NCBI RefSeq assembly: GCF_030684315.1
Contig: NC_081387.1
Location: forward strand, 21,756,647-21,820,646
Source of the DNA: Stegostoma tigrinum
Lineage: Eukaryota
Reading direction: 5' to 3'
Length of the DNA: 64,000 nucleotides
Shown: piece after piece, positions 1 to 64,000 of the stretch
Layout of the letters: each line of letters starts with the position of its first letter
How positions within the stretch are numbered: the first letter of the stretch is position 1
Program-made: the position numbers and the translations under genes
The notes under the pieces: model-generated
Database searches by the model: none
Told to the model about the DNA's origin: nothing
Seen by the model: the letters and a program-made list of their open reading frames with translations, nothing else

Positions 1-1756
1 ACGGACATAGGTGGGGAGTTCCTGGACCAAAGGGGAGAAAATGGAGTCCAGATAGGTGGAGATGAGTTCGGTGGGGCAGGAGCAGGCTGAGACGATGGGT
101 CGACCAGGGCAGGCAGGTTTGTGGATTTTGGGAAGGAGATAGAAACGGGCCGTGCGGGGTTGGGGAACAATGAGGTTGGAGGCTGTGGGTGGGAGGTCCC
201 CTGAGGTGATGAGGTCATGAATGGTGTTGGAGATGATGGTTTGGTGCTCGGGTGTGGGGTCATGATCGAGGAGGCGGTAGGAGGTGGTGTCGGAGAGTTG
301 GCGTCTGGCCTCGGTGATGTAGAGGTCAGTACGCCATACTACCACTGCGCCACCCTTGTCTGCGGGTTTGATGGTGAGGTTGGGGTTGGAGCGGAGGGCT
401 GCCCGTTCTGCGGGGGAGAGGTTGGAGTGGGTGAGAGGGGTGGAGAGGTTGAGGCGGTTAATGTCTCGACGGCAGTTGGAGATGAAGAGGTCGAGGGAGG
501 GTAGGAGGCCTGGGGGTGGTGTCCAGGAGGAGGACTTGTGTTGGAAGCGGGTGAAGGGGTCAGTGGAAGGAGGGTTGGGTTCCCGGTTGAAGAAGTAGGC
601 ATGCAGGCGAAGACGGCGGAAAAACTGCTCTATGTCCGACCGTGACTGGTATTCGTTGATGTGTGGTTGTAGGGGGACAAAGGTGAGCCCCTTGCTCAGG
701 ACTGACCGTTCGTCCTCAGTCAGTGGGAGGTCTGGGGGGATGGTGAAGATTCGGCAGGGCTCAGGGTGGCTGTCTCCTCTGGGGTTGCAGGCTGTGGAGA
801 TTGTGGGCGGAGCGATGATGTCGTCGGCCGTGGGCGGGGTTCCGTCGGCGTCGGCCGTGGGCGGGGTTCCGTCGGCGTCGGCCGTGGGCGGGGTTCCGTC
901 GGCGTCGGCCGTGGGCGGGGTTCCGTCGGCGTCGGCCGTGGGCGGGGTTCCGTCGGCGTCGACCGTGGGCGGGGTGCCGTCGGCGGTGGGAGGATCGGGG
1001 TGGGCGGCAGCAGCTGCGGTGAGGGTGGTGTGTGGGCTGTAGTACCTGGATGTGGAGGTGGTGACTGCAGCAGCGGTTCCGGAAGTTCTGTGGCCGGCGG
1101 AGGCCGATGTGACGTCATCGGTGGGGTCTCCGGCCGTGTCCTCATGGTCAATGGCGGCGGGTGCATGGTGGGGGAGGGGCAGGGACAGAGTCGGGATTTG
1201 GGAGGCGCAGGAATCCTCTTGTGGGTGGCAGGGGCCAGTGAGTTGGTTGTACTTACGATTTTTGGTGTCCAGTAAAGCTGAGTGGAACTGGGTGTTCAGT
1301 CTGTGGATCCTGCGGAGGATAAAAAACAGCAGGGGTCCTTTGCAGGTCTGGGAGAGGGAGGCTCTGAGCTGGGGCAGGCTGGATTGCAGTGCCTGGAGGT
1401 GCCGGCGCATGGCTGCGAGTGTCTGTTTCAGGACTCGCAGGGAGAACCGCTTCTGAAGGGTCTGAATATTCTGGGTGTAGAGGTGGTCACGGTTGGGGCC
1501 AAATTGGGAAGGCTGAAATGTGGACTGTAGTCCCTTGGGGATGATCTGGTTCCGTAGGCAGGTGCTGAGAAAGGTGATGTGGCTGTGGTACCTGGTTTGC
1601 TTCAGGACATGGTCGAGCAGTTTCAAGGCCGAAGAGATTACAAGAGAGTTGCAATGGGAGAGAGATTCCCTGAGGTTGGTCCGCTTGGCCTGCTGTGTTC
1701 ATCCAGCCTCACATTTTATTATCTTGGAATCTCCAGCATCTGCAGTTCCCATTATC
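1..1756 (-). mobile_element. Penelope-like retroelement (PLE), 5' part; ORF reads open from about 1682 and runs off the window start into the RT domain; inverted 3'-end fragment at 1684-1756
   Basis: Manual minus-strand translation gives SHITFLSTCLRNQIIPKGL ... LSKGLTFVP ... FFRRLRLHAYFF ... IKPADKGGAVVVW ... FYLLPKIHK ... GRPIVS, typical PLE pre-RT/RT motifs. Absent from the ORF track, probably because no stop is reached inside the window. 1684-1756 matches the element 3' end seen at 27515-27600, in inverted orientation. Confidence 0.9.
823..984. repeat. 27-bp tandem repeat, 6 copies, inside the PLE ORF (encodes ADGTPPTAD on the - strand)
   Basis: Unit GTCGGCCGTGGGCGGGGTTCCGTCGGC, five identical copies plus one variant. 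Confidence 0.95.
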
Positions 1757-1859
1757 TCTTATACCAAACAACTTGTTCACTACCCTATCGCCCTGCAACT
1801 TCACTTTCAAGGAACTGTGAACCTACAGTCCAGGTGCTGCTTTAAGGGGCTGTAATCTC

Positions 1860-3058
1860 TCCCTACTTCATCTTTTGGCAATAATGTATTTGCAGAATCC
1901 CTTTGGATTTTACTTAGCCATATTTTCCAAAGCTATCTCATGTGCCCTTTTCACCCTCCAGATTTCCTCCTTAAGTATTCTCCTAGTGCCCTTGTACTCT
2001 TCTAGGGAATCATTTGATCTCTGCTGTCTATACCTGACATATGCTCTCTTCTTATTCTAAACCAAAACCTCAATTTCTTTAGTTATCCAGCATTCCCTAC
2101 ACGTACCAGCCTTTTCCCTTCACCCTAACGGGGCACACTGTCTCTGGTCTCTCACTATCTCTGTTTTTTTTTTGGAGGCTTCCCATTTTCCAGCCATCCC
2201 TTTACCTGTGAACATCGCCCCCAATAAACTTTTGAAAGTTCTTGCCTAATACAGTCAAAATTGGTCATCCTCCAATTTAGAAATTTAACTTTTAGATCCA
2301 GTCTATCATTTTCCGTCATTAATTTTAAAAGTGATAGAAATATGATCAGTGGCCCCAAAGTGATCCCCAACTGACACGTCAGTCACCTGCCCCACCTTAT
2401 TATCCAAGGGTAGGTCAAGTGTTGCACCTCTCTGGCACGTACATTCATATACTGAATCAGAAAATTTTCTTGTATAGGCTTAACAAATTAGTCTCCATCC
2501 AAACCCTTAACACTATGGTAGTCTCAGCCTATGTTTGGAAAGTTAAAATCCCCAACCATAACCATCCTATTATTCTTTCAGACAGTTGAAATCTCCTTAC
2601 AAATTTGTTTCTCAATTTCCCACTGATTATTCTGGGGCCTTGCGTCCAATCCCAGTAAGGTGATTATTCCTTTCTTATTTCTCGGTACCACCCAAACAAC
2701 CTCCCAGGAATATCCTCGCTAAGTACAGCTGTAATAACTTACCAAATCAGAAATGCCACTTCCCTTCCCCTCTCTCTCTCCTGTTTTGATCCTTCCTATG
2801 GCGTCTATCCCTGGAAAATAAAAACAGTTTAAGTCATCAGTCCTCATTCTATACTTTGTTCCTGCTTGTCCTGTCTGTTTGACTTACTCCTTTTCCAGTC
2901 TCAGACTGGTCTCTTTCCTAACTACTTCCCTGCGATTTCCACCCACCCCTCCCCTGACCCACACGCCTTGCTGATTTAAATCCTCCCAAGCAAGTCTAAC
3001 AAATCTCCCTGCCAGTCTATTAGTCACCTTCCAATTTGGGTGCAATCCATCCTTGTAT
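1860..3058 (-). mobile_element. Degraded CR1-type LINE fragment (ORF1 esterase C-terminus into ORF2 endonuclease region)
   Basis: ORF 2884..3078(-) YKDGLHPNWKVTNRLAGRF resembles the CR1 ORF1 esterase end; ORF 2155..2370(-) resembles post-endonuclease ORF2; many frameshifts. Confidence 0.7.
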
Positions 3059-3121
3059 GTTGTTTTAGATCCTAACAAAGTTGTTTGTATTTCAGGGCCT
3101 GCACAGCCAGGCTTTGGAGAT

Positions 3122-3197
3122 ATGCAGAGAATGTTCAGATGGAAAGGGCTTCAGTGCCTGCTCTTGATTTTCCTCTGGAATCGCTGGACATTGGCAG
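3122..3197 (+). CDS. Gene A leader exon, signal peptide MQRMFRWKGLQCLLLIFLWNRWTLA
   Basis: Acceptor ttcag before 3096, donor G|gtgaga at 3197/3198; exon start is homologous to the gene B leader exon. A 5'UTR exon probably lies upstream of the window. Confidence 0.85.
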
Positions 3198-6100
3198 GTG
3201 AGAGACCTCACGGTTGAACTACCCCAACACCTCGCTTCGTGTCGATCTGTGCTGGAGGGTCATGATTGGGGAATCGAGTTAGAAGTTTCAGTGTGTCTTT
3301 GATAATAATGTAAGCACGGCCACAGAATCTGGCAACAGCTGCCCGGCAGAGAGCCAGCACTGTGTCAGTGGGCTGAACGACCTCCTTTTGTGCCTTGAGG
3401 ATTCTGTGTAACTTCCTGACCAACGATCGCATTTGATCCCATGATCAACTTGTGGAGGTGTTGCGGCTTACTTCAGTGGGCATCAGTGAAAGTTAAAACC
3501 ATTGCGTTCTCTTCTATCTGTTCCTTTGTTGTAACATTTAGCCCAAGCTTTCCCTCACCCTGGCTCTTTCTGCAAAACCTTGCACATACTTTGCTTTGCA
3601 TCAGCGTAACTTTTAAAATCCCCTCTTTATCCGATTCCCTTTTGACTCTTAGCAAGTCTGCTTCCACAGCAAGAGCTCTTTCAGTCTTATGGTAAATTGT
3701 TGATGTTGCTGATGAGGCTGGCCTTTGTTATATCTTTAACGTATTAAACCCCAAAGTGCTTTGTAGAAGTATTGTAAATTGCAGAACGGCACCAAGCTAC
3801 ATAGGGACATTAGGTCAGATGACCAAAAACGTGATTATAGAGGTCAGTACAGAAGTGCGTTTTAACAGCGGAAAGCAAGGTAGCCCAAGCAGGGATGATG
3901 TTTTATTTTAAAATTCCACAGCTTAGGGCTGAGGTAACAGTGGCACTAATGGTGGAACAATTCTCATTGGGAGTGCACAAGAAGTCAGAATGAGATGAAT
4001 GCAGTGATCTTTGGAGGGTTGTAGAAGATGTGGAGGAATTGGAAAGCACAAATTAGTTTTTTGAGATCTAGGCGTTACTTTACCTAGAGTTACTCAACGT
4101 AGGTCATTGAACACAGTGGGGTGATGGGAGCAGAACGTGGTGTGAGGGTCAGATGCAGGCACCAGAGCTTTAGATAGCCACAAATTTATGGAAGAGACAA
4201 GTGTGTCAAAGAACTCGGGTTGAAAAGTTAATGGAGGAGGGTTTCAGTAGTGGACAAGCTGATTTGAGGGTGAAATTGAGCAGTGTTATGGAAGTAGGAA
4301 TTGCTGATCTTGTCAAAGGTGTTAATATGGTGCCAGAAGTTCAAGTCTGAGGTTCAGTTTGACACACAGTTCAGAAGTAGGCTGTCTTAAACCTCTGAAT
4401 GTTGTTAAGGAGAGGACTGAAGTCAGTAACAGTGCATTCCAGGTCACAACAACCCACATGTCTTTTTGTTTAAAGGAAATACTTTCGAGGTTTAAATTCA
4501 GAGAGGTTGAAATCTCTCAAACACATAAAGGGATAGACAATCTTAATATAGGAAAGGTGTTTGCCCTAGTTGGGAAGTCTAGAACCAGGTGGCACTGTTT
4601 TATAAATAAAGTAAATTTATGCTTTTGGGATGGAAGTGAGGAGAGTATTGCTTTTAACTTGAAGGGTGGTGAATCTCTGGAATCCTCTACCACTAAGGGC
4701 TGTGGGAGCCCAGTCTTTGAATATGTTTAAGATTGAGATTGACAGATTGCTGTTTACTGATAGTGTAAAGAGTGGAGAATGAAATGTTAGATCAGCTATT
4801 GTGTTAAATGGTGGAGCAGATGCTATGGTTTCATGGCCTGCTCCTGTTCCTAAATTGTTTCTGGGTTATTTTGTCAGTTCTCTTCAACCTGAAGCTGTTG
4901 TGAGTTGGAGTCTCGCTCTGCCAGTGGATACGGTTTCTCCTTATTGACTTTCTCAAAGCATTTGATATCTCCATTGTATCTCCCCTTTTTGCCTTCTTGA
5001 CTGTACATGTCTAGATCTTAGCTGCTCCAGTGTTTCTGCTCAAATGAAGACCGTCATTTCTTACTATTGTGGTAAACTTTCCTTGAATGTCACATGCGTT
5101 GGTTAATGAATTGATATTATATACTTTATTTCTTGAAAATGCCTTGACTGTGCCCCCATGAAATTCCAGAAGAAGTTCCTCCACTGATTGTTTTTCGTCC
5201 TTTCTCTCCACATTCACTGAAGCATCCTTTCTTTCCTAGACAATTTCCAAATCTCCTGCACCCAATACCCAGTTGTGGTCGAGGTTGGCGCTACAGCAGT
5301 GTTGGAATGTCAGCTGATCCCCAGATTGTCCCTCAAAGGTTTGGAGATCCGCTGGAGCAAGGACAATGCACTGGTACATCTCTACAGATTTGGACAGGAT
5401 GAGAACGCGGGGCAGGATGCTCGTTACAAGGATAGGACCCAGCTGTTTGCCAGTGAATTTCAGAATGGCAATGTCTCCCTGAAACTCATGCAAGTCACGT
5501 TGCTGGACAATGGGAAGTACAAGTGTTTTGTGGAATTAGAAGCTCATGGGTTCAGAGATGCAGAGGTTATCCTGAATGTGGCGAGTAAGTACCTTTCGTG
5601 GCATTTGCTTCTAATCCAGCCTGTAAAATTCTAACAGGAATAGACAGGGTTAACACAGGAAGAATGTTCCCGATAACCAGGGAGTTCACAGCTTAAAGAT
5701 AAGGGTAAGCTTTTTAACACTGAGATGAGGAGAAGTTTCCTCACCCAAACAATGCTGAACTAGTGGAATTCTCTATTACAGAAAGTGGTTGAGGCCAAAA
5801 CATTGGGTGTTTTCAAGAAGGAATTAGATATAGTTCTTGGGGCTAAAGGGACCTAAGGGTATGGGAGGAGAAAAACATGAACAGAGGACTGAGTTGGATG
5901 ATTAGCCATGATCATATTGAATGATGGAGCAGGCTCAAAGGGCTTACTCCTGTCCCTAATTTCTGAGTTTCTGTTGTTTCACAGGATCAGTGGTTGGGCA
6001 AGCCATCCCCAGGAGAAGGTGGTTGGTAAGCTGCCTTCCTGAACCAGGGAAGGCCTTTGGGTGTAGCAAAGCCCACATTGATGCTGGGGTGGGGGTCGGG

Positions 6101-9100
6101 GGTGGGGCTTCAGGAATTTGACCCAGTGACAGTCAAGAGGTGGTGATATATTCCCAAGCCAGGATGTTGTGCCTTGGCAGGGAGCTTGCAGGTGGTGGTG
6201 TTCCCATTCGCCTGCTGCCCCTGCCCTCCCAGGACATAGAGATCATGCTTGGGAAGGTGCTGTTGGAAGTGCCATACGTTACTGCAGTGTATCTTGGAGA
6301 TGGTAAGCATTGCTACTCCTGTGCGTGAGTGGGAGAGGGAGTGATTTTCGAAGTTGTTTGATGGGGTGCCAATTGGCTGGGCTGCTTTGTCTTGGATGTT
6401 ATTAACATTATAGGAGGCTTTCGCTCATCCGAGCAAATAGTGAGTATTCCATCACTTTCCCTTGATTTGTAGATGGTGGACAGACTCTGGAGAGTCAGGA
6501 GCTCTACACAGGTTCCACACAAATTGCCAGTTTTTGTACTTGGTGCCTCTGTTTATGAACATCAAGATCCCATGTACTTGGATGATTAACTCTCTCAAAC
6601 AATATTCCCTCTACTTTTGCTGATGGCAGGAGGAGGCTGGTGTGGGGTGTAAGTGCCAGCATGGAGCTGTTGGATGAGTGTCCTGTGTCTGTCATAAAAT
6701 CCCTACAGAGTGGCAGCAGGCCATTCATCCCATCGAGTCCACACTGACCCTCCTGAAGGGAACCCCACCCAGATCCCTGCCAGTCTTTGTAACCCTGTAT
6801 TTCCCATGGGTAATCTATCTAACCTGCACATTCCTGGATACCATGGGCCAATTTAGAATGGCCAATTCACCTAACCTGCACATCTTTGCAGGAGTTTTAT
6901 TCTGTATTTCAATCCCTTGTTGTCCCTGTGCCAGGAGTGTTTGATGAGGACAGTGTCAAGAGAACCTTACTTTGAGCTTTAAAAAGAAAGGGGGAGTTTT
7001 CTCCACCATGATATTCACCCCATGCTGTCACTGTGTCCCGGGAGATTTGACAGTGACAGTGTTGCAGGGACATCTTTTCTATTTATGAGTTGAGATCACC
7101 ACTCATAATGGTCATGCAAAAAATACAGACCCAGCCTGCTTAACTTCTCCTCACAAACCAATTCTGGGAATCAGCTTCATGCACCTTTCCTTGACCTACA
7201 TCCAATGCAAGTATATTCACCTTCAAGCACGGAACCAAAATTGAACACAATAGACTGGTCTCACCAATACCCAGTGCCATGGTAACAAATCAGGGGGTGG
7301 GATTTGAACCCATGGACTTCAGACTCAAAGATGGAGGGTGATACCTGCGGAGTAGGGCTGGCTGCCTTTGTGATCCTCTCTCCTGTAACCCGGTTGTGTT
7401 TTTTAAAAGAACTGAGCCTAATTGCATTGGCAGGATTTGGAGAATGGCCTTTGATCAACTTGAACAAGTACACGGGGAATGGAATCCAGCTCCAGTGTGA
7501 ATCTGAGAACTGGTTTCCTCCACCGACGGTGCAATGGAGCAACGAGAAAGGTGTCATCCAGACTCAGCAGGGTCAGCCGGTACCAAAGGAGCTGCGCTCA
7601 GTCAACGTGAAGAGCTACATTGATGTGACTAGTGATTCCGGGAACACCTTTAACTGTTTGCTAAAAAGCGAGATGCTGAACAAGACAGTCAGTGCAGAGT
7701 TCTATGTCCCAGGTTAGTGAGCTTTGTGTCTCTATGTGCCTGTGTGTATACCCATTTACCGTTGTTGGTGTCACCTCTAGCCAATATCCGATTGTGACGT
7801 GCTGATCTAAAGAACATTTGCCATCCTTTAACTCAAAAGAATGGGATGATGCAACTGTCATTTATCTCAGTCCCTAGCTGTTGTGAACATTGATTTAATT
7901 TATTATTGTCACATGGTACCGAGGTACAGTGAAAAGTATTGTTTTGCGCTAACCAGACAAATCGTACCTCGTGTAAGTATATCAGGGTATTGGGACAGAA
8001 TGCAGAATATAGTGTTACAGCTACGAAGAAGGTGCATAGAAAGATCAGCTCTAATGTGAAAGAATTGTTTATAAGTCTAACTATAATGGGGGAGAAGCTG
8101 TTCTTGAATCTGTTAATATGCATTTTCAGACATTGTATGATCTGCCCAATGGAAGAGAGTATAACGGGGTAGGAGAGGTCTTTGATGTTGCCCGCTTTTC
8201 TGTGACAGCAGGCAGTGTAGACGGAGTCAGTGGAAGGAATGCTGGTTTTCATGACAGACAGGGCTGCGTTCCCAGCTCTCCTTAACTTCAAGTTCTTCAA
8301 TTCCTCCATGTCCTTTCCTGCTGCTACAACCCAGCCACCATGTTTGCAATGCTTAGTGACTACATTCTTCTCCAGTGACTTGTCGCCTGGGTTGTGATCA
8401 ACTTGATGGGCCCCATCAATGGCCACATCAACAGCCCCTTGCCCTACTGAGACCTTCCTCCAGCCTGCATGACCTCTGCGTGCTGTGAACCTTTCTACCT
8501 TTTCTAACCCTCTGCTCTACTTTAATTCTGTCCCCTTGTGCTACCTTCGCTTTTCATCACACTCCCATCTCTGATGTGTCTTCAGTTGCTTGTGGTCCAG
8601 ACCCCCTCTAAATATTGCTAGCCCTCTGCCCCACATTCCTTTTTCTTAACTTAAGATGTTTCTCAAAACCTTAGTGTCTGAGCAAGCTTTTGGACGTCAG
8701 CTGTATTATCTCCTTACATTACTGGGTGGCTGTTCTGCTCTGAAGCATGCTGGGCTGATTTACTATATAACAGGTACTATACAAATGCAGAAACTCACTG
8801 TGGGTCCACAGCCAACACTGAGGGCCATTCGTTGCTCCGATAAGCCCGTTTACTCGAAGGGTGATGGATTTGGAGGGTAAGATGAAAAACAAGTTCAGGG
8901 CTGGAGTGCCTGACTTTGATTTATTATTTTAGCAATAATTTCATTCTGCATTTTTTATTCTCCAGATGAATTCCACCCCAAGACATCCGTTTGGCTTTAT
9001 ATCTTCCTCTTGATTTTCTTTGGCATCCTTGGTCTCATCATTGGCCTCTTTCTGTTCTTCAGGAAACAAAAGAGACACATCCGAGGTATGAACTTTTTAT

Positions 9101-12100
9101 CGCGCCATGGGTACACGATTGGCAACTGTTTTTTGATTCAAACACAGTTAGGTTGTGTGATGATGTCCCAGAACCACAGGTTGCACCCGCCCTCCAACCC
9201 AAATCCCACAGTGAATGGTAAGGGCAGCACGTCCTTAGGAATGTCACCACCTGCCAGACCCCCTCCAAGCCGCTCACCGACCTGACTTGGAAATGTGTCG
9301 CCATTCATTCAGTGTTGCTGGGTCAAAATCTGGGACCTCCCTCTTTAACAGCACTGTGGATGTCCCCAGACCCCAAGGACTGCGGTTGTTCAACAAGACA
9401 GCACGCCATCACCTTTTTCCAGAGCAGATAATCAACTGTCTCCCTTTTACTTCCTCTACCCCGAATCAGCCTCCACGTCCTTGTGCAGCCTGAGGCTTGA
9501 GGGAGTGACTGGGGGAGTTCATCAGTGATACCTTGATGCTGAATATCTGTCAGGCCATTGATAATCCGCACTCACAAAAATTGATGACTCTCTCTCGCTC
9601 TTTTTTTTCCAGATCTAAAGAAGCGGCCAACAACAACTGGTGAGAGAAAAACAAAGACTTGTATTTTAGTATTGCTGTTCACAACTTTGGAGAGCCAGGC
9701 TGTGTCCCCCTCGAACCTCCCACCCCGCACCATGTGTGTCCTTTCTCCTGCCTCTGGGACTGAGCGGGGCAGTGGGTCAGACACTGCCCTTTTCCCATCC
9801 CCACCCACTCTGGGACTAGGTGAGACAATGGGTCACTGACTCCTCACCCCACCATCACCACCTGGGACTGAGTGGGAAACTGGTTTACGGGGCAGCAAGG
9901 GCCATTTGGCCCATTGTGCTTATGCTTGCTGGCCAAAGGAGCAGTTGACTTTTTGCCTTTCTCCTGCCTTCTCCTTGTGACCCTTGTACTCTGTTCACCT
10001 TCAGACAACTGTCTGAATTAAATCTGCCTTCTCTGTGCTATCAGCACAATCCAGACCTTGACCATTCCTGTGTGAAAACAGTTTTCCTCACGACTTTGAC
10101 AAATTGCTTTAGGCCTGCTCCCTCTTAATCTTAACGCCTTTGTGACTGAGAATATTTGGAGCCTTTCCCTTAAGCTTATGCAGTTTTTGCAATGCTTTCA
10201 CATCCTTCCTAAAGTGCGGTGTCCAGATCTAGGTCCTGGACTGTAGCTATGGCTGGCCTAGTGTCTTACAGCACCATCTCCTTGCTGTCGTACACTGTCT
10301 CAGTCAAATGCTGTGTTTTCAACCTGGGGTTATATCTCGATAGTCGGACTGAGATAGAGGGAGCTTCCCAGTGGGACTAACAAAAGTTAGGCCTGCAAAG
10401 GATGTTCAACAGGAGCCATTCCAGAAAATATTGTGTTTGTCAGAATTAAAGGCACTTGAATGAGGATCGGAAGGCTTTGTTTCCTGGTGAATTCCCTTCT
10501 TTTAGTGACTTGTGCTGTTTTTTGTATTTTAGATTATTCCTGGAAGAAGTCCAACAATGGTAAGTAAACATTCCCAAATATCCTGAAAGCATCACCGTGA
10601 ATTTTCTGACCTTGTAATAAGTGAGGCAGATGATGAGAGAGAACAGACCAGTCCCAGGGGCATGAGGCTGAGCAGAGTGGGTGAATTTTAATGGAACTGT
10701 CCCAGCAGAAATCTCATTGTGACAGAATTATTATTTTTAAACCACCTTGCCAAATTAAATCAATTAAAACTCTAGCTGTTGTCTTTTTTGCCCTTTGTGT
10801 TGAAGATTGATAGAACTGCATAGAAGGATGAGGGTGAGGTCTCTGAAGAGGAGCCACTGGACCCAAAACATTAATTCTGCTTTCTCTCTAAAGTTGCCGC
10901 CAAGTTTCTTTCAGCAATTTATGCTTTTATTTTGACAATCCGCAGTGCATGGCTATATTTTTGGGTTAGGATTGTTGGGGGAAGAATTGTGTGAAACACA
11001 GCCCGTGGAATGCTGATCAAAATAGAGACGCGGCAGTGGTTCTGGGGCGGGCTTACCCAGTGACGCCCAGAGGGGTTAATGGGCCAAATGGATATGAACT
11101 GGTAACTGTGAAGAAGGTGTCACCTAGAAGTGCGATGGGGATTGGGATGGCTCTCTCCTCTCCTGTAGGGTCCTTCTCGCGAGATCCTCAGGCTTAAATC
11201 TTCAAGAAGTTCCTAACTCTCCTCAACACGTTTCAAAAGTACATAATTCAAATGATAGAAATGGTTTCTGCTGTTTTTTAAAAAGTTTTTTTCTTTTCTT
11301 TTCAGTGGAACTCAGACAAGTAATGGGTAAGAGCTCAGTTGATAGGATTATAAATAAATCTGGAAGGGAGGGTTTGTCATTCTCTGTTGTGATCAGTACA
11401 ATCGATGGATATTTCCCCAATCCCCCTCAGTAGCGGTCAGGATAGAGCCTGTTCAACTATCTGAATGTACGGTCAAGCTTGTTTCAGCAGAGAGCACTAT
11501 CTGGTATCTGCAATATCCACTCCCTCAACTTTCCGTCCCTATGATCTCTGCTTCTGACTTTAGCATAGGATCTTGTTCCTATGCCTGGGACCACAGCAGC
11601 ACCTCAGTGTGGAATGTCAGCTGTGACTCGAGTGTAGCACTCCGAGTCCAAAAGGTTCCATTCCAGCCCTAACATAAAGGGTAAAAATATAAGTTAACTC
11701 TCCTGGTGCAGTACCAAGGTGGTTCTGCACTGCCACGGGCACACCTTTCTCTTGAGATGTTGAACTGAGGTCTGTCGGTGGATGTAAAAGATCACAAGAC
11801 ATCACGCTCTTTGGGAGATGAGCTGGAAGGTTTTCCCTGTGTCCTGCAAAATATTGATTCACACCGATTACTGTGACGTAAACCTGTTTCCTGCAGCAAT
11901 GCCTGCACCTCAAAAGCTACATCATTGGCTGTGAACAACCTGATGTCAACGTATTTTGAGTTCCCACATGCTCGCTGTGCCTTTGCGCCTTGTGGACAAT
12001 GCCAGCTGACCTACTCTGAATTACCATCACATGATCATTGTGTGCCCTGTCCTGCTGCACCATTAAGTTGGTGATGCTGCAATAAATGGGCAATAAATGG

Positions 12101-15100
12101 ATCTTACAGGAAGAAAGGTTTTTGCCCTGCAGTTGTCTGTTTGAGCGTGTTCAGTCAGCGCACTCTATAAAGCGCGGTGTAGTACAGATATCTGTGACTC
12201 CGACACCATGAGTAATTTTGTTGCTTCTTCCTTCCTGTGCAGATAGTCTCTGGGAACAACTAGGTAAGAGGCTACCAGTGAGGTGATGTGTTTCGGGTGA
12301 TAATTTGAAACAAGATCCTGTATTCCCTCTCAGGGATGTATGATATCCTGTGGCCGCTATGCTAAAGAAGAGCAAGGTGGTTCGGCCTGGTGTGGGCAAA
12401 GCTTATCCCTCAATCACCATTGATTTTAAAACTGATTCGTTTATCACTGACTTCAATCTGGAGACACAAGTAATAGTCTGGGAACCCAAGAGCAAATCCT
12501 GCCACGGCAAATAGTTGAATTTGAATTCAATAAAAATCTAGAAATAGTGGTAACTATGAAACTATTATCAATTGTTGGGAAAAGACCCATCTGGTTCACT
12601 GATGCCTTTTCGGGAAGGAAACTGCCACCCTTATCCAATCTGGCCTACATGTGACTTCAGACCCACAGCATCATGGTTGACACTTTATATCTGCCCTGTG
12701 GGCCATTAGGGTATGGGCAATAAACGCTGGTTTGGACGGCAACGCTGTCATCCTGTGGGTGACACAGTGTCTCAGTGGTCAGCACTGCTGCCTCACAGGG
12801 CCTGGGTTTGACCCCACCCTTGGGCGACTGTCTGGCTGCACATTCTCCCCACATCTGCATGGGTTTCAACTGGATGCTCTGGTTTCCTCCTGCAGTCCAG
12901 AGGTGTGCAAGTTAGTTGGATTGGCCATTCTAACTTACCCGGAGTCTCCAAGGATGTGTCAGTTATGTGCGTTAGCCATGGGAAATGCAGGGTTACAGGA
13001 ATAGAGGGATGGGTCTGGGTGTGATGCCTGACAGACAGTTGGTGTGTACTCATTGGACTGAATGGCCAGTTTCCACACTGTAGAGAGTCTATGGAAGACA
13101 GTTGGTCTGTAATGATAGCCTCCCACTAGCAAGGATATTTCTGTCTCCAGGGCCACCAAACATGCCTTTCAATTGAAATGGATGGAAGCTGAAGCAAATG
13201 GAGAGTTCAAGATAATAAAATGTGAGGCTGGATGAACACAGCAGGCCAAGCAGCATCTCAGGAGCACAAAAGCTCTCTCTGATGAAGGGTCTAGGCCCAA
13301 AACGTCAGCTTTTGTGCTCCTGAGATACTGCTTGGCCTGCTGTGTTCATCCAGCCTCACATTTTATTATCTTGGATTCTCCAGCATCTGCAGTTCCCATT
13401 ATCGCAAATGGAGAGTTGATGTGTTTGGCAAGATCTGGACGAAAGGGAAACAGTTCCAGAATTTTAAAACAAATGACACGTTGACACAAATTACCAATGC
13501 CGGCCAAACATCTTCCTGGTCCATGCTGGTTTTTATGCACCACACAAACTGCTCACCTTGCAGTCTGCTGTGCCACCACCCACCCACCCACCCACCCCTA
13601 TCAATGGACTAACACTTCCCTACCTCAACCATGCCATGTGTCAGTGATTCTTACCATGTGACTGCTTTCTGGGCAAAAGAACTTCTCCAGAATTCTTCAC
13701 TTGAATAACTTATGACTTTTTTTTAATTCCCCCCCCTCCTTTCCATCCGTGTTCTGGACTTGTGTAGGAACAGGAGGCCATTCAGCCCTTCCAGCCTACC
13801 GTACCAGTTACTGAGATGACAACTGATCTGTAGCTCCACGTCCCCTGATACTTCCTGTCTGATTCGAGTTGCACTATCTCACTCTTTCCCACCTTTGGAA
13901 AACAACTTTCCCATGCCCTCTCAAAGGTTAACCTTAATTTGAAATTCCTCCATCAGCTCAGGTGTTTTCAGAGTTCCTATCATTTTTGATCTGCTCTGAT
14001 AAGAGGTGAATGGACCAGCATCAATGGTTAAAGGATGTAACTTGGGAATAGAGATTTCCCACCATGTTTCTGTAACGGATTAAAGTCATTTCAGTTGTAC
14101 AACCCTGTGGGTCCACAGTTATACAAACGATGTTTTCTCAGATTTTGTGCTGAATGGTAAAAACATATTCAATGTAAATCTGCTCAATTCTTAGTCAGTG
14201 AAGAGCTTTATACTGCTAACTAATGTTCTTTTCCTTTTTAGGTAAAATTCGCCCTCTCCCTCAACTAGGTAAGGCATGGAGTAACTTTTCATCGTTATTA
14301 AGATGTGCGCATCACTGGTTGGGCCAAAATTTATTCCCCATCACTAATTTCCCTTGAAGGTAGTGATGAGTTGTAGTCCTGTAGGACTTAGAGACGTCTA
14401 AGAGAGCTGATGGGTGGGGTGTTGGGACTTGCAGGATTTAGACCCAGTGATGCTGAAAGAATACTGATTATATTCCCAAGTTAGAATGGTGTGTGGCTTG
14501 GAGGGAAATGTACAGGGGGTGGTATCTCAGGCACCTGCTGCCCTCGTTCTCTGGACGGCAGTGGTGCCTGGTTTGGGAGGACCTATCAAAGATCGTGTTA
14601 GGGGTGAATCTCACCTCTGTTCACCGCCACTAAACTCAGAGCTCACAGAGTCCACAACTAACCTCTGTCTGATACCCTGCCTCATCCTTTAAATATTCAG
14701 TCAGCTCGCCAAGACGTCTAAGCAGGCTCTGTTTTAGACACCTTTCTGAAAACTGCACAAATGTACAATGAATTATTTGGAGGTGATTTAATCCCAGTCT
14801 CCTTGTCCTTTTCAGCAATTCAGAGAATGACTGATGCTGCAGGTAAGAACTGTGCCTCCTCAATAACTCCATGTTGAATGGTGTTTCAGGCAGGGTAGAA
14901 GTGAGGACTACAATGAGGGAGTGAAGTGGGGAGGAGTGAATTGTTTATGTGGTGGTGAAGAAGTCGTTTCATGTGTGCATGAGTGTGGAGGTGAAGGTGT
15001 CAGTCCAAATGAATTGTGTGTAATTTGTATCTTGTTTTTGGCCTCCTCCAGTGCTGAGAGATCCTATTCAGCCCATTGAATTTGTGTTTGCATTTTGGAA

Positions 15101-17749
15101 GAGCTATTCAGTTGTTCCTCCTCCCTGCTGTTTTCCCCAAAAGCTACACATTTCCCCTTTAAGTATTTATCCAGTTCCCTTGCTTGATTGTTGTCTAGGG
15201 AAAAAAAATCTGTATCCTGTTTTTTTTTAACCTATTTATTAGCAATCTGTGTCATCAGATTACCGACCCTCCTGCCACTGACAACTGAGAAAATGAGCAT
15301 CTATTCAAACTCCTGAATGGATCGATCAAATCTCCTCCTCATAGAATTAATGAGAGGATGATGTGGCAGAGGTCTTGCTCCCCTGTTAAATTTAATATTT
15401 AGTCATTGTTACTCTCCCTAAGGACATATTGCATTCAATATCCACAAGTCCTCATTGTAAAAGTTTACTTATTCACAGAATTTGTTGGCACAGAAAGAGG
15501 CCACTCAGTGCAACTAGGTTTGAGCTGGCATTCGTGTTCCATGTGCTCCCCCCCCCCAAAAAAAAATAATAAAGTAAGGTGGTATGGGATTCAGGGGAAT
15601 TTGGCTGTCTGGATACAAAACTGACTGTACAATAGAAGACAGAGGGTGGTAATAGATGATTCAGCCTGGAGCTCAGTGACCAGTGGTGTTCTGCAGGGAT
15701 CTGTTCTGGGACCTCTGCTCTTTGTGATCTTTATATAATGAAGTGGAAGGGTGGGTTAGTAAGTTTGCTGATGATACAAGGGTTGGTGGAGTTGTGGACC
15801 GTGTGGAGGGCTATTGTAGGTTGCAACAGGATATTGACAGGATGAAGAGCTGGGCAAAGAAGTGGCAGAAGGAATTCAACCCAGAAAAGTGTGAAGTGAT
15901 TCATTTTGGAAGGTCGAATTTGAATGCAGAATACAGGGTTAATTGAAGGATTCTTGGCAGTGTGGAGGGATCTTGGGGTCCACGTCCATAGATCCCTCAA
16001 AGTTGCTACCTAAGTTGATTGGGCTGTAAAGCAGGCTTATAGTGTGTTGGCTTTCATTGGCAGGAGAATTGAGTTTAAGAGCTGAGAGGTTATACTGTAG
16101 GTCTATAAAACCCTGATTAGATCACACTTGGAGTACTGTGCTTGGTTCTGGTTGCCGCATGAGAGGGTAGTTGTGGAAACTTTAGAGAGGCTGCAGAGGA
16201 GATTTACCAGGATGTGGCCTGGACTGGAGGGCAGGTCTTATGAGGAAAGGTTGAGGAAGCTATGGCTTTTTTCATTGGAGCGAAGAAGGATGAGATAGAA
16301 GTGTACAAGATGATGAGAGGCATAGATAGAGTTTTTTAGCCAGAGACATTTGCCCAGGGTGGAAATGACTATTATGAGGAGGCATAATTTTAAGGTGATT
16401 GGAGGAAGGTATGGGGAAATGTCAGATGTAGGTTCTTTACACAGAGAGTGGTGGACATGTGGAATGCGCTGCTGATCGTGGTAGTGGAGTCAGATACTGC
16501 AGAGACATTTAAGTGACTCTTGGATAGGCACATGGATGATAATAAAATGTAGGGTATGCAGGGTAATTTGATCTTAGTTGGATAATAATTTGACACAGCA
16601 TCGTAGGCTGAAGGGCCTGTACTGTGCTGTGCTGTACTGTTCCTTATCTCTATGTTTTGTTCTAGAATGGGGAACCTGCTAAGGAGAGCAGTTTCACCTA
16701 AATTCACCATTGGTAACTGTCTTTTGTTTATAGACCCTGGTTCTCCTCCCCTCTCTGGATCACTAATGTTCTTACAGCAAAGGTAACTGCTGTCCTCATC
16801 TGGTCTCGTCTAAATGTAACTCCAGACTCACTGCTGTGGATGACTGTCAGGGTAAATTAGGGATGGCCTAGCCAGTGATACCCACAATGTGAATGAAATT
16901 TAAAAAAATTAGGAGCCGCAGCCTATCGAGTGGATTAACAAGGAAGTTAAGGATAGCAGGTTAGGACAGAAGCTGAATAAATGATAATAAGAGCAAAAAG
17001 TAGGAGAGAATGGGTGACTGTGCTAATAGCAACCCATGTCATAACAGGACCTGGTGAGGGGTTGGTGAAAAACATGGAAGGACGGAATCAGGCTCTCGAG
17101 TTATTGCCGTGTCCAAGAGACTGCAGGGTCCCCAAGCAGAAATTGAGAAGTGTTTCTTTAAGCTTCTGCTAAACCTATCTCTTGCTCTTCCAACCTTTTT
17201 TGTTTTGTAGACTGCATTGAACTGGACTGTGACACTGCGAATCCAAACCTCCTGATATCCTCCGATCTGACCACCATGAGCTGCACTGCAGAAGGGAAGT
17301 TTCTTGCTGACAGCAGTGCGAGATTCGAGCACAGATTGGTCACGTTGGGAAAGACTGGATTCACCAGTGGCAGGCACTATTGGCTGGTGGAAGTGGACAT
17401 GCACTCCGTCTGGGACCTGGGAGTAGCCAGGGAGTCGGTAAGCAGGGAAGGAAATCTACCTTTGATCCCTGAAAATGGATACTGGACTATTCGGCACGAT
17501 GGGAAGAAATACTGGGCCAACCTCACCAGCCCTTTGGAAATCATGTGCAAGGAAAAACTCCAGAGAATTGGAATATATGTCAACTACAATGCTGGACAGG
17601 TCCTGTTCTGTGATGGCGCTACCTACTCACACCTCCACAGTTTCACTTCCAGCTTTGAGGGGATGATCTACCCCTTCTTCAGTCTCTCGGGGTCTGGCAA
17701 ATGTTCCATTTTGCCATCAATCACCCCACTTTCCAATTGGAATCACTGA
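3122..17749 (+). CDS. Butyrophilin-like gene A (SP-IgV-IgC-TM-juxtamembrane micro-exons-B30.2), about 502 aa
   Basis: join(3122-3197,5240-5584,7434-7712,8966-9085,9613-9639,10533-10559,11306-11326,12243-12263,14242-14268,14816-14842,17211-17749) = 1509 nt, open frame, all introns GT-AG phase 1. Confidence 0.9.
5240..5584 (+). CDS. Gene A IgV exon
   Basis: DNFQISCTQYPVVVEVGATAVLECQL..EIRWSK..VHLY..YKDRTQLF..GNVSLKL..DNGKYKCFV; B7/BTN-type V domain; cctag acceptor, A|gtaagt donor. Confidence 0.95.
6700..6890 (-). mobile_element. HE1-like SINE 3' fragment
   Basis: Matches the SINE copies at 22550-22880 and 12760-13095 (aggccattca..gagtccacactgaccctc..ggccaattcacctaacctgcacatctttg). Confidence 0.65.
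7434..7712 (+). CDS. Gene A IgC (CD80-like C2) exon
   Basis: FGEWPLI..GIQLQCESENWFPPPTVQW..FNCLLKS..EFYVP; ggcag acceptor, G|gttagt donor. Confidence 0.92.
8966..9085 (+). CDS. Gene A transmembrane exon
   Basis: DEFHPKTSVWLYIFLLIFFGILGLIIGLFLFFRKQKRHIR; 120 nt, same length as in gene B. Confidence 0.92.
9613..9639 (+). CDS. Gene A micro-exon 1 (27 nt, DLKKRPTTT)
   Basis: Polypyrimidine-ccag acceptor, G|gtgaga donor; paralogous to ELNERPTIK of gene B. Confidence 0.85.
10533..10559 (+). CDS. Gene A micro-exon 2 (27 nt, DYSWKKSNN)
   Basis: ttttag acceptor, G|gtaagt donor. Confidence 0.8.
10843..10960 (+). mobile_element. Degraded PLE 3'-end fragment (family 2) with mutated hammerhead core
   Basis: CTGAAGAGGAGCCACTGGACCCAAAACATTAA followed by a tail resembling 57859-57975 and 39272-39400. 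Confidence 0.55.
11306..11326 (+). CDS. Gene A micro-exon 3 (21 nt, VELRQVM)
   Basis: Long T tract with ttcag acceptor, G|gtaaga donor. Confidence 0.8.
12243..12263 (+). CDS. Gene A micro-exon 4 (21 nt, DSLWEQL)
   Basis: tgcag acceptor, G|gtaaga donor. Confidence 0.8.
   Translation: MVSGNN
12760..13095 (+). mobile_element. tRNA-derived HE1-like SINE
   Basis: tRNA-like head (..ctcagtggtcagcactgctgcctcacag..gggtttgac), central core, CR1-like tail ending ttccacactgtag. Confidence 0.75.
13208..13403 (+). mobile_element. Hairpin PLE 3'-end insertion (family 1) with hammerhead core in the loop; 14-bp TSD
   Basis: Inverted arms 13208-13274 and 13307-13373 (one mismatch); TSD GCAAATGGAGAGTT at 13194-13207 and 13404-13417; core CTGATGA at 13279, GAAA mutated to AAAA. 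Confidence 0.9.
14242..14268 (+). CDS. Gene A micro-exon 5 (27 nt, GKIRPLPQL)
   Basis: tttttag acceptor, G|gtaagg donor. Confidence 0.8.
   Translation, partial: VKFALSLN
14816..14842 (+). CDS. Gene A micro-exon 6 (27 nt, AIQRMTDAA)
   Basis: tttcag acceptor, G|gtaaga donor; paralogous to AAERVIAAA of gene B. Confidence 0.85.
15575..16650 (+). mobile_element. 5'-truncated CR1 LINE (RT C-terminal part and 3' end)
   Basis: VLQGSVLGPLLF, SKFADDTRVGG, FNPEKCEVIHFG motifs; ends in (ctgtg/ctgta)n tail. Confidence 0.9.
17211..17749 (+). CDS. Gene A B30.2 (PRY-SPRY) terminal exon
   Basis: IELDCDTANPNLLIS..RF..GFTSGRHYWLVEV..WDLGVA..PENGYWTI..IGIYVNYNAGQVLF..IYPFF; tgtag acceptor; TGA at 17747-17749. 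Confidence 0.95.
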
Positions 17750-18734
17750 CTGGGTCAAGTATCTTCCAATTGAGCCATTGGTTAGCGTGTCGTGGAGTGG
17801 TGATGCCACCCTGCTAAAGTCACATGACACAAATGGATGCCACCTTGCTCCCAGAGATTTTCCTATGGAATTGGGAGACCGTGGTTCTCTCTTGTATTTG
17901 CCATTAATGTTTACTGGGGTGGTTGGGTTGGGGGAGAAATGGGCAGACTGCATTGGGAGAAAAGAAGCCAAAATGGTTTGCGCACTCTAACACTGGGATG
18001 TGCATTTCCCACTTTATCCCTGATTTACTCCTCCTTTCCTGGATTGGCCACAAGTTTGGAGAAATTCTGCACACCTCAGCTTTACCAATCATTAACAAAT
18101 ATATTTTATTCACTGTCTTGGCTCTGATACCTTCACAACTCTGCTCACATACACAAACATTACTTTCCTCCCAACCACGTGAAACTTGGCAACCACACTA
18201 TCACAAATTAGATTTTAATCCATTTTTCCTATGACTTTAGCTGGCCCTTATTTAGTAAATATTTAGCCTGTAACGAACATAATCTCTCACTCGCTCTCTC
18301 TGTGCTAGGAATATAGATCTTTGGAACATGTTGAGACCTTCAAACCTGTTTGATAGGACTATCTGTGATCTGGAGTCTCTCCCAGCTCTACTTCCTCTGT
18401 CTATCCCATAACCCTTAAATCTCTTGTCTATCAAACCTATCTAACTTGGTCGTTGAATAAATTAAAATACCCAGCCCTACTGGCTCCTGGGAGCCCTATA
18501 CTCTAATAGCACTCAGACCAAAATAATCCTCTCATTCCTGACTTGGAAAGGAATGCCTCTTATCCTTTAAACTTTGTTCCTTATTGTTGTCTCTTCCGCT
18601 TACTGTCAGCAAGTGCTATCACACTACTGCAGCAAAGAACCATCAATTACCTATACAGCCAATGTTTGATAATGCAAAAATCTGGATGTTTACAAGTCTT
18701 TCTCTGCTCTAAAGGCTACACTATTACATTCTAT

Positions 18735-19205
18735 AAGATCATAAGACATAGGAGCAGAAATTAAGCTGTTCAGCCCATTGAGTTTGCTGTGCCATTCAAT
18801 CATGGCTGTTAAGTTTCTCAACCCCATTCTCCCACTTTCTCCTCATAACCCTTAATCCCCAAAACAATCAAGAACTTGTCTATCTCGTCTTAAATATACT
18901 CAGTGACTTGGCCTCCACAGTCTTCTGTGGCAGTGAATTACGTGGATTCACTACTCTCTGGCTGAAGAAGTTTCTCCTCCTCTCCAATCTAAAAGGGCTT
19001 CCCTTTACTCTACGGCTGTGGCCTTGGGTCCTAGTCCATCCTGCTAATGGAAACATCTTCAGAACATCCATTCTGTCCAGGCTATTCGGTATTCTGTAAG
19101 TTCCAGTTCGATGCCCCCTTTTCCTTCTCGACTCGATCAAGTATAGACCCAGAGTCCTCAAATGTTCCTCATAGATTAAGCACTTCATTCCTGGGACCAT
19201 TTGGT
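18735..19205 (-). mobile_element. CR1 LINE 3' fragment
   Basis: ORF 18880..19212(-) with TRTQGHS..RRNFFSQRVVN..NSLP CR1 C-terminal motif. Confidence 0.85.
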
Positions 19206-19232
19206 GGAACATTCCCAGAGCAGTCCAGCATT

Positions 19233-20334
19233 GAACTAATAATGTTTGGATTAAAAAGGACTAAATGTGATTTGCTATGTGGTATCCATATCACAATGAT
19301 TGTACAAATTAAATGTTAGTTATTAAAGATCCAATAATTACATGTAAGCTCTGGGTTCCTAATTTGTGCTTGAGAAGTGGGTGTCATGAGCAATTTCTGG
19401 TTGAAATGGTTCTGATTGGTGAGTAATGAAGTATTTTGCCAGTACATGTCACAGTTGGTGGTTCTAGGGTGGAAAGTATCATCACAGCAACAGAAGCAGT
19501 AATGTGAAGACAATATTGTGCCTATTTCAACTCTTGACTGAAATTTGAACCTTCCTCATGTTTTTCTTAGCTGTTAACCTGCTCTGACATCCTGTACATC
19601 ATAGAGTCCTGCATTATGAAAGAAAGTTTATCTATTTTTAACGTGGCAATGTATGACTTCTTAGACCTAAGTAATCAATGATTCTGATAACTTAATGACT
19701 GTGAAATATCGGTATTTGGTGGATGTGGTTCCTAATCCTGAAGTAGATTTCTAAGCATTTTGCTTGATTTGGAGAATGGCGCGGGTCATAGCGGAATCGC
19801 CCCTTGGAATTAAAATACTGATCTGCAACATCTCACTAAGTTTGCGGCTAATTCAAGGCCCACAGCAAGTCACTGCCTGCCGTCAAGCACAGACCAGTAT
19901 CTTTTTGTTAGAGTCCTGTTTCCAGTTGTAAATTGGACTTGAAGGTGGGAATGGTGGAGTTGACCTGCTTGTGGAGAAGTCACCACCTCTTCTTCGAACA
20001 ATTCAATATGTGAACAAAGAAGATTGACCTCGCTATTTGCAGAAGGTTTCACACTGACTCATTGTCTTGCTGGACTCATTCTGCCGTGTTCCTGGAGTAT
20101 TAAGACAGATGTGTCTCCTTTGAGTTGAGCATGTGTCTGTTTGTTTTAATTTTGTTTTACAGAATGAATTACGAACTAATAATGTTTGGATTAAAAAGGA
20201 CTAAATGTGATTTGCTATGTGGTATCCATATCACAATGATTGTACAAATTAAATGTTAATTATTAAAGATCCAATAATTACATGTAAGCTCTGGGTTCCT
20301 AATTTGTGCTTGAGAAGTGGGTGTCATGAGCAAT
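19233..20334. repeat. 162-bp direct repeat pair (19233-19394 and 20173-20334), one mismatch
   Basis: gaactaataatgtttgg...gtgtcatgagcaat occurs twice, 940 bp apart. Confidence 0.95.
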
Positions 20335-22080
20335 GCCAGAACTTGTTCTCATGGGAAGGTAGTGATGAGCTGTAGCTTTAAGTCCCTATGCTCTTTGGGT
20401 TGTGAGTTCCAGGTTTTTTACCGGCAACATTGAGGAGCAGCACTGTGCTTCTGTGTTTGGAGGTGGGTGACTTGGAGGGGAGCTTGGTGGTGTTTCCATG
20501 TACCTGTTGCCCACACCCTTCTAGGAGTTTGAGGTAGGCGCTGTTGAAAGAGGCTTCCCAAGTGACTGCAGTTATATATAGTATACAGTGCTGCTTCTGA
20601 AGGTTTGAACACCCAGGTGCTTGAGCAAGTGCAGTCACTACAATTGAAATATTCCATGGATCATGTCTTCCAGAATATGATGACTCTGCAGCTACAGAGG
20701 ATTCGGGGATGGGAACTGGATGGCTACAAGCAGTCAGTTGTTAGAATTTTCCAGGAAGGAACGTGGCTCTTTCTTTCAAACAAGCTGAGTATCAGAGAGG
20801 GTTGTAACACTTAGGGGACAGCAATCTAAAGTACATCTGCAATACACAGGGTCAAATTACCATGTCATGGAGCCCAGCAAAGTGACAAAAGTGCATTCTC
20901 AGGTTAAGAGTCCCACATGGTATCTCACCTCCCTGATCCAGGGTAAACAGCATCACTGAAAGGGTGTAGGATGCTCCGCCAGAGAAAGGGAACAACCAGA
21001 AATTGTCTTCCTCTTTAGCATATGCAAGGAAATGTTTGAGATCTGGCAGGGTTACCGGAGTTTCAACGAATCTCAGTGTCCCACAGTCACGCTGACAACC
21101 GGAAGGTCGATTGTGTAGTTGATGAAATGGTGCAAGAGGTAAGATTTTGAATCCTGAGATATGGGCACCATTTCAGGGGCAGGACAGACTTCCTCAAGGT
21201 GAAGGAGAACTGAAAGCCATGTTCTTGCTGGAATGTTGGTTTATGCTGCAAGGGGGGTGGGGGGAATGGGCAATAAGAGAAGAAACAAGGTACACACAGT
21301 TTTAAAAAAAACGCCAGAGGTTGCCGGGGGGAATGCAAAGCAGATTAACATATCTTTGGAGTGTGTTTGTGTGTGCTTGTATGAGAGAGTGAGAAAGAGA
21401 GAGATGGAGAGAGAAAATGCATTGAGGCAAGAAAACTGCAGGCATAAGTCATTGCACAGGATCGCAGCAGCAATAATGGACTCCTAGAAGCAGAGCAGAG
21501 ATGGGAGCCTCAACTTCTGAGTACGTAATATTGAAGGGAACGAGGAGTTTGTGGTACTATTATTTACAGATTTTGTAATGGAGAGGGAGATGATGTGGGA
21601 TTGAAGGTAAATACAGGGTGTAATCCGTAGGCAGCAGAATAGTGCGAAGGAGGTTGAGGAGTAAGTGTACAGAATTTTATTTAATTCACTCATGGGATGT
21701 GGGCATTGCTGGGCTGGTCCAGCATTGATGGCCCATTCCTAGTTAACCTTGGTAATAAGCTGTTCTGAATCACCGCAATCCATTAATGTGGATCTATCCA
21801 CAATGCCATTAGGAAGAAAATTCCTGGATTTTGATTCAGCAAAATTGTAGGAACGGCAATATATCTTGAAGTCAGGATGGTGAGAGACTTGGAATGGAAT
21901 TTGCAGGTGGTGGTTGTCCCATGGATTTCTGCAGAACAACTTGTAAATGGTACACTGCTGCTACTGAGTGTTGGTGGTAGGGGCAGTGGATGTCTGTGGT
22001 GCACACACAATGCTCGAGAAACTCAGTACGTTTGGCAGCTTCTGTGGAGAGAGAAACAGGTCCAGTATATCTGTTCCTCC

Positions 22081-22132
22081 GAGATAATGAAATGTGAGGC
22101 TGGATGAACACAGCAGGCCCAGCAGCATCTCA
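22081..22132 (-). mobile_element. Short PLE family 1 3'-end fragment
   Basis: gagataatgaaatgtgaggctggatgaacacagcaggcccagcagcatctca matches the left arm at 13208. Confidence 0.8.
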
Positions 22133-22549
22133 CTAGCCACTGAATTTGTAGCTCATACAGCTCAATGTCTGGTCAATGCTATCCCCATGGTATTGAGCAT
22201 AAAGAGTTTGATGGTTAGATCCTCTCCTTTTGGAGATGGTCATTGAAGGTTTGCAGGCAAAGCGTTAAACTGAAGTTTCAAGCTTTTTTCTTTGTAAATT
22301 CTGCTTTACCTGTTTGTTTTAGTTATTAAATTGTTAATGAGCACGTACATACAACCATTACACCTGTTTGGGATAAGATTTTATCTTTTGAAAATGGGAG
22401 GATTTTATTAATGTTTCACAGTGTGTCAGTACTCCTTTTAAGAGACGCTCATGATTTTGTCACTCTACCATAACATGGGGGTACAAGGATCTCCTATGTC
22501 ATCTTACCATGGAATAACTAGGATTTAATGAATGATTTCAAGCCCGTCA

Positions 22550-22880
22550 TAGAATCAGTGTGGAAGCAGGCCATTCAGCCCATTGAGTCCACACCAACCC
22601 TCCAAAGAGCATCCCTCTCAGACCCACCCCTTACATTTTCCATGGCTAATCCACCTAACCTACGTATCCTGAGACATATGGGCAATTTAGCATAGCCAAG
22701 CCACCTAATCTGTGGAGCTTTAGACTGTGGACGGAAACTAGAGCATCCGGAGGAAACACGCACAGACACGGGGAGACTGTGCACACTCCACACAGACAGT
22801 CGCCTGAGGGTGGAATCAAACCTGGGTCCTTGGCACTGCGAGGCATCAGTGCTAACCACTGAGCCACTGTGCCACCCATG
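22550..22880 (-). mobile_element. HE1-like SINE
   Basis: Reverse strand starts GGGTGGCACAGTGGCTCAGTGGTTAGCACTG (A box) and CCAGGTTTGATTCC (B box-like). Confidence 0.8.
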
Positions 22881-23364
22881 TTTCTTATTGCTCTTCCATT
22901 GCCATCTCTGCACAATTTGTGCCTAGTTTCTTACGAGAGATAACAAATGTTGCCACATCAGGTAAAATACTCTGCTGGAAGCAAAAATCACATCAGTAAC
23001 ATCCTCACAAAATGCCAACAAGTTTGCTAAATATGATTTTCTTTTCATAAATCCACATTGACTGCACAATTTTGGCATTCATTTATAAATATCAATATAC
23101 ACTAAAATTAGGTTCTAACATTTTCCTAGTCTCAATGTAAAACTAACGAGTCTCTAGTTCTTCACTCACTCTCTTCTTAAATTGTGCAGTTAAATTTGCA
23201 TCATTCCAGTTACCAAGAACCTCTCCAGGATCTATAGAGCTCTGAAAGATAACTACTAATGTACCCCACTATCTCTCTCTTCCCTCTTCCTTCAACATCC
23301 TAAGAAAAAGATCATCTTGTTGAGAAGATTTATCAGCCTTCAATCCAGCTATCATTTAAAGTCA

Positions 23365-23700
23365 TAGATTCCCTACAGCGTGGAAAAAGGCCATTTGGCC
23401 CATTGAGTCTGCACCAACACTTTTTAGAGCACCCGAACCAGGCCCCGCCCCATCCGCATAACTCCACATTTCCCAAGGCTAATCCACCTAGACTGCACAT
23501 CATTGAACACGATGGATAATTTAGCAAGGTCAATCCAACAAGCCTCCATCTCTGTAGCATGAAAGGAGACCAGAGTACCTGGCAGAAACTCATGCAGAGA
23601 ATGTGCATGCTCCAGCAGTCACCAAAGGCTGGAATTGGAAGCAGTGTGGGTCCCTGGCAGTGTGAGGCAGCAGTACTAACCACTGAGCCAACATGCTGCC
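23365..23700 (-). mobile_element. HE1-like SINE
   Basis: Same family as 22550-22880. Confidence 0.75.
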
Positions 23701-25055
23701 CAAGTCCAACCTCTTTAATATTAAATTTCTTTTTGCTTCTCAGTTACGCACTTGATCACTTAATATTTCAAGATTTCCCATATTTTTATGTGAAGTAGGA
23801 TGCAAGCTAATTATTTTCAGTATAATTGTTATATCAGTATTAATGTTAAATCTGTTTTTCTGTCTTTCCACAGACGTTCCTGGACTTGTTCAGCTTCTCC
23901 AGCCTTTTATATTTTTACGTCAACTTTCCGTCATTTGCATATTTTGCTTTAAAGCGTTTGGTTTCTCTGCTGTACAGTTACCCTGTCTCACAACTCTTTG
24001 AGGCCCACATCTGTCCTTGCTAATCTTTTCCCTTTGACATATTGAGTGAAGTTTTTACACTTCACGTTGACATTCCTCACTAGGTTGCACTCATATTCTC
24101 TTTTCAATTTCATTATTAGTTTATTGGCCCTCCTTTGCTAGGTCCTAAACTGTTTCCAGGTATCAGATTTATCACTATTTCTGACCACTTTTGTAAGGGC
24201 TGTTGTGGTGCAGTATCCTTTCTCTGACCAGGAGACTGGGGTTCAAGTTTCACTTACCTCAGACGTGTGTTAAACAGGTTAATTTGGAAAAATATCTCTG
24301 AACAACTGTTATCTCTTGTGGTTGATTAACCTATCCCTTTGGGTATTTGTGCCTGAGAAATTGTGTATCTGTTGTAGGTCTTGCAATATTCTTTTAAAAA
24401 ATTGCTAGCCATTGCTGACTAGAATCAAATCTTTGTGTCTTTTCCCCAATCTGCTACACCCAACTTGTCCCCTGTGACCTCATATTTTATATTGCTCAGT
24501 TTTACAACGCTGGCTTCAATATGAAATATCTCACATTCAAACCTCTTGTAAAATTTTATGGTTATTTTACCTGCACCTTTCATTTACAGCAAGGTTATAA
24601 ATCAACCCTTTCTCATTATACAACTGAGTTAACTCAGTTTGTACTCAAATTGTGGCCACCCATTGTTATCCATATTACATACTTCTAATTTCCTGATTTA
24701 TAACTTGCCTAATATTAGTAGTACAATTTGATGTTCTATAAACAACTCCCACCAATATTTCCTTCCTCTTGCTGTTTCTCAGCTACACCCAAATGGATTT
24801 TACATCTTGACCTTTGATCTCAGATTGTCTGTTTCTTAAGTACCGAAGTCATTCTTTCATAGGAGGCTCTACCCCCTGTTACCATTTTGTCTGTTCCTCC
24901 TAAATATAGAATATCTTTGAGACTGGGAACTGGACATCAAATCACCTTATAGCTGTGCCTCAGTATCTCAACTTGTACATTCAAAACAACATCCTATTTG
25001 CAAAAGACATCAGCATTCAGATTCAGAGTGATTATCCAGCCTTTCTAATATTATT

Positions 25056-25189
25056 TCTTATTTCTGATGAAGGATCTAGGCCCGAAACATCAGCTTTTCC
25101 GCTCCTAGGATGCTGCTTGGGCTGCTGTGTTCATCCAGCTCTACACTTTGTTGTCTTGGATTCTCCGGAATCTGCAGTTCCTATTATCT
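25056..25189 (+). mobile_element. Solo PLE family 1 3' end with hammerhead core; 15-bp TSD
   Basis: CTGATGAAGGATCTAGGCCCGAAACATCAG at 25064; TSD CTTTCTAATATTATT at 25041-25055 and 25190-25204. Confidence 0.85.
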
Positions 25190-26934
25190 CTTTCTAATAT
25201 TATTCTTCATTTTGACCCTACTTGATGTTTGCCATTGATTCATCTTCAGTTTCTTGCTAACTGCTATTCTACTTCCCTTTACCAGTTTTACTTCCATCCA
25301 ATCTGAGCTCCCTTTTGGGTTTCCTTTCCCTGTCAATCTCGACTAAACCCTCCCCAACAGCACTCTCTGTGAAGATGAAAGTCCTGCCAAGATGTAACTT
25401 GTCCATCTCGTATCAGCCTCAACTGCCTCAGAATAGGCCACAGTGTCTCAGAAATCTGATACTGTCCCTCCTACATCCTCCTTGTAAATTTGTAAACTGT
25501 TCTAACAAACACTTATTGCTGCTAAGATTTGATCAACCATGATACAATGACTCAATGTTACTTTTCTATGCTAATGAGTGTGTGGAACTTTGGGATGGAG
25601 GGAGATGGGCTAATGCTTTGGTGGTACACCTTCTTAAATCCTCTCCTAGTTCTTTCAAATCTGCTTACATGAGTCCATCCCCTGTCCTTACTAAGAAATT
25701 GAGCATATCCTGTGGCTGTTCACTTTCTCCTTGAGGAATGTATTCAATAACCTCCTTGACCCTGGCACCACAGGGGCAACATACCATTGTGGACTCACAC
25801 TTACTACTTGTTCCCCTAAGTGAAGAATTCCCTATCAGTTCTGCTTTTCCACACTTCTTTCCCCACAGTGGAGAAGGTGCAGCTGAACCACCAGTGGTGT
25901 TACTGAGTTGACTCTGACTACATTCTCCTGAGGAATTATCGCCCACGCTACCCACAGCGAAAACCTAATCTGTGAGCGACATGGTAGCTGGAATCTCTGG
26001 CGTTACTTGACCAGTTCTCTTGAAATGCCCAGCAGCCACTCATTCCCAAGCTGCCTGCATGCCACTGTTTTGTTGTGCAACCACTTCCCTAAAAATGTTA
26101 ACTATGCCATCCTGCACCTTGTAGATGCATAACAATGACTTCAGCCACCTCTCGATGTCTGAAACCCAGGTGTGGAACCCATGAAACTTCCTGCATTCTG
26201 CAGATACGTTCATCTAAGACACGTGGTGGGTCCAGGGCTAATCCCATACCACAGTCTATACATTCCACTTGACGGAGCTGCCTTGCCAAATCTTAACTGC
26301 AAGAAGTGTTCATTACAGCAGAACAGTTTACAAGTTTCTCATGAATACTGCTCCTCCATTGCACCAAAGGAAGATATAAATACTGGATGGCGAAGAAAAT
26401 AGGTTTTAAAAATGGTGAAAAGAATCTCACTGTTCCACCCCCTCAAACACACACTGCTTAAAACTTACACTCCATTTGAAAAATACATGATGACCCCTGT
26501 GTTTACAGATATTTCTAATCAATTTGTTGAAGCATCTTATGGCACACACCCAGGGTAGGTGGGACTTGAACCTGGGCCTCTTATCTCAGAGGTAGGGGTA
26601 CCACCACTGTATCATACTGCTTTGAGATAGACTGCAGTGACCAGACTCTCTATTTTTTCTAATCGGCTATTCTGCAATACAGCTTGTTTACCATGCTTTG
26701 GGCTCACTATCTCACATGATCTCACTTTAGTTCTTAGGCTGTAAAATGCAAGATACAGGCTACACATTTAAAAAGCTACTGATACTTAATGTGCCAGTGA
26801 GCAAACTTATTTTTCTCAAGATCTCCACTTTGGAGTTGGAATAGATGAATTTAGAGGAAACAAAAGGATGAATGAGGGTTTCAGAAATAGATGAGCTAGG
26901 ACGGGCCAGAATCCGGGCACTGTTACAGAGGTGG

Positions 26935-27235
26935 AAAGTTTGATTCCACCCTTGGGTGACTAACTCTGTGGAGTTTGTATGTTCTCCCCATGTCTGCGTG
27001 GGCTTCCACGGGGTGCTCCGGTTTCCTCCCACAGTCCAAAGATATACAGACTAGGTGGATTGGCTATGCTAAATTGTCCATAGTGTTCAGTGATGTGTAG
27101 ATTAGGTGTGTTAGCCATGGGAAATGCAGGGTTACAGGGAAAACGTAGAGGGATAGGTCTGGGTGGGATGCTGTTTGGAGGTTGATCTGGACTTGTTGGG
27201 CCAAAGAGCCTGTTTCCACACTGTAGGGATTCTAC
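26935..27235 (+). mobile_element. HE1-like SINE (5' truncated)
   Basis: Same core and tail as the other copies. Confidence 0.75.
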
Positions 27236-27514
27236 AATGATTAGATCACACTTGCAAAGAGGCTCGGTGGAAGATTCTCTGCCTGAAAATTATTGGTCTT
27301 CTGGAACAAGGAATTGACCTCGACTGAGTGCTACAGATGCGCACATTCCACTGTCAAGGAGTATGTGCTGAGGGATTCACTAAACCTTGGGGCAGCTGCC
27401 ACCAAGGTGCACTGGTGAAAGATTACTATCTAAGGTCTTCCTGCTAAAGGTAAATATGGGTCCATTCAGTTATTGGACACTGCCAGTGCCTCACATTCAT
27501 GTAAATATATCAGA

Positions 27515-29200
27515 GATAATGGGAACTGCTGATGCTGGAGAATCCCAGATAACAAAAGGTGGAGCTGGATGAACACAGCAGGCCAAGCAGCATCTTAGGA
27601 GCACAAAAGCCTAGATACTTCATCAGAAAAGGGAGAGGGGGAGAGGGTTCTGAAATCAATAGGGAGACAGGGGGAGGTGGATTGAAGATGGATAGAGGAG
27701 AAGCTAGGTGGAGAGGAGACAGACAACTTAAAGAGGTGGGAATGGAGCCAGTGCAGGTGAGTGTAGGTAGGGAGGGGATAGGTCAGTACAGGGAGGACGG
27801 ACAGGTCAAGGGGGCAGAATGGGGTTAGTAGGTAGGAAATGGGGCTGTGGCTTGAGGTAGGAGGTGGGGATAGGTGAGAGGAAGAACAGGTTAGGGAGGC
27901 GGGGACGAGGTGGGCTGGTTTTGGGATGCAGTGTGGGGAGGGGAGATTTTGAAGCTTGTGAAATCCACTTTGATAGCATTAGGCTGCAGGGTTCCCAAGC
28001 GGAATATGAGTTGCTGTTCCTGCAGCCTTCAGGTGGCATCGTTGTGGCACTGCAGGAGGCCCAGGATGCACATGTCATCGGAAGAGTGGGAGGGGGAGTT
28101 GAAATGGTTCATGACTGGGAGATGCAGTTGTTTACTGCGAACTGAGTGGAGGTGTTCTGCAAAGTGGACCCCAAGCCTCCGATTGGCTTCCCCGATGTAG
28201 TAGAAGCCACAACAGGTACCGCAAATGCAGTCTACCAAACTGACAGATGTGCAGGTGAACATCTGCTTGACATAGAAAGTCTTTTCATCTCCTGGGATGG
28301 GGCTGAGGGAGGAGGTGTGGGGGCAAGTGTAGCACTTCCTGCAGTTGCAGGGGAAAGTGCCGGGTGTGGTGGGATTGGAGGTGAGTGTGGAGCGGATAAG
28401 GGAGTCACTGAAAGAGTGGTCCCTCCGAAGGCAGACAAGAGTGGGGATGGAAAAATGTCTTTGGTGGTGGGGTCGGACTGTAGATGGCGGAAGTGTTGGA
28501 GGAAGATGCATTGTATCCGGAGGTTGGTGGGGTGGTATGTGAGGACAAGGGGGATTCTCTTTTGGTTGTTATTGTGAGGACGGGGTGTGAGTGATGCGTT
28601 GTGGGAAATGCAGGAGATGCTGTCGAGGGCGTTCTCGACTACTCCGGGGGGAAGTTGCGGTCCTTGAAAAACAATTACATCTGAGATGTAGGGAGTGGAA
28701 TGCCTCATCCTGGGAGCAGATGCGGTGGAGGCGAAGTAATTGGGAATATGGAATGGAATTTTTTCAGGAAGGGGGGGCCGTGCGGGGTTGGGGAACAATG
28801 AGTTTGGAGGCTGTGGGTGGGAGGTCACCCGAGGTGATGAGGTTGTGGATGGTTTGGGAGAGGGTGGTTTGGTGCTTGGGGGTGGGGTCATGATCCAGGG
28901 AGCGGTAGGAGGAGGTGTCGGAGAGTTGGTGATGTAGAGGTCAGTGTGCCATACTACTACTGCGCCTCCCTCGTCTGTGGGTTTGATGGTGAGGTTGGGG
29001 TTGGAGCGGAGGGCTGCACATTCTGTAGGGGAGAGGTTGGAGTGGGTGAGAGGGGTGGAGAGGTTGAGGCGATAGATGTCCCAACGGCAGTTGGAGATGA
29101 AGAGGTCGAGGGAGGGTAGGTGGCCTTGGGGTGGTGTCCAGGAGGAGGACTTGTGTTGGAGGTGGGTGAAGGGGTCAGTGGAGGGATGGTTAGGCTCACG
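27515..29200 (-). mobile_element. Degraded Penelope-like element: pre-RT region, internal deletion of the RT core, GIY-YIG endonuclease, 3' end
   Basis: ORF 28029..28511(-) GTFPCNCRKCYTC..FTCTS..YYIGEANRRLGVHFAEH..HFN is a PLE GIY-YIG domain; 28777-29190 is homologous to about 149-570; 27515-27630 is the family 1 3' end. Confidence 0.9.
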
Positions 29201-29356
29201 GTTAGAGAAGTAAGGGTGGAGGCCGAGGCGGCTGTAGGCGGGTATATAAATATAGTCTGGTTCAAGTAAGAGATGCCTTGGATTTGTTTGGTTACAGTCA
29301 AACTCTTATTTGTTTTCCTGATATGCTAAGGACTGAACTGTGTGAAAGACATAGTC

Positions 29357-29590
29357 GGAACTGCAGATGCTGGAGAATTGAGATAACAAGGTGTAGAGCT
29401 GGATGAACACGGCAGGCCAAGCAGCATGAGAGGAGCAGGAAGGCTGACGCTTAAAGGGTCCAGATGCTTCTTCAAAAAGGTAAAGGTCTTCATTTTCTGA
29501 AGAAGGTTCTAGACTCTAAACGTCAGCTTTTCTGCTCCTCTGATGCTGCTTGGCCTGCTGTGTTCATCCAGCTCTCCACCTTGTTATCTC
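29357..29590. mobile_element. Older hairpin PLE 3'-end insertion with two degenerate hammerhead cores
   Basis: Inverted arms about 29380-29473 and 29498-29590; CTGAAGAAGGTTCTAGACTCTAAACGTC. Confidence 0.8.
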
Positions 29591-29699
29591 TTGTGTATAT
29601 ATGTGAATAAAGTACATATTTGAAATTAAAACCCACGCAATGGGCTGAACGGCCCCCTTGAGTTGACTGTGAGGTTGTACTGGAGTAGATAATGTTAGT

Positions 29700-30145
29700 G
29701 GTTGGTTTGTCGCGCAGAATGACGCTAACAGCGTTGGTTCATTTCCCACAACAGCACGAAGGATTTTCCTGTGAACTTTTCCGCCACCTGAGCCTCGGTG
29801 ACCGTTAGCTAAAGCTCTCAATAGTCGTCTCTCTGAGAAGAAAGCAGCTCCGAGGTGTGGTAGAACTACGATGACTTTATACAGTAGCGAAATTTTGTAT
29901 CGAACAGGCGTGTTGAGAATAATTTCTCTGAGTGGGTGGGGGAGGGCGCAAATTCAGAGGCGGGGCGAGGTGAGGGATTTGAACCTCTGATCTCTTGAGT
30001 TTAGGTTCCGCCTCCCAGCGGATGTTTAAAAGTGGAACTACTGAATATTTCGCTGGCCCTCGCCTTGGCCCGTCGATTTTCTGCTCAAAAGTAAAGAAAT
30101 CTGTTGCAAGTAAGAGAGAAAGGAAGGCAATTGATGCAGCAGCTG
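29700..30145 (+). promoter_or_regulatory. Putative CpG-rich promoter and non-coding first exon of gene B
   Basis: Local CpG enrichment about 29640-30650, GC boxes (GGGGGAGGGCG, GGCGGGGCG), kB-like AGGATTTTCC at 29760, strong donor CTG|GTGAGT at 30145/30146; the leader exon at 32548 starts with an acceptor and so needs an upstream exon. Confidence 0.55.
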
Positions 30146-30812
30146 GTGAGTAAGTTGTAACATTAACAAGGGGTTACGAGGGCTCAAGACCGTCTTCGAC
30201 ACAGGCGCCTTTGTCGCCCCACCCAGTCCAGAAGCTATCGGGCTACATCACTCCGTCTATATTTAACTCAACCTTGCCCCGAAAGCCAAAACAGCTTTCA
30301 GACTAGTTGATTAAAAAGGCCTGAGATTCTCAATTCCCTGGTCCTAATTCCAAAACGGGAAACACAAAAAAAGGACTTGCATTTCTCCAACGCCGGCAAA
30401 TTTCCCAAAGCGCTTTACAATCCATGAAGTGTTGGCGTGTAGCTCGCTATAATGTAAAACAGCAGACATATATCTCCCAATAAATACAAGATCACCCGTC
30501 TTCGGTGATGTTGGACCTCAGCGATGAATATTAGCCGACGACGTTGGCCAAAAAGTCTGTCACGTTGCCCCCTCTGGGCGTGAGTGGGCAGCGAACGAGG
30601 TTCAAAAACAGCAGCGCATCTGGACCCAAGCCAGTGGAATTCGCTCTCTTCAGCGCATTCATTATTCTGTTGCTCCTCACTTGCAAAAAGTCACTTTCCT
30701 CTTGAGGCCATTAACCTACGTTATTTTAGAATCCGCTCCCTTTTCAAATCGTTTCCTGCCCCTCTCTGCCAACCCCACAATCTATCGAGATATCTACAAT
30801 TCTGGCCTGAAT

Positions 30813-31092
30813 AGAATCCCTATATAGTGTGGAAACAGGTCCCTTCAGCCTGACAAGTCTACACTGACCCTCAGAGCATCCAGCCAGACCAACCCAAAAA
30901 CCCACATTACCTACACGCAATTTACTGCAGCCTGCTCATCTTTGGATTCTGGGAGGAAACCAGAACACCCAGAGGGTGCCCACACAGGCACATGGAGAAC
31001 ATGCAAACTCCACACAGTCACCTGAGGTTGGAATCGAACCCGGGTCTCTTGCGCTGTGAGGCTGCAGTGCTAATTGCCGATCCACTGTGCTG
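30813..31092 (-). mobile_element. HE1-like SINE
   Basis: Reverse strand has B box CCCGGGTTCGATTCC; same family as other copies. Confidence 0.75.
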
Positions 31093-31689
31093 TGCCTGCA
31101 GAATATTCCTGATTTTAATCAGTTAAGTTTACAGTCTCGGGGGAAGACCATTCAGCCTATCATGCCAATACTTGTGGATAAGGAGGCATCTATACTATTG
31201 TGCCTTCCTGGCCTTTGACTGTGCGCCACTGCAATACAAGTGGGTGTCTGAATATTTTTGAGTGTGATGAAGGTTTCTGCCTCCACCAGTGAGTTCCAGT
31301 ACAACTGGAATTGTGGATACAAATTACATTCTGGATGCAAATGTCTTCCCTTAAATCCTGCCAACCCCCCTCCCAAATTCTCCTGTCTCTCATCCTAAAT
31401 CTGTGCCCCCAGTTATGGATCCTCACTCATGGGGTGATGTTTTTCAAATCCACTCAATTTAAACTCCTCATTATTATACACAGCAACCAAATCTGCCCCC
31501 AGACTCCTTTGTCCCAAAGTAAATGGCTCCAACAGGCCCACACTTCCTCATTGTGAAAATTCTTCAATTTAGGCAATGTGCTCATAAATCTCCTCTATCC
31601 CTTTTCTACTGTTATCACATCTTCCCTTTTTGTGGTGTCTGGAACTGTAGACAGTGCTGTGTCTAACTGGTGTTTTATACTCGGATAGT

Positions 31690-32195
31690 AAGAACTGCAG
31701 ATGCTGGAGTCAGAGATAACAGTGTAGAACTGGAGGAACGCTACAGGTCAGGCAGCATCAGAGGAGCAGCAAAGTTAACATTTCAGGTCAGGGCCCTTCT
31801 TGAGAAATGGGGAGGGGGAAGGAAAACTGGGAAATAAATAGAGAGGAGGGGTGGGGCTGGGGAAGGTAGGTGGGAGGGTGATATGTGAGTGCAGGTAGAC
31901 AGTGGTGGGGATTGGTCGGTGAGGTGAATAGGTGGGAGAGATGATGGTTAGGTTGTATCAGGTCAAGGAGGTGGGGTTGAGAGGGAGGATTGAACGTGGG
32001 ATGAGGCCAGGGCTGGGGAGATTTTAAGCTGGTGAATTCCATGTTTAGGCTATCGGACTGTAGGCCCCTGAGGCGGAATATGAGCTGCTCCACTGTGTAG
32101 GCGGTGTCACGGTGACACTGCAGGTGGCCCAGGATGGACACATCACCCAAGGAGTGGGAGCGGGAGCTAAAATGGTTTGCGACCAGAAGGTGTTG
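31690..32195 (-). mobile_element. Older PLE 3' fragment (GIY-YIG C-terminus and 3'UTR)
   Basis: ORF 31788..32150(-) VSILGHLQC..EQLIFRLRGLQSDSLNMEF; homologous to 27520-28130. Confidence 0.8.
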
Positions 32196-32594
32196 TCATT
32201 TTAGAACTGCCTGTCTGATATAAGCTCAACTTCAGCTAAGAACAGCAAGTATCCCGTGCAAATTCTCGGCTGGGTCTTCAGCTGCCTAGGTCCTCAGCTC
32301 AGGAATTTCTTCCCTGAACCACACTACCTCATTTTTTTCCCCTTTAGAAGATTCCTTTCTTTTGTGGGGGACTGTGGCAATTTGACTTTTAATTCTTTGA
32401 TGAAGGTAGACTGGTGGATATTGTCTCTATGGACTTTGGTAAGGTGCTTGACAAGGTTCTGCATGGTAGACTGGTGAGAAAGTTTAGAACACATGAGTCT
32501 GTGAAGGAGTTTAATGTTGAATCTTGATGAAATCTCTTGTTTTTCAGGGCTGGCACGGACAGGCTTTGGGGCTTCGCTGAAAGTGTTTGGGAGC

Positions 32595-32652
32595 ATGGAG
32601 CATGGGGCCCTGTGTCTGATTCTCCTCCTGAGGATCCATTCTGCACTGGCAG
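32595..32652 (+). CDS. Gene B leader exon, signal peptide MEHGALCLILLLRIHSALA
   Basis: Acceptor ttttcag before 32548, donor G|gtaaga. Confidence 0.85.
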
Positions 32653-35600
32653 GTAAGACTACCTCAGTGCCTCACTTCATACTGACACACAAGCTCATCT
32701 TCAAACAAGCCAATTGCCTTCACTTATGATCACTGTAGACAACAAGAAACTTAAAAAGAGACTCTAATTTCTCAGCAAGCCTTATGAGGAATTGCACCAC
32801 GGGCTTTCACGTTTTAAGAGGTTTACTGCCAAAAACAGACTAAAATCAGCATTGACTAAACAGTTTGATGCAGTTCTGCCAACACAAGAGGTTCAATTCC
32901 AGCACGAACTGAGGTCAACATCAAGGTCCTGCCTTCTCATCTTTGCCCCTTACCTAAGGTGGAGTCATTCTCAGGTTTTATCCCTCTGCCCCCCTCTCCC
33001 CTTCTCTCCCTCTCTAGTGAGAGAGTGGATCTGTGGTCCTCGGGGACTATGAAATTTTACCTTTTACTTAGCTTCCAACTAATATGCTGAACTACAGAAT
33101 GTCACTGTCCCCTGATAACTTCCTCAGTCATGTTTCACGTTTGCAAAATGTTTTCCATGTGAAAGTCCTCAAGCTGTGCTGGCTTTAATAAGCTGTGTGC
33201 CGTGGATTCCCACGAGCATGTACTTACAGGGTGTCCCCCAGAAGTGAGTCAGTGTTTACAGTGGTCTCTGGGGACTGTGTTAATATTAAATGGGGGTGGC
33301 AGGTTCTAGGGAGTATGTCAGTACTTACATAGAGCGTCTATGGGGGCTGTGTCTGTATTTAAAAGGTGTCCTTGGATATCCATGTCTTACCCTGCAGTGC
33401 TGTCTCTCCCATCCTGCGTTCTAATCCCAGCAAAGCCTCTGAGACTGCTAGGAGATTGTTTTGAGAGTGTAGGATGTTAGTGTTGAAATCTCTTGTCTTT
33501 CAGTGCTTGCATAAATAGGCTTCACACTACAGTCTCTCAAGGCACCTTCTGGTTACTTGGTGGCCATTAACACCTCACAATCGTCAATTCTTTGATCCTG
33601 TTTTCTATCATCAATGGCCCTCTGTTTGGTGGTTAAAGCAGATCCAGTCCTGAACTACTGCCTGGCTCAGCAACACCAGCTGGTAGTCTCCTTTCTCTTA
33701 AGCCTCTGTCTGACTCAGTCTGAGGGTTTGGGAGTTGAGGCAGTAGCAAGGTAATGCTCCTTCTTCCATGTATTTATATATTAGAACTTGCAATTTTGAA
33801 ACAATGCTCACATTCCTTTGAACTGTGGATTTCAACCCACTGTTGTCGGGCTTAGAGACAAGAGGGAAAGCAACGGTAGATCATGATGTGGTGAAACATT
33901 CCAAGGGACTTCACAGGATGGGGCATTCCTTCACTGAGGGTTGTCAATGTTTGATTTTCCCAACAGGCAGTTAGAAACACTCAGTCCTTAAGTATATTCA
34001 AGACAGAAGATTTGTGGTCTCTTAGAGAATGCACGGATAGAACAGGATAGTGGAGTTGAGGTTTGAGGGACTGAATGACCTCCTCCTACTCCTATTTCTC
34101 TTTATCCCATGAGCTTTATCAGCCAGAATTTGAAACCAATCCCCAACAAGAAAGATAATCTAAAATCTCATCAAAGAGGTCGGGAATTTATGGAGCATCT
34201 TCAATGAGGAAAGAGAGAGGGCTGTGATGAGTGCTTTTATCATTTTTCAATGGACGTCTCAAATGTTAATTCTGATATCTCTGTGAACCTTCCCTGTGGC
34301 TGTAATATTGTATTCTGCGCTACACACTGCTACCCTGATGCTCTTTGCATGGTTAGATCTGCCTGTATAGCATGCAAAATAATGCTTTTCACTGTATCTC
34401 GGTACATGTGACAAGAAAAATCATTCCATCAATCATAGATTCCCCACGGGGAGAGAGGGGATTTCCAGGCTTTGGGCCTCAGTAGCTGAAGGTACGGCTG
34501 CTGACAATGGAAGGATGCAATTCTGGGAATGGGAAGAAACCAGAGTGCAGTGATTCTGGTGCATTGCAAACTGAATGCTACTGTTTTTCCCTACATTACA
34601 ACAGTGACTGCACTTGGAAAACCACTTTGTCAGCGGCAGAACCATTGGGATATGCTGAGGTCAAAAGAGGTGCTATGTCAATGCACATTATATTTAAAAA
34701 AAAACTGTGACAATGCTGTGGCTGTAAGAGGTGTGTTTTGTCCTCGCTTCATTTGCAGAGAGAGACTGACTGGCAGGGGAGGGGTGTGGCAGGTGCTGAG
34801 CAACTATGAGAAGATAAACAAGTTGTGAAGCCTCCAATACTTTTTAAAAGTTACAATGACAGAAACAGCCTGAGTTGGTGTGGTCAAGCTCCCACCCACT
34901 GGGCTAGGGATCTAAGATTTTGGTTTCCAGCAGCAATTTCAATTGGGGTCTTGAGGAAGTGGAAGCTATTTTCCCCCTCTCTCGATATAGCCAGAGACTG
35001 GATTTTCTCTTCCTGGGTTGCCGGATTGCATGTGAGCCAATTTTTTTTTTGTCTTTTACCAAGGATGTGTTTATGGGATGTCACTGTATTGGAACAGTTA
35101 ATTGGTAACAGTCATTGTATTTATTGTTCTACTAAGTTTTCCAACAGAGTTGTTATTCCAAGTCTTTCTTTCCTTTGAATTTTAACTGAAATGTTTGAGT
35201 AAATTGTGTTTTTTTTTGAATATTGATTAGTTTCACCAATCAAATGGTACCTGGAACACGGCACGGCACGCCACATTTGTCTTTAAAATAAGAAAACATT
35301 ATGCTCAAGGCTACCTTCTTTATATATTTAGAGGGAGCCTGGCCTGGTCTGTAACAAAACACAACATTTGTATTGCTTTGGCTTTTTTGAATGAGTGGTT
35401 TGACCACGTCTCCCTTCTCCCCAAATCTCTCCAGATGTGTTCCGAGTGACTGGCCCGGAAGCTCCAGTCATTGCTACGGTTGGTGGGGTGGCAGTGTTGG
35501 AATGCCAGCTGATACCAGACAAACCTTCAGTGGGCATGGAGATACAGTGGGTTCGCAGCGACTCGGAGCAGCACACACCCATCCACAGCTATATCGTTGG

Positions 35601-38600
35601 GAATGGGAAAGAGGAGCAGCCGGCTCCGGCATACCACGGCAGGACAGAGTTCTATAAAGAGGAGATCAACCAGGGGAACATCTCACTCAGACTGCGAGAT
35701 GTCCAGCTGGAGGATGAAGGCGACTACCTCTGCATGGTCGAGTTTAAGGGATTCATCGAGCAGGCACCCTTGAAGCTGAAGGCTACCAGTAAGTCCCTGT
35801 AGGAACGTCCGTCCACAGGATCGACACCTCCACTCTGTCACCCCCTCCCCTCACTCTCTACGCGCTTCTCACTGTCCTCCTGCACTCCTCCCACTCATCT
35901 TCCATTCCCTCACTCCCTCCTCTACTCCTCTCAAAACTGCCTCCCCTCATAGCTCACTCTGCTCCTCCACCACACTTCACAATCATCCCCCCCACTCACC
36001 CAACTCTTCTATTCTGCTTACCCCTTTCTTGCCCCCTCCACTCCCTGCTCTTGGTCCTGCCGCTGCCCTCTCCTTTCCCTGCGCCGCCGCTGCCCTCTCC
36101 TTTCTTCCTGCTGCAGTCCCCTTTCTTCTCCCCCGAATGTCGCTGTGCTTGCCCAACCTCCGCTCCCCTCAGTTCACCCCCTTCAACTTCCCTCTGTTTG
36201 CAGCGTTTCCCCCCCCCCCACCCCGCCCTTCGCTTGCACTTACCCAACTGCTAAAGTGGAGCAACCTGGCAGGATAATGAATGATAAGTGAGAAACAAAG
36301 ACCCACAGGGTGACAGCGATAAGCTGAGTTAATGGGCACAAGCATGGGAACTGCAGGGTAACATGACTAACTATGAAGTTGTACACATTGGTGGGAAGAA
36401 CAGATTGGTCAGGTATCAGATCAGTGGTGATGGATTGTGAATTGGTTCATGCACAATGTTATTTGGTGCCTGTTGCACACCAGTCACTGCAAATAAGAGC
36501 TTGAAAGGTAAACAGAAAGTTGGCCTTCGTAGGGAGAGGGCGTGAGATCAGGAGCCTTATGGAGACCATGTCTGGAATATTATGTGTAGTTGTAATCTCC
36601 TTCCCTAAGGGAGCATGCTCTTGCCTCGGATAGAGTGCCAAAGCTATGCTAAATCTACTCTGGTCTTTGGCCGAAGTCACAGACTGCTGAATTTTGGATG
36701 ACATCAACTTCATAGAACATAGCACAGTACAGTACAGGTCCTTCGGCCCACGATGTTGTGCCAACCTATTATCCTAATAAGATTAAACTACCCTGCACAC
36801 CCTACATTTTATAATTCTCCATGTGCCTATCCAAGAGTCACTTAAATGTCTCTTCAGTATCTGACTCCACTACCACTATCGGCAGTGCATTCCACACGCC
36901 CACCACTCTCTGTGTAAAGAACCTACCTCTGGGATCTCCCCATACCTTCCTCCAATCACCTTAAAATTATGTCCCCTCATTATAATTATTTCCACTGTGA
37001 GAAAAAGTCTCTGACTATTCACTGTGCCTCAACTCCTTTATCATCTTGTAAATCTCTATGAAGTCACATCTCCTCCTTCTTTCTTCCAATGAAGAAAGCC
37101 CTAGCTCCCTCAACCTTTCCTCATAAGACCTGCCCTCCAGTCCAGGCCACATCCTGGTAAATCTCCTCTGCACCCTCTCTATAGTTTCCACATCTTTCCT
37201 CTCAGAGGCAACCAGAACTGAACACAGTATTTGAAGTGTGGTCTAACCAGTGTTTTATAGAGCTGCAGCATAACCTTGCAGTTCTTAAAATCAATTCCCC
37301 TGCCAATGAAAGCCAACACACCACACGCCTTCTTAACAACCTTATCAACCTGGGTAGCAACTTTGAGGGATCTGTGGGCATGGACCCCAAGATCCCTCTG
37401 TTCCTCCTCACTGCCAAGAATCCTGCCATTGACCCTGTATTCTACATTCAAATTCAACCTTCCAAACTGAATCACTTCACACTTTTCTGGGTTGAATTAC
37501 TTTTGTCACTACTTTGCACAGCTCTGCATCCTGTCAATGTCCCATTGCAACCTACAACAGCCCTCCACGCTGTCCACAACTCCACTAACCTTCATGTCAT
37601 TGGCAAACTTACTAACCCACCTTCCTCTTCCTCATTCAAGTCATTTATAGAGATCACAAAGAGCAGAGGCCCCAGAACAGATCCCTGCAGAACACCACTG
37701 GTTGCTGAGCTCCAGGCTGAATACTTTCCATCTACTACCACCCTCTGTCTTCTATTGGACAGCCAGTTTTATATCCATGCAGCCAAATTTCCCGGAATCC
37801 CATGCCTCCTTTCTTTCTGAATGAGCCTACCATGTGAAACCTTATCAAATGCTTTGCTAAAATCCATGTACACCACATCCACTGCACTGCCTTCGTCAAT
37901 GTGTTTTGTCTCAAGGAATTCAATAAGGCTTTTGAGGCATGACCTGCTCCTCGTAAATCCATGCTGACTATTTCTAATCAAACTGTGCTTTTCCAAATAA
38001 TCATAAATACTATCTCTCGATATTCTCCAATAACTTGTCCACCACAGAAGTAAGACTGACCGGTCTGTAATACCCAAGATTATCCCTATTCTATTTCTTG
38101 AACAAGGCAATGACATTTGCTACCCTCCAATCATCTGGTACTACTCCAGTGGACAGTGAGGATGCAAACATCATTGTCAAAGGAGCAGCAATCTCTTCCC
38201 TTGCCTCCCATAGCAAACGGACTGGCTTAACCTCTCAATCCGTTGCCTTGGAGAGACTCAGAGTCGAATTGAAAAGCAGTGGCGTTGGTCTCCCCTCGCC
38301 TTTCCTTCCTTGTGACCAATGACTCTTCTTGTTGTAGGTCTCGGCCAGCGCCCTGTGATAAGATTGGACGGATACCAGAAAGATGGAATCGGGCTGCAAT
38401 GTGCTTCGTCTAGTTGGTACCCGCTTCCCGTGATGCACTGGGAAGACAACGGGGGAAACAACATGACAGAGATGGCAACAGTGACATCGACGAAGAACGC
38501 AGATGGCCTATACAGAGTCTCGAGCAGCATCAAGGTCACAGCTGGCTCCAGTGACACCTTCAGGTGTTTAGTGAAGAGCACCATCTTGAGGAGATCACAG

Positions 38601-41600
38601 CAGAGCTGCCTCCGCATCCCAGGTCAGTGAGCGCACTCAACTGCCGAAAGGGGCATTGCTCGTTTTCTAGTCCACTGTGGAAACTCCTGGACATTTTCCT
38701 GCCAATTAAATCCTCTGTTGACATCAGGGCTCCCTCTGCAGAGATGTTTCCGGTCCAGTCCCAAGGAAGTACTGTACTCCTAAGTCAGAGCCTAGGAATC
38801 TCACAGTGAGTAACTCACCTCCTAAATCCCCAAAGCCTGTCCACCATCTACAAGGCACAAGTCAGGAGTGTGACGGAATACTCCCAACTTGTCAGGATGG
38901 GTCCAGCCCCAACAACACTCAAGAAGCTTGACATCATCCAGGACAAAGCAACCTGCTTGGTTAGCACAATATCTACTCCCTCCATCACCGACACTCAGTA
39001 GCAACAGTGTACTATTGACAAGATGCACTGCACTAAATCACCAAGGCTCCTTAGATGACACCTTCCAGATCCTTGACCATTACCAACTAGAAGGACAAAG
39101 GCAGCAGCTACATGGGAACATACCTTGGTTAGCTCTCAGTTGACTGGATGGCTGGATGTGTGATGTCGAGTGATGCTGTAGTGAGGATTCAGTTCCCTCT
39201 GAGGTCGTCATGGAGGTCCCATGCTCTCAACCTTCTTCCAACCTTCCTTACTGACTTTGTCGTCTGCTTTTCTGAAGGAGAGTTATAGTGGACTTGAAAT
39301 GCTGGCTGTTTCTCTCTCCACAGATGCAGCCAAACCTGCTGAATTTCTCCAGCATTCTTTCTGAATCTATTTCAGCTTTTCACATTACTTTGCTTTTATT
39401 TGAGATCAGGACGTTGATTAGGCTAACACCAGCTGGACGGAATGAATTGACTCCTGCTGTGGCATAAATGTAATCAGGAGTCATGGTTGGTCTCCATCAG
39501 GGCAGAAAGCAGGTTCTTTTCACACTCGCCATCAATGATCCCAAGGCCAGGAAGTAAGGGAGCTGATTTCTAAACTTGCCACCTGCCTCCTTAGATCCTG
39601 GCAACATGCTTAACGCCTAGTCAGATAGTTCCCTGACAGCCCAGACCCCTCAACAGCCAGGGGTTAAGATGACACAGATGTGTGCTCATAATCACTTTCC
39701 CACTTGCTGGTGGTTAGATTGGTGATGGGAAGACTTCGTTGGCGACAAAGAGGCCTGCTTGGGTAGGGCGGGGCGGGATGGGGTGAGGTGTGCTAAGGAT
39801 CAGAGCTGCAGCCCATTTGATAACTTCACTTTTAATGGAGCTTTCTTCTGATTCCATTTCCAGATGAATTCTTTCCCAGGATGTCACGTTTCTTCACCGC
39901 CTTCATCCTGTTTCTCATTTTACTCTTTGGATTACTGGCAGCTGCCGGTTACTATCAGTACAAACAGCAGAAACATATAAAAGGTATGACGTCCTGGTCA
40001 CTGACCAAGAAAGGCACCATTCTGAGAGGGGTCGCCACTTTAAAACAGGGTGACAGTTTGACACTTGATAACAAAGTATGGAGCTGGATGAACACACCAG
40101 GCCAAGCAGCATCTCAGGAGCACAAAAACTGACGTTTCGGGCCTGGACCCTTCATCAGACACATGTTGCCATTTGAATGGAATGTGGTAATTGTGAAATG
40201 GTAGCTTTTGCTTTGGAATCAAGGCATTTTGGGCACTGGTTGCCACAGTGAGATGGAGTGCCATCTTTGTGTCAGTGCACCATGCTGAATTGGGCCCAGG
40301 CACCATTTTGAGAAAATTCTGAGGAAAGGGACCATTTTGTCGCTTGGTGCTATTTAGAGACAAAATCTTGCCACTTTCAGATTTGAAATGGGGCAAGAAA
40401 ACATATGTTGTGCTTGAGTTGAACAGTTGCATTGTAAGAATAGTGAACAGATACTCAAAGGGGTCTTTGGAGATTTGGATTCTGATGAGGAGGTGTAGGG
40501 GGAGGGTCTGCGGTAGGGTAGAGTGCATTCCACATGGTAGAACTGTGAATCCAGAGAGTGACAGGAAATTGTATGCCCACTATTTTACAATATGCTTTCT
40601 GATTAAAGGTGGGGGGAAAGGATTTGGCTTTCACAATGCAAGAAGTATTGTGTGTATGATTATGGCATAACTGTGTACCTCTTGAGGAATGCACGTGAAG
40701 GTATGTGTATATGTGTCAAATCTAATGGTGCAGCATATGGAAAAACCTCTCTGTTCTCTTTCAGAGCTAAACGAACGCCCAACAATCAAAGGTATGTAAT
40801 GTTTCATTTAAGCATTTGCCTCTTTCCCCCTCCGTATCACTTGTATGACAGTGATTCAATGATTAACTCTCATATCCCTGACTCAGCAGGTCAGGGGCTA
40901 ATATCCCACTCTGTAGAGATATTGGCAGGGAGGCTAGGTTCTTACTTCCAGGGCATCCTGAGGGAATACCGTGATGTCCTCGATGCCATCTTCCCAATAG
41001 CACCTTAAACCGAGGGCCTGTCCTTGGGTGGATGCCAGTTTCTTTGTCAAACTGTTTTGTTCCGTATTTTCTGAGGCTTTTCAAACTGTTGCCCTTGGAT
41101 TTGGTTTGTGAGAATTAGAATTGCCACTGGATGAACTGTGGGAGTTTTGGCCATTGCCAAACCCAGAATCTCAATCTATGAATTCAGCCCTTGGCAGGAG
41201 CAGTTTGGGACAGCGGAGCCCATGTGATCCAATCATTTTAGGTCAGCGACAGGGAAAAGAGTTGATAGTGGAGAAATGTTGGTGAGATTCTTTTTGTGAA
41301 GAGACAGATGTAGACAACTGGTTGGGTGAAGCTACTAATAGTAATAATGATTAAATGGTGGGATAGCCTCAAGGGCCTTAACGGCCTATTCCTGCTCCTT
41401 GTTCATACATTCAGTACAGAGGAATATGTACCCAGCCTGCCAGTCTGGCCTACTCCTGAATCTGGGCCCACGATGACATGGTCCATCAGTGAAGCTCTCT
41501 GAGGGACCCTGGAAGTCATTGAAGATATTTCATCGCCATTTCCTTAATAATTCACTGAAGGAGAGGTCAGGGACACCTACCTCTTCAAAACGAATCATAA

Positions 41601-44600
41601 AGTTAGCAATAGGAGAAAACCTTGTTCCACCAGTCAATAGTTGATCATGTGCCTGAGCTCCATTTACCTTTGGCCCATGGACGCTTTTGTAAATTTTATT
41701 CCTGAGAAAGTAGGCCCCAGTTTCTACCCTCTCCTTCCTGGTCCAACAGAAATAGATATTCACTGTTCTCTTTAATGTCTTGAAAATTTTGACTAAACCC
41801 TTATTTGCCTTCTTATTTCTAGGAAGTAGCAAACATTGCTTGTGTCATCTCTCCTCACAGTTTAATACTTGGAATCCTGGTATTATTCTGGCAAATTGAC
41901 TTTGTCCTGCCTGTAAGGTCAATGTACATTTCTAAGGTGTGGCGCCCAGAATTGAGCACAGTATTATGCATAAGATCAGATGAGGGCTTTGTGTGGCTGA
42001 GACATGATTTCTATCCCGCTAGGATTCTCCTCTCACCTACTGGTTTGAGAGACAGACAAACGACCTGCCCTGGTGTCTTCCCATTAGCTTGTTTTTTTTC
42101 CCTGGCAACATGTTTAAGAGCTTATAGAGTGAAGGGGATCTCTCTGCATGGAATTTGGCCAATCAAGAGACTCTCCCAGTCTCAGCATCTGCTGTAAGGA
42201 TTTACAGGTTGATAGTTACCCATCTTATGAATGCCTCTTCTGCGATCATCAGTCCTGGAGCAGGATTCGATCTCAGCTGCTGACTCAAAGGCTAGGATCG
42301 TACTCACTGGGTGTCCAACCTCTGGTGCAGTTGGGATTTGAACCCAAGACTTCTGGATCAGAGGTAGGCACTCTATCATTGTGCCATGAGAGATTCTAAT
42401 CTCACTGGGCCTCCAATCCCTTTGGATTCTAATCCTCTATCATGTTTCTGAGCTGGACTGCCAAGCCTCATTGTTAGTTAATGATCATTTGCCAATAGTT
42501 AACTCCTGTGCTCACTGACAAACGTTGGATTCCAGTCCCTATCAACCTTCGAATCCAGATTTTAAAATCTCCACTGCTGATGCCTGGGCCCTGAGCTTTG
42601 AAAGACCTACTGGAACCCTCTCTGACATTCCAGCATATTGAAAAGATGACCAAAGTCTTATCTCTCTGTGTACCCTTTTGAAAAGCTGCTCGAGTATTTC
42701 CTCATTTGGCTAGCTATCTAATTTTGTTCACTCTTGTGAAGCACCTTGGGATGTGTTACTATATTAAAGACTCTCTGTAAATACAAGTTTTTATTGTTGT
42801 TGAGAATGGTTGCTCATTGATCTTTATTCTTTTAATTGCAGAGTATGTCGAACTGTGCAATCAATCAAGTAAGAATCAGTTCAGCCATTTCCCATCTACG
42901 GCTGAGTGTTCCTTCAATCTCACAAGTGTTTGCACTTAATGAATCTTGACTGTCACTGAGCGCTCAGCCCAAGATAAAGGGGACCACGTAGAGGGTTCCA
43001 TGGTACTGTGCTTGCTGTTGAAGAACTCTGCAGCCAGTGGGACAGAGTGCCCCAGAAAGCCCCCTGTAACCAATGGGACAGTGTTCCAGTGAGCCTGTTG
43101 CAGTCAGTTTTATTTTATGCCCCCATGGGCTATGGGCATCTCTGGCTGAGCCTGCATGTCTATTGACCGTACCTTTTGAGAAGGTGGTGATCAGCTGCCT
43201 TTTTAATCCCTGCAGTCCCTGTGCCGTAGGTAGATCCACAATACCCCTAGGAGGGAGTTCCAGGATTCTGACGCAGAGATATTGAAAGAACAGTGATATA
43301 TTTCCAAGTCACGATGGTGAATGATTTAGCTGAAAGCTTGCAGGGGGTGGTGTTCCCACATACTGCCACTGCCCTTATAGATGGAAGTGGTTATGGGTAT
43401 GGAAGGTGCTGTCTGAGGATCTTTGGTGAATTCCTGCAGTGCAACTTGCAAATAGTATATAGTGCTGCTACTGAGTATCAGTGGTGGAGAGAGTGGATAT
43501 TTATGGATGTTGTGCCAATCAAGCGGGCTGCTTTGTCCTGGATGGTATCAAGCTTCGAGTGTTGTTGGGGCTGCACTCATACACAGAAGGGGGGGTATTC
43601 CATCACACTCCTGACTTGTCCCTTGGACAGGCTTTGGGAGTCAGGAGATGAGTTACTAACCGCAGTATTCCTAGGGTCTGACCTTCTCTTGTTGCCATTC
43701 TGCTTATCTGGTGAGTCCAGTTTTTGTTATCCAGTTAATAGTATCCCCAGGATTTGATTGTGGGGATATTCAGCGATGATAACACCATTAACGTTTCAAG
43801 TGGCATTGGTTACATTATCTCACATTGGTGTTGGTCATTGCCTGGTATTTGTATGGCACAGATGTTTCTTCCTATTTGTCAGCCCAAGCCTGGAGATTGT
43901 CCTGATCCCATTGTATTTGAACACAAGCTGAGTTCAGTAACTAAAGAGACATGTTTGGTGCTGAATATTGTTCAGTCAGCAGTGAACTCCCCCATTCTGG
44001 CCCTTATGGTTGAAAGAAGGTCATTGCCAAAGCAGGTAAGGATGGTTGGGCTGAGGAACTCCTGCACAGATGTCCTGGAGCTGAGTTACTCGGGATACTC
44101 TATTCCGAAATAAAGCCATAAGCTTGCTGCAGATCTGCGATTGAGGTTCACTCACAGGCACCATCTTTCTCTGGGGGTCAGGTCAATGAGATGATATCTG
44201 CCATTTGTAGGTGTCAAGGTGACTGTTAAAAATTTTAATATTTTTTCACTTACAATGCATAAGTCAGAACTGTGATGAGATACTCCCGACCTGTTTGGAT
44301 GAATACAGCTCCTAAGCACTCAAGAGGCTTGACACCGTTGAGGAAATAGCAGTCTGTTTGACTGGCACTACACCCTTCCCTCTCTCTAGCCCTGGTGCTC
44401 GGTAGCAGCACTGTATAAAGTTGTAAATATCCAAACTTCTGAACTGATGGTCACAGCTCATCCTTGATGTGTCTTTTTCCTTTTTCAGACGACCTTGAGA
44501 ACAATATTGGTGAGTTTTCTAATTCAGTGTTTTTGTTGACTGTTGATTTAACTTGTATCCACATCACTGAGTTGAATATGTTCTGTTGGTTTCCCATTTT

Positions 44601-47600
44601 AATTGAGATTGATAGATTTTGACCCCAAACCTGGGAACAATCTGTCTTAGTAGATGGTGGCTTGTGGTTAATAGCCTACCTCTAGTTGGTGAGTACAAAG
44701 CATCCTGCTTCCCCCTGCCCCAGGCCTAGGCAGAGCTCTGATCCAGATAATAGGTGAGGTCCAGACAGGGATCTGACCCAGATACTGTGTGAAGTTCTGG
44801 CAGAGATCTGATTCATGCCCTAGGCCAGGTCCAGGCAGAAATCTGATCTAGATCCAAAGCCAGTCACAATGAAAGATCTGTGTGTCTCCCTGGACACTGA
44901 AAGCCTGTCCTGATCCAGTTTCTGTCAGTTTATAATTCCAAGCATGAATACTGTTTCGCTACTATCACTAAGTTGTTTTTTTGTTTGCTTTGTTTTCTCA
45001 CAGAGAGTGCGACTGCTAACTTAGGTAAGTTACTCTCAATCCAATGTGAGGGATGCTTCTCTCTCTCATTCTGATTCTCACTGTGGCTGAAGCCGGGCAC
45101 GTTCCTCCACCTTAAGCTGCAATTTAAATACATATTGGTGTTCTCTTTCTTTTGTCTCTGTCTTTCTTGAGTTGGACATGGAATTGGAAAATAAAAGCTG
45201 AGAGGATAAACCCAATAACCGAGGCTGAACAGAAATACTGAGGACGGGACTTCCAGATTGAAGTTATTAAAACTTTGAAAGGAGCATTCATACAATGCAC
45301 ATGGAAAAGATGTTTCTAATGCTGGAGGAAATCATTGAGATTGACCTCCTGGAGTGAATGGCCTATATCTGTCCAGTAGACCTGTAGCATTTATTTAGAA
45401 ACAAAGGAAGTAGGAGTAGGCCACTCCGCCCTTCGAGCTTGCCCTGATCATGATTGTCTTCCTCAGAAGGTGGTGGAAGCAGAGTGTTTGCATACTATAA
45501 ATGCCATGATGTGGAGGTGCCAGTGATGATCTGGAATGAACAAAGTCAGAAGTCACAGGACATCAGGTTACTGTCTAACAGGTTTATTTGAAAATACTAG
45601 CTTCTAGAATGCTGCTGCTTCATCAGGACTTCACTTGACAAAGAAACATCGCACCAAAATCTTGTGGCTTCAAATAAACCTGTTGGGCTATAAACTGCTG
45701 TTGTGAGACTTCTGACTTTGAATATTATTAATGCAGATGTTGCTAGATACTTGCTGAGAAAGGGGTGAAAGGCTATCAGAAAGGGTAGGAGGAAATGTGG
45801 ATGAATCAAATCAGCCATTGAATGTGCAGAGCAGACTCGAGGGGCTGAGTGGCCTGCTCCCTGTCCTGAGGCGTAGGTTTGTGACCTAGTGTGTTTCTCC
45901 CTTTATTCTACCTCTCTCCCACTGCCTCCTCTTGTCTGCCTCTCACTCGATCTATCACTGTGTGTCTCTGGCACTCTCGCTCGCTTCCTGTCACACTGTT
46001 TCTGTTGTTGTCTGTTTACTGAGGAATGTGGTGGGATGTTATTGGAATAGTGTGGCCTTGAAGTAACATAGGAATGGATGAGAGTTTCAGTGATGGATGA
46101 ACTGAGGCTGGACAAAGTTGGACAGCGTTGGGAGGGTGAATAAGTGGACTTGACTTTTCTGACTGGATGAGTTTGTGGTGGGATTGGTGGTCTTGTTCTG
46201 ATTGAGTAGAGCGTTGATCATGCCACAGGGAGGTAATGTTTTATTAACGAAGATATCTTTGCTTCATTACAGACCTGGAGAAGAGGCTGTGTCAAACAGG
46301 TAAGGTCTCAATGGGCTGATGCAGCACTGGTCAAATTCTCGGTGTTTCTCGATCTCAGACCTCCACAGTTTGCTCCCATCTGAACCTGACTCCCTCACCT
46401 TTCACAAAAAGGCTAGATAGCCTGTTGGCTTGCCCCACTGTCCTATCAACAATTGGAGATTTGACAGATGCCAGCATCAATGGGCTGAATGACATCTGTC
46501 TACACTGTAAAGATTCAGTGATAGTGTTGATTGATGGGATGGAGTGGAGCTGTGGATTATTAGTCAGGCTGCATGCCTTTGATGTGTTACTGACCCTCGT
46601 ACATGAACCTGGACAGGAGGTCATCACACCTCACCCTGACAGCTAAAAGGTACAGATCAGAAAAGCCCATTGACCCAACAAAGCCCGCCCCTTGAGAAGA
46701 CCTCAACTGTTTCCCATCAGTGACATCTCTGCTGTGGGAAAATTAAAATCCTTCCTCGATTTTTGTGGAAAGATTGTAACTGTTTCTATGTTTCCAGAAC
46801 ATTGTGCACTTAATGTTGGAGCATACAACAGTACAGCCCAGGAACAGGTCCTTCGTCCCACCGTGTCTGTTCCGTCCATGATGGTATTCTAAGCTAGTCC
46901 CATCTGCCTGTATGTGGTCCATAGCTCGTCTATTTCTTGCCTGTTTGTGTGTCTGTCTAAATGCCTCTTAAACATTTCTATCATCTCTGCCTTTAGGATG
47001 TCCCCTGACACAGCATTCCAGGCACTTACCACCCTCTACGTAAACAAAAAAACTTGCTTTACACATCTCCTTTAAATGTTTGCCCTTTCACCTTAAATCG
47101 ATGCCCCTTGTATTTGACATTTCCACCTTGGGACTATCCATGCCCCACAAAATTTTATAACTTCTATCAGTTTGCCTGTCATCTCTGAAGCTCCTTGGAA
47201 ACAATCCAAGTTTGTCCAATCTCTCCTTATAGCTAATGTGCTCCAATCCAGGCAATGACCTAGTAAACCTCTTTTGCATTCTCTCCAATGCCTCCACACC
47301 CTCCCAATAGTGTAGTGATCAGAACTACACACAGTACTCCAAATGTGACCTAAAATGAACAGCTGCACCATGACTTGCCAACTTTTATACTCAGTGCACC
47401 AGCTGATGAAGACAAGCATGCTGTATGCCTCCTTTATTATCTTATCCATTTGTGTTACGACTTTCAGGGAGCTTTGGACTTCCACACCAGGATCCGTCTT
47501 TAATCAATGATCCTCTGAGTCCTGCCATTTACTTTATACCTTCCTGTTACAATTGACCTCTCAGTGCAACACCTCACACTTGTCCAGATTAAAATCCATC

Positions 47601-50363
47601 TGCGATTTCTCCACTCAACTTTCCAAATGGTAACTCTATTCATTGACCATTTTCTCCAGAACTCCCACCAATTTTCACGTTATCTGCAAATGTACTAATC
47701 AGACCACCTACATTTTCATCCAAATAATTTATATATACTACAAACAACTGAGGTCCCAGCACTGATCCTTGTGGAACACTACTGATCACTGTTCTCCAAT
47801 CAGTAAAATACCCCCCCCCCCCCCACAACTACTCTCTGTCTTCCAAGATCAAAGCCAATTTTGTATCCGACTTACCAACTCACCCTAGATCCCATGTGCC
47901 TTAATCTTCTGGTCCAGCCTATCATGAAGACCTTGTAAAATGCTTTGGTAAAGTGCATGTAGACAACATCCACTGCCCACCCCCCTCAATTATCATTGCC
48001 ACCTCCTCAAAAAATTCAAATTTGTGAGACAAGATCTCCCTTGAATTAAGCCATGATGACTATCCTGAAAAAGTCAATTTTTCTCCAGACACGAGTGAAT
48101 CCTGCCCCTAAGAACTTTCTCCAATAATTTCCCTATCACTGATAAAAAACTCACCAGCCTATAGTTTCCTGCATTATCCCTGTTGCATTTCTTAAACAAT
48201 GAAAGAATCTTAGCTATTATCCAGTTGTCTGGGACCCTGCCTGTGGCTAAAGAGGGTACAAACATCTCTGTCAAGGTCCTATCAAACTCCTCCATTGCCC
48301 CCTTCAGTGTCCCAGATCCCGTCAGACCCTGGGAACTTATCTGCCCTAATGTTTTACCAACACCAGCTTTTTCAAATTGACAAGCCCCAGAATATCAACG
48401 TACCCCCCTCTCATCTTACCATGATCCATGTCCCTCTACTTGGTGAATGCTGGTGGAAAGTATGCATTGAGGAACAACCCCACTTCCTGTGGCTCCACAC
48501 ACAAATTCCTACCTTTGTCCTTGAGTGGACCTACCCTTTCCTGAGCTACCCCTTGCTCCTAATATATGTATAAAATGCCTTGGGATTCTCCCTAATCGTA
48601 CAAGCCAAGGACACCTCATGGTGCCTTCTGTCCTTACTAATTTTGTGTTTAAGTTCTTTTCAGCCTGCTTTGTACTTTGCAAGACCTCAAGTGATGCTGA
48701 CAGCTGCTGAATGCATGTGTAGGGGGGTGGCGGCAGGGTTGTAGGTAGTGGTTATTTGTCCCAGAATGAGTCAAGCTGTGTTGGTGGTGCATGAGTGGGG
48801 TGCTGCTGCTGGTGCTGGTGGTTGTGGTTGAAGAAAATGTTCAACGATCCTTTAACTTCAATTCTCTGTGTTTTCAGCTGCCGAAAGGGTCATCGCTGCT
48901 GCAGGTGAGGAGGGGTTTTCTGGTCACTTTGACACGCTCTTCCCCCATTTCCTGGGAATCACGCTGGGAGTTCTGTTCCACTCCCTTCAGGTTTAAGACA
49001 ACCAGAACTCTGTCTTTGATGGGGAGTTAAACTATGAAGGTCATCCTTTGAGAAGTGCAGTTTAAGGTCGCAGAGCGTCATGTAAAGAGCAGGAGAATTC
49101 TCCAGCCAATCATTCATCCCTCGACGCATTAAAACCTGGCACAGTCTCCTCAGGTGCTGGTCAAGTTTGTACACACCCTGTCTCTATGGCCCTGATCATG
49201 CACATTAACTGTTGAACTGATTTTTGGTACTTTTAAAAAAAAAAAAAAAGTTGCTTCTATTGTAACTCCCTCAATAACGTGTTCTGGGGGAAGAGTTCCA
49301 GATCTTCACTCTCCTTTGTGTGAAAAATTGCCTCCTGTTGTAGCCCGAACAGCCTTGTTTAGGATTTGAGATTCTGTCCTTCTGTACCCTGCCCCCAACA
49401 CAACCAGACGGAATTGCTTCTCCCTCTCTCCCTCCGATCAAATCCTTTAACTATATTAAATATGTCAGTTGGAACATTCCTTCAGTTTCTATATTTATGA
49501 TATATAAGACCAGATCTATTTAATCTTGTTCACTACTTCAGTTGTATTTTGGTGGAACTGTGATGCATCCACCCCAAGGCGACCAAAGCCTCTTTCTGTA
49601 TTGGTGCCCAGAACTGTGTGGTATATGGGACTTGATAGAATCTCAATCCATTTCAACATCCTTTTCTACCGTAGGGAAAAGGCAATGGACTGATGGGGTA
49701 ACTCTACCAAAGAGCCGTTACACTCACCATAGGCTGAATGGCCCCCTCCTATGCTGTGGTTCTTTACACGTTCTCCAGTTGCACACTCACACCAGTGATT
49801 TCTGGAGAATGCTGAAAGTTGACCTGTGACTTCCTTTTGTGTTGACAGTACCTGTGACCTATGACCCAGAGACCGCCAACCCCTACCTGATAATCTCAGA
49901 GGACCAGCTGACCGTGACATTCAGTGAAAATTGGCAGGACCTTCCGGAAAGCCCAAAGAGGTTCATCTCCCAGCTCTTTGTGACTGCAAAAGAAGGGTAC
50001 AAGAGTGGGAGCCAATACTGGGAGGTGCTGGTGGGCAACAAGCCTGACTGGGATCTGGGAGTGGTCAAGGGATCCGTCTCCAGGAAAGACTGGATCACAC
50101 TGAGCCCGGAGAACGGGTATTGGACCATCGGGAAGCGGGGTGATGCCTACGAGACCCATGAAGCGGAGCCTGTAAAACTTGAGTACAGGAGGATTGCTTC
50201 GAAAATTGGCATCTACCTGAACTACAAGGAGGGGACAGTTCATTTCTATGATGCTGACTGCATGGTGCAAATCTGCAGCTTCACAGCAGAATTCACAGAG
50301 GAAATCTACCCATTCTTCAGCCCCTGGGGATCCCAACAGGGGATGACAATCTGCCCCCTTTAA
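32595..50363 (+). CDS. Butyrophilin-like gene B (SP-IgV-IgC-TM-juxtamembrane micro-exons-B30.2), about 493 aa
   Basis: join(32595-32652,35435-35788,38338-38622,39864-39983,40765-40791,42842-42868,44489-44509,45004-45024,46273-46299,48878-48904,49849-50363) = 1482 nt, open frame, all introns GT-AG phase 1. Confidence 0.9.
35435..35788 (+). CDS. Gene B IgV exon
   Basis: DVFRVTGPEAPVIATVGGVAVLECQL..MEIQW..YHGRTEF..GNISLRL..DEGDYLCMV; A|gtaagt donor. Confidence 0.95.
36711..38215 (-). mobile_element. 5'-truncated CR1 LINE (RT domain to 3' end) in gene B intron
   Basis: SQHGF..RSCL, VDVVYMDFSKAFDKVSH, LYKTLVRPH..YCVQFW motifs; same family as 15575-16650. Confidence 0.92.
38338..38622 (+). CDS. 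Gene B IgC exon
   Basis: LGQRPVIRLDGYQKDGIGLQCASSSWYPLPVMHWED..DGLYRVSSSI..FRCLV..LRIP. Confidence 0.93.
39864..39983 (+). CDS. Gene B transmembrane exon
   Basis: DEFFPRMSRFFTAFILFLILLFGLLAAAGYYQYKQQKHIK; 120 nt. Confidence 0.92.
40067..40160 (-). mobile_element. PLE family 1 3'-end fragment in gene B intron
   Basis: Matches arms at 13208 and 56896; includes an intact hammerhead core. Confidence 0.85.
40131..40158 (-). ncRNA. Minimal type I hammerhead ribozyme core (PLE-associated)
   Basis: Minus strand CUGAUGA-A-GGGU-CCAG-GCCC-GAAAC-GUC; helix I is weak, so monomeric activity is uncertain. Confidence 0.65.
40765..40791 (+). CDS. Gene B micro-exon 1 (27 nt, ELNERPTIK)
   Basis: tttcag acceptor, G|gtatgt donor. 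Confidence 0.85.
42842..42868 (+). CDS. Gene B micro-exon 2 (27 nt, EYVELCNQS)
   Basis: ttgcag acceptor, A|gtaaga donor. Confidence 0.8.
44489..44509 (+). CDS. Gene B micro-exon 3 (21 nt, NDLENNI)
   Basis: tttttcag acceptor, G|gtgagt donor. Confidence 0.8.
44725..44885. repeat. Degenerate about 36-40 bp minisatellite between micro-exons 3 and 4 of gene B
   Basis: Recurring (ggtcca)ggcagagatctgatccagat-like unit, about 4-5 copies. Confidence 0.6.
45004..45024 (+). CDS. Gene B micro-exon 4 (21 nt, ESATANL)
   Basis: Long T tract with cacag acceptor, G|gtaagt donor. Confidence 0.8.
   Translation, partial: RVRLLT
45520..45720. mobile_element. Old hairpin element, probable PLE 3' end (family 3)
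   Basis: aaagtcagaagtc..aacaggtttatttgaa inverted against ttcaaataaacctgtt..gacttctgacttt; minus-strand CTGATGAAGCAGC remnant near the loop. Confidence 0.65.
46273..46299 (+). CDS. Gene B micro-exon 5 (27 nt, DLEKRLCQT)
   Basis: ttacag acceptor, G|gtaagg donor. Confidence 0.8.
46820..48690 (-). mobile_element. CR1 LINE fragment (RT) in gene B intron
   Basis: GRVPDNWIIAKILSLFKK..NYRLVS, SVPQGSVLGPQLF..STFADNVKIGG motifs. Confidence 0.9.
48878..48904 (+). CDS. Gene B micro-exon 6 (27 nt, AAERVIAAA)
   Basis: ttttcag acceptor, G|gtgagg donor. Confidence 0.85.
49849..50363 (+). CDS. Gene B B30.2 (PRY-SPRY) terminal exon
   Basis: VPVTYDPETANPYLIISED..DLPESPKRF..GSQYWEV..WDLGV..SPENGYW..KIGIYLNYKEGTVHFY..IYPFFSP..TICPL*. 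Confidence 0.95.
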
Positions 50364-51449
50364 TTCCCCGTTCTCCAGCCCCGAACAGCTCTGATGCACG
50401 GGGCCTTGGACAAGATCGCGAAGGAGCGAAACTAATTCACTTTTTGCAAAGGGGAAGAGATTGTGATAAGTGATACAGGCATTGCCATCTTGATTTGTAC
50501 ATGGTTTGCAAGATTCATCATGCTCAGTGAAGAGAATCAATGCTTGCACTTGTGCGAGTGACACAAGTAGTTTGTATATGTTGCTTGTGTGGCCCTGAAC
50601 TCATGTCCCACTCACCCTTCACAGGCCCATTCCCATCTTGAAGGTATTGACTTGAATGCTGATGGGGTAGACCAAAAATCAGTGCCATAAATTGAAATTA
50701 GTTCCTAATAAATCCAAATGGAGCAATTGAAATGAGTAGTAACATACTTAAGGGGAAGCTGAGTAAACACATGAGTGGCTGAGATTGTGCAGATGTAAAA
50801 GGGGATGATGATGCATTTCTAATGACTAGCAATCTAATTAATGCTCTTGGGACACAGGTTTCTATCCCAGTCTCTGCTTGAGCAATAAATGCCCCTTTAT
50901 AAAACACTAATGCATTTGCTTCTTCTGTAAAGCAGTTCAGGGTCAGTGAAGTTGAATGTTCAACTAAACTCAGATTAAGTTATGGATAAAGTTAGAAACA
51001 TGGCGTATATGAAGCACTGGAAGTGGCAGTTTTGTACCTTTTGTGTTGAATTTCAGCTCCTCTGGGGATTTCAATTCAAAAGACAATTCCTACCTGCTCC
51101 AAAAGCCAATGGTTCTTAACGAGAGACCTTTCATTCAATTTACGTCAACTTTTGATGCCCCAGTCTCTCACTCTCTCTGCCATCTTGGCCATTAGCCCAA
51201 TCTGCTCCTCATCCCTGCCCTGTAATTCTAGAGGATTCCGATGTGATGGACAGTTGGTTTAACCATTTGTCATATGATCTTGCTGAATTACATAAACCGT
51301 GGCAGTATTGGTTCCTTGCTTTTATCTCTCAAAAGCACTCATGATTCCAGGCAACATTCCCTCTTAGCCAACTGCTGTCTCTTGGTGACACCATCCACCA
51401 AGAGAATTAGCTCTCTGCCTTAACACTGACAACACCCGGCTCTCCCTAA

Positions 51450-52430
51450 ATGCCCAGCACTCTTGACCCTCCTACAGTGCTAAATTATCATGCAGCTTGT
51501 TGAACTTCCAGTACTGGGTGAGCAAGAACATTCTGCCCAATTAAATATTGGGAAGACCAAACCCATTGTTTTTCTTCCACTCCAAACACAGTTCCTGAGT
51601 TACCAACTCCTTCTGTCACCTTGATAACAGTCTCTGATAATGCCAGTTTGCTCACGATTTGACCCGAAGGTGAGATTCCAAGCAACTCTCCCCAAGGCTG
51701 CCTAATTCCATCTCACTCTGTTTTTCACTCCAGGGCCAGGAATCATGAAGTCAAATTTAACATCAAGTTGGCTTCCTGTCAAATGCTTGCAAGGATAATA
51801 GAGATAGTCAGTCACTGGGTCGAAAGCACCTAATTCCACACTCATCTCAGCTCATCTGCTGTTGAAACCTTCATGCTCACAATCGTGACCTCTGGGCTCG
51901 ATTATTTCAGTGCACTCCGAGCTAGTTTCCCCCATGTTCTATGCTTCATTAACTTGAGATTGACCACAAAACTGTAAAGGGTCCTTTTAATTACAGTAAA
52001 TCCCGTCATCCTCTTACCCCAGTTCTTGCTGACCTTCTTCATTGACTCCCAGGTTTTAAAATTCTCAACATTGTTTTCAGATCCCTCCATCTGCCACCAA
52101 CCCTTTCCATCTCTACATGCTCCCGCAGCCCCGGGAACCCCTCAAAAACCCCATAAGATGTCTTTGTACTTCTTGTTCTGGCCTCTTGAAAGTTGATATT
52201 GCTTTTAATTGCGTCATCATTAGGGATCATGCAATCAGAAGTCATGGTCTCTCTTCCACCTCTAAGCCCTCTGCCACATTTTCGAAAATCAAGACACCTC
52301 TTAAAATCCTGCTGACTGAACAAATGGCCATCTGACATAATTACCCAGATGTGCTAAATGCTGAATTTTGTACATTTGCTGCCCTGTGAAGTGCCTTTTG
52401 ATCTTTTATTGCATAAAATATGTTATATAA
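51450..52430 (+). mobile_element. Degraded L2-type LINE fragments
   Basis: SETALxKV-like and ETL..VTS.LDY.N-like remnants; related pieces at about 26830-26930(-) and 46040-46140(-). Confidence 0.55.
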
Positions 52431-53071
52431 ATTTGAATTTTAATCATTGTGAACTTTTAAGGACTACACTGCATAGTTTTTATTAAAACAGAAATGAATT
52501 TCCACAGCTGGGAAGTCTCCTCTGTTCTCCTGCATTTGCACTGAAACACAACAGTTAGTTCCGTTCGTGGGAAAAGCCACCTTACTGATTTTCCAGGATT
52601 GATCCAAACTCTCCTGGAATTAGGATCCTGCGGACAGGGTGTGAAATAGTTCATTGGGCTCATGTAAAGAATTGATTTCAATCGACTGGTTATGAAAATG
52701 TGGGGGATGCTTAACATCCAATTGGCTGGCTGGAGACAGGGAGTTGCTGTGAGGATAGATATAGTGGGTGATGGGAGAGAGAGTTTGGGAGATAGCGGGA
52801 CAGTTATGTGATGAAACCCCCAGGAATACATTCAAGCTATGCCCATGTCTTCATGGTGAATGGCTTGTTGGTTAGCTCAGTTCGCTTGATGGCAGGTTTG
52901 AGATGCAGAGTGATGCTAAATTTGATTTGTTCTCAGTAAACCCGATGCTATTAGGGAGGCAGTTCCACAATACCGCACACAGTGACAATGAAGGAGCACT
53001 GATATAGTTCCGTATCAGATGGTGAGTGGTTTAGAGTTAAATATTCTGACCGCTTTCCTGACTGCATAGTT

Positions 53072-54540
53072 TACACTGACGGGAATAACAAGTGATTGTG
53101 CAAGCAGTGTCTCTGATTTATGCATGCTCAGACATGATTGGATTCCCTTAAGTTACATTTGCAGGTGGCAGTGTTCCTTTGCTTACAGACAATGGTAGAA
53201 TGGCAGAGTAGGTTGGGAAATAAGATGCACAGGGATCTTTTAAACAGAACAAAGAAATGAAGAGATTTGAACAGAGAGGGCAGGACTAATGGTGAAATGA
53301 GGAATGATCTAGGATCTTAAGGAAGTGATGGGGTGGAAACCCAAAGGTTGTTTCCTCTTGCAGGTTGTGGGTGGAAAGACTAAAACTATGCAACATAGTA
53401 TAAGAATGAAAAGTCTCCCTTTAAAGATCAAGAGCAGAATTCCTTTTTGAGGATCATTGAAATGAGGAATTGTCTTCCCAAGAATAAACAGGTGGCTGAG
53501 TCATTAAAATTATTCAAAGTTGAATTTGATAGATTTTTCATAGGCAAGGAAGTGAAAGGTTAAACTATGCAGTCAGGAAAGTGGAGGTGAGATCTCATTG
53601 AATGTCAGAACAGCTTGATAGGCCAGGTGACCTATTCCTGCGCTTAAGTCCTTTGTTCCTATGTGTGTTCTATCCCATCATTCACAAAGAAGTGAAAAAC
53701 AGTAACAGAAGCCATGGTTTTAGAGGAAATATACATAAAATTTAAATTAATCTCTGGGCTTCGATTGTTCCTGAGCTGAGACAGAGACAAAGACGTGGTT
53801 CAGACAGAGATTCGGAATGAGCATTCTGCTCCCTCTTACTCTTTCCTCTCCACCCTCCTGATTCATACTTTCCCTCATAGGATATTAATAGGAAAAGACA
53901 GGTTAGTTCGAGATATAACCCCTTCCACTGCATTGCCATTCTAAACCTACCTGGCACAGAGTGAGCATTAGGGTCAAAATTCAGGAGAAATATTGGGCAG
54001 CACTTCAATGCACAAAGGTGCGCAGAGATTTTTGGAACTCTCTTCCACTTATGGAAGTGGATGCAGAATCAGTTGTTAATTTTAAACCTGAGGTAGATCT
54101 TTTTTTCGGAAGCAAGGGTATGATGGGTTATGGGCCAAAGTTAGCTATATGGAGTTACACCACAAATCAGCCATTATTTCATTCAATGGTGGAAATAATT
54201 TGCGGGGATGAATTGTCTACTCTGTTTCTGTACTCCTGTAATTACCACTTCCCTTTAATAGTGTGTTATTTTAGTAATCCAGAGGCCTAGTTTAATATAC
54301 GGAGTATGTGAGCATAAATAGCATTATTTAAAGTGATGACACTTGTAAAATTCCAACTTGATCATTCATGTCCATCAGAAATTGAAAGCTGCTGTCCTGA
54401 ATTTCGATCCTCAGGCTCATATAGCACCTACAACAAACAATATGGTTCATACACTGACGGGAATCACAAGTGATTGTGCAAGCAGTGTCTCTGATTTATG
54501 CATGCTCAGACATGATTGGATTCCCTTAAGTTACATTTGC
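53072..54540. repeat. 91-bp direct repeat pair (53072-53162 and 54450-54540), one mismatch
   Basis: tacactgacgggaat(a/c)acaagtg...ccttaagttacatttgc occurs twice, 1378 bp apart. Confidence 0.95.
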
Positions 54541-54784
54541 CATAATATCCACATTTTATTTAACAGGGGCAAACCTGAATCACGGAAAGAACCATTTTGT
54601 ATTGACCTGTATTTCGGTTCTTTTAAGTGACTGTGCAACAACTCAAGCATGAACATGTTTGACCAGAGCAATATACCCTTCTGGCACTCTCAATGGACCA
54701 ACAATCAGCTGCATTCAACACTGCAGGTTATCCTGAAAAGACAGACATGTTTCTAAAGCTTTCCATCTTGCATTTAACATCAGG

Positions 54785-55545
54785 ACAACATAGAACAGTC
54801 TGGCACAGAAATAGGCTCTTTTGTCCATCATGTCTGTGCTGCCTGTAACGCTATTCTAAACTAATCCCTCTGCCCAGACAAAGTCCATCCCCCTGTATTC
54901 CCTGCCTGTTCATGTGTCTGTGTAAATACCTAATAAATTTTACCGTCGTATCTGCTCCTCCGACCTCTCCTAGCAGCGCGTTGCCTGTATCTACCACTGC
55001 CTGTCTAAAAAACTTACCTCACACATCTCCTTCAATCTTACCCACTCTCATCTTAAACCTATCCCTCAGAGCATTTGTCATTTAAGTTATGGGAAAGAGA
55101 CTCCAACTATCCACCATATCCATGCCCCATAATTTTAGATACTTGTCCCGGGTTGCTCCTCAGCCTCCAATGCTCTGGTGTAAACAATCCAAATTTGTCT
55201 AACGCCTCCTTCAAGCTAATACACTCCAATCCAGGCAACATCCTGGTAAACCTCTTCCGCACTCTCTCCAGATCCTTCCACATCCTTCCTATAGTCGGTG
55301 ACCAGAACTGCGCACAGTATATTTGGCTTGCCTAAAGTCTTAAACAGTTGCAACATGACTTGACAATGTCCACACTGATTCAGTCAACCATGCTGTATGC
55401 CTTCATCAGCACCTTATCCACTTGTGTTACCACTATCAGGGAACTATTAACTTATACCCTGAAATCCCTCAGAAAAACAATGCTTCTCAGGATCAGGCCA
55501 TTTCCTGAATTTCACTTCCCAAAATGCATCACCTCACAGTTGTCT
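54785..55545 (-). mobile_element. CR1 LINE 3' fragment
   Basis: Homologous to 46820-47580. Confidence 0.8.
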
Positions 55546-56409
55546 CGAGAATAAGATGCTGATTGGTTGGGAAGTTGATCATGAGCAGGGGTTCTCTTGG
55601 AGCTCCGGTTCTTATAGTAGGGAATTCATTGGCATGAAAATCAGACAAGGGTAAAATCAACTTCTCACCTAACCTCATCAGTATCTTTAAAGTTAGCTCT
55701 GGGTCAAATTTCCCTCTGAACTCAAAGAGAAGGGCAAAGAGTTGCAAATGGGGTTCAATTCAGAAAAGTGGCAAGAAAAGCAGGGGAACATATGACAAAC
55801 AGTAGGATGCTGAAAACTAAAGAAAAGCAGAAGAACAGAAACAATTGCTGGAGAAACTCAACAGGAATGAGAACATCTAAAGAGAGACAGCAAAGTCAAT
55901 GTTTCAGATCCTTTTTTCCATGACCCTTCTTCAGACGAGAAGAAGCTTGCTTTGCATGGCCACAATTCTCCGCAGCTGGCAGGGCTGCTAGGTGTTGTAG
56001 TTATAAGGTAATAAACAAAGAACAAAGGACATTACAGAATAGGAACAGGCCCTTCGGCCCGCCAAGACGACTTCAACACATGATACCTTTCTAAGTTAAA
56101 AACCTTTTGTCACTATGGGGTCCGTATCCCTCTATTCCTTGCCTGTTCATATATCTGAACAAGGAACACTTTATTTGCTGTAGCCCAGAGTGAAAAGCAG
56201 GGAGATTATGACTTTATCAACCTCTCCTAAAACTGCAGAGAGCTGTGTAAACTTTTGGAATTTATTACAGGAAGTGTGTGATCACACCAGTGAAGGTACA
56301 GAGGACATTTCAAACGGTGTTTTGGCGTGCATGCTTTTAACAACGAGACAGGTTTGTTTTGCTGCGGGAAGTTGATCAAATGTTTCAATATTGCACTGTT
56401 ACAGAGGGT

Positions 56410-56720
56410 GCAGGAGCATTGACGTTAAACTGACGAAAGCTCAGCTCAAAATTCTCCGGATTAAACTCAGAACTCCGTCCTCCCTATTTTTTATGAAGTT
56501 GACTCCCAAAAATTTATGGACGGAGGGAGTGGAGGTGACGTTAAATAGAAACTGAAAGACTCTGATCGATCTCTGCTACTTTATGTCGCCCTTCCCGAAT
56601 TTTGGATTTTCTTTTCTAGGTGAGTTTGGGTGTAATTTCAGCTCCAGTTTGTTTCAATGTAACTGACTCCGATCTCCCCCTCGACGGGGATCTCCTGGAT
56701 CTCGATGGGAATCTCCTGGG
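56410..56720 (+). promoter_or_regulatory. Putative promoter and non-coding first exon of gene C with ISRE, CRE-like and NF-kB sites
   Basis: TGACGTTA at 56420 and 56536; GAAACTGAAAG at 56548-56558; donor TAG|GTGAGT at 56619/56620; GGGGATCTCC 56686-56695 and GGGAATCTCC 56707-56716; local CpG enrichment. Confidence 0.6.
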
Positions 56721-56891
56721 ATCTCATACTCAGTCCCGGGGGAAAGTGGGACTCGGTCTCGGAAACGAGCAGAGGCCTGTCCCGGAGACTGGGGTGGCCG
56801 GGCTGTGTGAGGATGACAGTTCACAGACCCTGGTTGAAGGGAAGAGTGTGTCCCGGGGAGAGTGGGTGGTAAATGGTAACCTTCTGTTCCC

Positions 56892-57106
56892 TTAAATAAT
56901 AAAGTGTAGAGCTGGATGAACACAGCAGGCCAAGCAGCATCTCAGGAGCACAAAAGCTGACGTTTCGGGCCTAGACCCTTCATCAGAGAGGGTCTAGGCC
57001 CGAAACGTCAGCTTTTGTGCTCCTGAGATGCCGCTGGGCCTGCTGTGTTCATCTAGCTTCACACTTTATTATCTTGGATTCTCCAGCATCTGCAGTTCCC
57101 ATTATC
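56892..57106. mobile_element. Young hairpin PLE 3'-end insertion (family 1); 13-bp TSD
   Basis: Arms about 56896-56979 and 56989-57072; TSD ACCTTCTGTTCCC at 56879-56891 and 57107-57119. Confidence 0.92.
56959..56986 (-). ncRNA. Minimal type I hammerhead ribozyme core (PLE-associated)
   Basis: Minus strand CUGAUGA-A-GGGU-CUAG-GCCC-GAAAC-GUC, with palindromic ACGU in place of helix III. Confidence 0.7.
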
Positions 57107-57816
57107 ACCTTCTGTTCCCGTGTCGGGCTGGAGAATCTGGGAGTTCCCAGCTCCAAACGGATTCCCTCTGCGTGATCGGGATGGCCCTAGGTTTCGCTGA
57201 ACCAGCATCCCCAAGTTAGAACAGAATCCGCATCTTAAAAATAAAGGTCAAATTCGTGCGTCAGACCACCCGCTCCCCACCAATGCTCGTATGTCCCTCC
57301 AGGTTGTATCATGAGCACGTTATCGGGAATATTGAACAGTTTGGAGAAGGCAGCTCACTGGCCCAGTATTAGCTTGAATGGTGTGTTTTTACTCGCTCCT
57401 TTATATCAGGAGGGTGTGGGTTCAAGTCCTATCCAGGACATCACCTTCAAGCCACAGACTCTCATTCCAGTGCAGAACTGAACGACTGCTGCAGTATTGG
57501 GAGTGCGGTCGGTTCCACGAGACTTTATCTAAAATCTCTTTCGATCTCTTGGTGGGGCGGAAGTCATGGTTGTGTGCAGGTAGATCGAAAAGATCCCGTG
57601 GCCAGCATTTCAAAGACGAGTACCGAATAATTCTCAATGTCCTGGTCAATAGTTATCCCTCAATCAACACTCCATAACAATTTGCCTTGTTACCTGCATT
57701 CCAACATTGATTACAGATCAGAAGTTCGCTTCAGGATGTGGATGCAAGGTGCTATATAAATGCAAACCTCTCCGCTGAAGGATGTCAATATTACTAAGGA
57801 GCTTGGTAGGATTGGT

Positions 57817-57975
57817 AACAAAAACACAACTTGCTGGAAATCCTCAGCAGGTTCTGAACTGAAGAAGGGTCACTTTACTCTGTTTTCTCTCCCCACATGC
57901 TGCCAGGCCTGGTGAGCTTTCCGAGCACTTCCCGTTTTTGTTCCTGATTTCCACGATCCGCAGTTGTTTTGTTTT
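57817..57975 (+). mobile_element. Degraded hairpin PLE 3' end (family 2)
   Basis: Short inverted arm 57817-57856, truncated core CTGAAGAAGGGTCAC at 57859, tail ..gatttccacgatccgcagttgtttt; related copies at 39272-39400(+), 55825-55937(-), 23860-23950(+). Confidence 0.6.
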
Positions 57976-58599
57976 GGTAAGGTTGATGTTATCGCTTGTG
58001 TGGGTGACTGGGGTGGGGTCAGGAGGGGAGGGGGCGGTTATGCATATCAGACAGTCGTTACCAATTCCAATTGAAAATTCAACAGAAACGTCCTCACCCA
58101 GAGACAGTGACTGATCCATGTGAATAGCACCAATGTTTTTAGAGGGGAACTTGGTAACACACAAGGGAGAAAGGATAGAAGGACATCTTAATGGAGTTGG
58201 ATGGAGACATTAATGGGAAGAAGGTTTTTGTTGAACGTGATCATGGTCGAGATTTTTAATCAAGCAAACATATTGTAAAACATTGCTTGGACCGACGCCT
58301 TCTTGTCCAGACGTAGGAACCGTACCACTGACCACAAGAACTATCTATTTAACCAAGGAAGTTGCTTCTGTGTAACTTGGTAACTAATACAATGAGCCTC
58401 ACAGCAGGGAGTTAATACCAGGAACACCAGCTCACACTGTTCACAGTTTTACATCTGTAATCCCTATTCTACTTTGCTGGTTTCTTCCTCCTCCCCTCTC
58501 CCCATCTCTGCTACTGATGTAAACTATCTGGAGATGATTCAGGATGTTAAAGCTCACTGTTTCCTGTGTAGTGCCCTAGGCTAACCAGAAAAAAAGTTA

Positions 58600-60060
58600 C
58601 ATGTCAGAAGTGGGCCATTCAGCCCAGTGTGTCTGTGCTGGAAGGGTCATTTATACCACCGAACATTCTAGTTCTACCTGCCAGCTCCTGGTCCATAACT
58701 GCTCGAGCACATCCAGATCCAGAGTCTTTTTAAATGAATTGAGGATTTCAATCTCAAGCATCAAATTGGGCAGAAAATTCCAGATGCTATCACCATCTAC
58801 GTGAAAAAGATATTCCCCATGTTCCTTATAAGCTTGATATCCATCCCCTTCAATTTCTGTCCCCCGGTAGTTGGTTGCACCACCAGGGGAACCATGTATT
58901 CCTGTCCACTTTATTATACAGCCACATTATTTTTTACAGCATGATTAAGTCACCCTTCAGCCTCTTCTATTGTCAGGAAAACAAGTCTAGCCTACTCAAT
59001 CTTTCCTCATTCTTGCAATTTCCAAACCCTGGCAACATTCTTGTAAATCTTTTGAATTCTGTAATTGAGTCTTTCCTGTAACACGGACTAGAACTGTAGA
59101 GAAAACCATATGTGTGTCCAGGGTCTTCATACAGACACAGCAATTACAACCTGTTTTTGCAATTCATTGCCTCACACAATGAAGGAAAGCTTCCACATAA
59201 GCATTCTTTACCTCCTTACCTACTTACCCTGCTACCTTCTGGGACTGTCGATGTACAATATGAGACCCTTATTTTTGAGCAGCTCAAGTCCCTCCTGTTT
59301 AATGTGTATTCCCTGGCTTTGTTTTCCCTTCCCAATTACACATCCTCCCATCTTGATTGAATTTCAATTGTCACTCTTCCAGCCACACAAGCAAACCATT
59401 GGCTTCATTCTGTAATTGGCAGCCCTATCAATTACATGTCCAGTTTTATGTCTGCAGATTTCCCAATCATGCCTCAAATATTTAAATCTAAATTATTACC
59501 ACTGTCATGTAAGCAACCAACAGTGAAACCTATGGAACACCATTGAAAAATGTTTCTCATTCACAAAAATCACCTATTGACCATTACAGTTTGTTTCATG
59601 TGCTTGAGCCAATTTGGGATCCAAGTCATTAAATTCCCCCTAACCCCATGGCTTTAATTTTTCTGACCAGTCTGCTATGTGGGATTAAATGCCTTACTGA
59701 AATGCATGTAATCAACATCCAATGCACTATCCTCATCATTTTTTCTTGTTACTTCCTTTAAAAATCTAATTCAAGGAGAGAGAAATGAATTAACTTTGCA
59801 AAACCAGGCTGACTATTTCTAACCAACTTATGCCTCACTAAGAAATAGTTAATCATTTTGCTCAATATAGATTCCAGTAATTTGCCCAACAACAAGTGTA
59901 ATTAGTTGGCATATATGGTACAATACTTGCAAACCTCCAATTCTCTGGTTCCTTGCCTGTATCTGGTGAGGATTGGAAAATGATTCTTAGAGGAACTGTT
60001 TTTTTTGAATCCATGGTTTACATCAATACTATTGGATACAATTCATCCAGCCCACCTTCA
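58600..60060 (-). mobile_element. Old CR1-type LINE fragment
   Basis: Degenerate RT remnants (ALDVDYMHFSKAF-like near 59690-59730) and CR1-like 3' end. Confidence 0.6.
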
Positions 60061-60924
60061 GAAATGCCAGTCCCACCAGTACATCCCTTCTCATGAGTTT
60101 TAAGCAGTTGTGCCGATCCAAAACAACTGTGTAACTATTCTAATTCTATTTTTCTCCACTTATATGCCTCGGTATTGCAAGTTCTCATCTAAATACTACT
60201 TAAATATTTTGAAGAATTCTGCCTCTCCCACTCTTCCAGATTCCCACCAGTTTCTGGGTGAAATAGATTTTCCTTACAACTCATTGAAGCCTCCTGCCCT
60301 TACCTTAAATCAGTAAGTCCACCAAGGGGAAAAAGTATCTTCCTGTCTACCCTATCTATGTCCCTCATAATTTTATGCATTTCAATCATATCTGTTCAGT
60401 CACCTCAGCTCCATGGAAAGCAATCTCAGTCTATACAATCTCTACTATTTTTCAGCTTTGGAAAAGTCACATAGATGTACAAATTAGTGACAATTCTATA
60501 AACAGAGGGGAGAATAATATCAAAATTGGGAAAGCGTGCAAGTAACTTTATGGAAGTCTATATGCATGAGTCAGTATAAGTGGGTGTGTATGTCAGTGTA
60601 TGTGGGTGTATATTTCAATATATGTGTACGCATTTTTCATTTGTGTGTCTATTTCAGTATGTCAGGGTCTATACTTCAATTTCTGAGTACATGTTCATAC
60701 ATTTGAGTGTACGTTTCAGTATATGTGAGTGTATATGTCAGCACATGTAGATGTACATACCCTAACATTATTGCTGTTAGTGACTGTACAGTACGTCCAT
60801 TGATTGCACTGATACTGACTCTCCTGAATATCCTGTTATTGATGTAAATTCTCTGGTAATATTTTAGACAGCTATGACACATCATTCCCTGGATCTGCTG
60901 ATGCTGGATTTCTGAATTTCCAGA

Positions 60925-60964
60925 ATGCTGCTTCTGCTCCAGGCTCTTATCTGGATCTCTCATG
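60925..60964 (+). CDS. Gene C putative leader exon (MLLLLQALIWISH)
   Basis: Hydrophobic ATG-initiated frame with phase-1 donor G|gtaggg; joined to 61729 it gives MLLLLQALIWISHVAITAA-DLEVTGP, a plausible signal peptide. Confidence 0.65.
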
Positions 60965-61449
60965 GTAGGGAAATACATTTCAAAAATAATAAAAACCAGG
61001 ACTCACAGAAACTTGAGCATGTAATCTAGGGTGATAGCCCAGCTACCAAGGGAACATTGCAAAGTCAGAGGGTCAGTTTGGGTGTGTATTGCGCGATAGG
61101 AGGGGCAGTGTCGAGGAGTGCTATACCATCATAAGGTCAGTACTGAGGGAATACTTCACTCTCATTGGGTCAGCACTGAGGAGGTGCTGCAAAGTTGAAG
61201 TTCCCAATACTTGGAAACATTTGAGCCATCAGACATTAGCCTCAGCTGTCCTCTGGTAAATATAAAAGCACTTAAAAGGCTATCCAGTCATTTATCTCAT
61301 TACACCTTTTGAGGTCTTACAATGCACAAATTGTCTGTTGTATTTCTGACTAGGCAACATTATTTACATTTCAAGGCTATTTATTGCTGCAAAGCATTCT
61401 AGAATATTCTGACAATGTGACTGAAGATATACAAATGCAAAATAATTTA

Positions 61450-61652
61450 TCTTTTCTCTGTTTCTCCTTTGTGTGTCTCTCTATCCCTCATTTTATTTCT
61501 GTCCTTTTCAGTTTCTGCCCCCTTTAGCACCTCTGTCTCTTCCTCTCTGTCTTTATGTCTCTCCATCCCTCCCTCTATATCTCCATCCCTCTTTGAACCT
61601 GTCTCTCCTTCTGTCTCTATCCCTCTCTGTCCCTCTGCCTCTCCTTCTTTCT
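61450..61652. repeat. CT-rich low-complexity tract
   Basis: (ctct/gtct)n-like polypyrimidine run upstream of the gene C IgV exon. Confidence 0.8.
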
Positions 61653-61728
61653 TTGTTACAAACAATAATACAGTGTATACAGCAGTAATAACCTGAATGA
61701 TGACTAATGGATCTGATTCTCTCTCTAG

Positions 61729-62097
61729 TGGCTATTACAGCGGCAGATTTAGAGGTGACGGGACCATTAGTTCCCATCTTGGGGGTTGTTGGGGACAGCG
61801 TGGTCCTGGACTGTCTGTTGGTCATGAAAAAACCCCTGGAGAACATGGAAGTCCGCTGGATCAACACAGCATATGGCTATAGCTCGCCTGTCCATACATA
61901 CAGGGCGGGAGAGGACGATTTGACACTCCAGCCCTTGGTCTACAGAGGCCGGACCGAACTGTTTCTCGACAAAGTGGCACAGGGGAATCTCTCTCTCTGG
62001 CTCAAGGATGTCCGAGTCTCTGACAGGGGACAGTACAAGTGCTTTGTGACATCTGCCATCAAACACAATGAGTTCAAACTCACGCTGGATGTGACAG
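61729..62097 (+). CDS. Gene C IgV exon, butyrophilin/B7-type; rest of the gene lies beyond the window
   Basis: DLEVTGPLVPILGVVGDSVVLDCLL..MEVRW..PVHTYRAGED..YRGRTELF..GNLSLWL..SDRGQYKCFV; donor G|gtcagt; three in-frame acceptors (61729, 61741, 61747). Confidence 0.9.
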
Positions 62098-63557
62098 GTC
62101 AGTGACCATTTTGGAAATACCATACCTGACATCCTCAATGATGGATTTATTGAGGTGAAGGATAAACATTGACCCAGGCCCTAGCAGAACACAAATAGTT
62201 TGACACCCTGACAAGGTTGACATTGAAGAGTGTTTCTGTGACGGAGGATCTAGAACATGGGCATACAGTCTCAGGATGAGGGAACAGTCAATTAGCACTG
62301 AGACAGGGGGGAAGCTCTTCACTCATAATGTTGTGAATCTTTGCCTTACTGTCTAATTCCATTGAACAATTCCAATGAAGTGAGAGAAGACCATTCGCTC
62401 CATCCAGGCTGCTCCACCCTTCAATACATTTATTTTAATTTACGATTATGGCTGATCTTGAATTTCAAATCTAAATGCAAGATCCTCACCCCGCACCACT
62501 GAATCCCATGAACAAAGTGATTTCTGAGTTGAGTGTTCACTGACTGAGCGTCCGCTGGGATAGTTGGCGTCTAGCTCACCCAGCCTGCGGAAACAACCTT
62601 TCTACATCTTGCCTATTTTAAACCTGTGATAGATTAATTTTTTTTATTGAGCAGAGGTATTAAGGGATATGATCCAAATGCAAGTATATAGAGTTAGGCC
62701 ACGGATCAGCCATGATCTCACTGAAAGCTGTAACAGGCTCAAGGGGCTGAACAGCCTACATGTGTTCCTATCAAATCTCTTCAGAATGTATTCTGATTAG
62801 ATTGAATTCACCTCTCACACTTCTAACCCCCAGAAAGAATGGGCCCAGTCAGCTGAACGCTTACAGGGCAACCCTCTTGACCCAGAAACCAATCCCATGC
62901 AATCCCTCTGGAGTAAGTATTTCCACTCCCAAAGAGCTGAGAATGGCCAGACATTGAATATATTTAAGAAAGAGATTAATATATCTTTGGAAGCTCAGTG
63001 AATATAAGGAACATTAAGATAGATTGGGAGTGTGGAATCAAGGTGGAGAATCAGTAAAGATTGTATTGAGTAATGGGATAGGTATGGGGGATTGAATAGT
63101 CCACCCCAGCTCTTTTCTCTGCATTAACTCCATTGCTTCCCACAATTTATCTGTCAGAATAGAGTCATTGAGGTCTGCAGTGCATAAATGGCCTTTGACT
63201 ACTCAATAACAAGCCAGCAGCTATTTTAATCCTATTTTTCTGTATTTGGCCCAAGGCTTCCTTTGCTTTGGTATCACAAATGCATACCTAAATTCTTCTT
63301 CAATGTTATGAGGATTCCTGCCTCTACTACCCTTATAGGCAGTGAGTTCTAGATTCCCACCTACCTCTGAATGAAGACATTTTTCCTCATATCCCCTTGA
63401 AATCTCCTGCCCTTTGCCTTAACTCTAGGTCCCCTGGTCATTGGATCCTCCACCAAGGGAATGTAGAGCCTACTTATGCCCCTCATAATTTAAGACATCT
63501 CAATAATATAGCCAGTCCCCACTGCTCTGAAGAAAGCAACCCCAGTCCATCCAATAA

Positions 63558-63960
63558 TAAAACAAAAAATTGCAGATGTTGGAGATCTGAAACAAAAGTA
63601 GAAATTCTTGGAAAACTTCAGCAGATCTGGCATCATCCGTTGGAAGAAAGCAGTGTTACTCTTTCGAGTCCAGTGACTGTTCATCAGAACCATTAGTAGT
63701 TACAAAAAAGTGGTATTTATGCTAAAGCCAAAGATTGATGAAGGGGGAGAAGTAAATGGACGAGTGGAGATGGAGCCCATTAGAGGGAGAGAGATAAAAA
63801 GTGCACATTATCAAGGAAATAATGGATAGAACTTGAGGACAGAAAAAAAGTGATAATTAGAGCTATGAAAGAGAAAATTGCTGAACTGTACTTAATGCAA
63901 TGCATATAATTTGACAGTGGGTTTGAGAATAGGTGAGAATAGGTGACAATGTTAAAAGCA
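63558..63960 (-). mobile_element. PLE family 2 3' fragment with hammerhead-like core
   Basis: Minus strand CTGATGAACAGTCACTGGACTCGAAAGAGTA (about 63655-63687), then ..gatctccaacatctgcaattttttgtttt tail. Confidence 0.6.
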
Positions 63961-64000
63961 ACTCATGTCAGAACAGGACCTAGTGTGCGGTGGCGGAAAT

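Follow-up and report, generated by a model that had tools for sequence, protein, structure and literature searches.

We identified two intact, neighbouring butyrophilin genes, A and B, in a 64,000-nt stretch of Stegostoma tigrinum DNA (the window, meaning the whole stretch analysed). Our best reading, which we favour tentatively, is that these single-copy sisters, kept in both sharks and rays, may form an A:B dimer at the cell surface. The exons were assigned as follows, with X numbers denoting libraries of relatives.

3096..3197, + strand: gene A signal-peptide exon (acceptor at 3096, ATG at 3122; joint to IgV seen in X1, X3 and X8)
5240..5584, + strand: gene A IgV exon (100% identity to P0001)
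7434..7712, + strand: gene A IgC exon (translation; spliced contigs)
8966..9085, + strand: gene A transmembrane exon, 120 nt (translation; spliced contigs)
9613..14842, + strand: gene A six juxtamembrane mini-exons, 150 nt in total, at 9613-9639, 10533-10559, 11306-11326, 12243-12263, 14242-14268 and 14816-14842 (scan; gap in contigs equal to the predicted length; same residues in P0001)
17211..17749, + strand: gene A B30.2 (PRY-SPRY) exon to the stop (translation; spliced contigs)
32595..32652, + strand: coding part of the signal-peptide exon of gene B (exon start by 32548; spliced contigs, translation)
35435..35788, + strand: gene B IgV exon (spliced contigs, translation)
38338..38622, + strand: gene B IgC exon (spliced contigs, translation)
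39864..39983, + strand: gene B transmembrane exon, 120 nt (spliced contigs, translation)
40765..48904, + strand: gene B six juxtamembrane mini-exons, 150 nt in total, at 40765-40791, 42842-42868, 44489-44509, 45004-45024, 46273-46299 and 48878-48904 (scan; joints at the first and last, and an agreeing total length, in three contigs)
49849..50363, + strand: gene B B30.2 exon to the stop (spliced contigs, structure match, translation)
61747..62097, + strand: gene C IgV exon, the start of a third gene
Beyond the window (extended coordinates): gene C IgC 66525-66809, transmembrane exon 67651-67770, five 27-nt mini-exons and a TRIM-type B30.2 from 74857

Translation of 11 coding exons gave a frame without internal stops for both A (502 aa, 3122-17749) and B (493 aa, 32595-50363). 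Each gene runs through signal, IgV, IgC, transmembrane, six mini-exons (27-27-21-21-27-27 nt) and B30.2, with all introns AG/GT and in phase 1; the two proteins share 36% identity across 484 aligned residues. Both show the butyrophilin features of a single transmembrane segment, heptad mini-exons, a cytoplasmic B30.2 and one domain per phase-1 exon. The IgV-IgC ectodomain was of the B7 type, matching the solved structures of MOG, BTN1A1, BTN3A, BTNL2/3/8 and Skint1, and also CD276. The initial annotation had described two complete, frame-intact IgV-IgC-TM-B30.2 genes with a common exon count and phasing, and this was borne out by the translations, the Pfam domains, the relatives' spliced contigs and the identical mini-exon sizes. 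Its guess of a cartilaginous fish was correct, since the IgV of A is 100% identical to the Stegostoma tigrinum record P0001.

It had also suggested looking for spliced transcripts, and we found spliced contigs of both genes in relatives' libraries. A was examined in X1, X3, X4 and X8, and contigs of B came from X1, X2 and X3; the RNA label of these libraries is presumed, and the contigs skip introns, jumping them at GT..AG. Across the mini-exons, the contigs had exactly the predicted length: for A, 150 nt in X1 and 152 nt in X8, and for B, 271 nt in each of X1, X2 and X3. Both genes were spliced in X1 and X3, from two studies, although such contigs indicate presence only and co-occurrence in a library does not equal co-expression within one cell. 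X8 held a spliced A contig and no B contig among those listed, and X4 held A fragments only. The 3' UTR of A extends to at least 18587 and that of B was still running beyond 51200.

In the public model of Stegostoma tigrinum, A and B are merged as one "uncharacterized" 1188-aa protein (P0001), which contains residues 1-497 of A and the entire B, and in which Pfam found V-set, C2-set_3, PRY and SPRY twice each. We rejected a single A-B fusion protein (P0001; similar P0002 and P0003), because A contigs pass the A stop into the 3' UTR and B contigs begin with their own leader. Such fused models conceal the A/B pair and need splitting.

Orthologs of A and B were found in many sharks and rays, as NCBI models named "butyrophilin subfamily 1 member A1-like". 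The ectodomain tree resolved an A clade (100/99, 9 rows) and a B clade (100/99, 8 rows), joined at 96/85, and the IgV tree gave the same pattern. No close paralog of either gene was found in the genome, the best other B30.2 being 46-47% identical. On these results, the two genes are sister paralogs, each present once and matched by a one-to-one ortholog in sharks and in rays, so the earlier view of them as old paralogs, both retained, stands. The genes lie side by side in at least four sharks, as seen in this window, in fused A+B models of Hemiscyllium and Mustelus and in consecutive Chiloscyllium locus tags; in the ray Narcine they occupy consecutive accessions. The full-length 50-residue juxtamembrane region was present in 8/10 ortholog models of A and 5/7 of B. 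Skate orthologs of B were retrieved (P0015, P0230 and P0231), and low-sensitivity searches retrieved no skate ortholog of A. A shared exon plan and adjacency are also expected from tandem duplication alone.

We compared A and B with the mammalian family. The seven mammalian rows of the ectodomain tree, which is unrooted, formed a separate clade (99/98); BTNL3/8 and Btnl1/6 were left out of the trees. In the IgV tree the shark butyrophilins grouped with a tortoise butyrophilin (84/87), on 114 columns only and against outgroup loci that carry no gene names. An assignment of A as BTN2-like and B as BTN3-like, taken from ranks of PDB matches, was rejected (AU p 1.6e-5 for A with BTN2 and 4.2e-5 for B with BTN3). 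Because BTN2/BTN3 orthology is rejected, any pairing of A with B would be a parallel to the pairs of mammals and not their ancestral form. The initial annotation's proposal that A and B represent the basal form of those pairs was not supported, the two being sisters within chondrichthyans (96/85).

The B30.2 domains gave a different picture. A single clade of 43 butyrophilin B30.2 rows against 20 non-butyrophilin rows was rejected (p 3e-68), shark and teleost butyrophilin B30.2 domains nested inside those of TRIMs, and A+B as B30.2 sisters were not recovered, though not rejected either (p 0.27). We attribute the rejection of a single clade to exons exchanged with TRIMs at a later time; alone it is no proof of a separate Ig-B30.2 origin. 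Gene C provides an example. Its open frame codes for about 479 aa, with the exons past IgV outside the window; its body is collinear with that of a further gene, D, and its B30.2 is 80-83% identical to exons of the adjacent TRIM cluster. Gene C is, judging from these alignments, a chimera of a butyrophilin body and a B30.2 exon from neighbouring TRIMs. Because TRIM B30.2 exons can move onto butyrophilins in this way, B30.2 trees mislead on butyrophilin ancestry. Our literature searches found no comparable recent capture of a TRIM B30.2 by a shark butyrophilin.

The surroundings are far larger than the three-gene cluster first described: the start of a third gene was confirmed, but the scale was not. 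On contig C44, 22 of 26 butyrophilin-like IgV exons have IgC and B30.2 downstream within 70 kb (lower bounds), and at least 20 of these 22 units lie between 21.76 and 26.07 Mb, with A and B opening the cluster and TRIM genes interspersed. The contig also carries 66 RING and 112 B30.2 matches, as in other MHC-linked TRIM-B30.2 clusters; here gene C adds a recent, mappable exchange. All 36/36 MHC class I matches fell on C44, at 1.1-11.1 Mb with the window at 21.76 Mb, in agreement with linkage to the shark MHC, which the initial annotation had proposed to check. A search for MHC class II beta gave no match, but neither did its control, so it carries no information on class II. Genes neighbouring A and B are recent near-identical copies, and a 14.3-kb spacing of two genes, X and Y, was found four times. 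Gene D has one-to-one ray orthologs (B30.2 clade 100/100) and comes after B in models of Narcine and Amblyraja; it has at least 12 candidate mini-exons, giving a coil far longer than those of A and B, and an in-frame TGA within its transmembrane exon in this assembly. A search for a signal exon of C or D found none. At least 20 other butyrophilin units are possible partners, and B also adjoins D in rays. Among repeat-like ORFs, Pfam named 1/6 (RVT_1).

We then compared the predicted coils across orthologs; the heptad register was taken from hydrophobicity (0.68), and prolines interrupt it. In the predicted core, A carries I308 and R309 in 10/10 orthologs, and B carries E307 in 10/10. One heptad upstream, A has Leu, Phe, Tyr, His or Arg, and B has Ala in 9/10. 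The net charge of the coil is 0 to +4 in 10/10 A orthologs and negative in 8/10 of B. Coils that stay in register and differ at invariant predicted core positions fit an A:B heterodimer without showing one. The g-e' charge score placed A:B above both homodimers in 2/4 species and was flat in Stegostoma tigrinum. A fuller score with same-position terms carried a bias against homodimers and preferred A:B even in wrong registers. Just before B30.2, with alignment by exon position, the EWK/DWR motif had its Trp in 0/10 A and 0/10 B orthologs; an EW motif is present there in C and in ray D.

The B30.2 domains of the two genes differ in conservation. Over six matched species, 69 columns were invariant in B versus 51 in A, and 22 versus 8 of these were paralog-specific; B was more conserved in 14/15 species pairs, although these pairs are non-independent and the model of A from Narcine carries a low-quality flag. 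Among solved structures, the best match of the A domain was pyrin, and that of B was BTN3A1 (E 3e-36), slightly above pyrin (2e-35). B kept W391 of BTN3A1, with W350, H351 and Y352 replaced by S, Q and L, and three BTN3A1 arginines, which we take to form a basic pocket, were replaced by E, V and S. Gene A had no Trp at the W391 column. W350, H351, Y352 and W391 belong to the phosphoantigen pocket of BTN3A1 (PMC7348870). B is thus similar to the BTN3A1/BTN2A1 phosphoantigen sensor at W391 but differs at the remaining pocket residues, and, on these residues, a BTN3A1-type phosphoantigen pocket is absent from A and B.

The extension of the butyrophilin family to the base of jawed vertebrates has already been published (PMC12841164), as have shark butyrophilins and their MHC linkage (PMC12841164, PMC11788884); the main text of PMC12841164 does not mention heterodimers, TRIMs or a conserved A/B pair. 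Like jawed-vertebrate butyrophilins in general, A and B have the IgV-IgC-TM-heptads-B30.2 plan, share their chromosome with MHC class I and show class-specific duplications. They resemble BTN3A1/BTN3A2, BTNL3/BTNL8 and Btnl1/Btnl6 as related paralogs with juxtamembrane coils and charge differences between partners, and by analogy co-dependent exit from the ER is possible in A/B too. BTN3A heterodimers are steered by charge differences in the juxtamembrane region (PMC10665462). Unlike A and B, the mammalian heteromers have the EWK/DWR Trp, a motif common to BTN3A1, BTNL3/8 and Btnl1/6 (PMC5798315); the identity between A and B is only 36%, and BTN3 orthology is rejected.

These observations suggest how an A:B dimer could work. 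By family resemblance, A and B would be type I membrane proteins whose dimer contacts lie in IgC and in a parallel coiled coil, with juxtamembrane coils of equal length joining A to B. Because the distal coil core of B appears small and acidic where that of A is bulky with an arginine, a B:B pair would be poor and an A:B pair better. The conserved B30.2 face of B would bind a fixed cytoplasmic ligand, not a BTN3A1-type phosphoantigen; the coil would relay the B30.2 signal to the IgV domains, and these would engage a lymphocyte receptor, putatively a gamma-delta TCR. We regard an A:B heteromer as a real possibility that falls short of probable, and its action on gamma-delta TCRs as unlikely. 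To our knowledge, only mammalian pairs have so far been tested as heteromeric gamma-delta ligands. Gamma-delta-regulating butyrophilins are described as binding germline V-gamma CDR2/HV4 through the IgV CFG face (PMC11969061). A more specific version, in which A and B have formed an obligate heterodimer since before the shark-ray split, evolved in this lineage independently of the mammalian pairs, with B sensing a conserved cytoplasmic non-phosphoantigen ligand through B30.2, A supplying or co-supplying the gamma-delta TCR face and the cluster making new sensors by adding TRIM B30.2 exons to butyrophilin bodies, as seen for gene C, is likewise unlikely.

The strongest rival, which we consider somewhat doubtful, is that each of the two genes encodes a homodimeric B7-like regulator that acts independently of the other on a ligand of its own, their adjacency being due only to tandem duplication and slow rearrangement, and their coil differences tuning homodimers. 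BTN2A1 is a homodimer (PMC11969061); the g-e' score splits over the four species and the fuller one is insensitive to register, the A and B B30.2 domains evolve at unequal rates, and the Lys or Arg that follows E307 in 9/10 B orthologs could neutralise it in B:B. However, A and B stayed single-copy and in register while their neighbours expanded and altered coil length (five mini-exons in C, at least 12 candidates in D), and invariant paralog-specific residues occupy the same predicted core position, which speaks against this rival.

Two further readings place the partner or the function elsewhere. It is improbable that A or B joins another cluster member, such as D or the expanded X/Y genes, in a heteromer or a higher complex, in the way BTN2A1 homodimers act with BTN3A heterodimers: the coil of D is much longer and its transmembrane exon carries the TGA, in contrast to intact A and B, and the X-Y repeat is explicable as segmental duplication, although the ray orthologs of D and its place after B, the EW motif retained by C and D and missing from A and B, and the fourfold X-Y spacing point that way. 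Still less probable is a role of the pair outside lymphocytes, in blood cells or epithelium, where B30.2 would bind an enzyme of the cytoplasm or a partner in the cytoskeleton, much as the BTN1A1 B30.2 binds xanthine oxidoreductase. Single copy, strong B30.2 conservation and the missing phosphoantigen pocket would suit a fixed host partner, BTN1A1 has a role in lipid secretion (PMC8664049), and squamates without gamma-delta T cells still keep butyrophilins (PMC12841164), but the MHC-linked immune neighbourhood and the B7-type ectodomains speak against it.

The A/B locus offers a concrete pair in the oldest living jawed-vertebrate lineage, single-copy from sharks to rays and with defined coil residues. 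Gene C indicates a route by which butyrophilins may gain new cytoplasmic sensor domains from adjacent TRIMs, and the conserved B30.2 face of B points to an old ligand. If A and B pair, heteromer logic would have arisen at least twice, or would be built into the family.

Six-frame and splice-site scans, with exons joined by script, delimited two neighbouring butyrophilin (BTN) genes.

3122-17749: gene A, 502 aa
32595-50363: gene B, 493 aa

Each had 11 coding exons with AG/GT ends, all phase 1, a single terminal stop, and six mini-exons (27-27-21-21-27-27 nt) between TM and B30.2. Both matched V-set, C2-set_3, PRY and SPRY in Pfam, and the proteins were 36% identical across 484 residues. These results bear out the initial annotation, which had described two complete, frame-intact BTN genes with equal coding exon counts and phases and strongly diverged proteins. 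A and B are genuine genes of ordinary architecture, and their family had previously been reported from sharks. The named Stegostoma tigrinum model P0001, labelled 'uncharacterized', has an IgV identical to that of A and fuses A (1-497) with B (696-1188). P0001, P0002, P0003, P0045 and P0230 are public models merging adjacent butyrophilins into long single proteins: A+B in three sharks, and B+D in two batoids, D being a BTN gene beyond the window.

We compared contigs from sequencing runs of related species, approximately 93-95% alike to the window, over 2000-18600 for A (X4, X3, X1, X8) and 32300-51200 for B (X3, X1, X8, X2). Spliced contigs were found for each gene in three of its four runs, in line with the exon joins that the initial annotation had proposed to check, and X1 and X3, from two studies, contained both genes. 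The unaligned gaps were exactly as long as predicted for the mini-exons: for A, 150 nt (X1) and 152 nt (X8); for B, 271 nt in three contigs. Because A contigs ran past the A stop into the 3' UTR and B contigs had their own leader, the fused A-B model is likely an annotation error.

In the IgV tree (64 rows, 114 columns), the A clade (99/98, 11 rows) and B clade (100/99, 8 rows) were sisters (95/91), and each contained sharks and rays with one member from the S. tigrinum genome; other clades contained recent near-identical copies. The unrooted ectodomain tree (50 rows, 212 columns, LG+G4) supported A (100/99), B (100/99) and A+B (96/85), and placed 11 of 12 tetrapod rows in one clade (100/99), with a long-branched crow row outside. 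Constraint tests, run with one representative per mammalian subfamily and with BTNL3/8, Skint and BG left out, rejected grouping B with bat BTN3 (p 4.2e-5) and A with cat BTN2A2 (p 1.6e-5). The A/B duplication is accordingly older than the shark-ray split and distinct from the event that separated BTN2 from BTN3. The shark-ray split dates to roughly 250-300 million years. The view of A and B as old retained paralogs thus held, since both single-copy clades span sharks and rays, and their proposed ancestry to the mammalian pairs did not.

A-B adjacency was direct in four sharks: in the window, as fused A+B models in Hemiscyllium and Mustelus, and as neighbouring locus tags in Chiloscyllium. In the ray Narcine, an A model and a B+D model carry consecutive accessions. 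Skate B orthologs were retrieved (P0015, P0230, P0231); no skate A was retrieved, in searches too insensitive to infer loss. Among chimaera sequences, none was clearly orthologous to A or B, and three Callorhinchus rows were placed elsewhere in the trees. A separate BTN at 12.5 Mb of the same contig, C44 (L053, P0063, P0193), has a catshark B30.2 ortholog; the catshark ectodomain grouped with a chimaera gene (99/97), and this may be the oldest chondrichthyan BTN lineage that can be traced. Characiform fish proteins P0035, P0036, P0038, P0041 and P0042 carry BTN-like Ig domains with leucine-rich repeats (Pfam LRR accessions) replacing B30.2.

The window lies at G000:C44:21756647-21820646. C44 contained at least 26 BTN-like IgV, 26 IgC, 112 B30.2 and 66 RING matches, lower bounds because two of the searches scored 150 out of 185 and 150 out of 389 candidates, respectively. 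At least 22 of the 26 IgV exons were followed by IgC and then B30.2 inside 70 kb, and at least 20 of these IgV-IgC-B30.2 units lay within 21.76-26.07 Mb. All 36 MHC class I matches were on C44 (1.1-11.1 Mb), approximately 10.6 Mb from the window, which answers the proposed check of MHC synteny in the affirmative for class I. A TRIM array precedes A, the first BTN gene beyond it. At 22.99-23.60 Mb there are four occurrences of an X-type B30.2 with a Y-type IgV 14.3 kb after it (both from expanded, recently copied genes), their exons identical or nearly so; either a two-gene unit underwent segmental duplication recently or the assembly duplicated it. Retroelement-like decayed fragments, one with an RVT_1 match, were also seen in the window, many at very high depth in the relatives' contigs.

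1-1850 and 27800-29300 (minus strand): retroelement-like fragments
822-985: 27-bp tandem repeat, 6 copies, inside fragment 1-1850
37000-38200 and 46900-48500: retroelement-like fragments

The third gene, C, begins in the window; extended coordinates continue its numbering.

61747-62097 (IgV) and extended 66525-75407 (L095-L096): gene C, D-like IgV, IgC, TM and coil with a TRIM-like B30.2

Its open frame is approximately 479 aa; a leader exon was searched for and not found. C was collinear with D (68-84% DNA identity) from approximately 56.4 kb to just beyond the last mini-exon (72.6 kb, extended), with near-identical IgC, and its B30.2 shared 80-83% identity with four exons located at 21.93-22.10 Mb, of which three have a RING upstream. 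C is therefore most likely, judging from these alignments, a D duplicate carrying a TRIM-derived last exon. The D TM exon has an in-frame TGA in the assembly (L097, extended ~91843; C44 near 21.848 Mb), marking a pseudogene, an allele or an assembly error; intact D orthologs occur in rays and skates. A further C/D-like gene (L100-L101, 22.125-22.14 Mb) has IgV, IgC and TM, with only a short B30.2-like remnant found downstream.

Two B30.2 trees were built, a quick one with 139 rows and a more careful one with 63 of these. In both, A, B and D formed distinct clades, each spanning sharks and rays, but many further BTN B30.2 domains from sharks and teleosts fell among TRIM B30.2. A single clade of 43 BTN B30.2 rows (p 3e-68) and a C+D group (p 0.003) were rejected; A+B stood unrejected (p 0.27). 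RING was the nearest upstream feature for 16 of 18 non-BTN C44 B30.2 exons checked. The independent Ig-B30.2 fusion considered in the initial annotation is thereby addressed in part: the B30.2 history is mixed through exchange, and neither proves nor excludes one original fusion.

The best PDB match of the B B30.2 was BTN3A1, approximately two bits ahead of pyrin. Opposite three arginines of the BTN3A1 pocket, B has E, V and S. W391 of the BTN3A1 pocket is kept in B, whereas W350, H351 and Y352 are S, Q and L (these four pocket residues from PMC7348870), and position 351 is Arg in the other seven B orthologs. On this basis, neither A nor B should sense phosphoantigen in the BTN3A1 manner. Across six matched species, B had 69 invariant B30.2 columns vs 51 in A, of which 22 vs 8 were seldom seen among the 60 remaining B30.2 exons of the genome; for 14 of the 15 species pairs, identity was higher in B (averaging 64% vs 55%). 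Several B-specific invariant residues lie at or beside pocket columns, suggesting that B has its own fixed ligand.

The coil register was that of highest hydrophobicity, with d positions predicted. One predicted d position was Ile in 10/10 A, adjoined by an invariant Arg, and Glu in 10/10 B; the preceding one was bulky in A and Ala in 9/10 B. A coils carried a net charge between 0 and +4, and 8/10 B coils a negative one. This pattern resembles the charge rule favouring BTN3A heterodimers (PMC10665462). A and B would form a heteromer via in-register coils, a reading we favour tentatively. A cleaner g-e' charge score favoured A:B in only two of four species. Independent homodimers are a substantial, somewhat less likely alternative.

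The initial annotation had proposed that the pair could act on shark gamma-delta T cells. Shark TRG and TRD loci are noted in PMC7348870. Known gamma-delta-regulating butyrophilins share an EWK/DWR motif (PMC5798315), whose Trp is kept in C and ray D but absent in A and B. A heteromer acting on gamma-delta TCRs is unlikely. That A or B works with other partners is improbable. A role outside lymphocytes is very doubtful. Squamates without gamma-delta T cells retain butyrophilins (PMC12841164).

PMC12841164 also found butyrophilins in every jawed vertebrate it tested, linkage of BTN genes to MHC class I in three cartilaginous fish species, and class-specific BTN duplications. In PMC11788884, Ig+SPRY is listed among the domain pairs specific to gnathostomes, ghost shark representing the chondrichthyans. 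Our literature search, with most subscription papers outside its scope, found no published description of a conserved A/B pair or of BTN heteromers in sharks, and none of a BTN-TRIM chimera there. The present analysis adds a conserved single-copy A/B pair, predicted to be in register, whose coil residues can be tested; it also rejects the pair as a direct ancestor of the mammalian ones, and adds a probably chimeric third gene, C.

Follow-up and report, generated by a model that had tools for sequence, protein, structure and literature searches.

Short hammerhead-bearing insertions in the genome of Stegostoma tigrinum, herein referred to as minis, are truncated insertions of a Penelope-like element (PLE) that is abundant there, and lie at the short extreme of a continuous range of its insertions. 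Minis were probably made anew at each landing: both nicked target strands would prime cDNA inside the RNA, at two sites with a spacing of 33 bases, and synthesis would run off at the predicted start of an uncleaved RNA.

In total, the following PLE-derived elements and target site duplications (TSDs) were found in the window, that is, in the whole stretch of 64,000 nucleotides analyzed. Positions within the element are counted from the C of CUGAUGA (position 0), with the predicted cut site of the ribozyme between +27 and +28.

1..1756, arms on both strands: long head-to-head pair, with a minus arm from ORF residue ~24 at 1683 to past the window start, joined to a tail arm on the plus strand (1683-1756; +51..+124)
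13194-13207 (left) and 13404-13417 (right), plus strand: perfect 14-bp TSD of the mini at 13208, from a repeat search
13208..13403, plus strand: mini, head-to-head pair, with an inverted tail-less arm (+28..+94) at 13208-13274 and a tail arm (-4..+124) at 13275-13403
22078..22135, minus strand: short tail-less arm, about +42..+93
25041-25055 and 25190-25204: perfect 15-bp TSD of the arm at 25056
25056..25189, plus strand: single tail arm of an older variant, starting at about -4 behind a few extra bases
27508..29236, minus strand: 5'-truncated PLE copy with a deletion inside the RT, a kept endonuclease region and a decayed TATA-like box at 27661
29347..29590, minus strand: older mini pair, tail arm at 29480-29347 and tail-less arm at 29493-29589
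31684..32192, minus strand: longer copy of old age, carrying a tail, an Inr-like motif and, at 31840, a TATA-like box
40067..40160, minus strand: lone tail-less arm covering about -1..+91, its core intact
56879-56891 and 57107-57119: perfect 13-bp TSD of the pair at 56892
56892..57106, plus strand: mini pair, with an inverted tail-less arm to -4..-6, a tail arm from +7 and a microhomology overlap

The first-pass annotation had listed five minis, three clean TSDs and three fold-backs, and these were recovered. The five elements lie at the claimed places, the TSDs of 14, 15 and 13 bp are perfect, and fold-back arms were confirmed at 13208-13274 versus 13307-13373, ~29380-29474 versus 29497-29589, and 56896-56992 versus 56989-57072. 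The TSD at 13194 was missed by the automatic caller, because the profile model overran the left arm, and was seen in the repeat search. The element reported at 29357 is present but has to be redescribed: it lies on the minus strand with the tail at the left, to about 29347, its cores are decayed, both of its arms start near -4/-5, and ~12 nt of filler separate them. The element at 40067-40160 is likewise present, as one tail-less arm, and no clean TSD was found at either of these two places. In the pair at 56892, for which folding gave z = -22, two subfamily-marker sites differ between the arms. The minis had also been matched to the end of the PLE copy at 27515. They do derive from the PLE end, but this copy cannot be their source because part of its hammerhead (+16..+29) and ~760 nt of its RT are deleted. 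The copies at 1-1756, 22078-22135 and 31684-32192 add to the elements listed in the first-pass annotation. The most complete PLE copy of the window is the minus arm of the pair at 1-1756, which has 90% amino-acid identity to the sampled stretch L257. The hammerhead core was identified from sequence motifs; no hammerhead was called by Rfam (E<=1) for these minimal hammerheads, which gave only weak matches to miRNA hairpins.

For the endonuclease-region protein of the parent PLE, 267,567 first-look candidates were found in the 3.2-Gb genome. RT and endonuclease-like frames were found in ten stretches around long matches, in which two diverging arms of 0.4-2.3 kb recur. Units with the layout pLTR-ORF-pLTR, 3.50-3.66 kb in length, were found in four of the six stretches fetched for 5' ends (L255, L257, L259, and L260). 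In these full units the tail runs on into a short 5' UTR and is followed ~40 nt later by the ATG; because of this layout, the segment carried by the minis is the 3' end of the PLE and also the start of the next unit. The RT was recognized by matches to RVT_1 (E 2e-6 and 3e-4, both under the Pfam cut-off) and by a YIDD motif in long ORFs. All parent copies seen are broken. A YIGET...H-type motif after the RT was recognized by eye, with no Pfam match, and a cysteine-rich C-x3-C-x2-C linker between the RT and the endonuclease region suggests that the parent PLE may belong to the Neptune clade. These marks of EN+ PLEs were found: direct pLTRs from partial tandems, a 33-nt tail and inverted 5' copies. 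The core motifs of a minimal hammerhead are present in the pLTR. In a fold of two copies, stem II and the ACGU palindrome pair between molecules, and in a single-molecule fold of the 5' RNA the lowest-energy state is without a hammerhead. Additionally, a minisatellite of variable length was observed in the PLE ORF (L257 residues ~255-290; window 720-1295), where it lies between the N-terminal domain and the RT and codes for repeats of Thr/Ala/Asp/Pro.

The genome was sampled in 142 evenly spaced 10-kb stretches comprising 1,409,800 bases (1.41 Mb). A profile built from 50 long copies gave 366 arms in this sample. After removal of arms below 20 bits and of insertions <=80 bp from a stretch edge, 318 arms were left in 236 insertions, 82 of them head-to-head pairs and 154 singles. 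A TSD score of at least 8 was found for 55 of the 82 pairs and 29 of the 154 singles, compared with 4 of 600 in a flank-swap control. TSDs are 10-19 bp long, with a median of 14 for short (57) and long (17) insertions alike, and the same pair layout was seen with arms of up to ~2 kb. Insertions shorter than 300 bp account for 184 of the 236; by extrapolation, ~4e5 short copies are present genome-wide, part of which are probably decayed fragments.

The 5' ends of the arms proved strongly non-uniform and are concentrated beside the ribozyme, as the first-pass annotation had expected. On a profile model that has one extra base upstream, 128 of the 318 arms start at -8..+4 (9.8 per nt), 13 start at -40..-14 (0.5 per nt), and 7 start at the predicted cut site, +26..+30 (1.4 per nt). 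The peak at -8..+4 is kept in 40 of 124 young arms and in 15 of 29 singles with a TSD. Exact whole-genome counts, which cover one young variant, were 73,907, 67,616, 59,468, 50,823, 47,780, and 44,033 for matches reaching 0, -2, -4, -6, -8, and -14, respectively. The loss per base is 4.4% (0..-2), 6.2% (-2..-4), 7.6% (-4..-6), 3.0% (-6..-8), and 1.35% (-8..-14), with subfamily variants inflating the drops between 0 and -4. The excess loss amounts to ~28%, or ~20,600 copies, and its peak, several bases wide, is at -4/-5. Across the cut site the counts fall from 130,915 to 125,094 in a differently aged set; this loss of 2.25% per base means that at most a small share of copies starts there. One arm in the window (13208-13274) ends at the cut site. 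An RNA delimited by the ribozyme, which had been proposed as the source of the minis, does not agree with these ends: the pile-up lies ~32 nt upstream of the cut, and the short copies thus span an intact cut site.

About two thirds of the young copies reaching 0 run past -8, so that long copies need another route, which could involve a jump, a circular form or a read-through transcript. A start at -4 was seen in none of the four full-length copies carrying two pLTRs; in these copies, whose stretches were picked by an internal probe, the 5' pLTR starts at -86, -244, +57, and +79. Several copies start at -86 to -93 (L255 1480; L256 1293, 724, and 2549; L200), which is possibly a minor stop or a second RNA end; among the arms found with the profile, six start at -93. 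Insertions with three arms, or with the ribozyme segment briefly started again in direct orientation, were observed in L010, L256 and G000:C1:2722793-2722897, which suggests repeated template jumps at the 5' end.

Promoter-like motifs were found around the hotspot. The first T of TATTTAT is at -34/-35 in 50 of 55 long copies. The peak at -4/-5 lies 30 nt below this TATA-like box and falls on an Inr/TCT-like motif, represented by a pyrimidine initiator-like motif in young copies and by CCATTTC in old ones. The TATA-like, Inr and TCT labels are tentative and were assigned by comparing the motifs by eye with consensus sequences. A similar arrangement was found in a second PLE, herein referred to as family B:

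Window, about 39267-39400, and sampled loci L121:3812-4500, L182:9811, L186:5899, and L249:249: family B, an older and divergent PLE with a CUGAGGA core

Upstream, family B carries an endonuclease region of its own (37% identity, L121); its five long copies show TCAGTT at -6..-1 and, near -33, a TATAAA-type box. Among 154 family B arms, taken from all retrieved loci and not from the even sample alone, 42 start at -6..-2, and most of the 33 pairs, as judged by eye, combine two 3' ends of different length. Position -4/-5 is predicted to be a Pol II transcription start, mainly because the spacing of TATA and Inr fits in two families with unrelated upstream sequence. In the anole RNA printed in PMC11167929, a TATA-like run and an Inr-like motif were noted by eye at ~44 and ~14 nt ahead of the core, respectively. 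No clear excess of a cap-derived extra G was found among the few informative junctions. In two contigs of another organism, from a run guessed to be RNA, the ORF is joined to core position -1; such contigs cannot show the start.

The 3' ends cluster at +88..93 and +124..132, which are 33 nt apart and have TTATC at each (95 of 139 ends placed). A tail arm is combined with a tail-less arm in 74 of the 82 pairs, and in 53 of the 55 with a TSD (binomial p 2e-14 versus 0.5). In singles the two 3' ends are about equally frequent (82/72). Microhomology between target and template at the 3' junctions is 1-3 nt, with a mean of 1.41 nt versus 0.43 for shuffled TSDs (95 of 139 ends placed). Extension by at least 3 nt into 5'-UTR sequence was found for 47 of 55 short copies, reaching up to 18 nt in short and 23 nt in long copies, which fits priming on an RNA that continues toward the ORF side. 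Both RT start sites come after a CCAGC-N11-14-TTATC repeat (element +71..+91 and +101..+124) and lie within a small ATC-N3-GAT hairpin that may be a recognition motif.

The protein of an anole PLE nicks and extends both strands, starting at two internal sites that bound the tail; it needs RNA downstream of these sites and uses uncleaved RNA (PMC11167929). In the mechanism proposed here for the minis, the template would be the 5' pLTR of the full RNA. The target would be nicked on both strands with a stagger of ~14 bp, and each nick would prime one cDNA, perhaps through a dimer acting on one RNA. Each strand would use one of the two start sites flanking the tail, and the cDNA would run off the capped 5' end of an RNA left uncleaved, at position -4/-5. 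End joining would then connect the two cDNA ends head to head, in many cases through the near-palindromic stem II. One successful primer would yield a single arm and two would yield a hairpin, and the ribozyme would be a passenger in short copies. In vitro use of the start sites without strand difference (PMC11167929) counts against strand-specific site use. Long copies could be formed by transfer to the 3' repeat, from a circular RNA (proposed in the accessible text of PMC4209133) or from RNA of an upstream tandem, and the data do not choose among these three routes. No sign of transfer between different masters was found, as linkage across the ribozyme is unbroken (r2 0.79, -90 versus +82, 25 copies). 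Tentatively, the process can be specified further as a target-primed strong-stop, in which the RT would begin at the tail sites close to the RNA 5' end, reach the cap after ~95/128 nt and have to transfer to the 3' repeat, the minis being failed transfers and the dimer assigning one site to each strand. If this is true, transfer would pick up the promoter-bearing 3' UTR and thereby give long copies and pLTRs.

The end at -4/-5 could instead be set by the ribozyme fold or a bound protein, through a stop of a 5'-3' exonuclease or a stall of the RT at the C-rich tract. A distance from hotspot to core that is constant across all subfamilies as well as family B would agree with this, as would the C-rich tract that begins at the hotspot in family A. 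Such an end is nevertheless unlikely: TATA/Inr spacing is right in two families, family B is without a C-run at this place, stem I covers only -1/-2, and a structural stall should fall at the 3' foot of stem II (~+20), where only 8 arms start (+16..+25). Even less credit is given to templates in the form of short RNAs from the 3' pLTR promoter of scattered truncated copies, mobilised in trans to give one-generation copies that lose the promoter. These RNAs would have the same 5' end as the preferred run-off, at least 44,033 young copies keep the sequence to -14, and the 3' pLTR of D. virilis holds promoter sequences according to the accessible text of PMC2377424. Their use appears improbable because the anole protein requires RNA downstream of the tail (PMC11167929) and because carry-over of donor flank is rare, with no extra bases ahead of the TSD in 28 of 36 TSD-confirmed short tail ends and a 5'-UTR match of 9-18 nt in four short copies.

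Two further alternatives concern the second arm and the status of the minis. Fold-back, one of two origins suggested in the first-pass annotation, would make the inverted arm a self-primed copy of the first strand, or a copy of an antisense template (PMC3846280, accessible text), resolved at the pre-tail site. Such copying would agree with the sharing of markers between arms, found in 38-42 of 43-45 cases per site (34 of 40 at one site) and at all of six marker sites in 27 of 45 young pairs. It would likewise agree with the correlation of arm starts within pairs (rho 0.73) and with the many junctions that overlap in palindromic stem II or AGCT. The shared variant and correlated lengths suggest one template for both arms. 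Two different RNAs were rejected as a rule, since the arms mostly share markers, and kept for a minority of pairs only: among young pairs not chosen by marker, 5 of 37 have arms that are discordant at two or more marker sites (1.0 expected, p 0.004), compared with only 1 of 26 in the evenly spaced sample. These 5 pairs also speak against self-copying. Furthermore, the inverted and the tail arm are equally often the longer one at the 5' end (17 each among 74 pairs, with 40 within 10 nt), the inverted arm holds sequence absent from the tail arm in 12 of 53 TSD pairs, and 12 of 29 TSD-confirmed singles have tail-less ends. Fold-back is thus quite unlikely and not supported as the main route. Two separate primings fit the arm data better than self-copying, with the test blurred by hairpin-tip deletions, as asymmetric apex deletions could mimic independent arm lengths. 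Least probable, and largely refuted, is the MITE-like family suggested in the first-pass annotation, here taken as self-propagating, or copying of short or circular RNA cleaved by the ribozyme. The extrapolated number of short copies, the hairpin shape and the TSDs would suit it, a minor surplus of starts at the cut is compatible with the counts, and a tree of 161 arms has slight clustering over all ages (43 label changes versus 50.6 shuffled, P 0.014). However, this clustering arises because short copies are commoner among old ones. When age classes are taken singly, short labels are mixed with long ones (20 changes versus 22.7 shuffled, P 0.14; 23 versus 22.6, P 0.67), to the limited power of 92-nt markers. 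Junction coordinates are distinct in 62 of 63 mini pairs, TSD length and layout are those of long copies, few arms start at the cut, and minis are without upstream promoter motifs. The claim that minis are informative about PLE integration held.

In LINE-1 twin priming, second-strand priming leads to an inversion with non-overlapping segments. Minis would share the second-strand priming and do share the inversion, but both of their arms copy one and the same 3' segment, and LINE-1-type twin priming was rejected on this ground. Retroviral minus-strand strong-stop DNA is a short cDNA extending to the RNA 5' end, tRNA-primed and not integrated. Minis would be alike in being short cDNAs that end at an RNA 5' end, but they are integrated.

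The parent element shares with EN+ PLEs the pLTR-ORF-pLTR layout, heavy 5' truncation, an inverted and truncated 5' copy, an optional 30-40 bp tail at one end only, TSDs, and a pLTR hammerhead, and a TATA/Inr-like pLTR motif is known in a rotifer PLE (accessible text of PMC3846280 and PMC8557442). As far as these texts go, the present insertions differ in comprising mostly the last 95-130 nt only, with a sharp 5' pile-up at the predicted start site, and in TSDs of 10-19 bp compared with 8-10 bp in the rotifer cases. The accessible part of the 2013 paper favours self-priming (PMC3846280), whereas the counts obtained here favour two primings. PAc, the Poseidon element of green anole, is similar in having two RT start sites that bound the tail at a near-equal distance from the core, in the nicking and extension of both strands, and in the use of uncleaved RNA as a template (PMC11167929). 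The ORF starts ~40 nt past the tail here and in stem II in PAc; complementary site use and short microhomology were found here, whereas neither strand difference nor homology is reported for PAc (PMC11167929). The minimal metazoan PLE hammerheads are alike in lacking a stem III loop, in the palindromic GAAAC-GUC core, in the bulged base before stem II, and in the many solo copies and close opposite-strand pairs; cleavage and circular templates are proposed for them, whereas the short copies here come from RNA spanning the cut site (PMC4209133, accessible text). Metazoan non-LTR retrozymes are also small, hammerhead-bearing, TSD-flanked and probably mobilised by PLEs, but they form direct tandem repeats with canonical ribozymes that give unit circles, whereas minis are single or inverted pieces of an autonomous element (PMC7229834, accessible text). 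Retrozyme identity was rejected, with 7 of 318 arms at the cut site and pairs inverted rather than in direct tandem.

The layout of inverted copy and tail, solo minimal hammerheads and internal initiation are already published. The 5' pile-up at the start site and the rule of one site per strand were not found in the literature searched, which included few subscription papers and was searched without Repbase or Dfam. PLE integration, the inverted and tandem ends, regeneration of the pLTR promoter and the role of the hammerhead are treated as open in the accessible text of PMC2377424, PMC8557442, and PMC11167929. The large natural record analyzed here separates the options, as the cut site is ignored, ends lie at the predicted start, and site use is complementary; what it adds is an account of PLE integration that is quantitative and can be tested. 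In annotation, hairpins of this kind belong under PLE ends and not under MITEs or miRNA precursors.

Additionally, two PRY-SPRY exons were identified in the window by Pfam, at 17162-17749 and 49830-50363. We presume that they are probably the ends of TRIM-like or butyrophilin-like genes.
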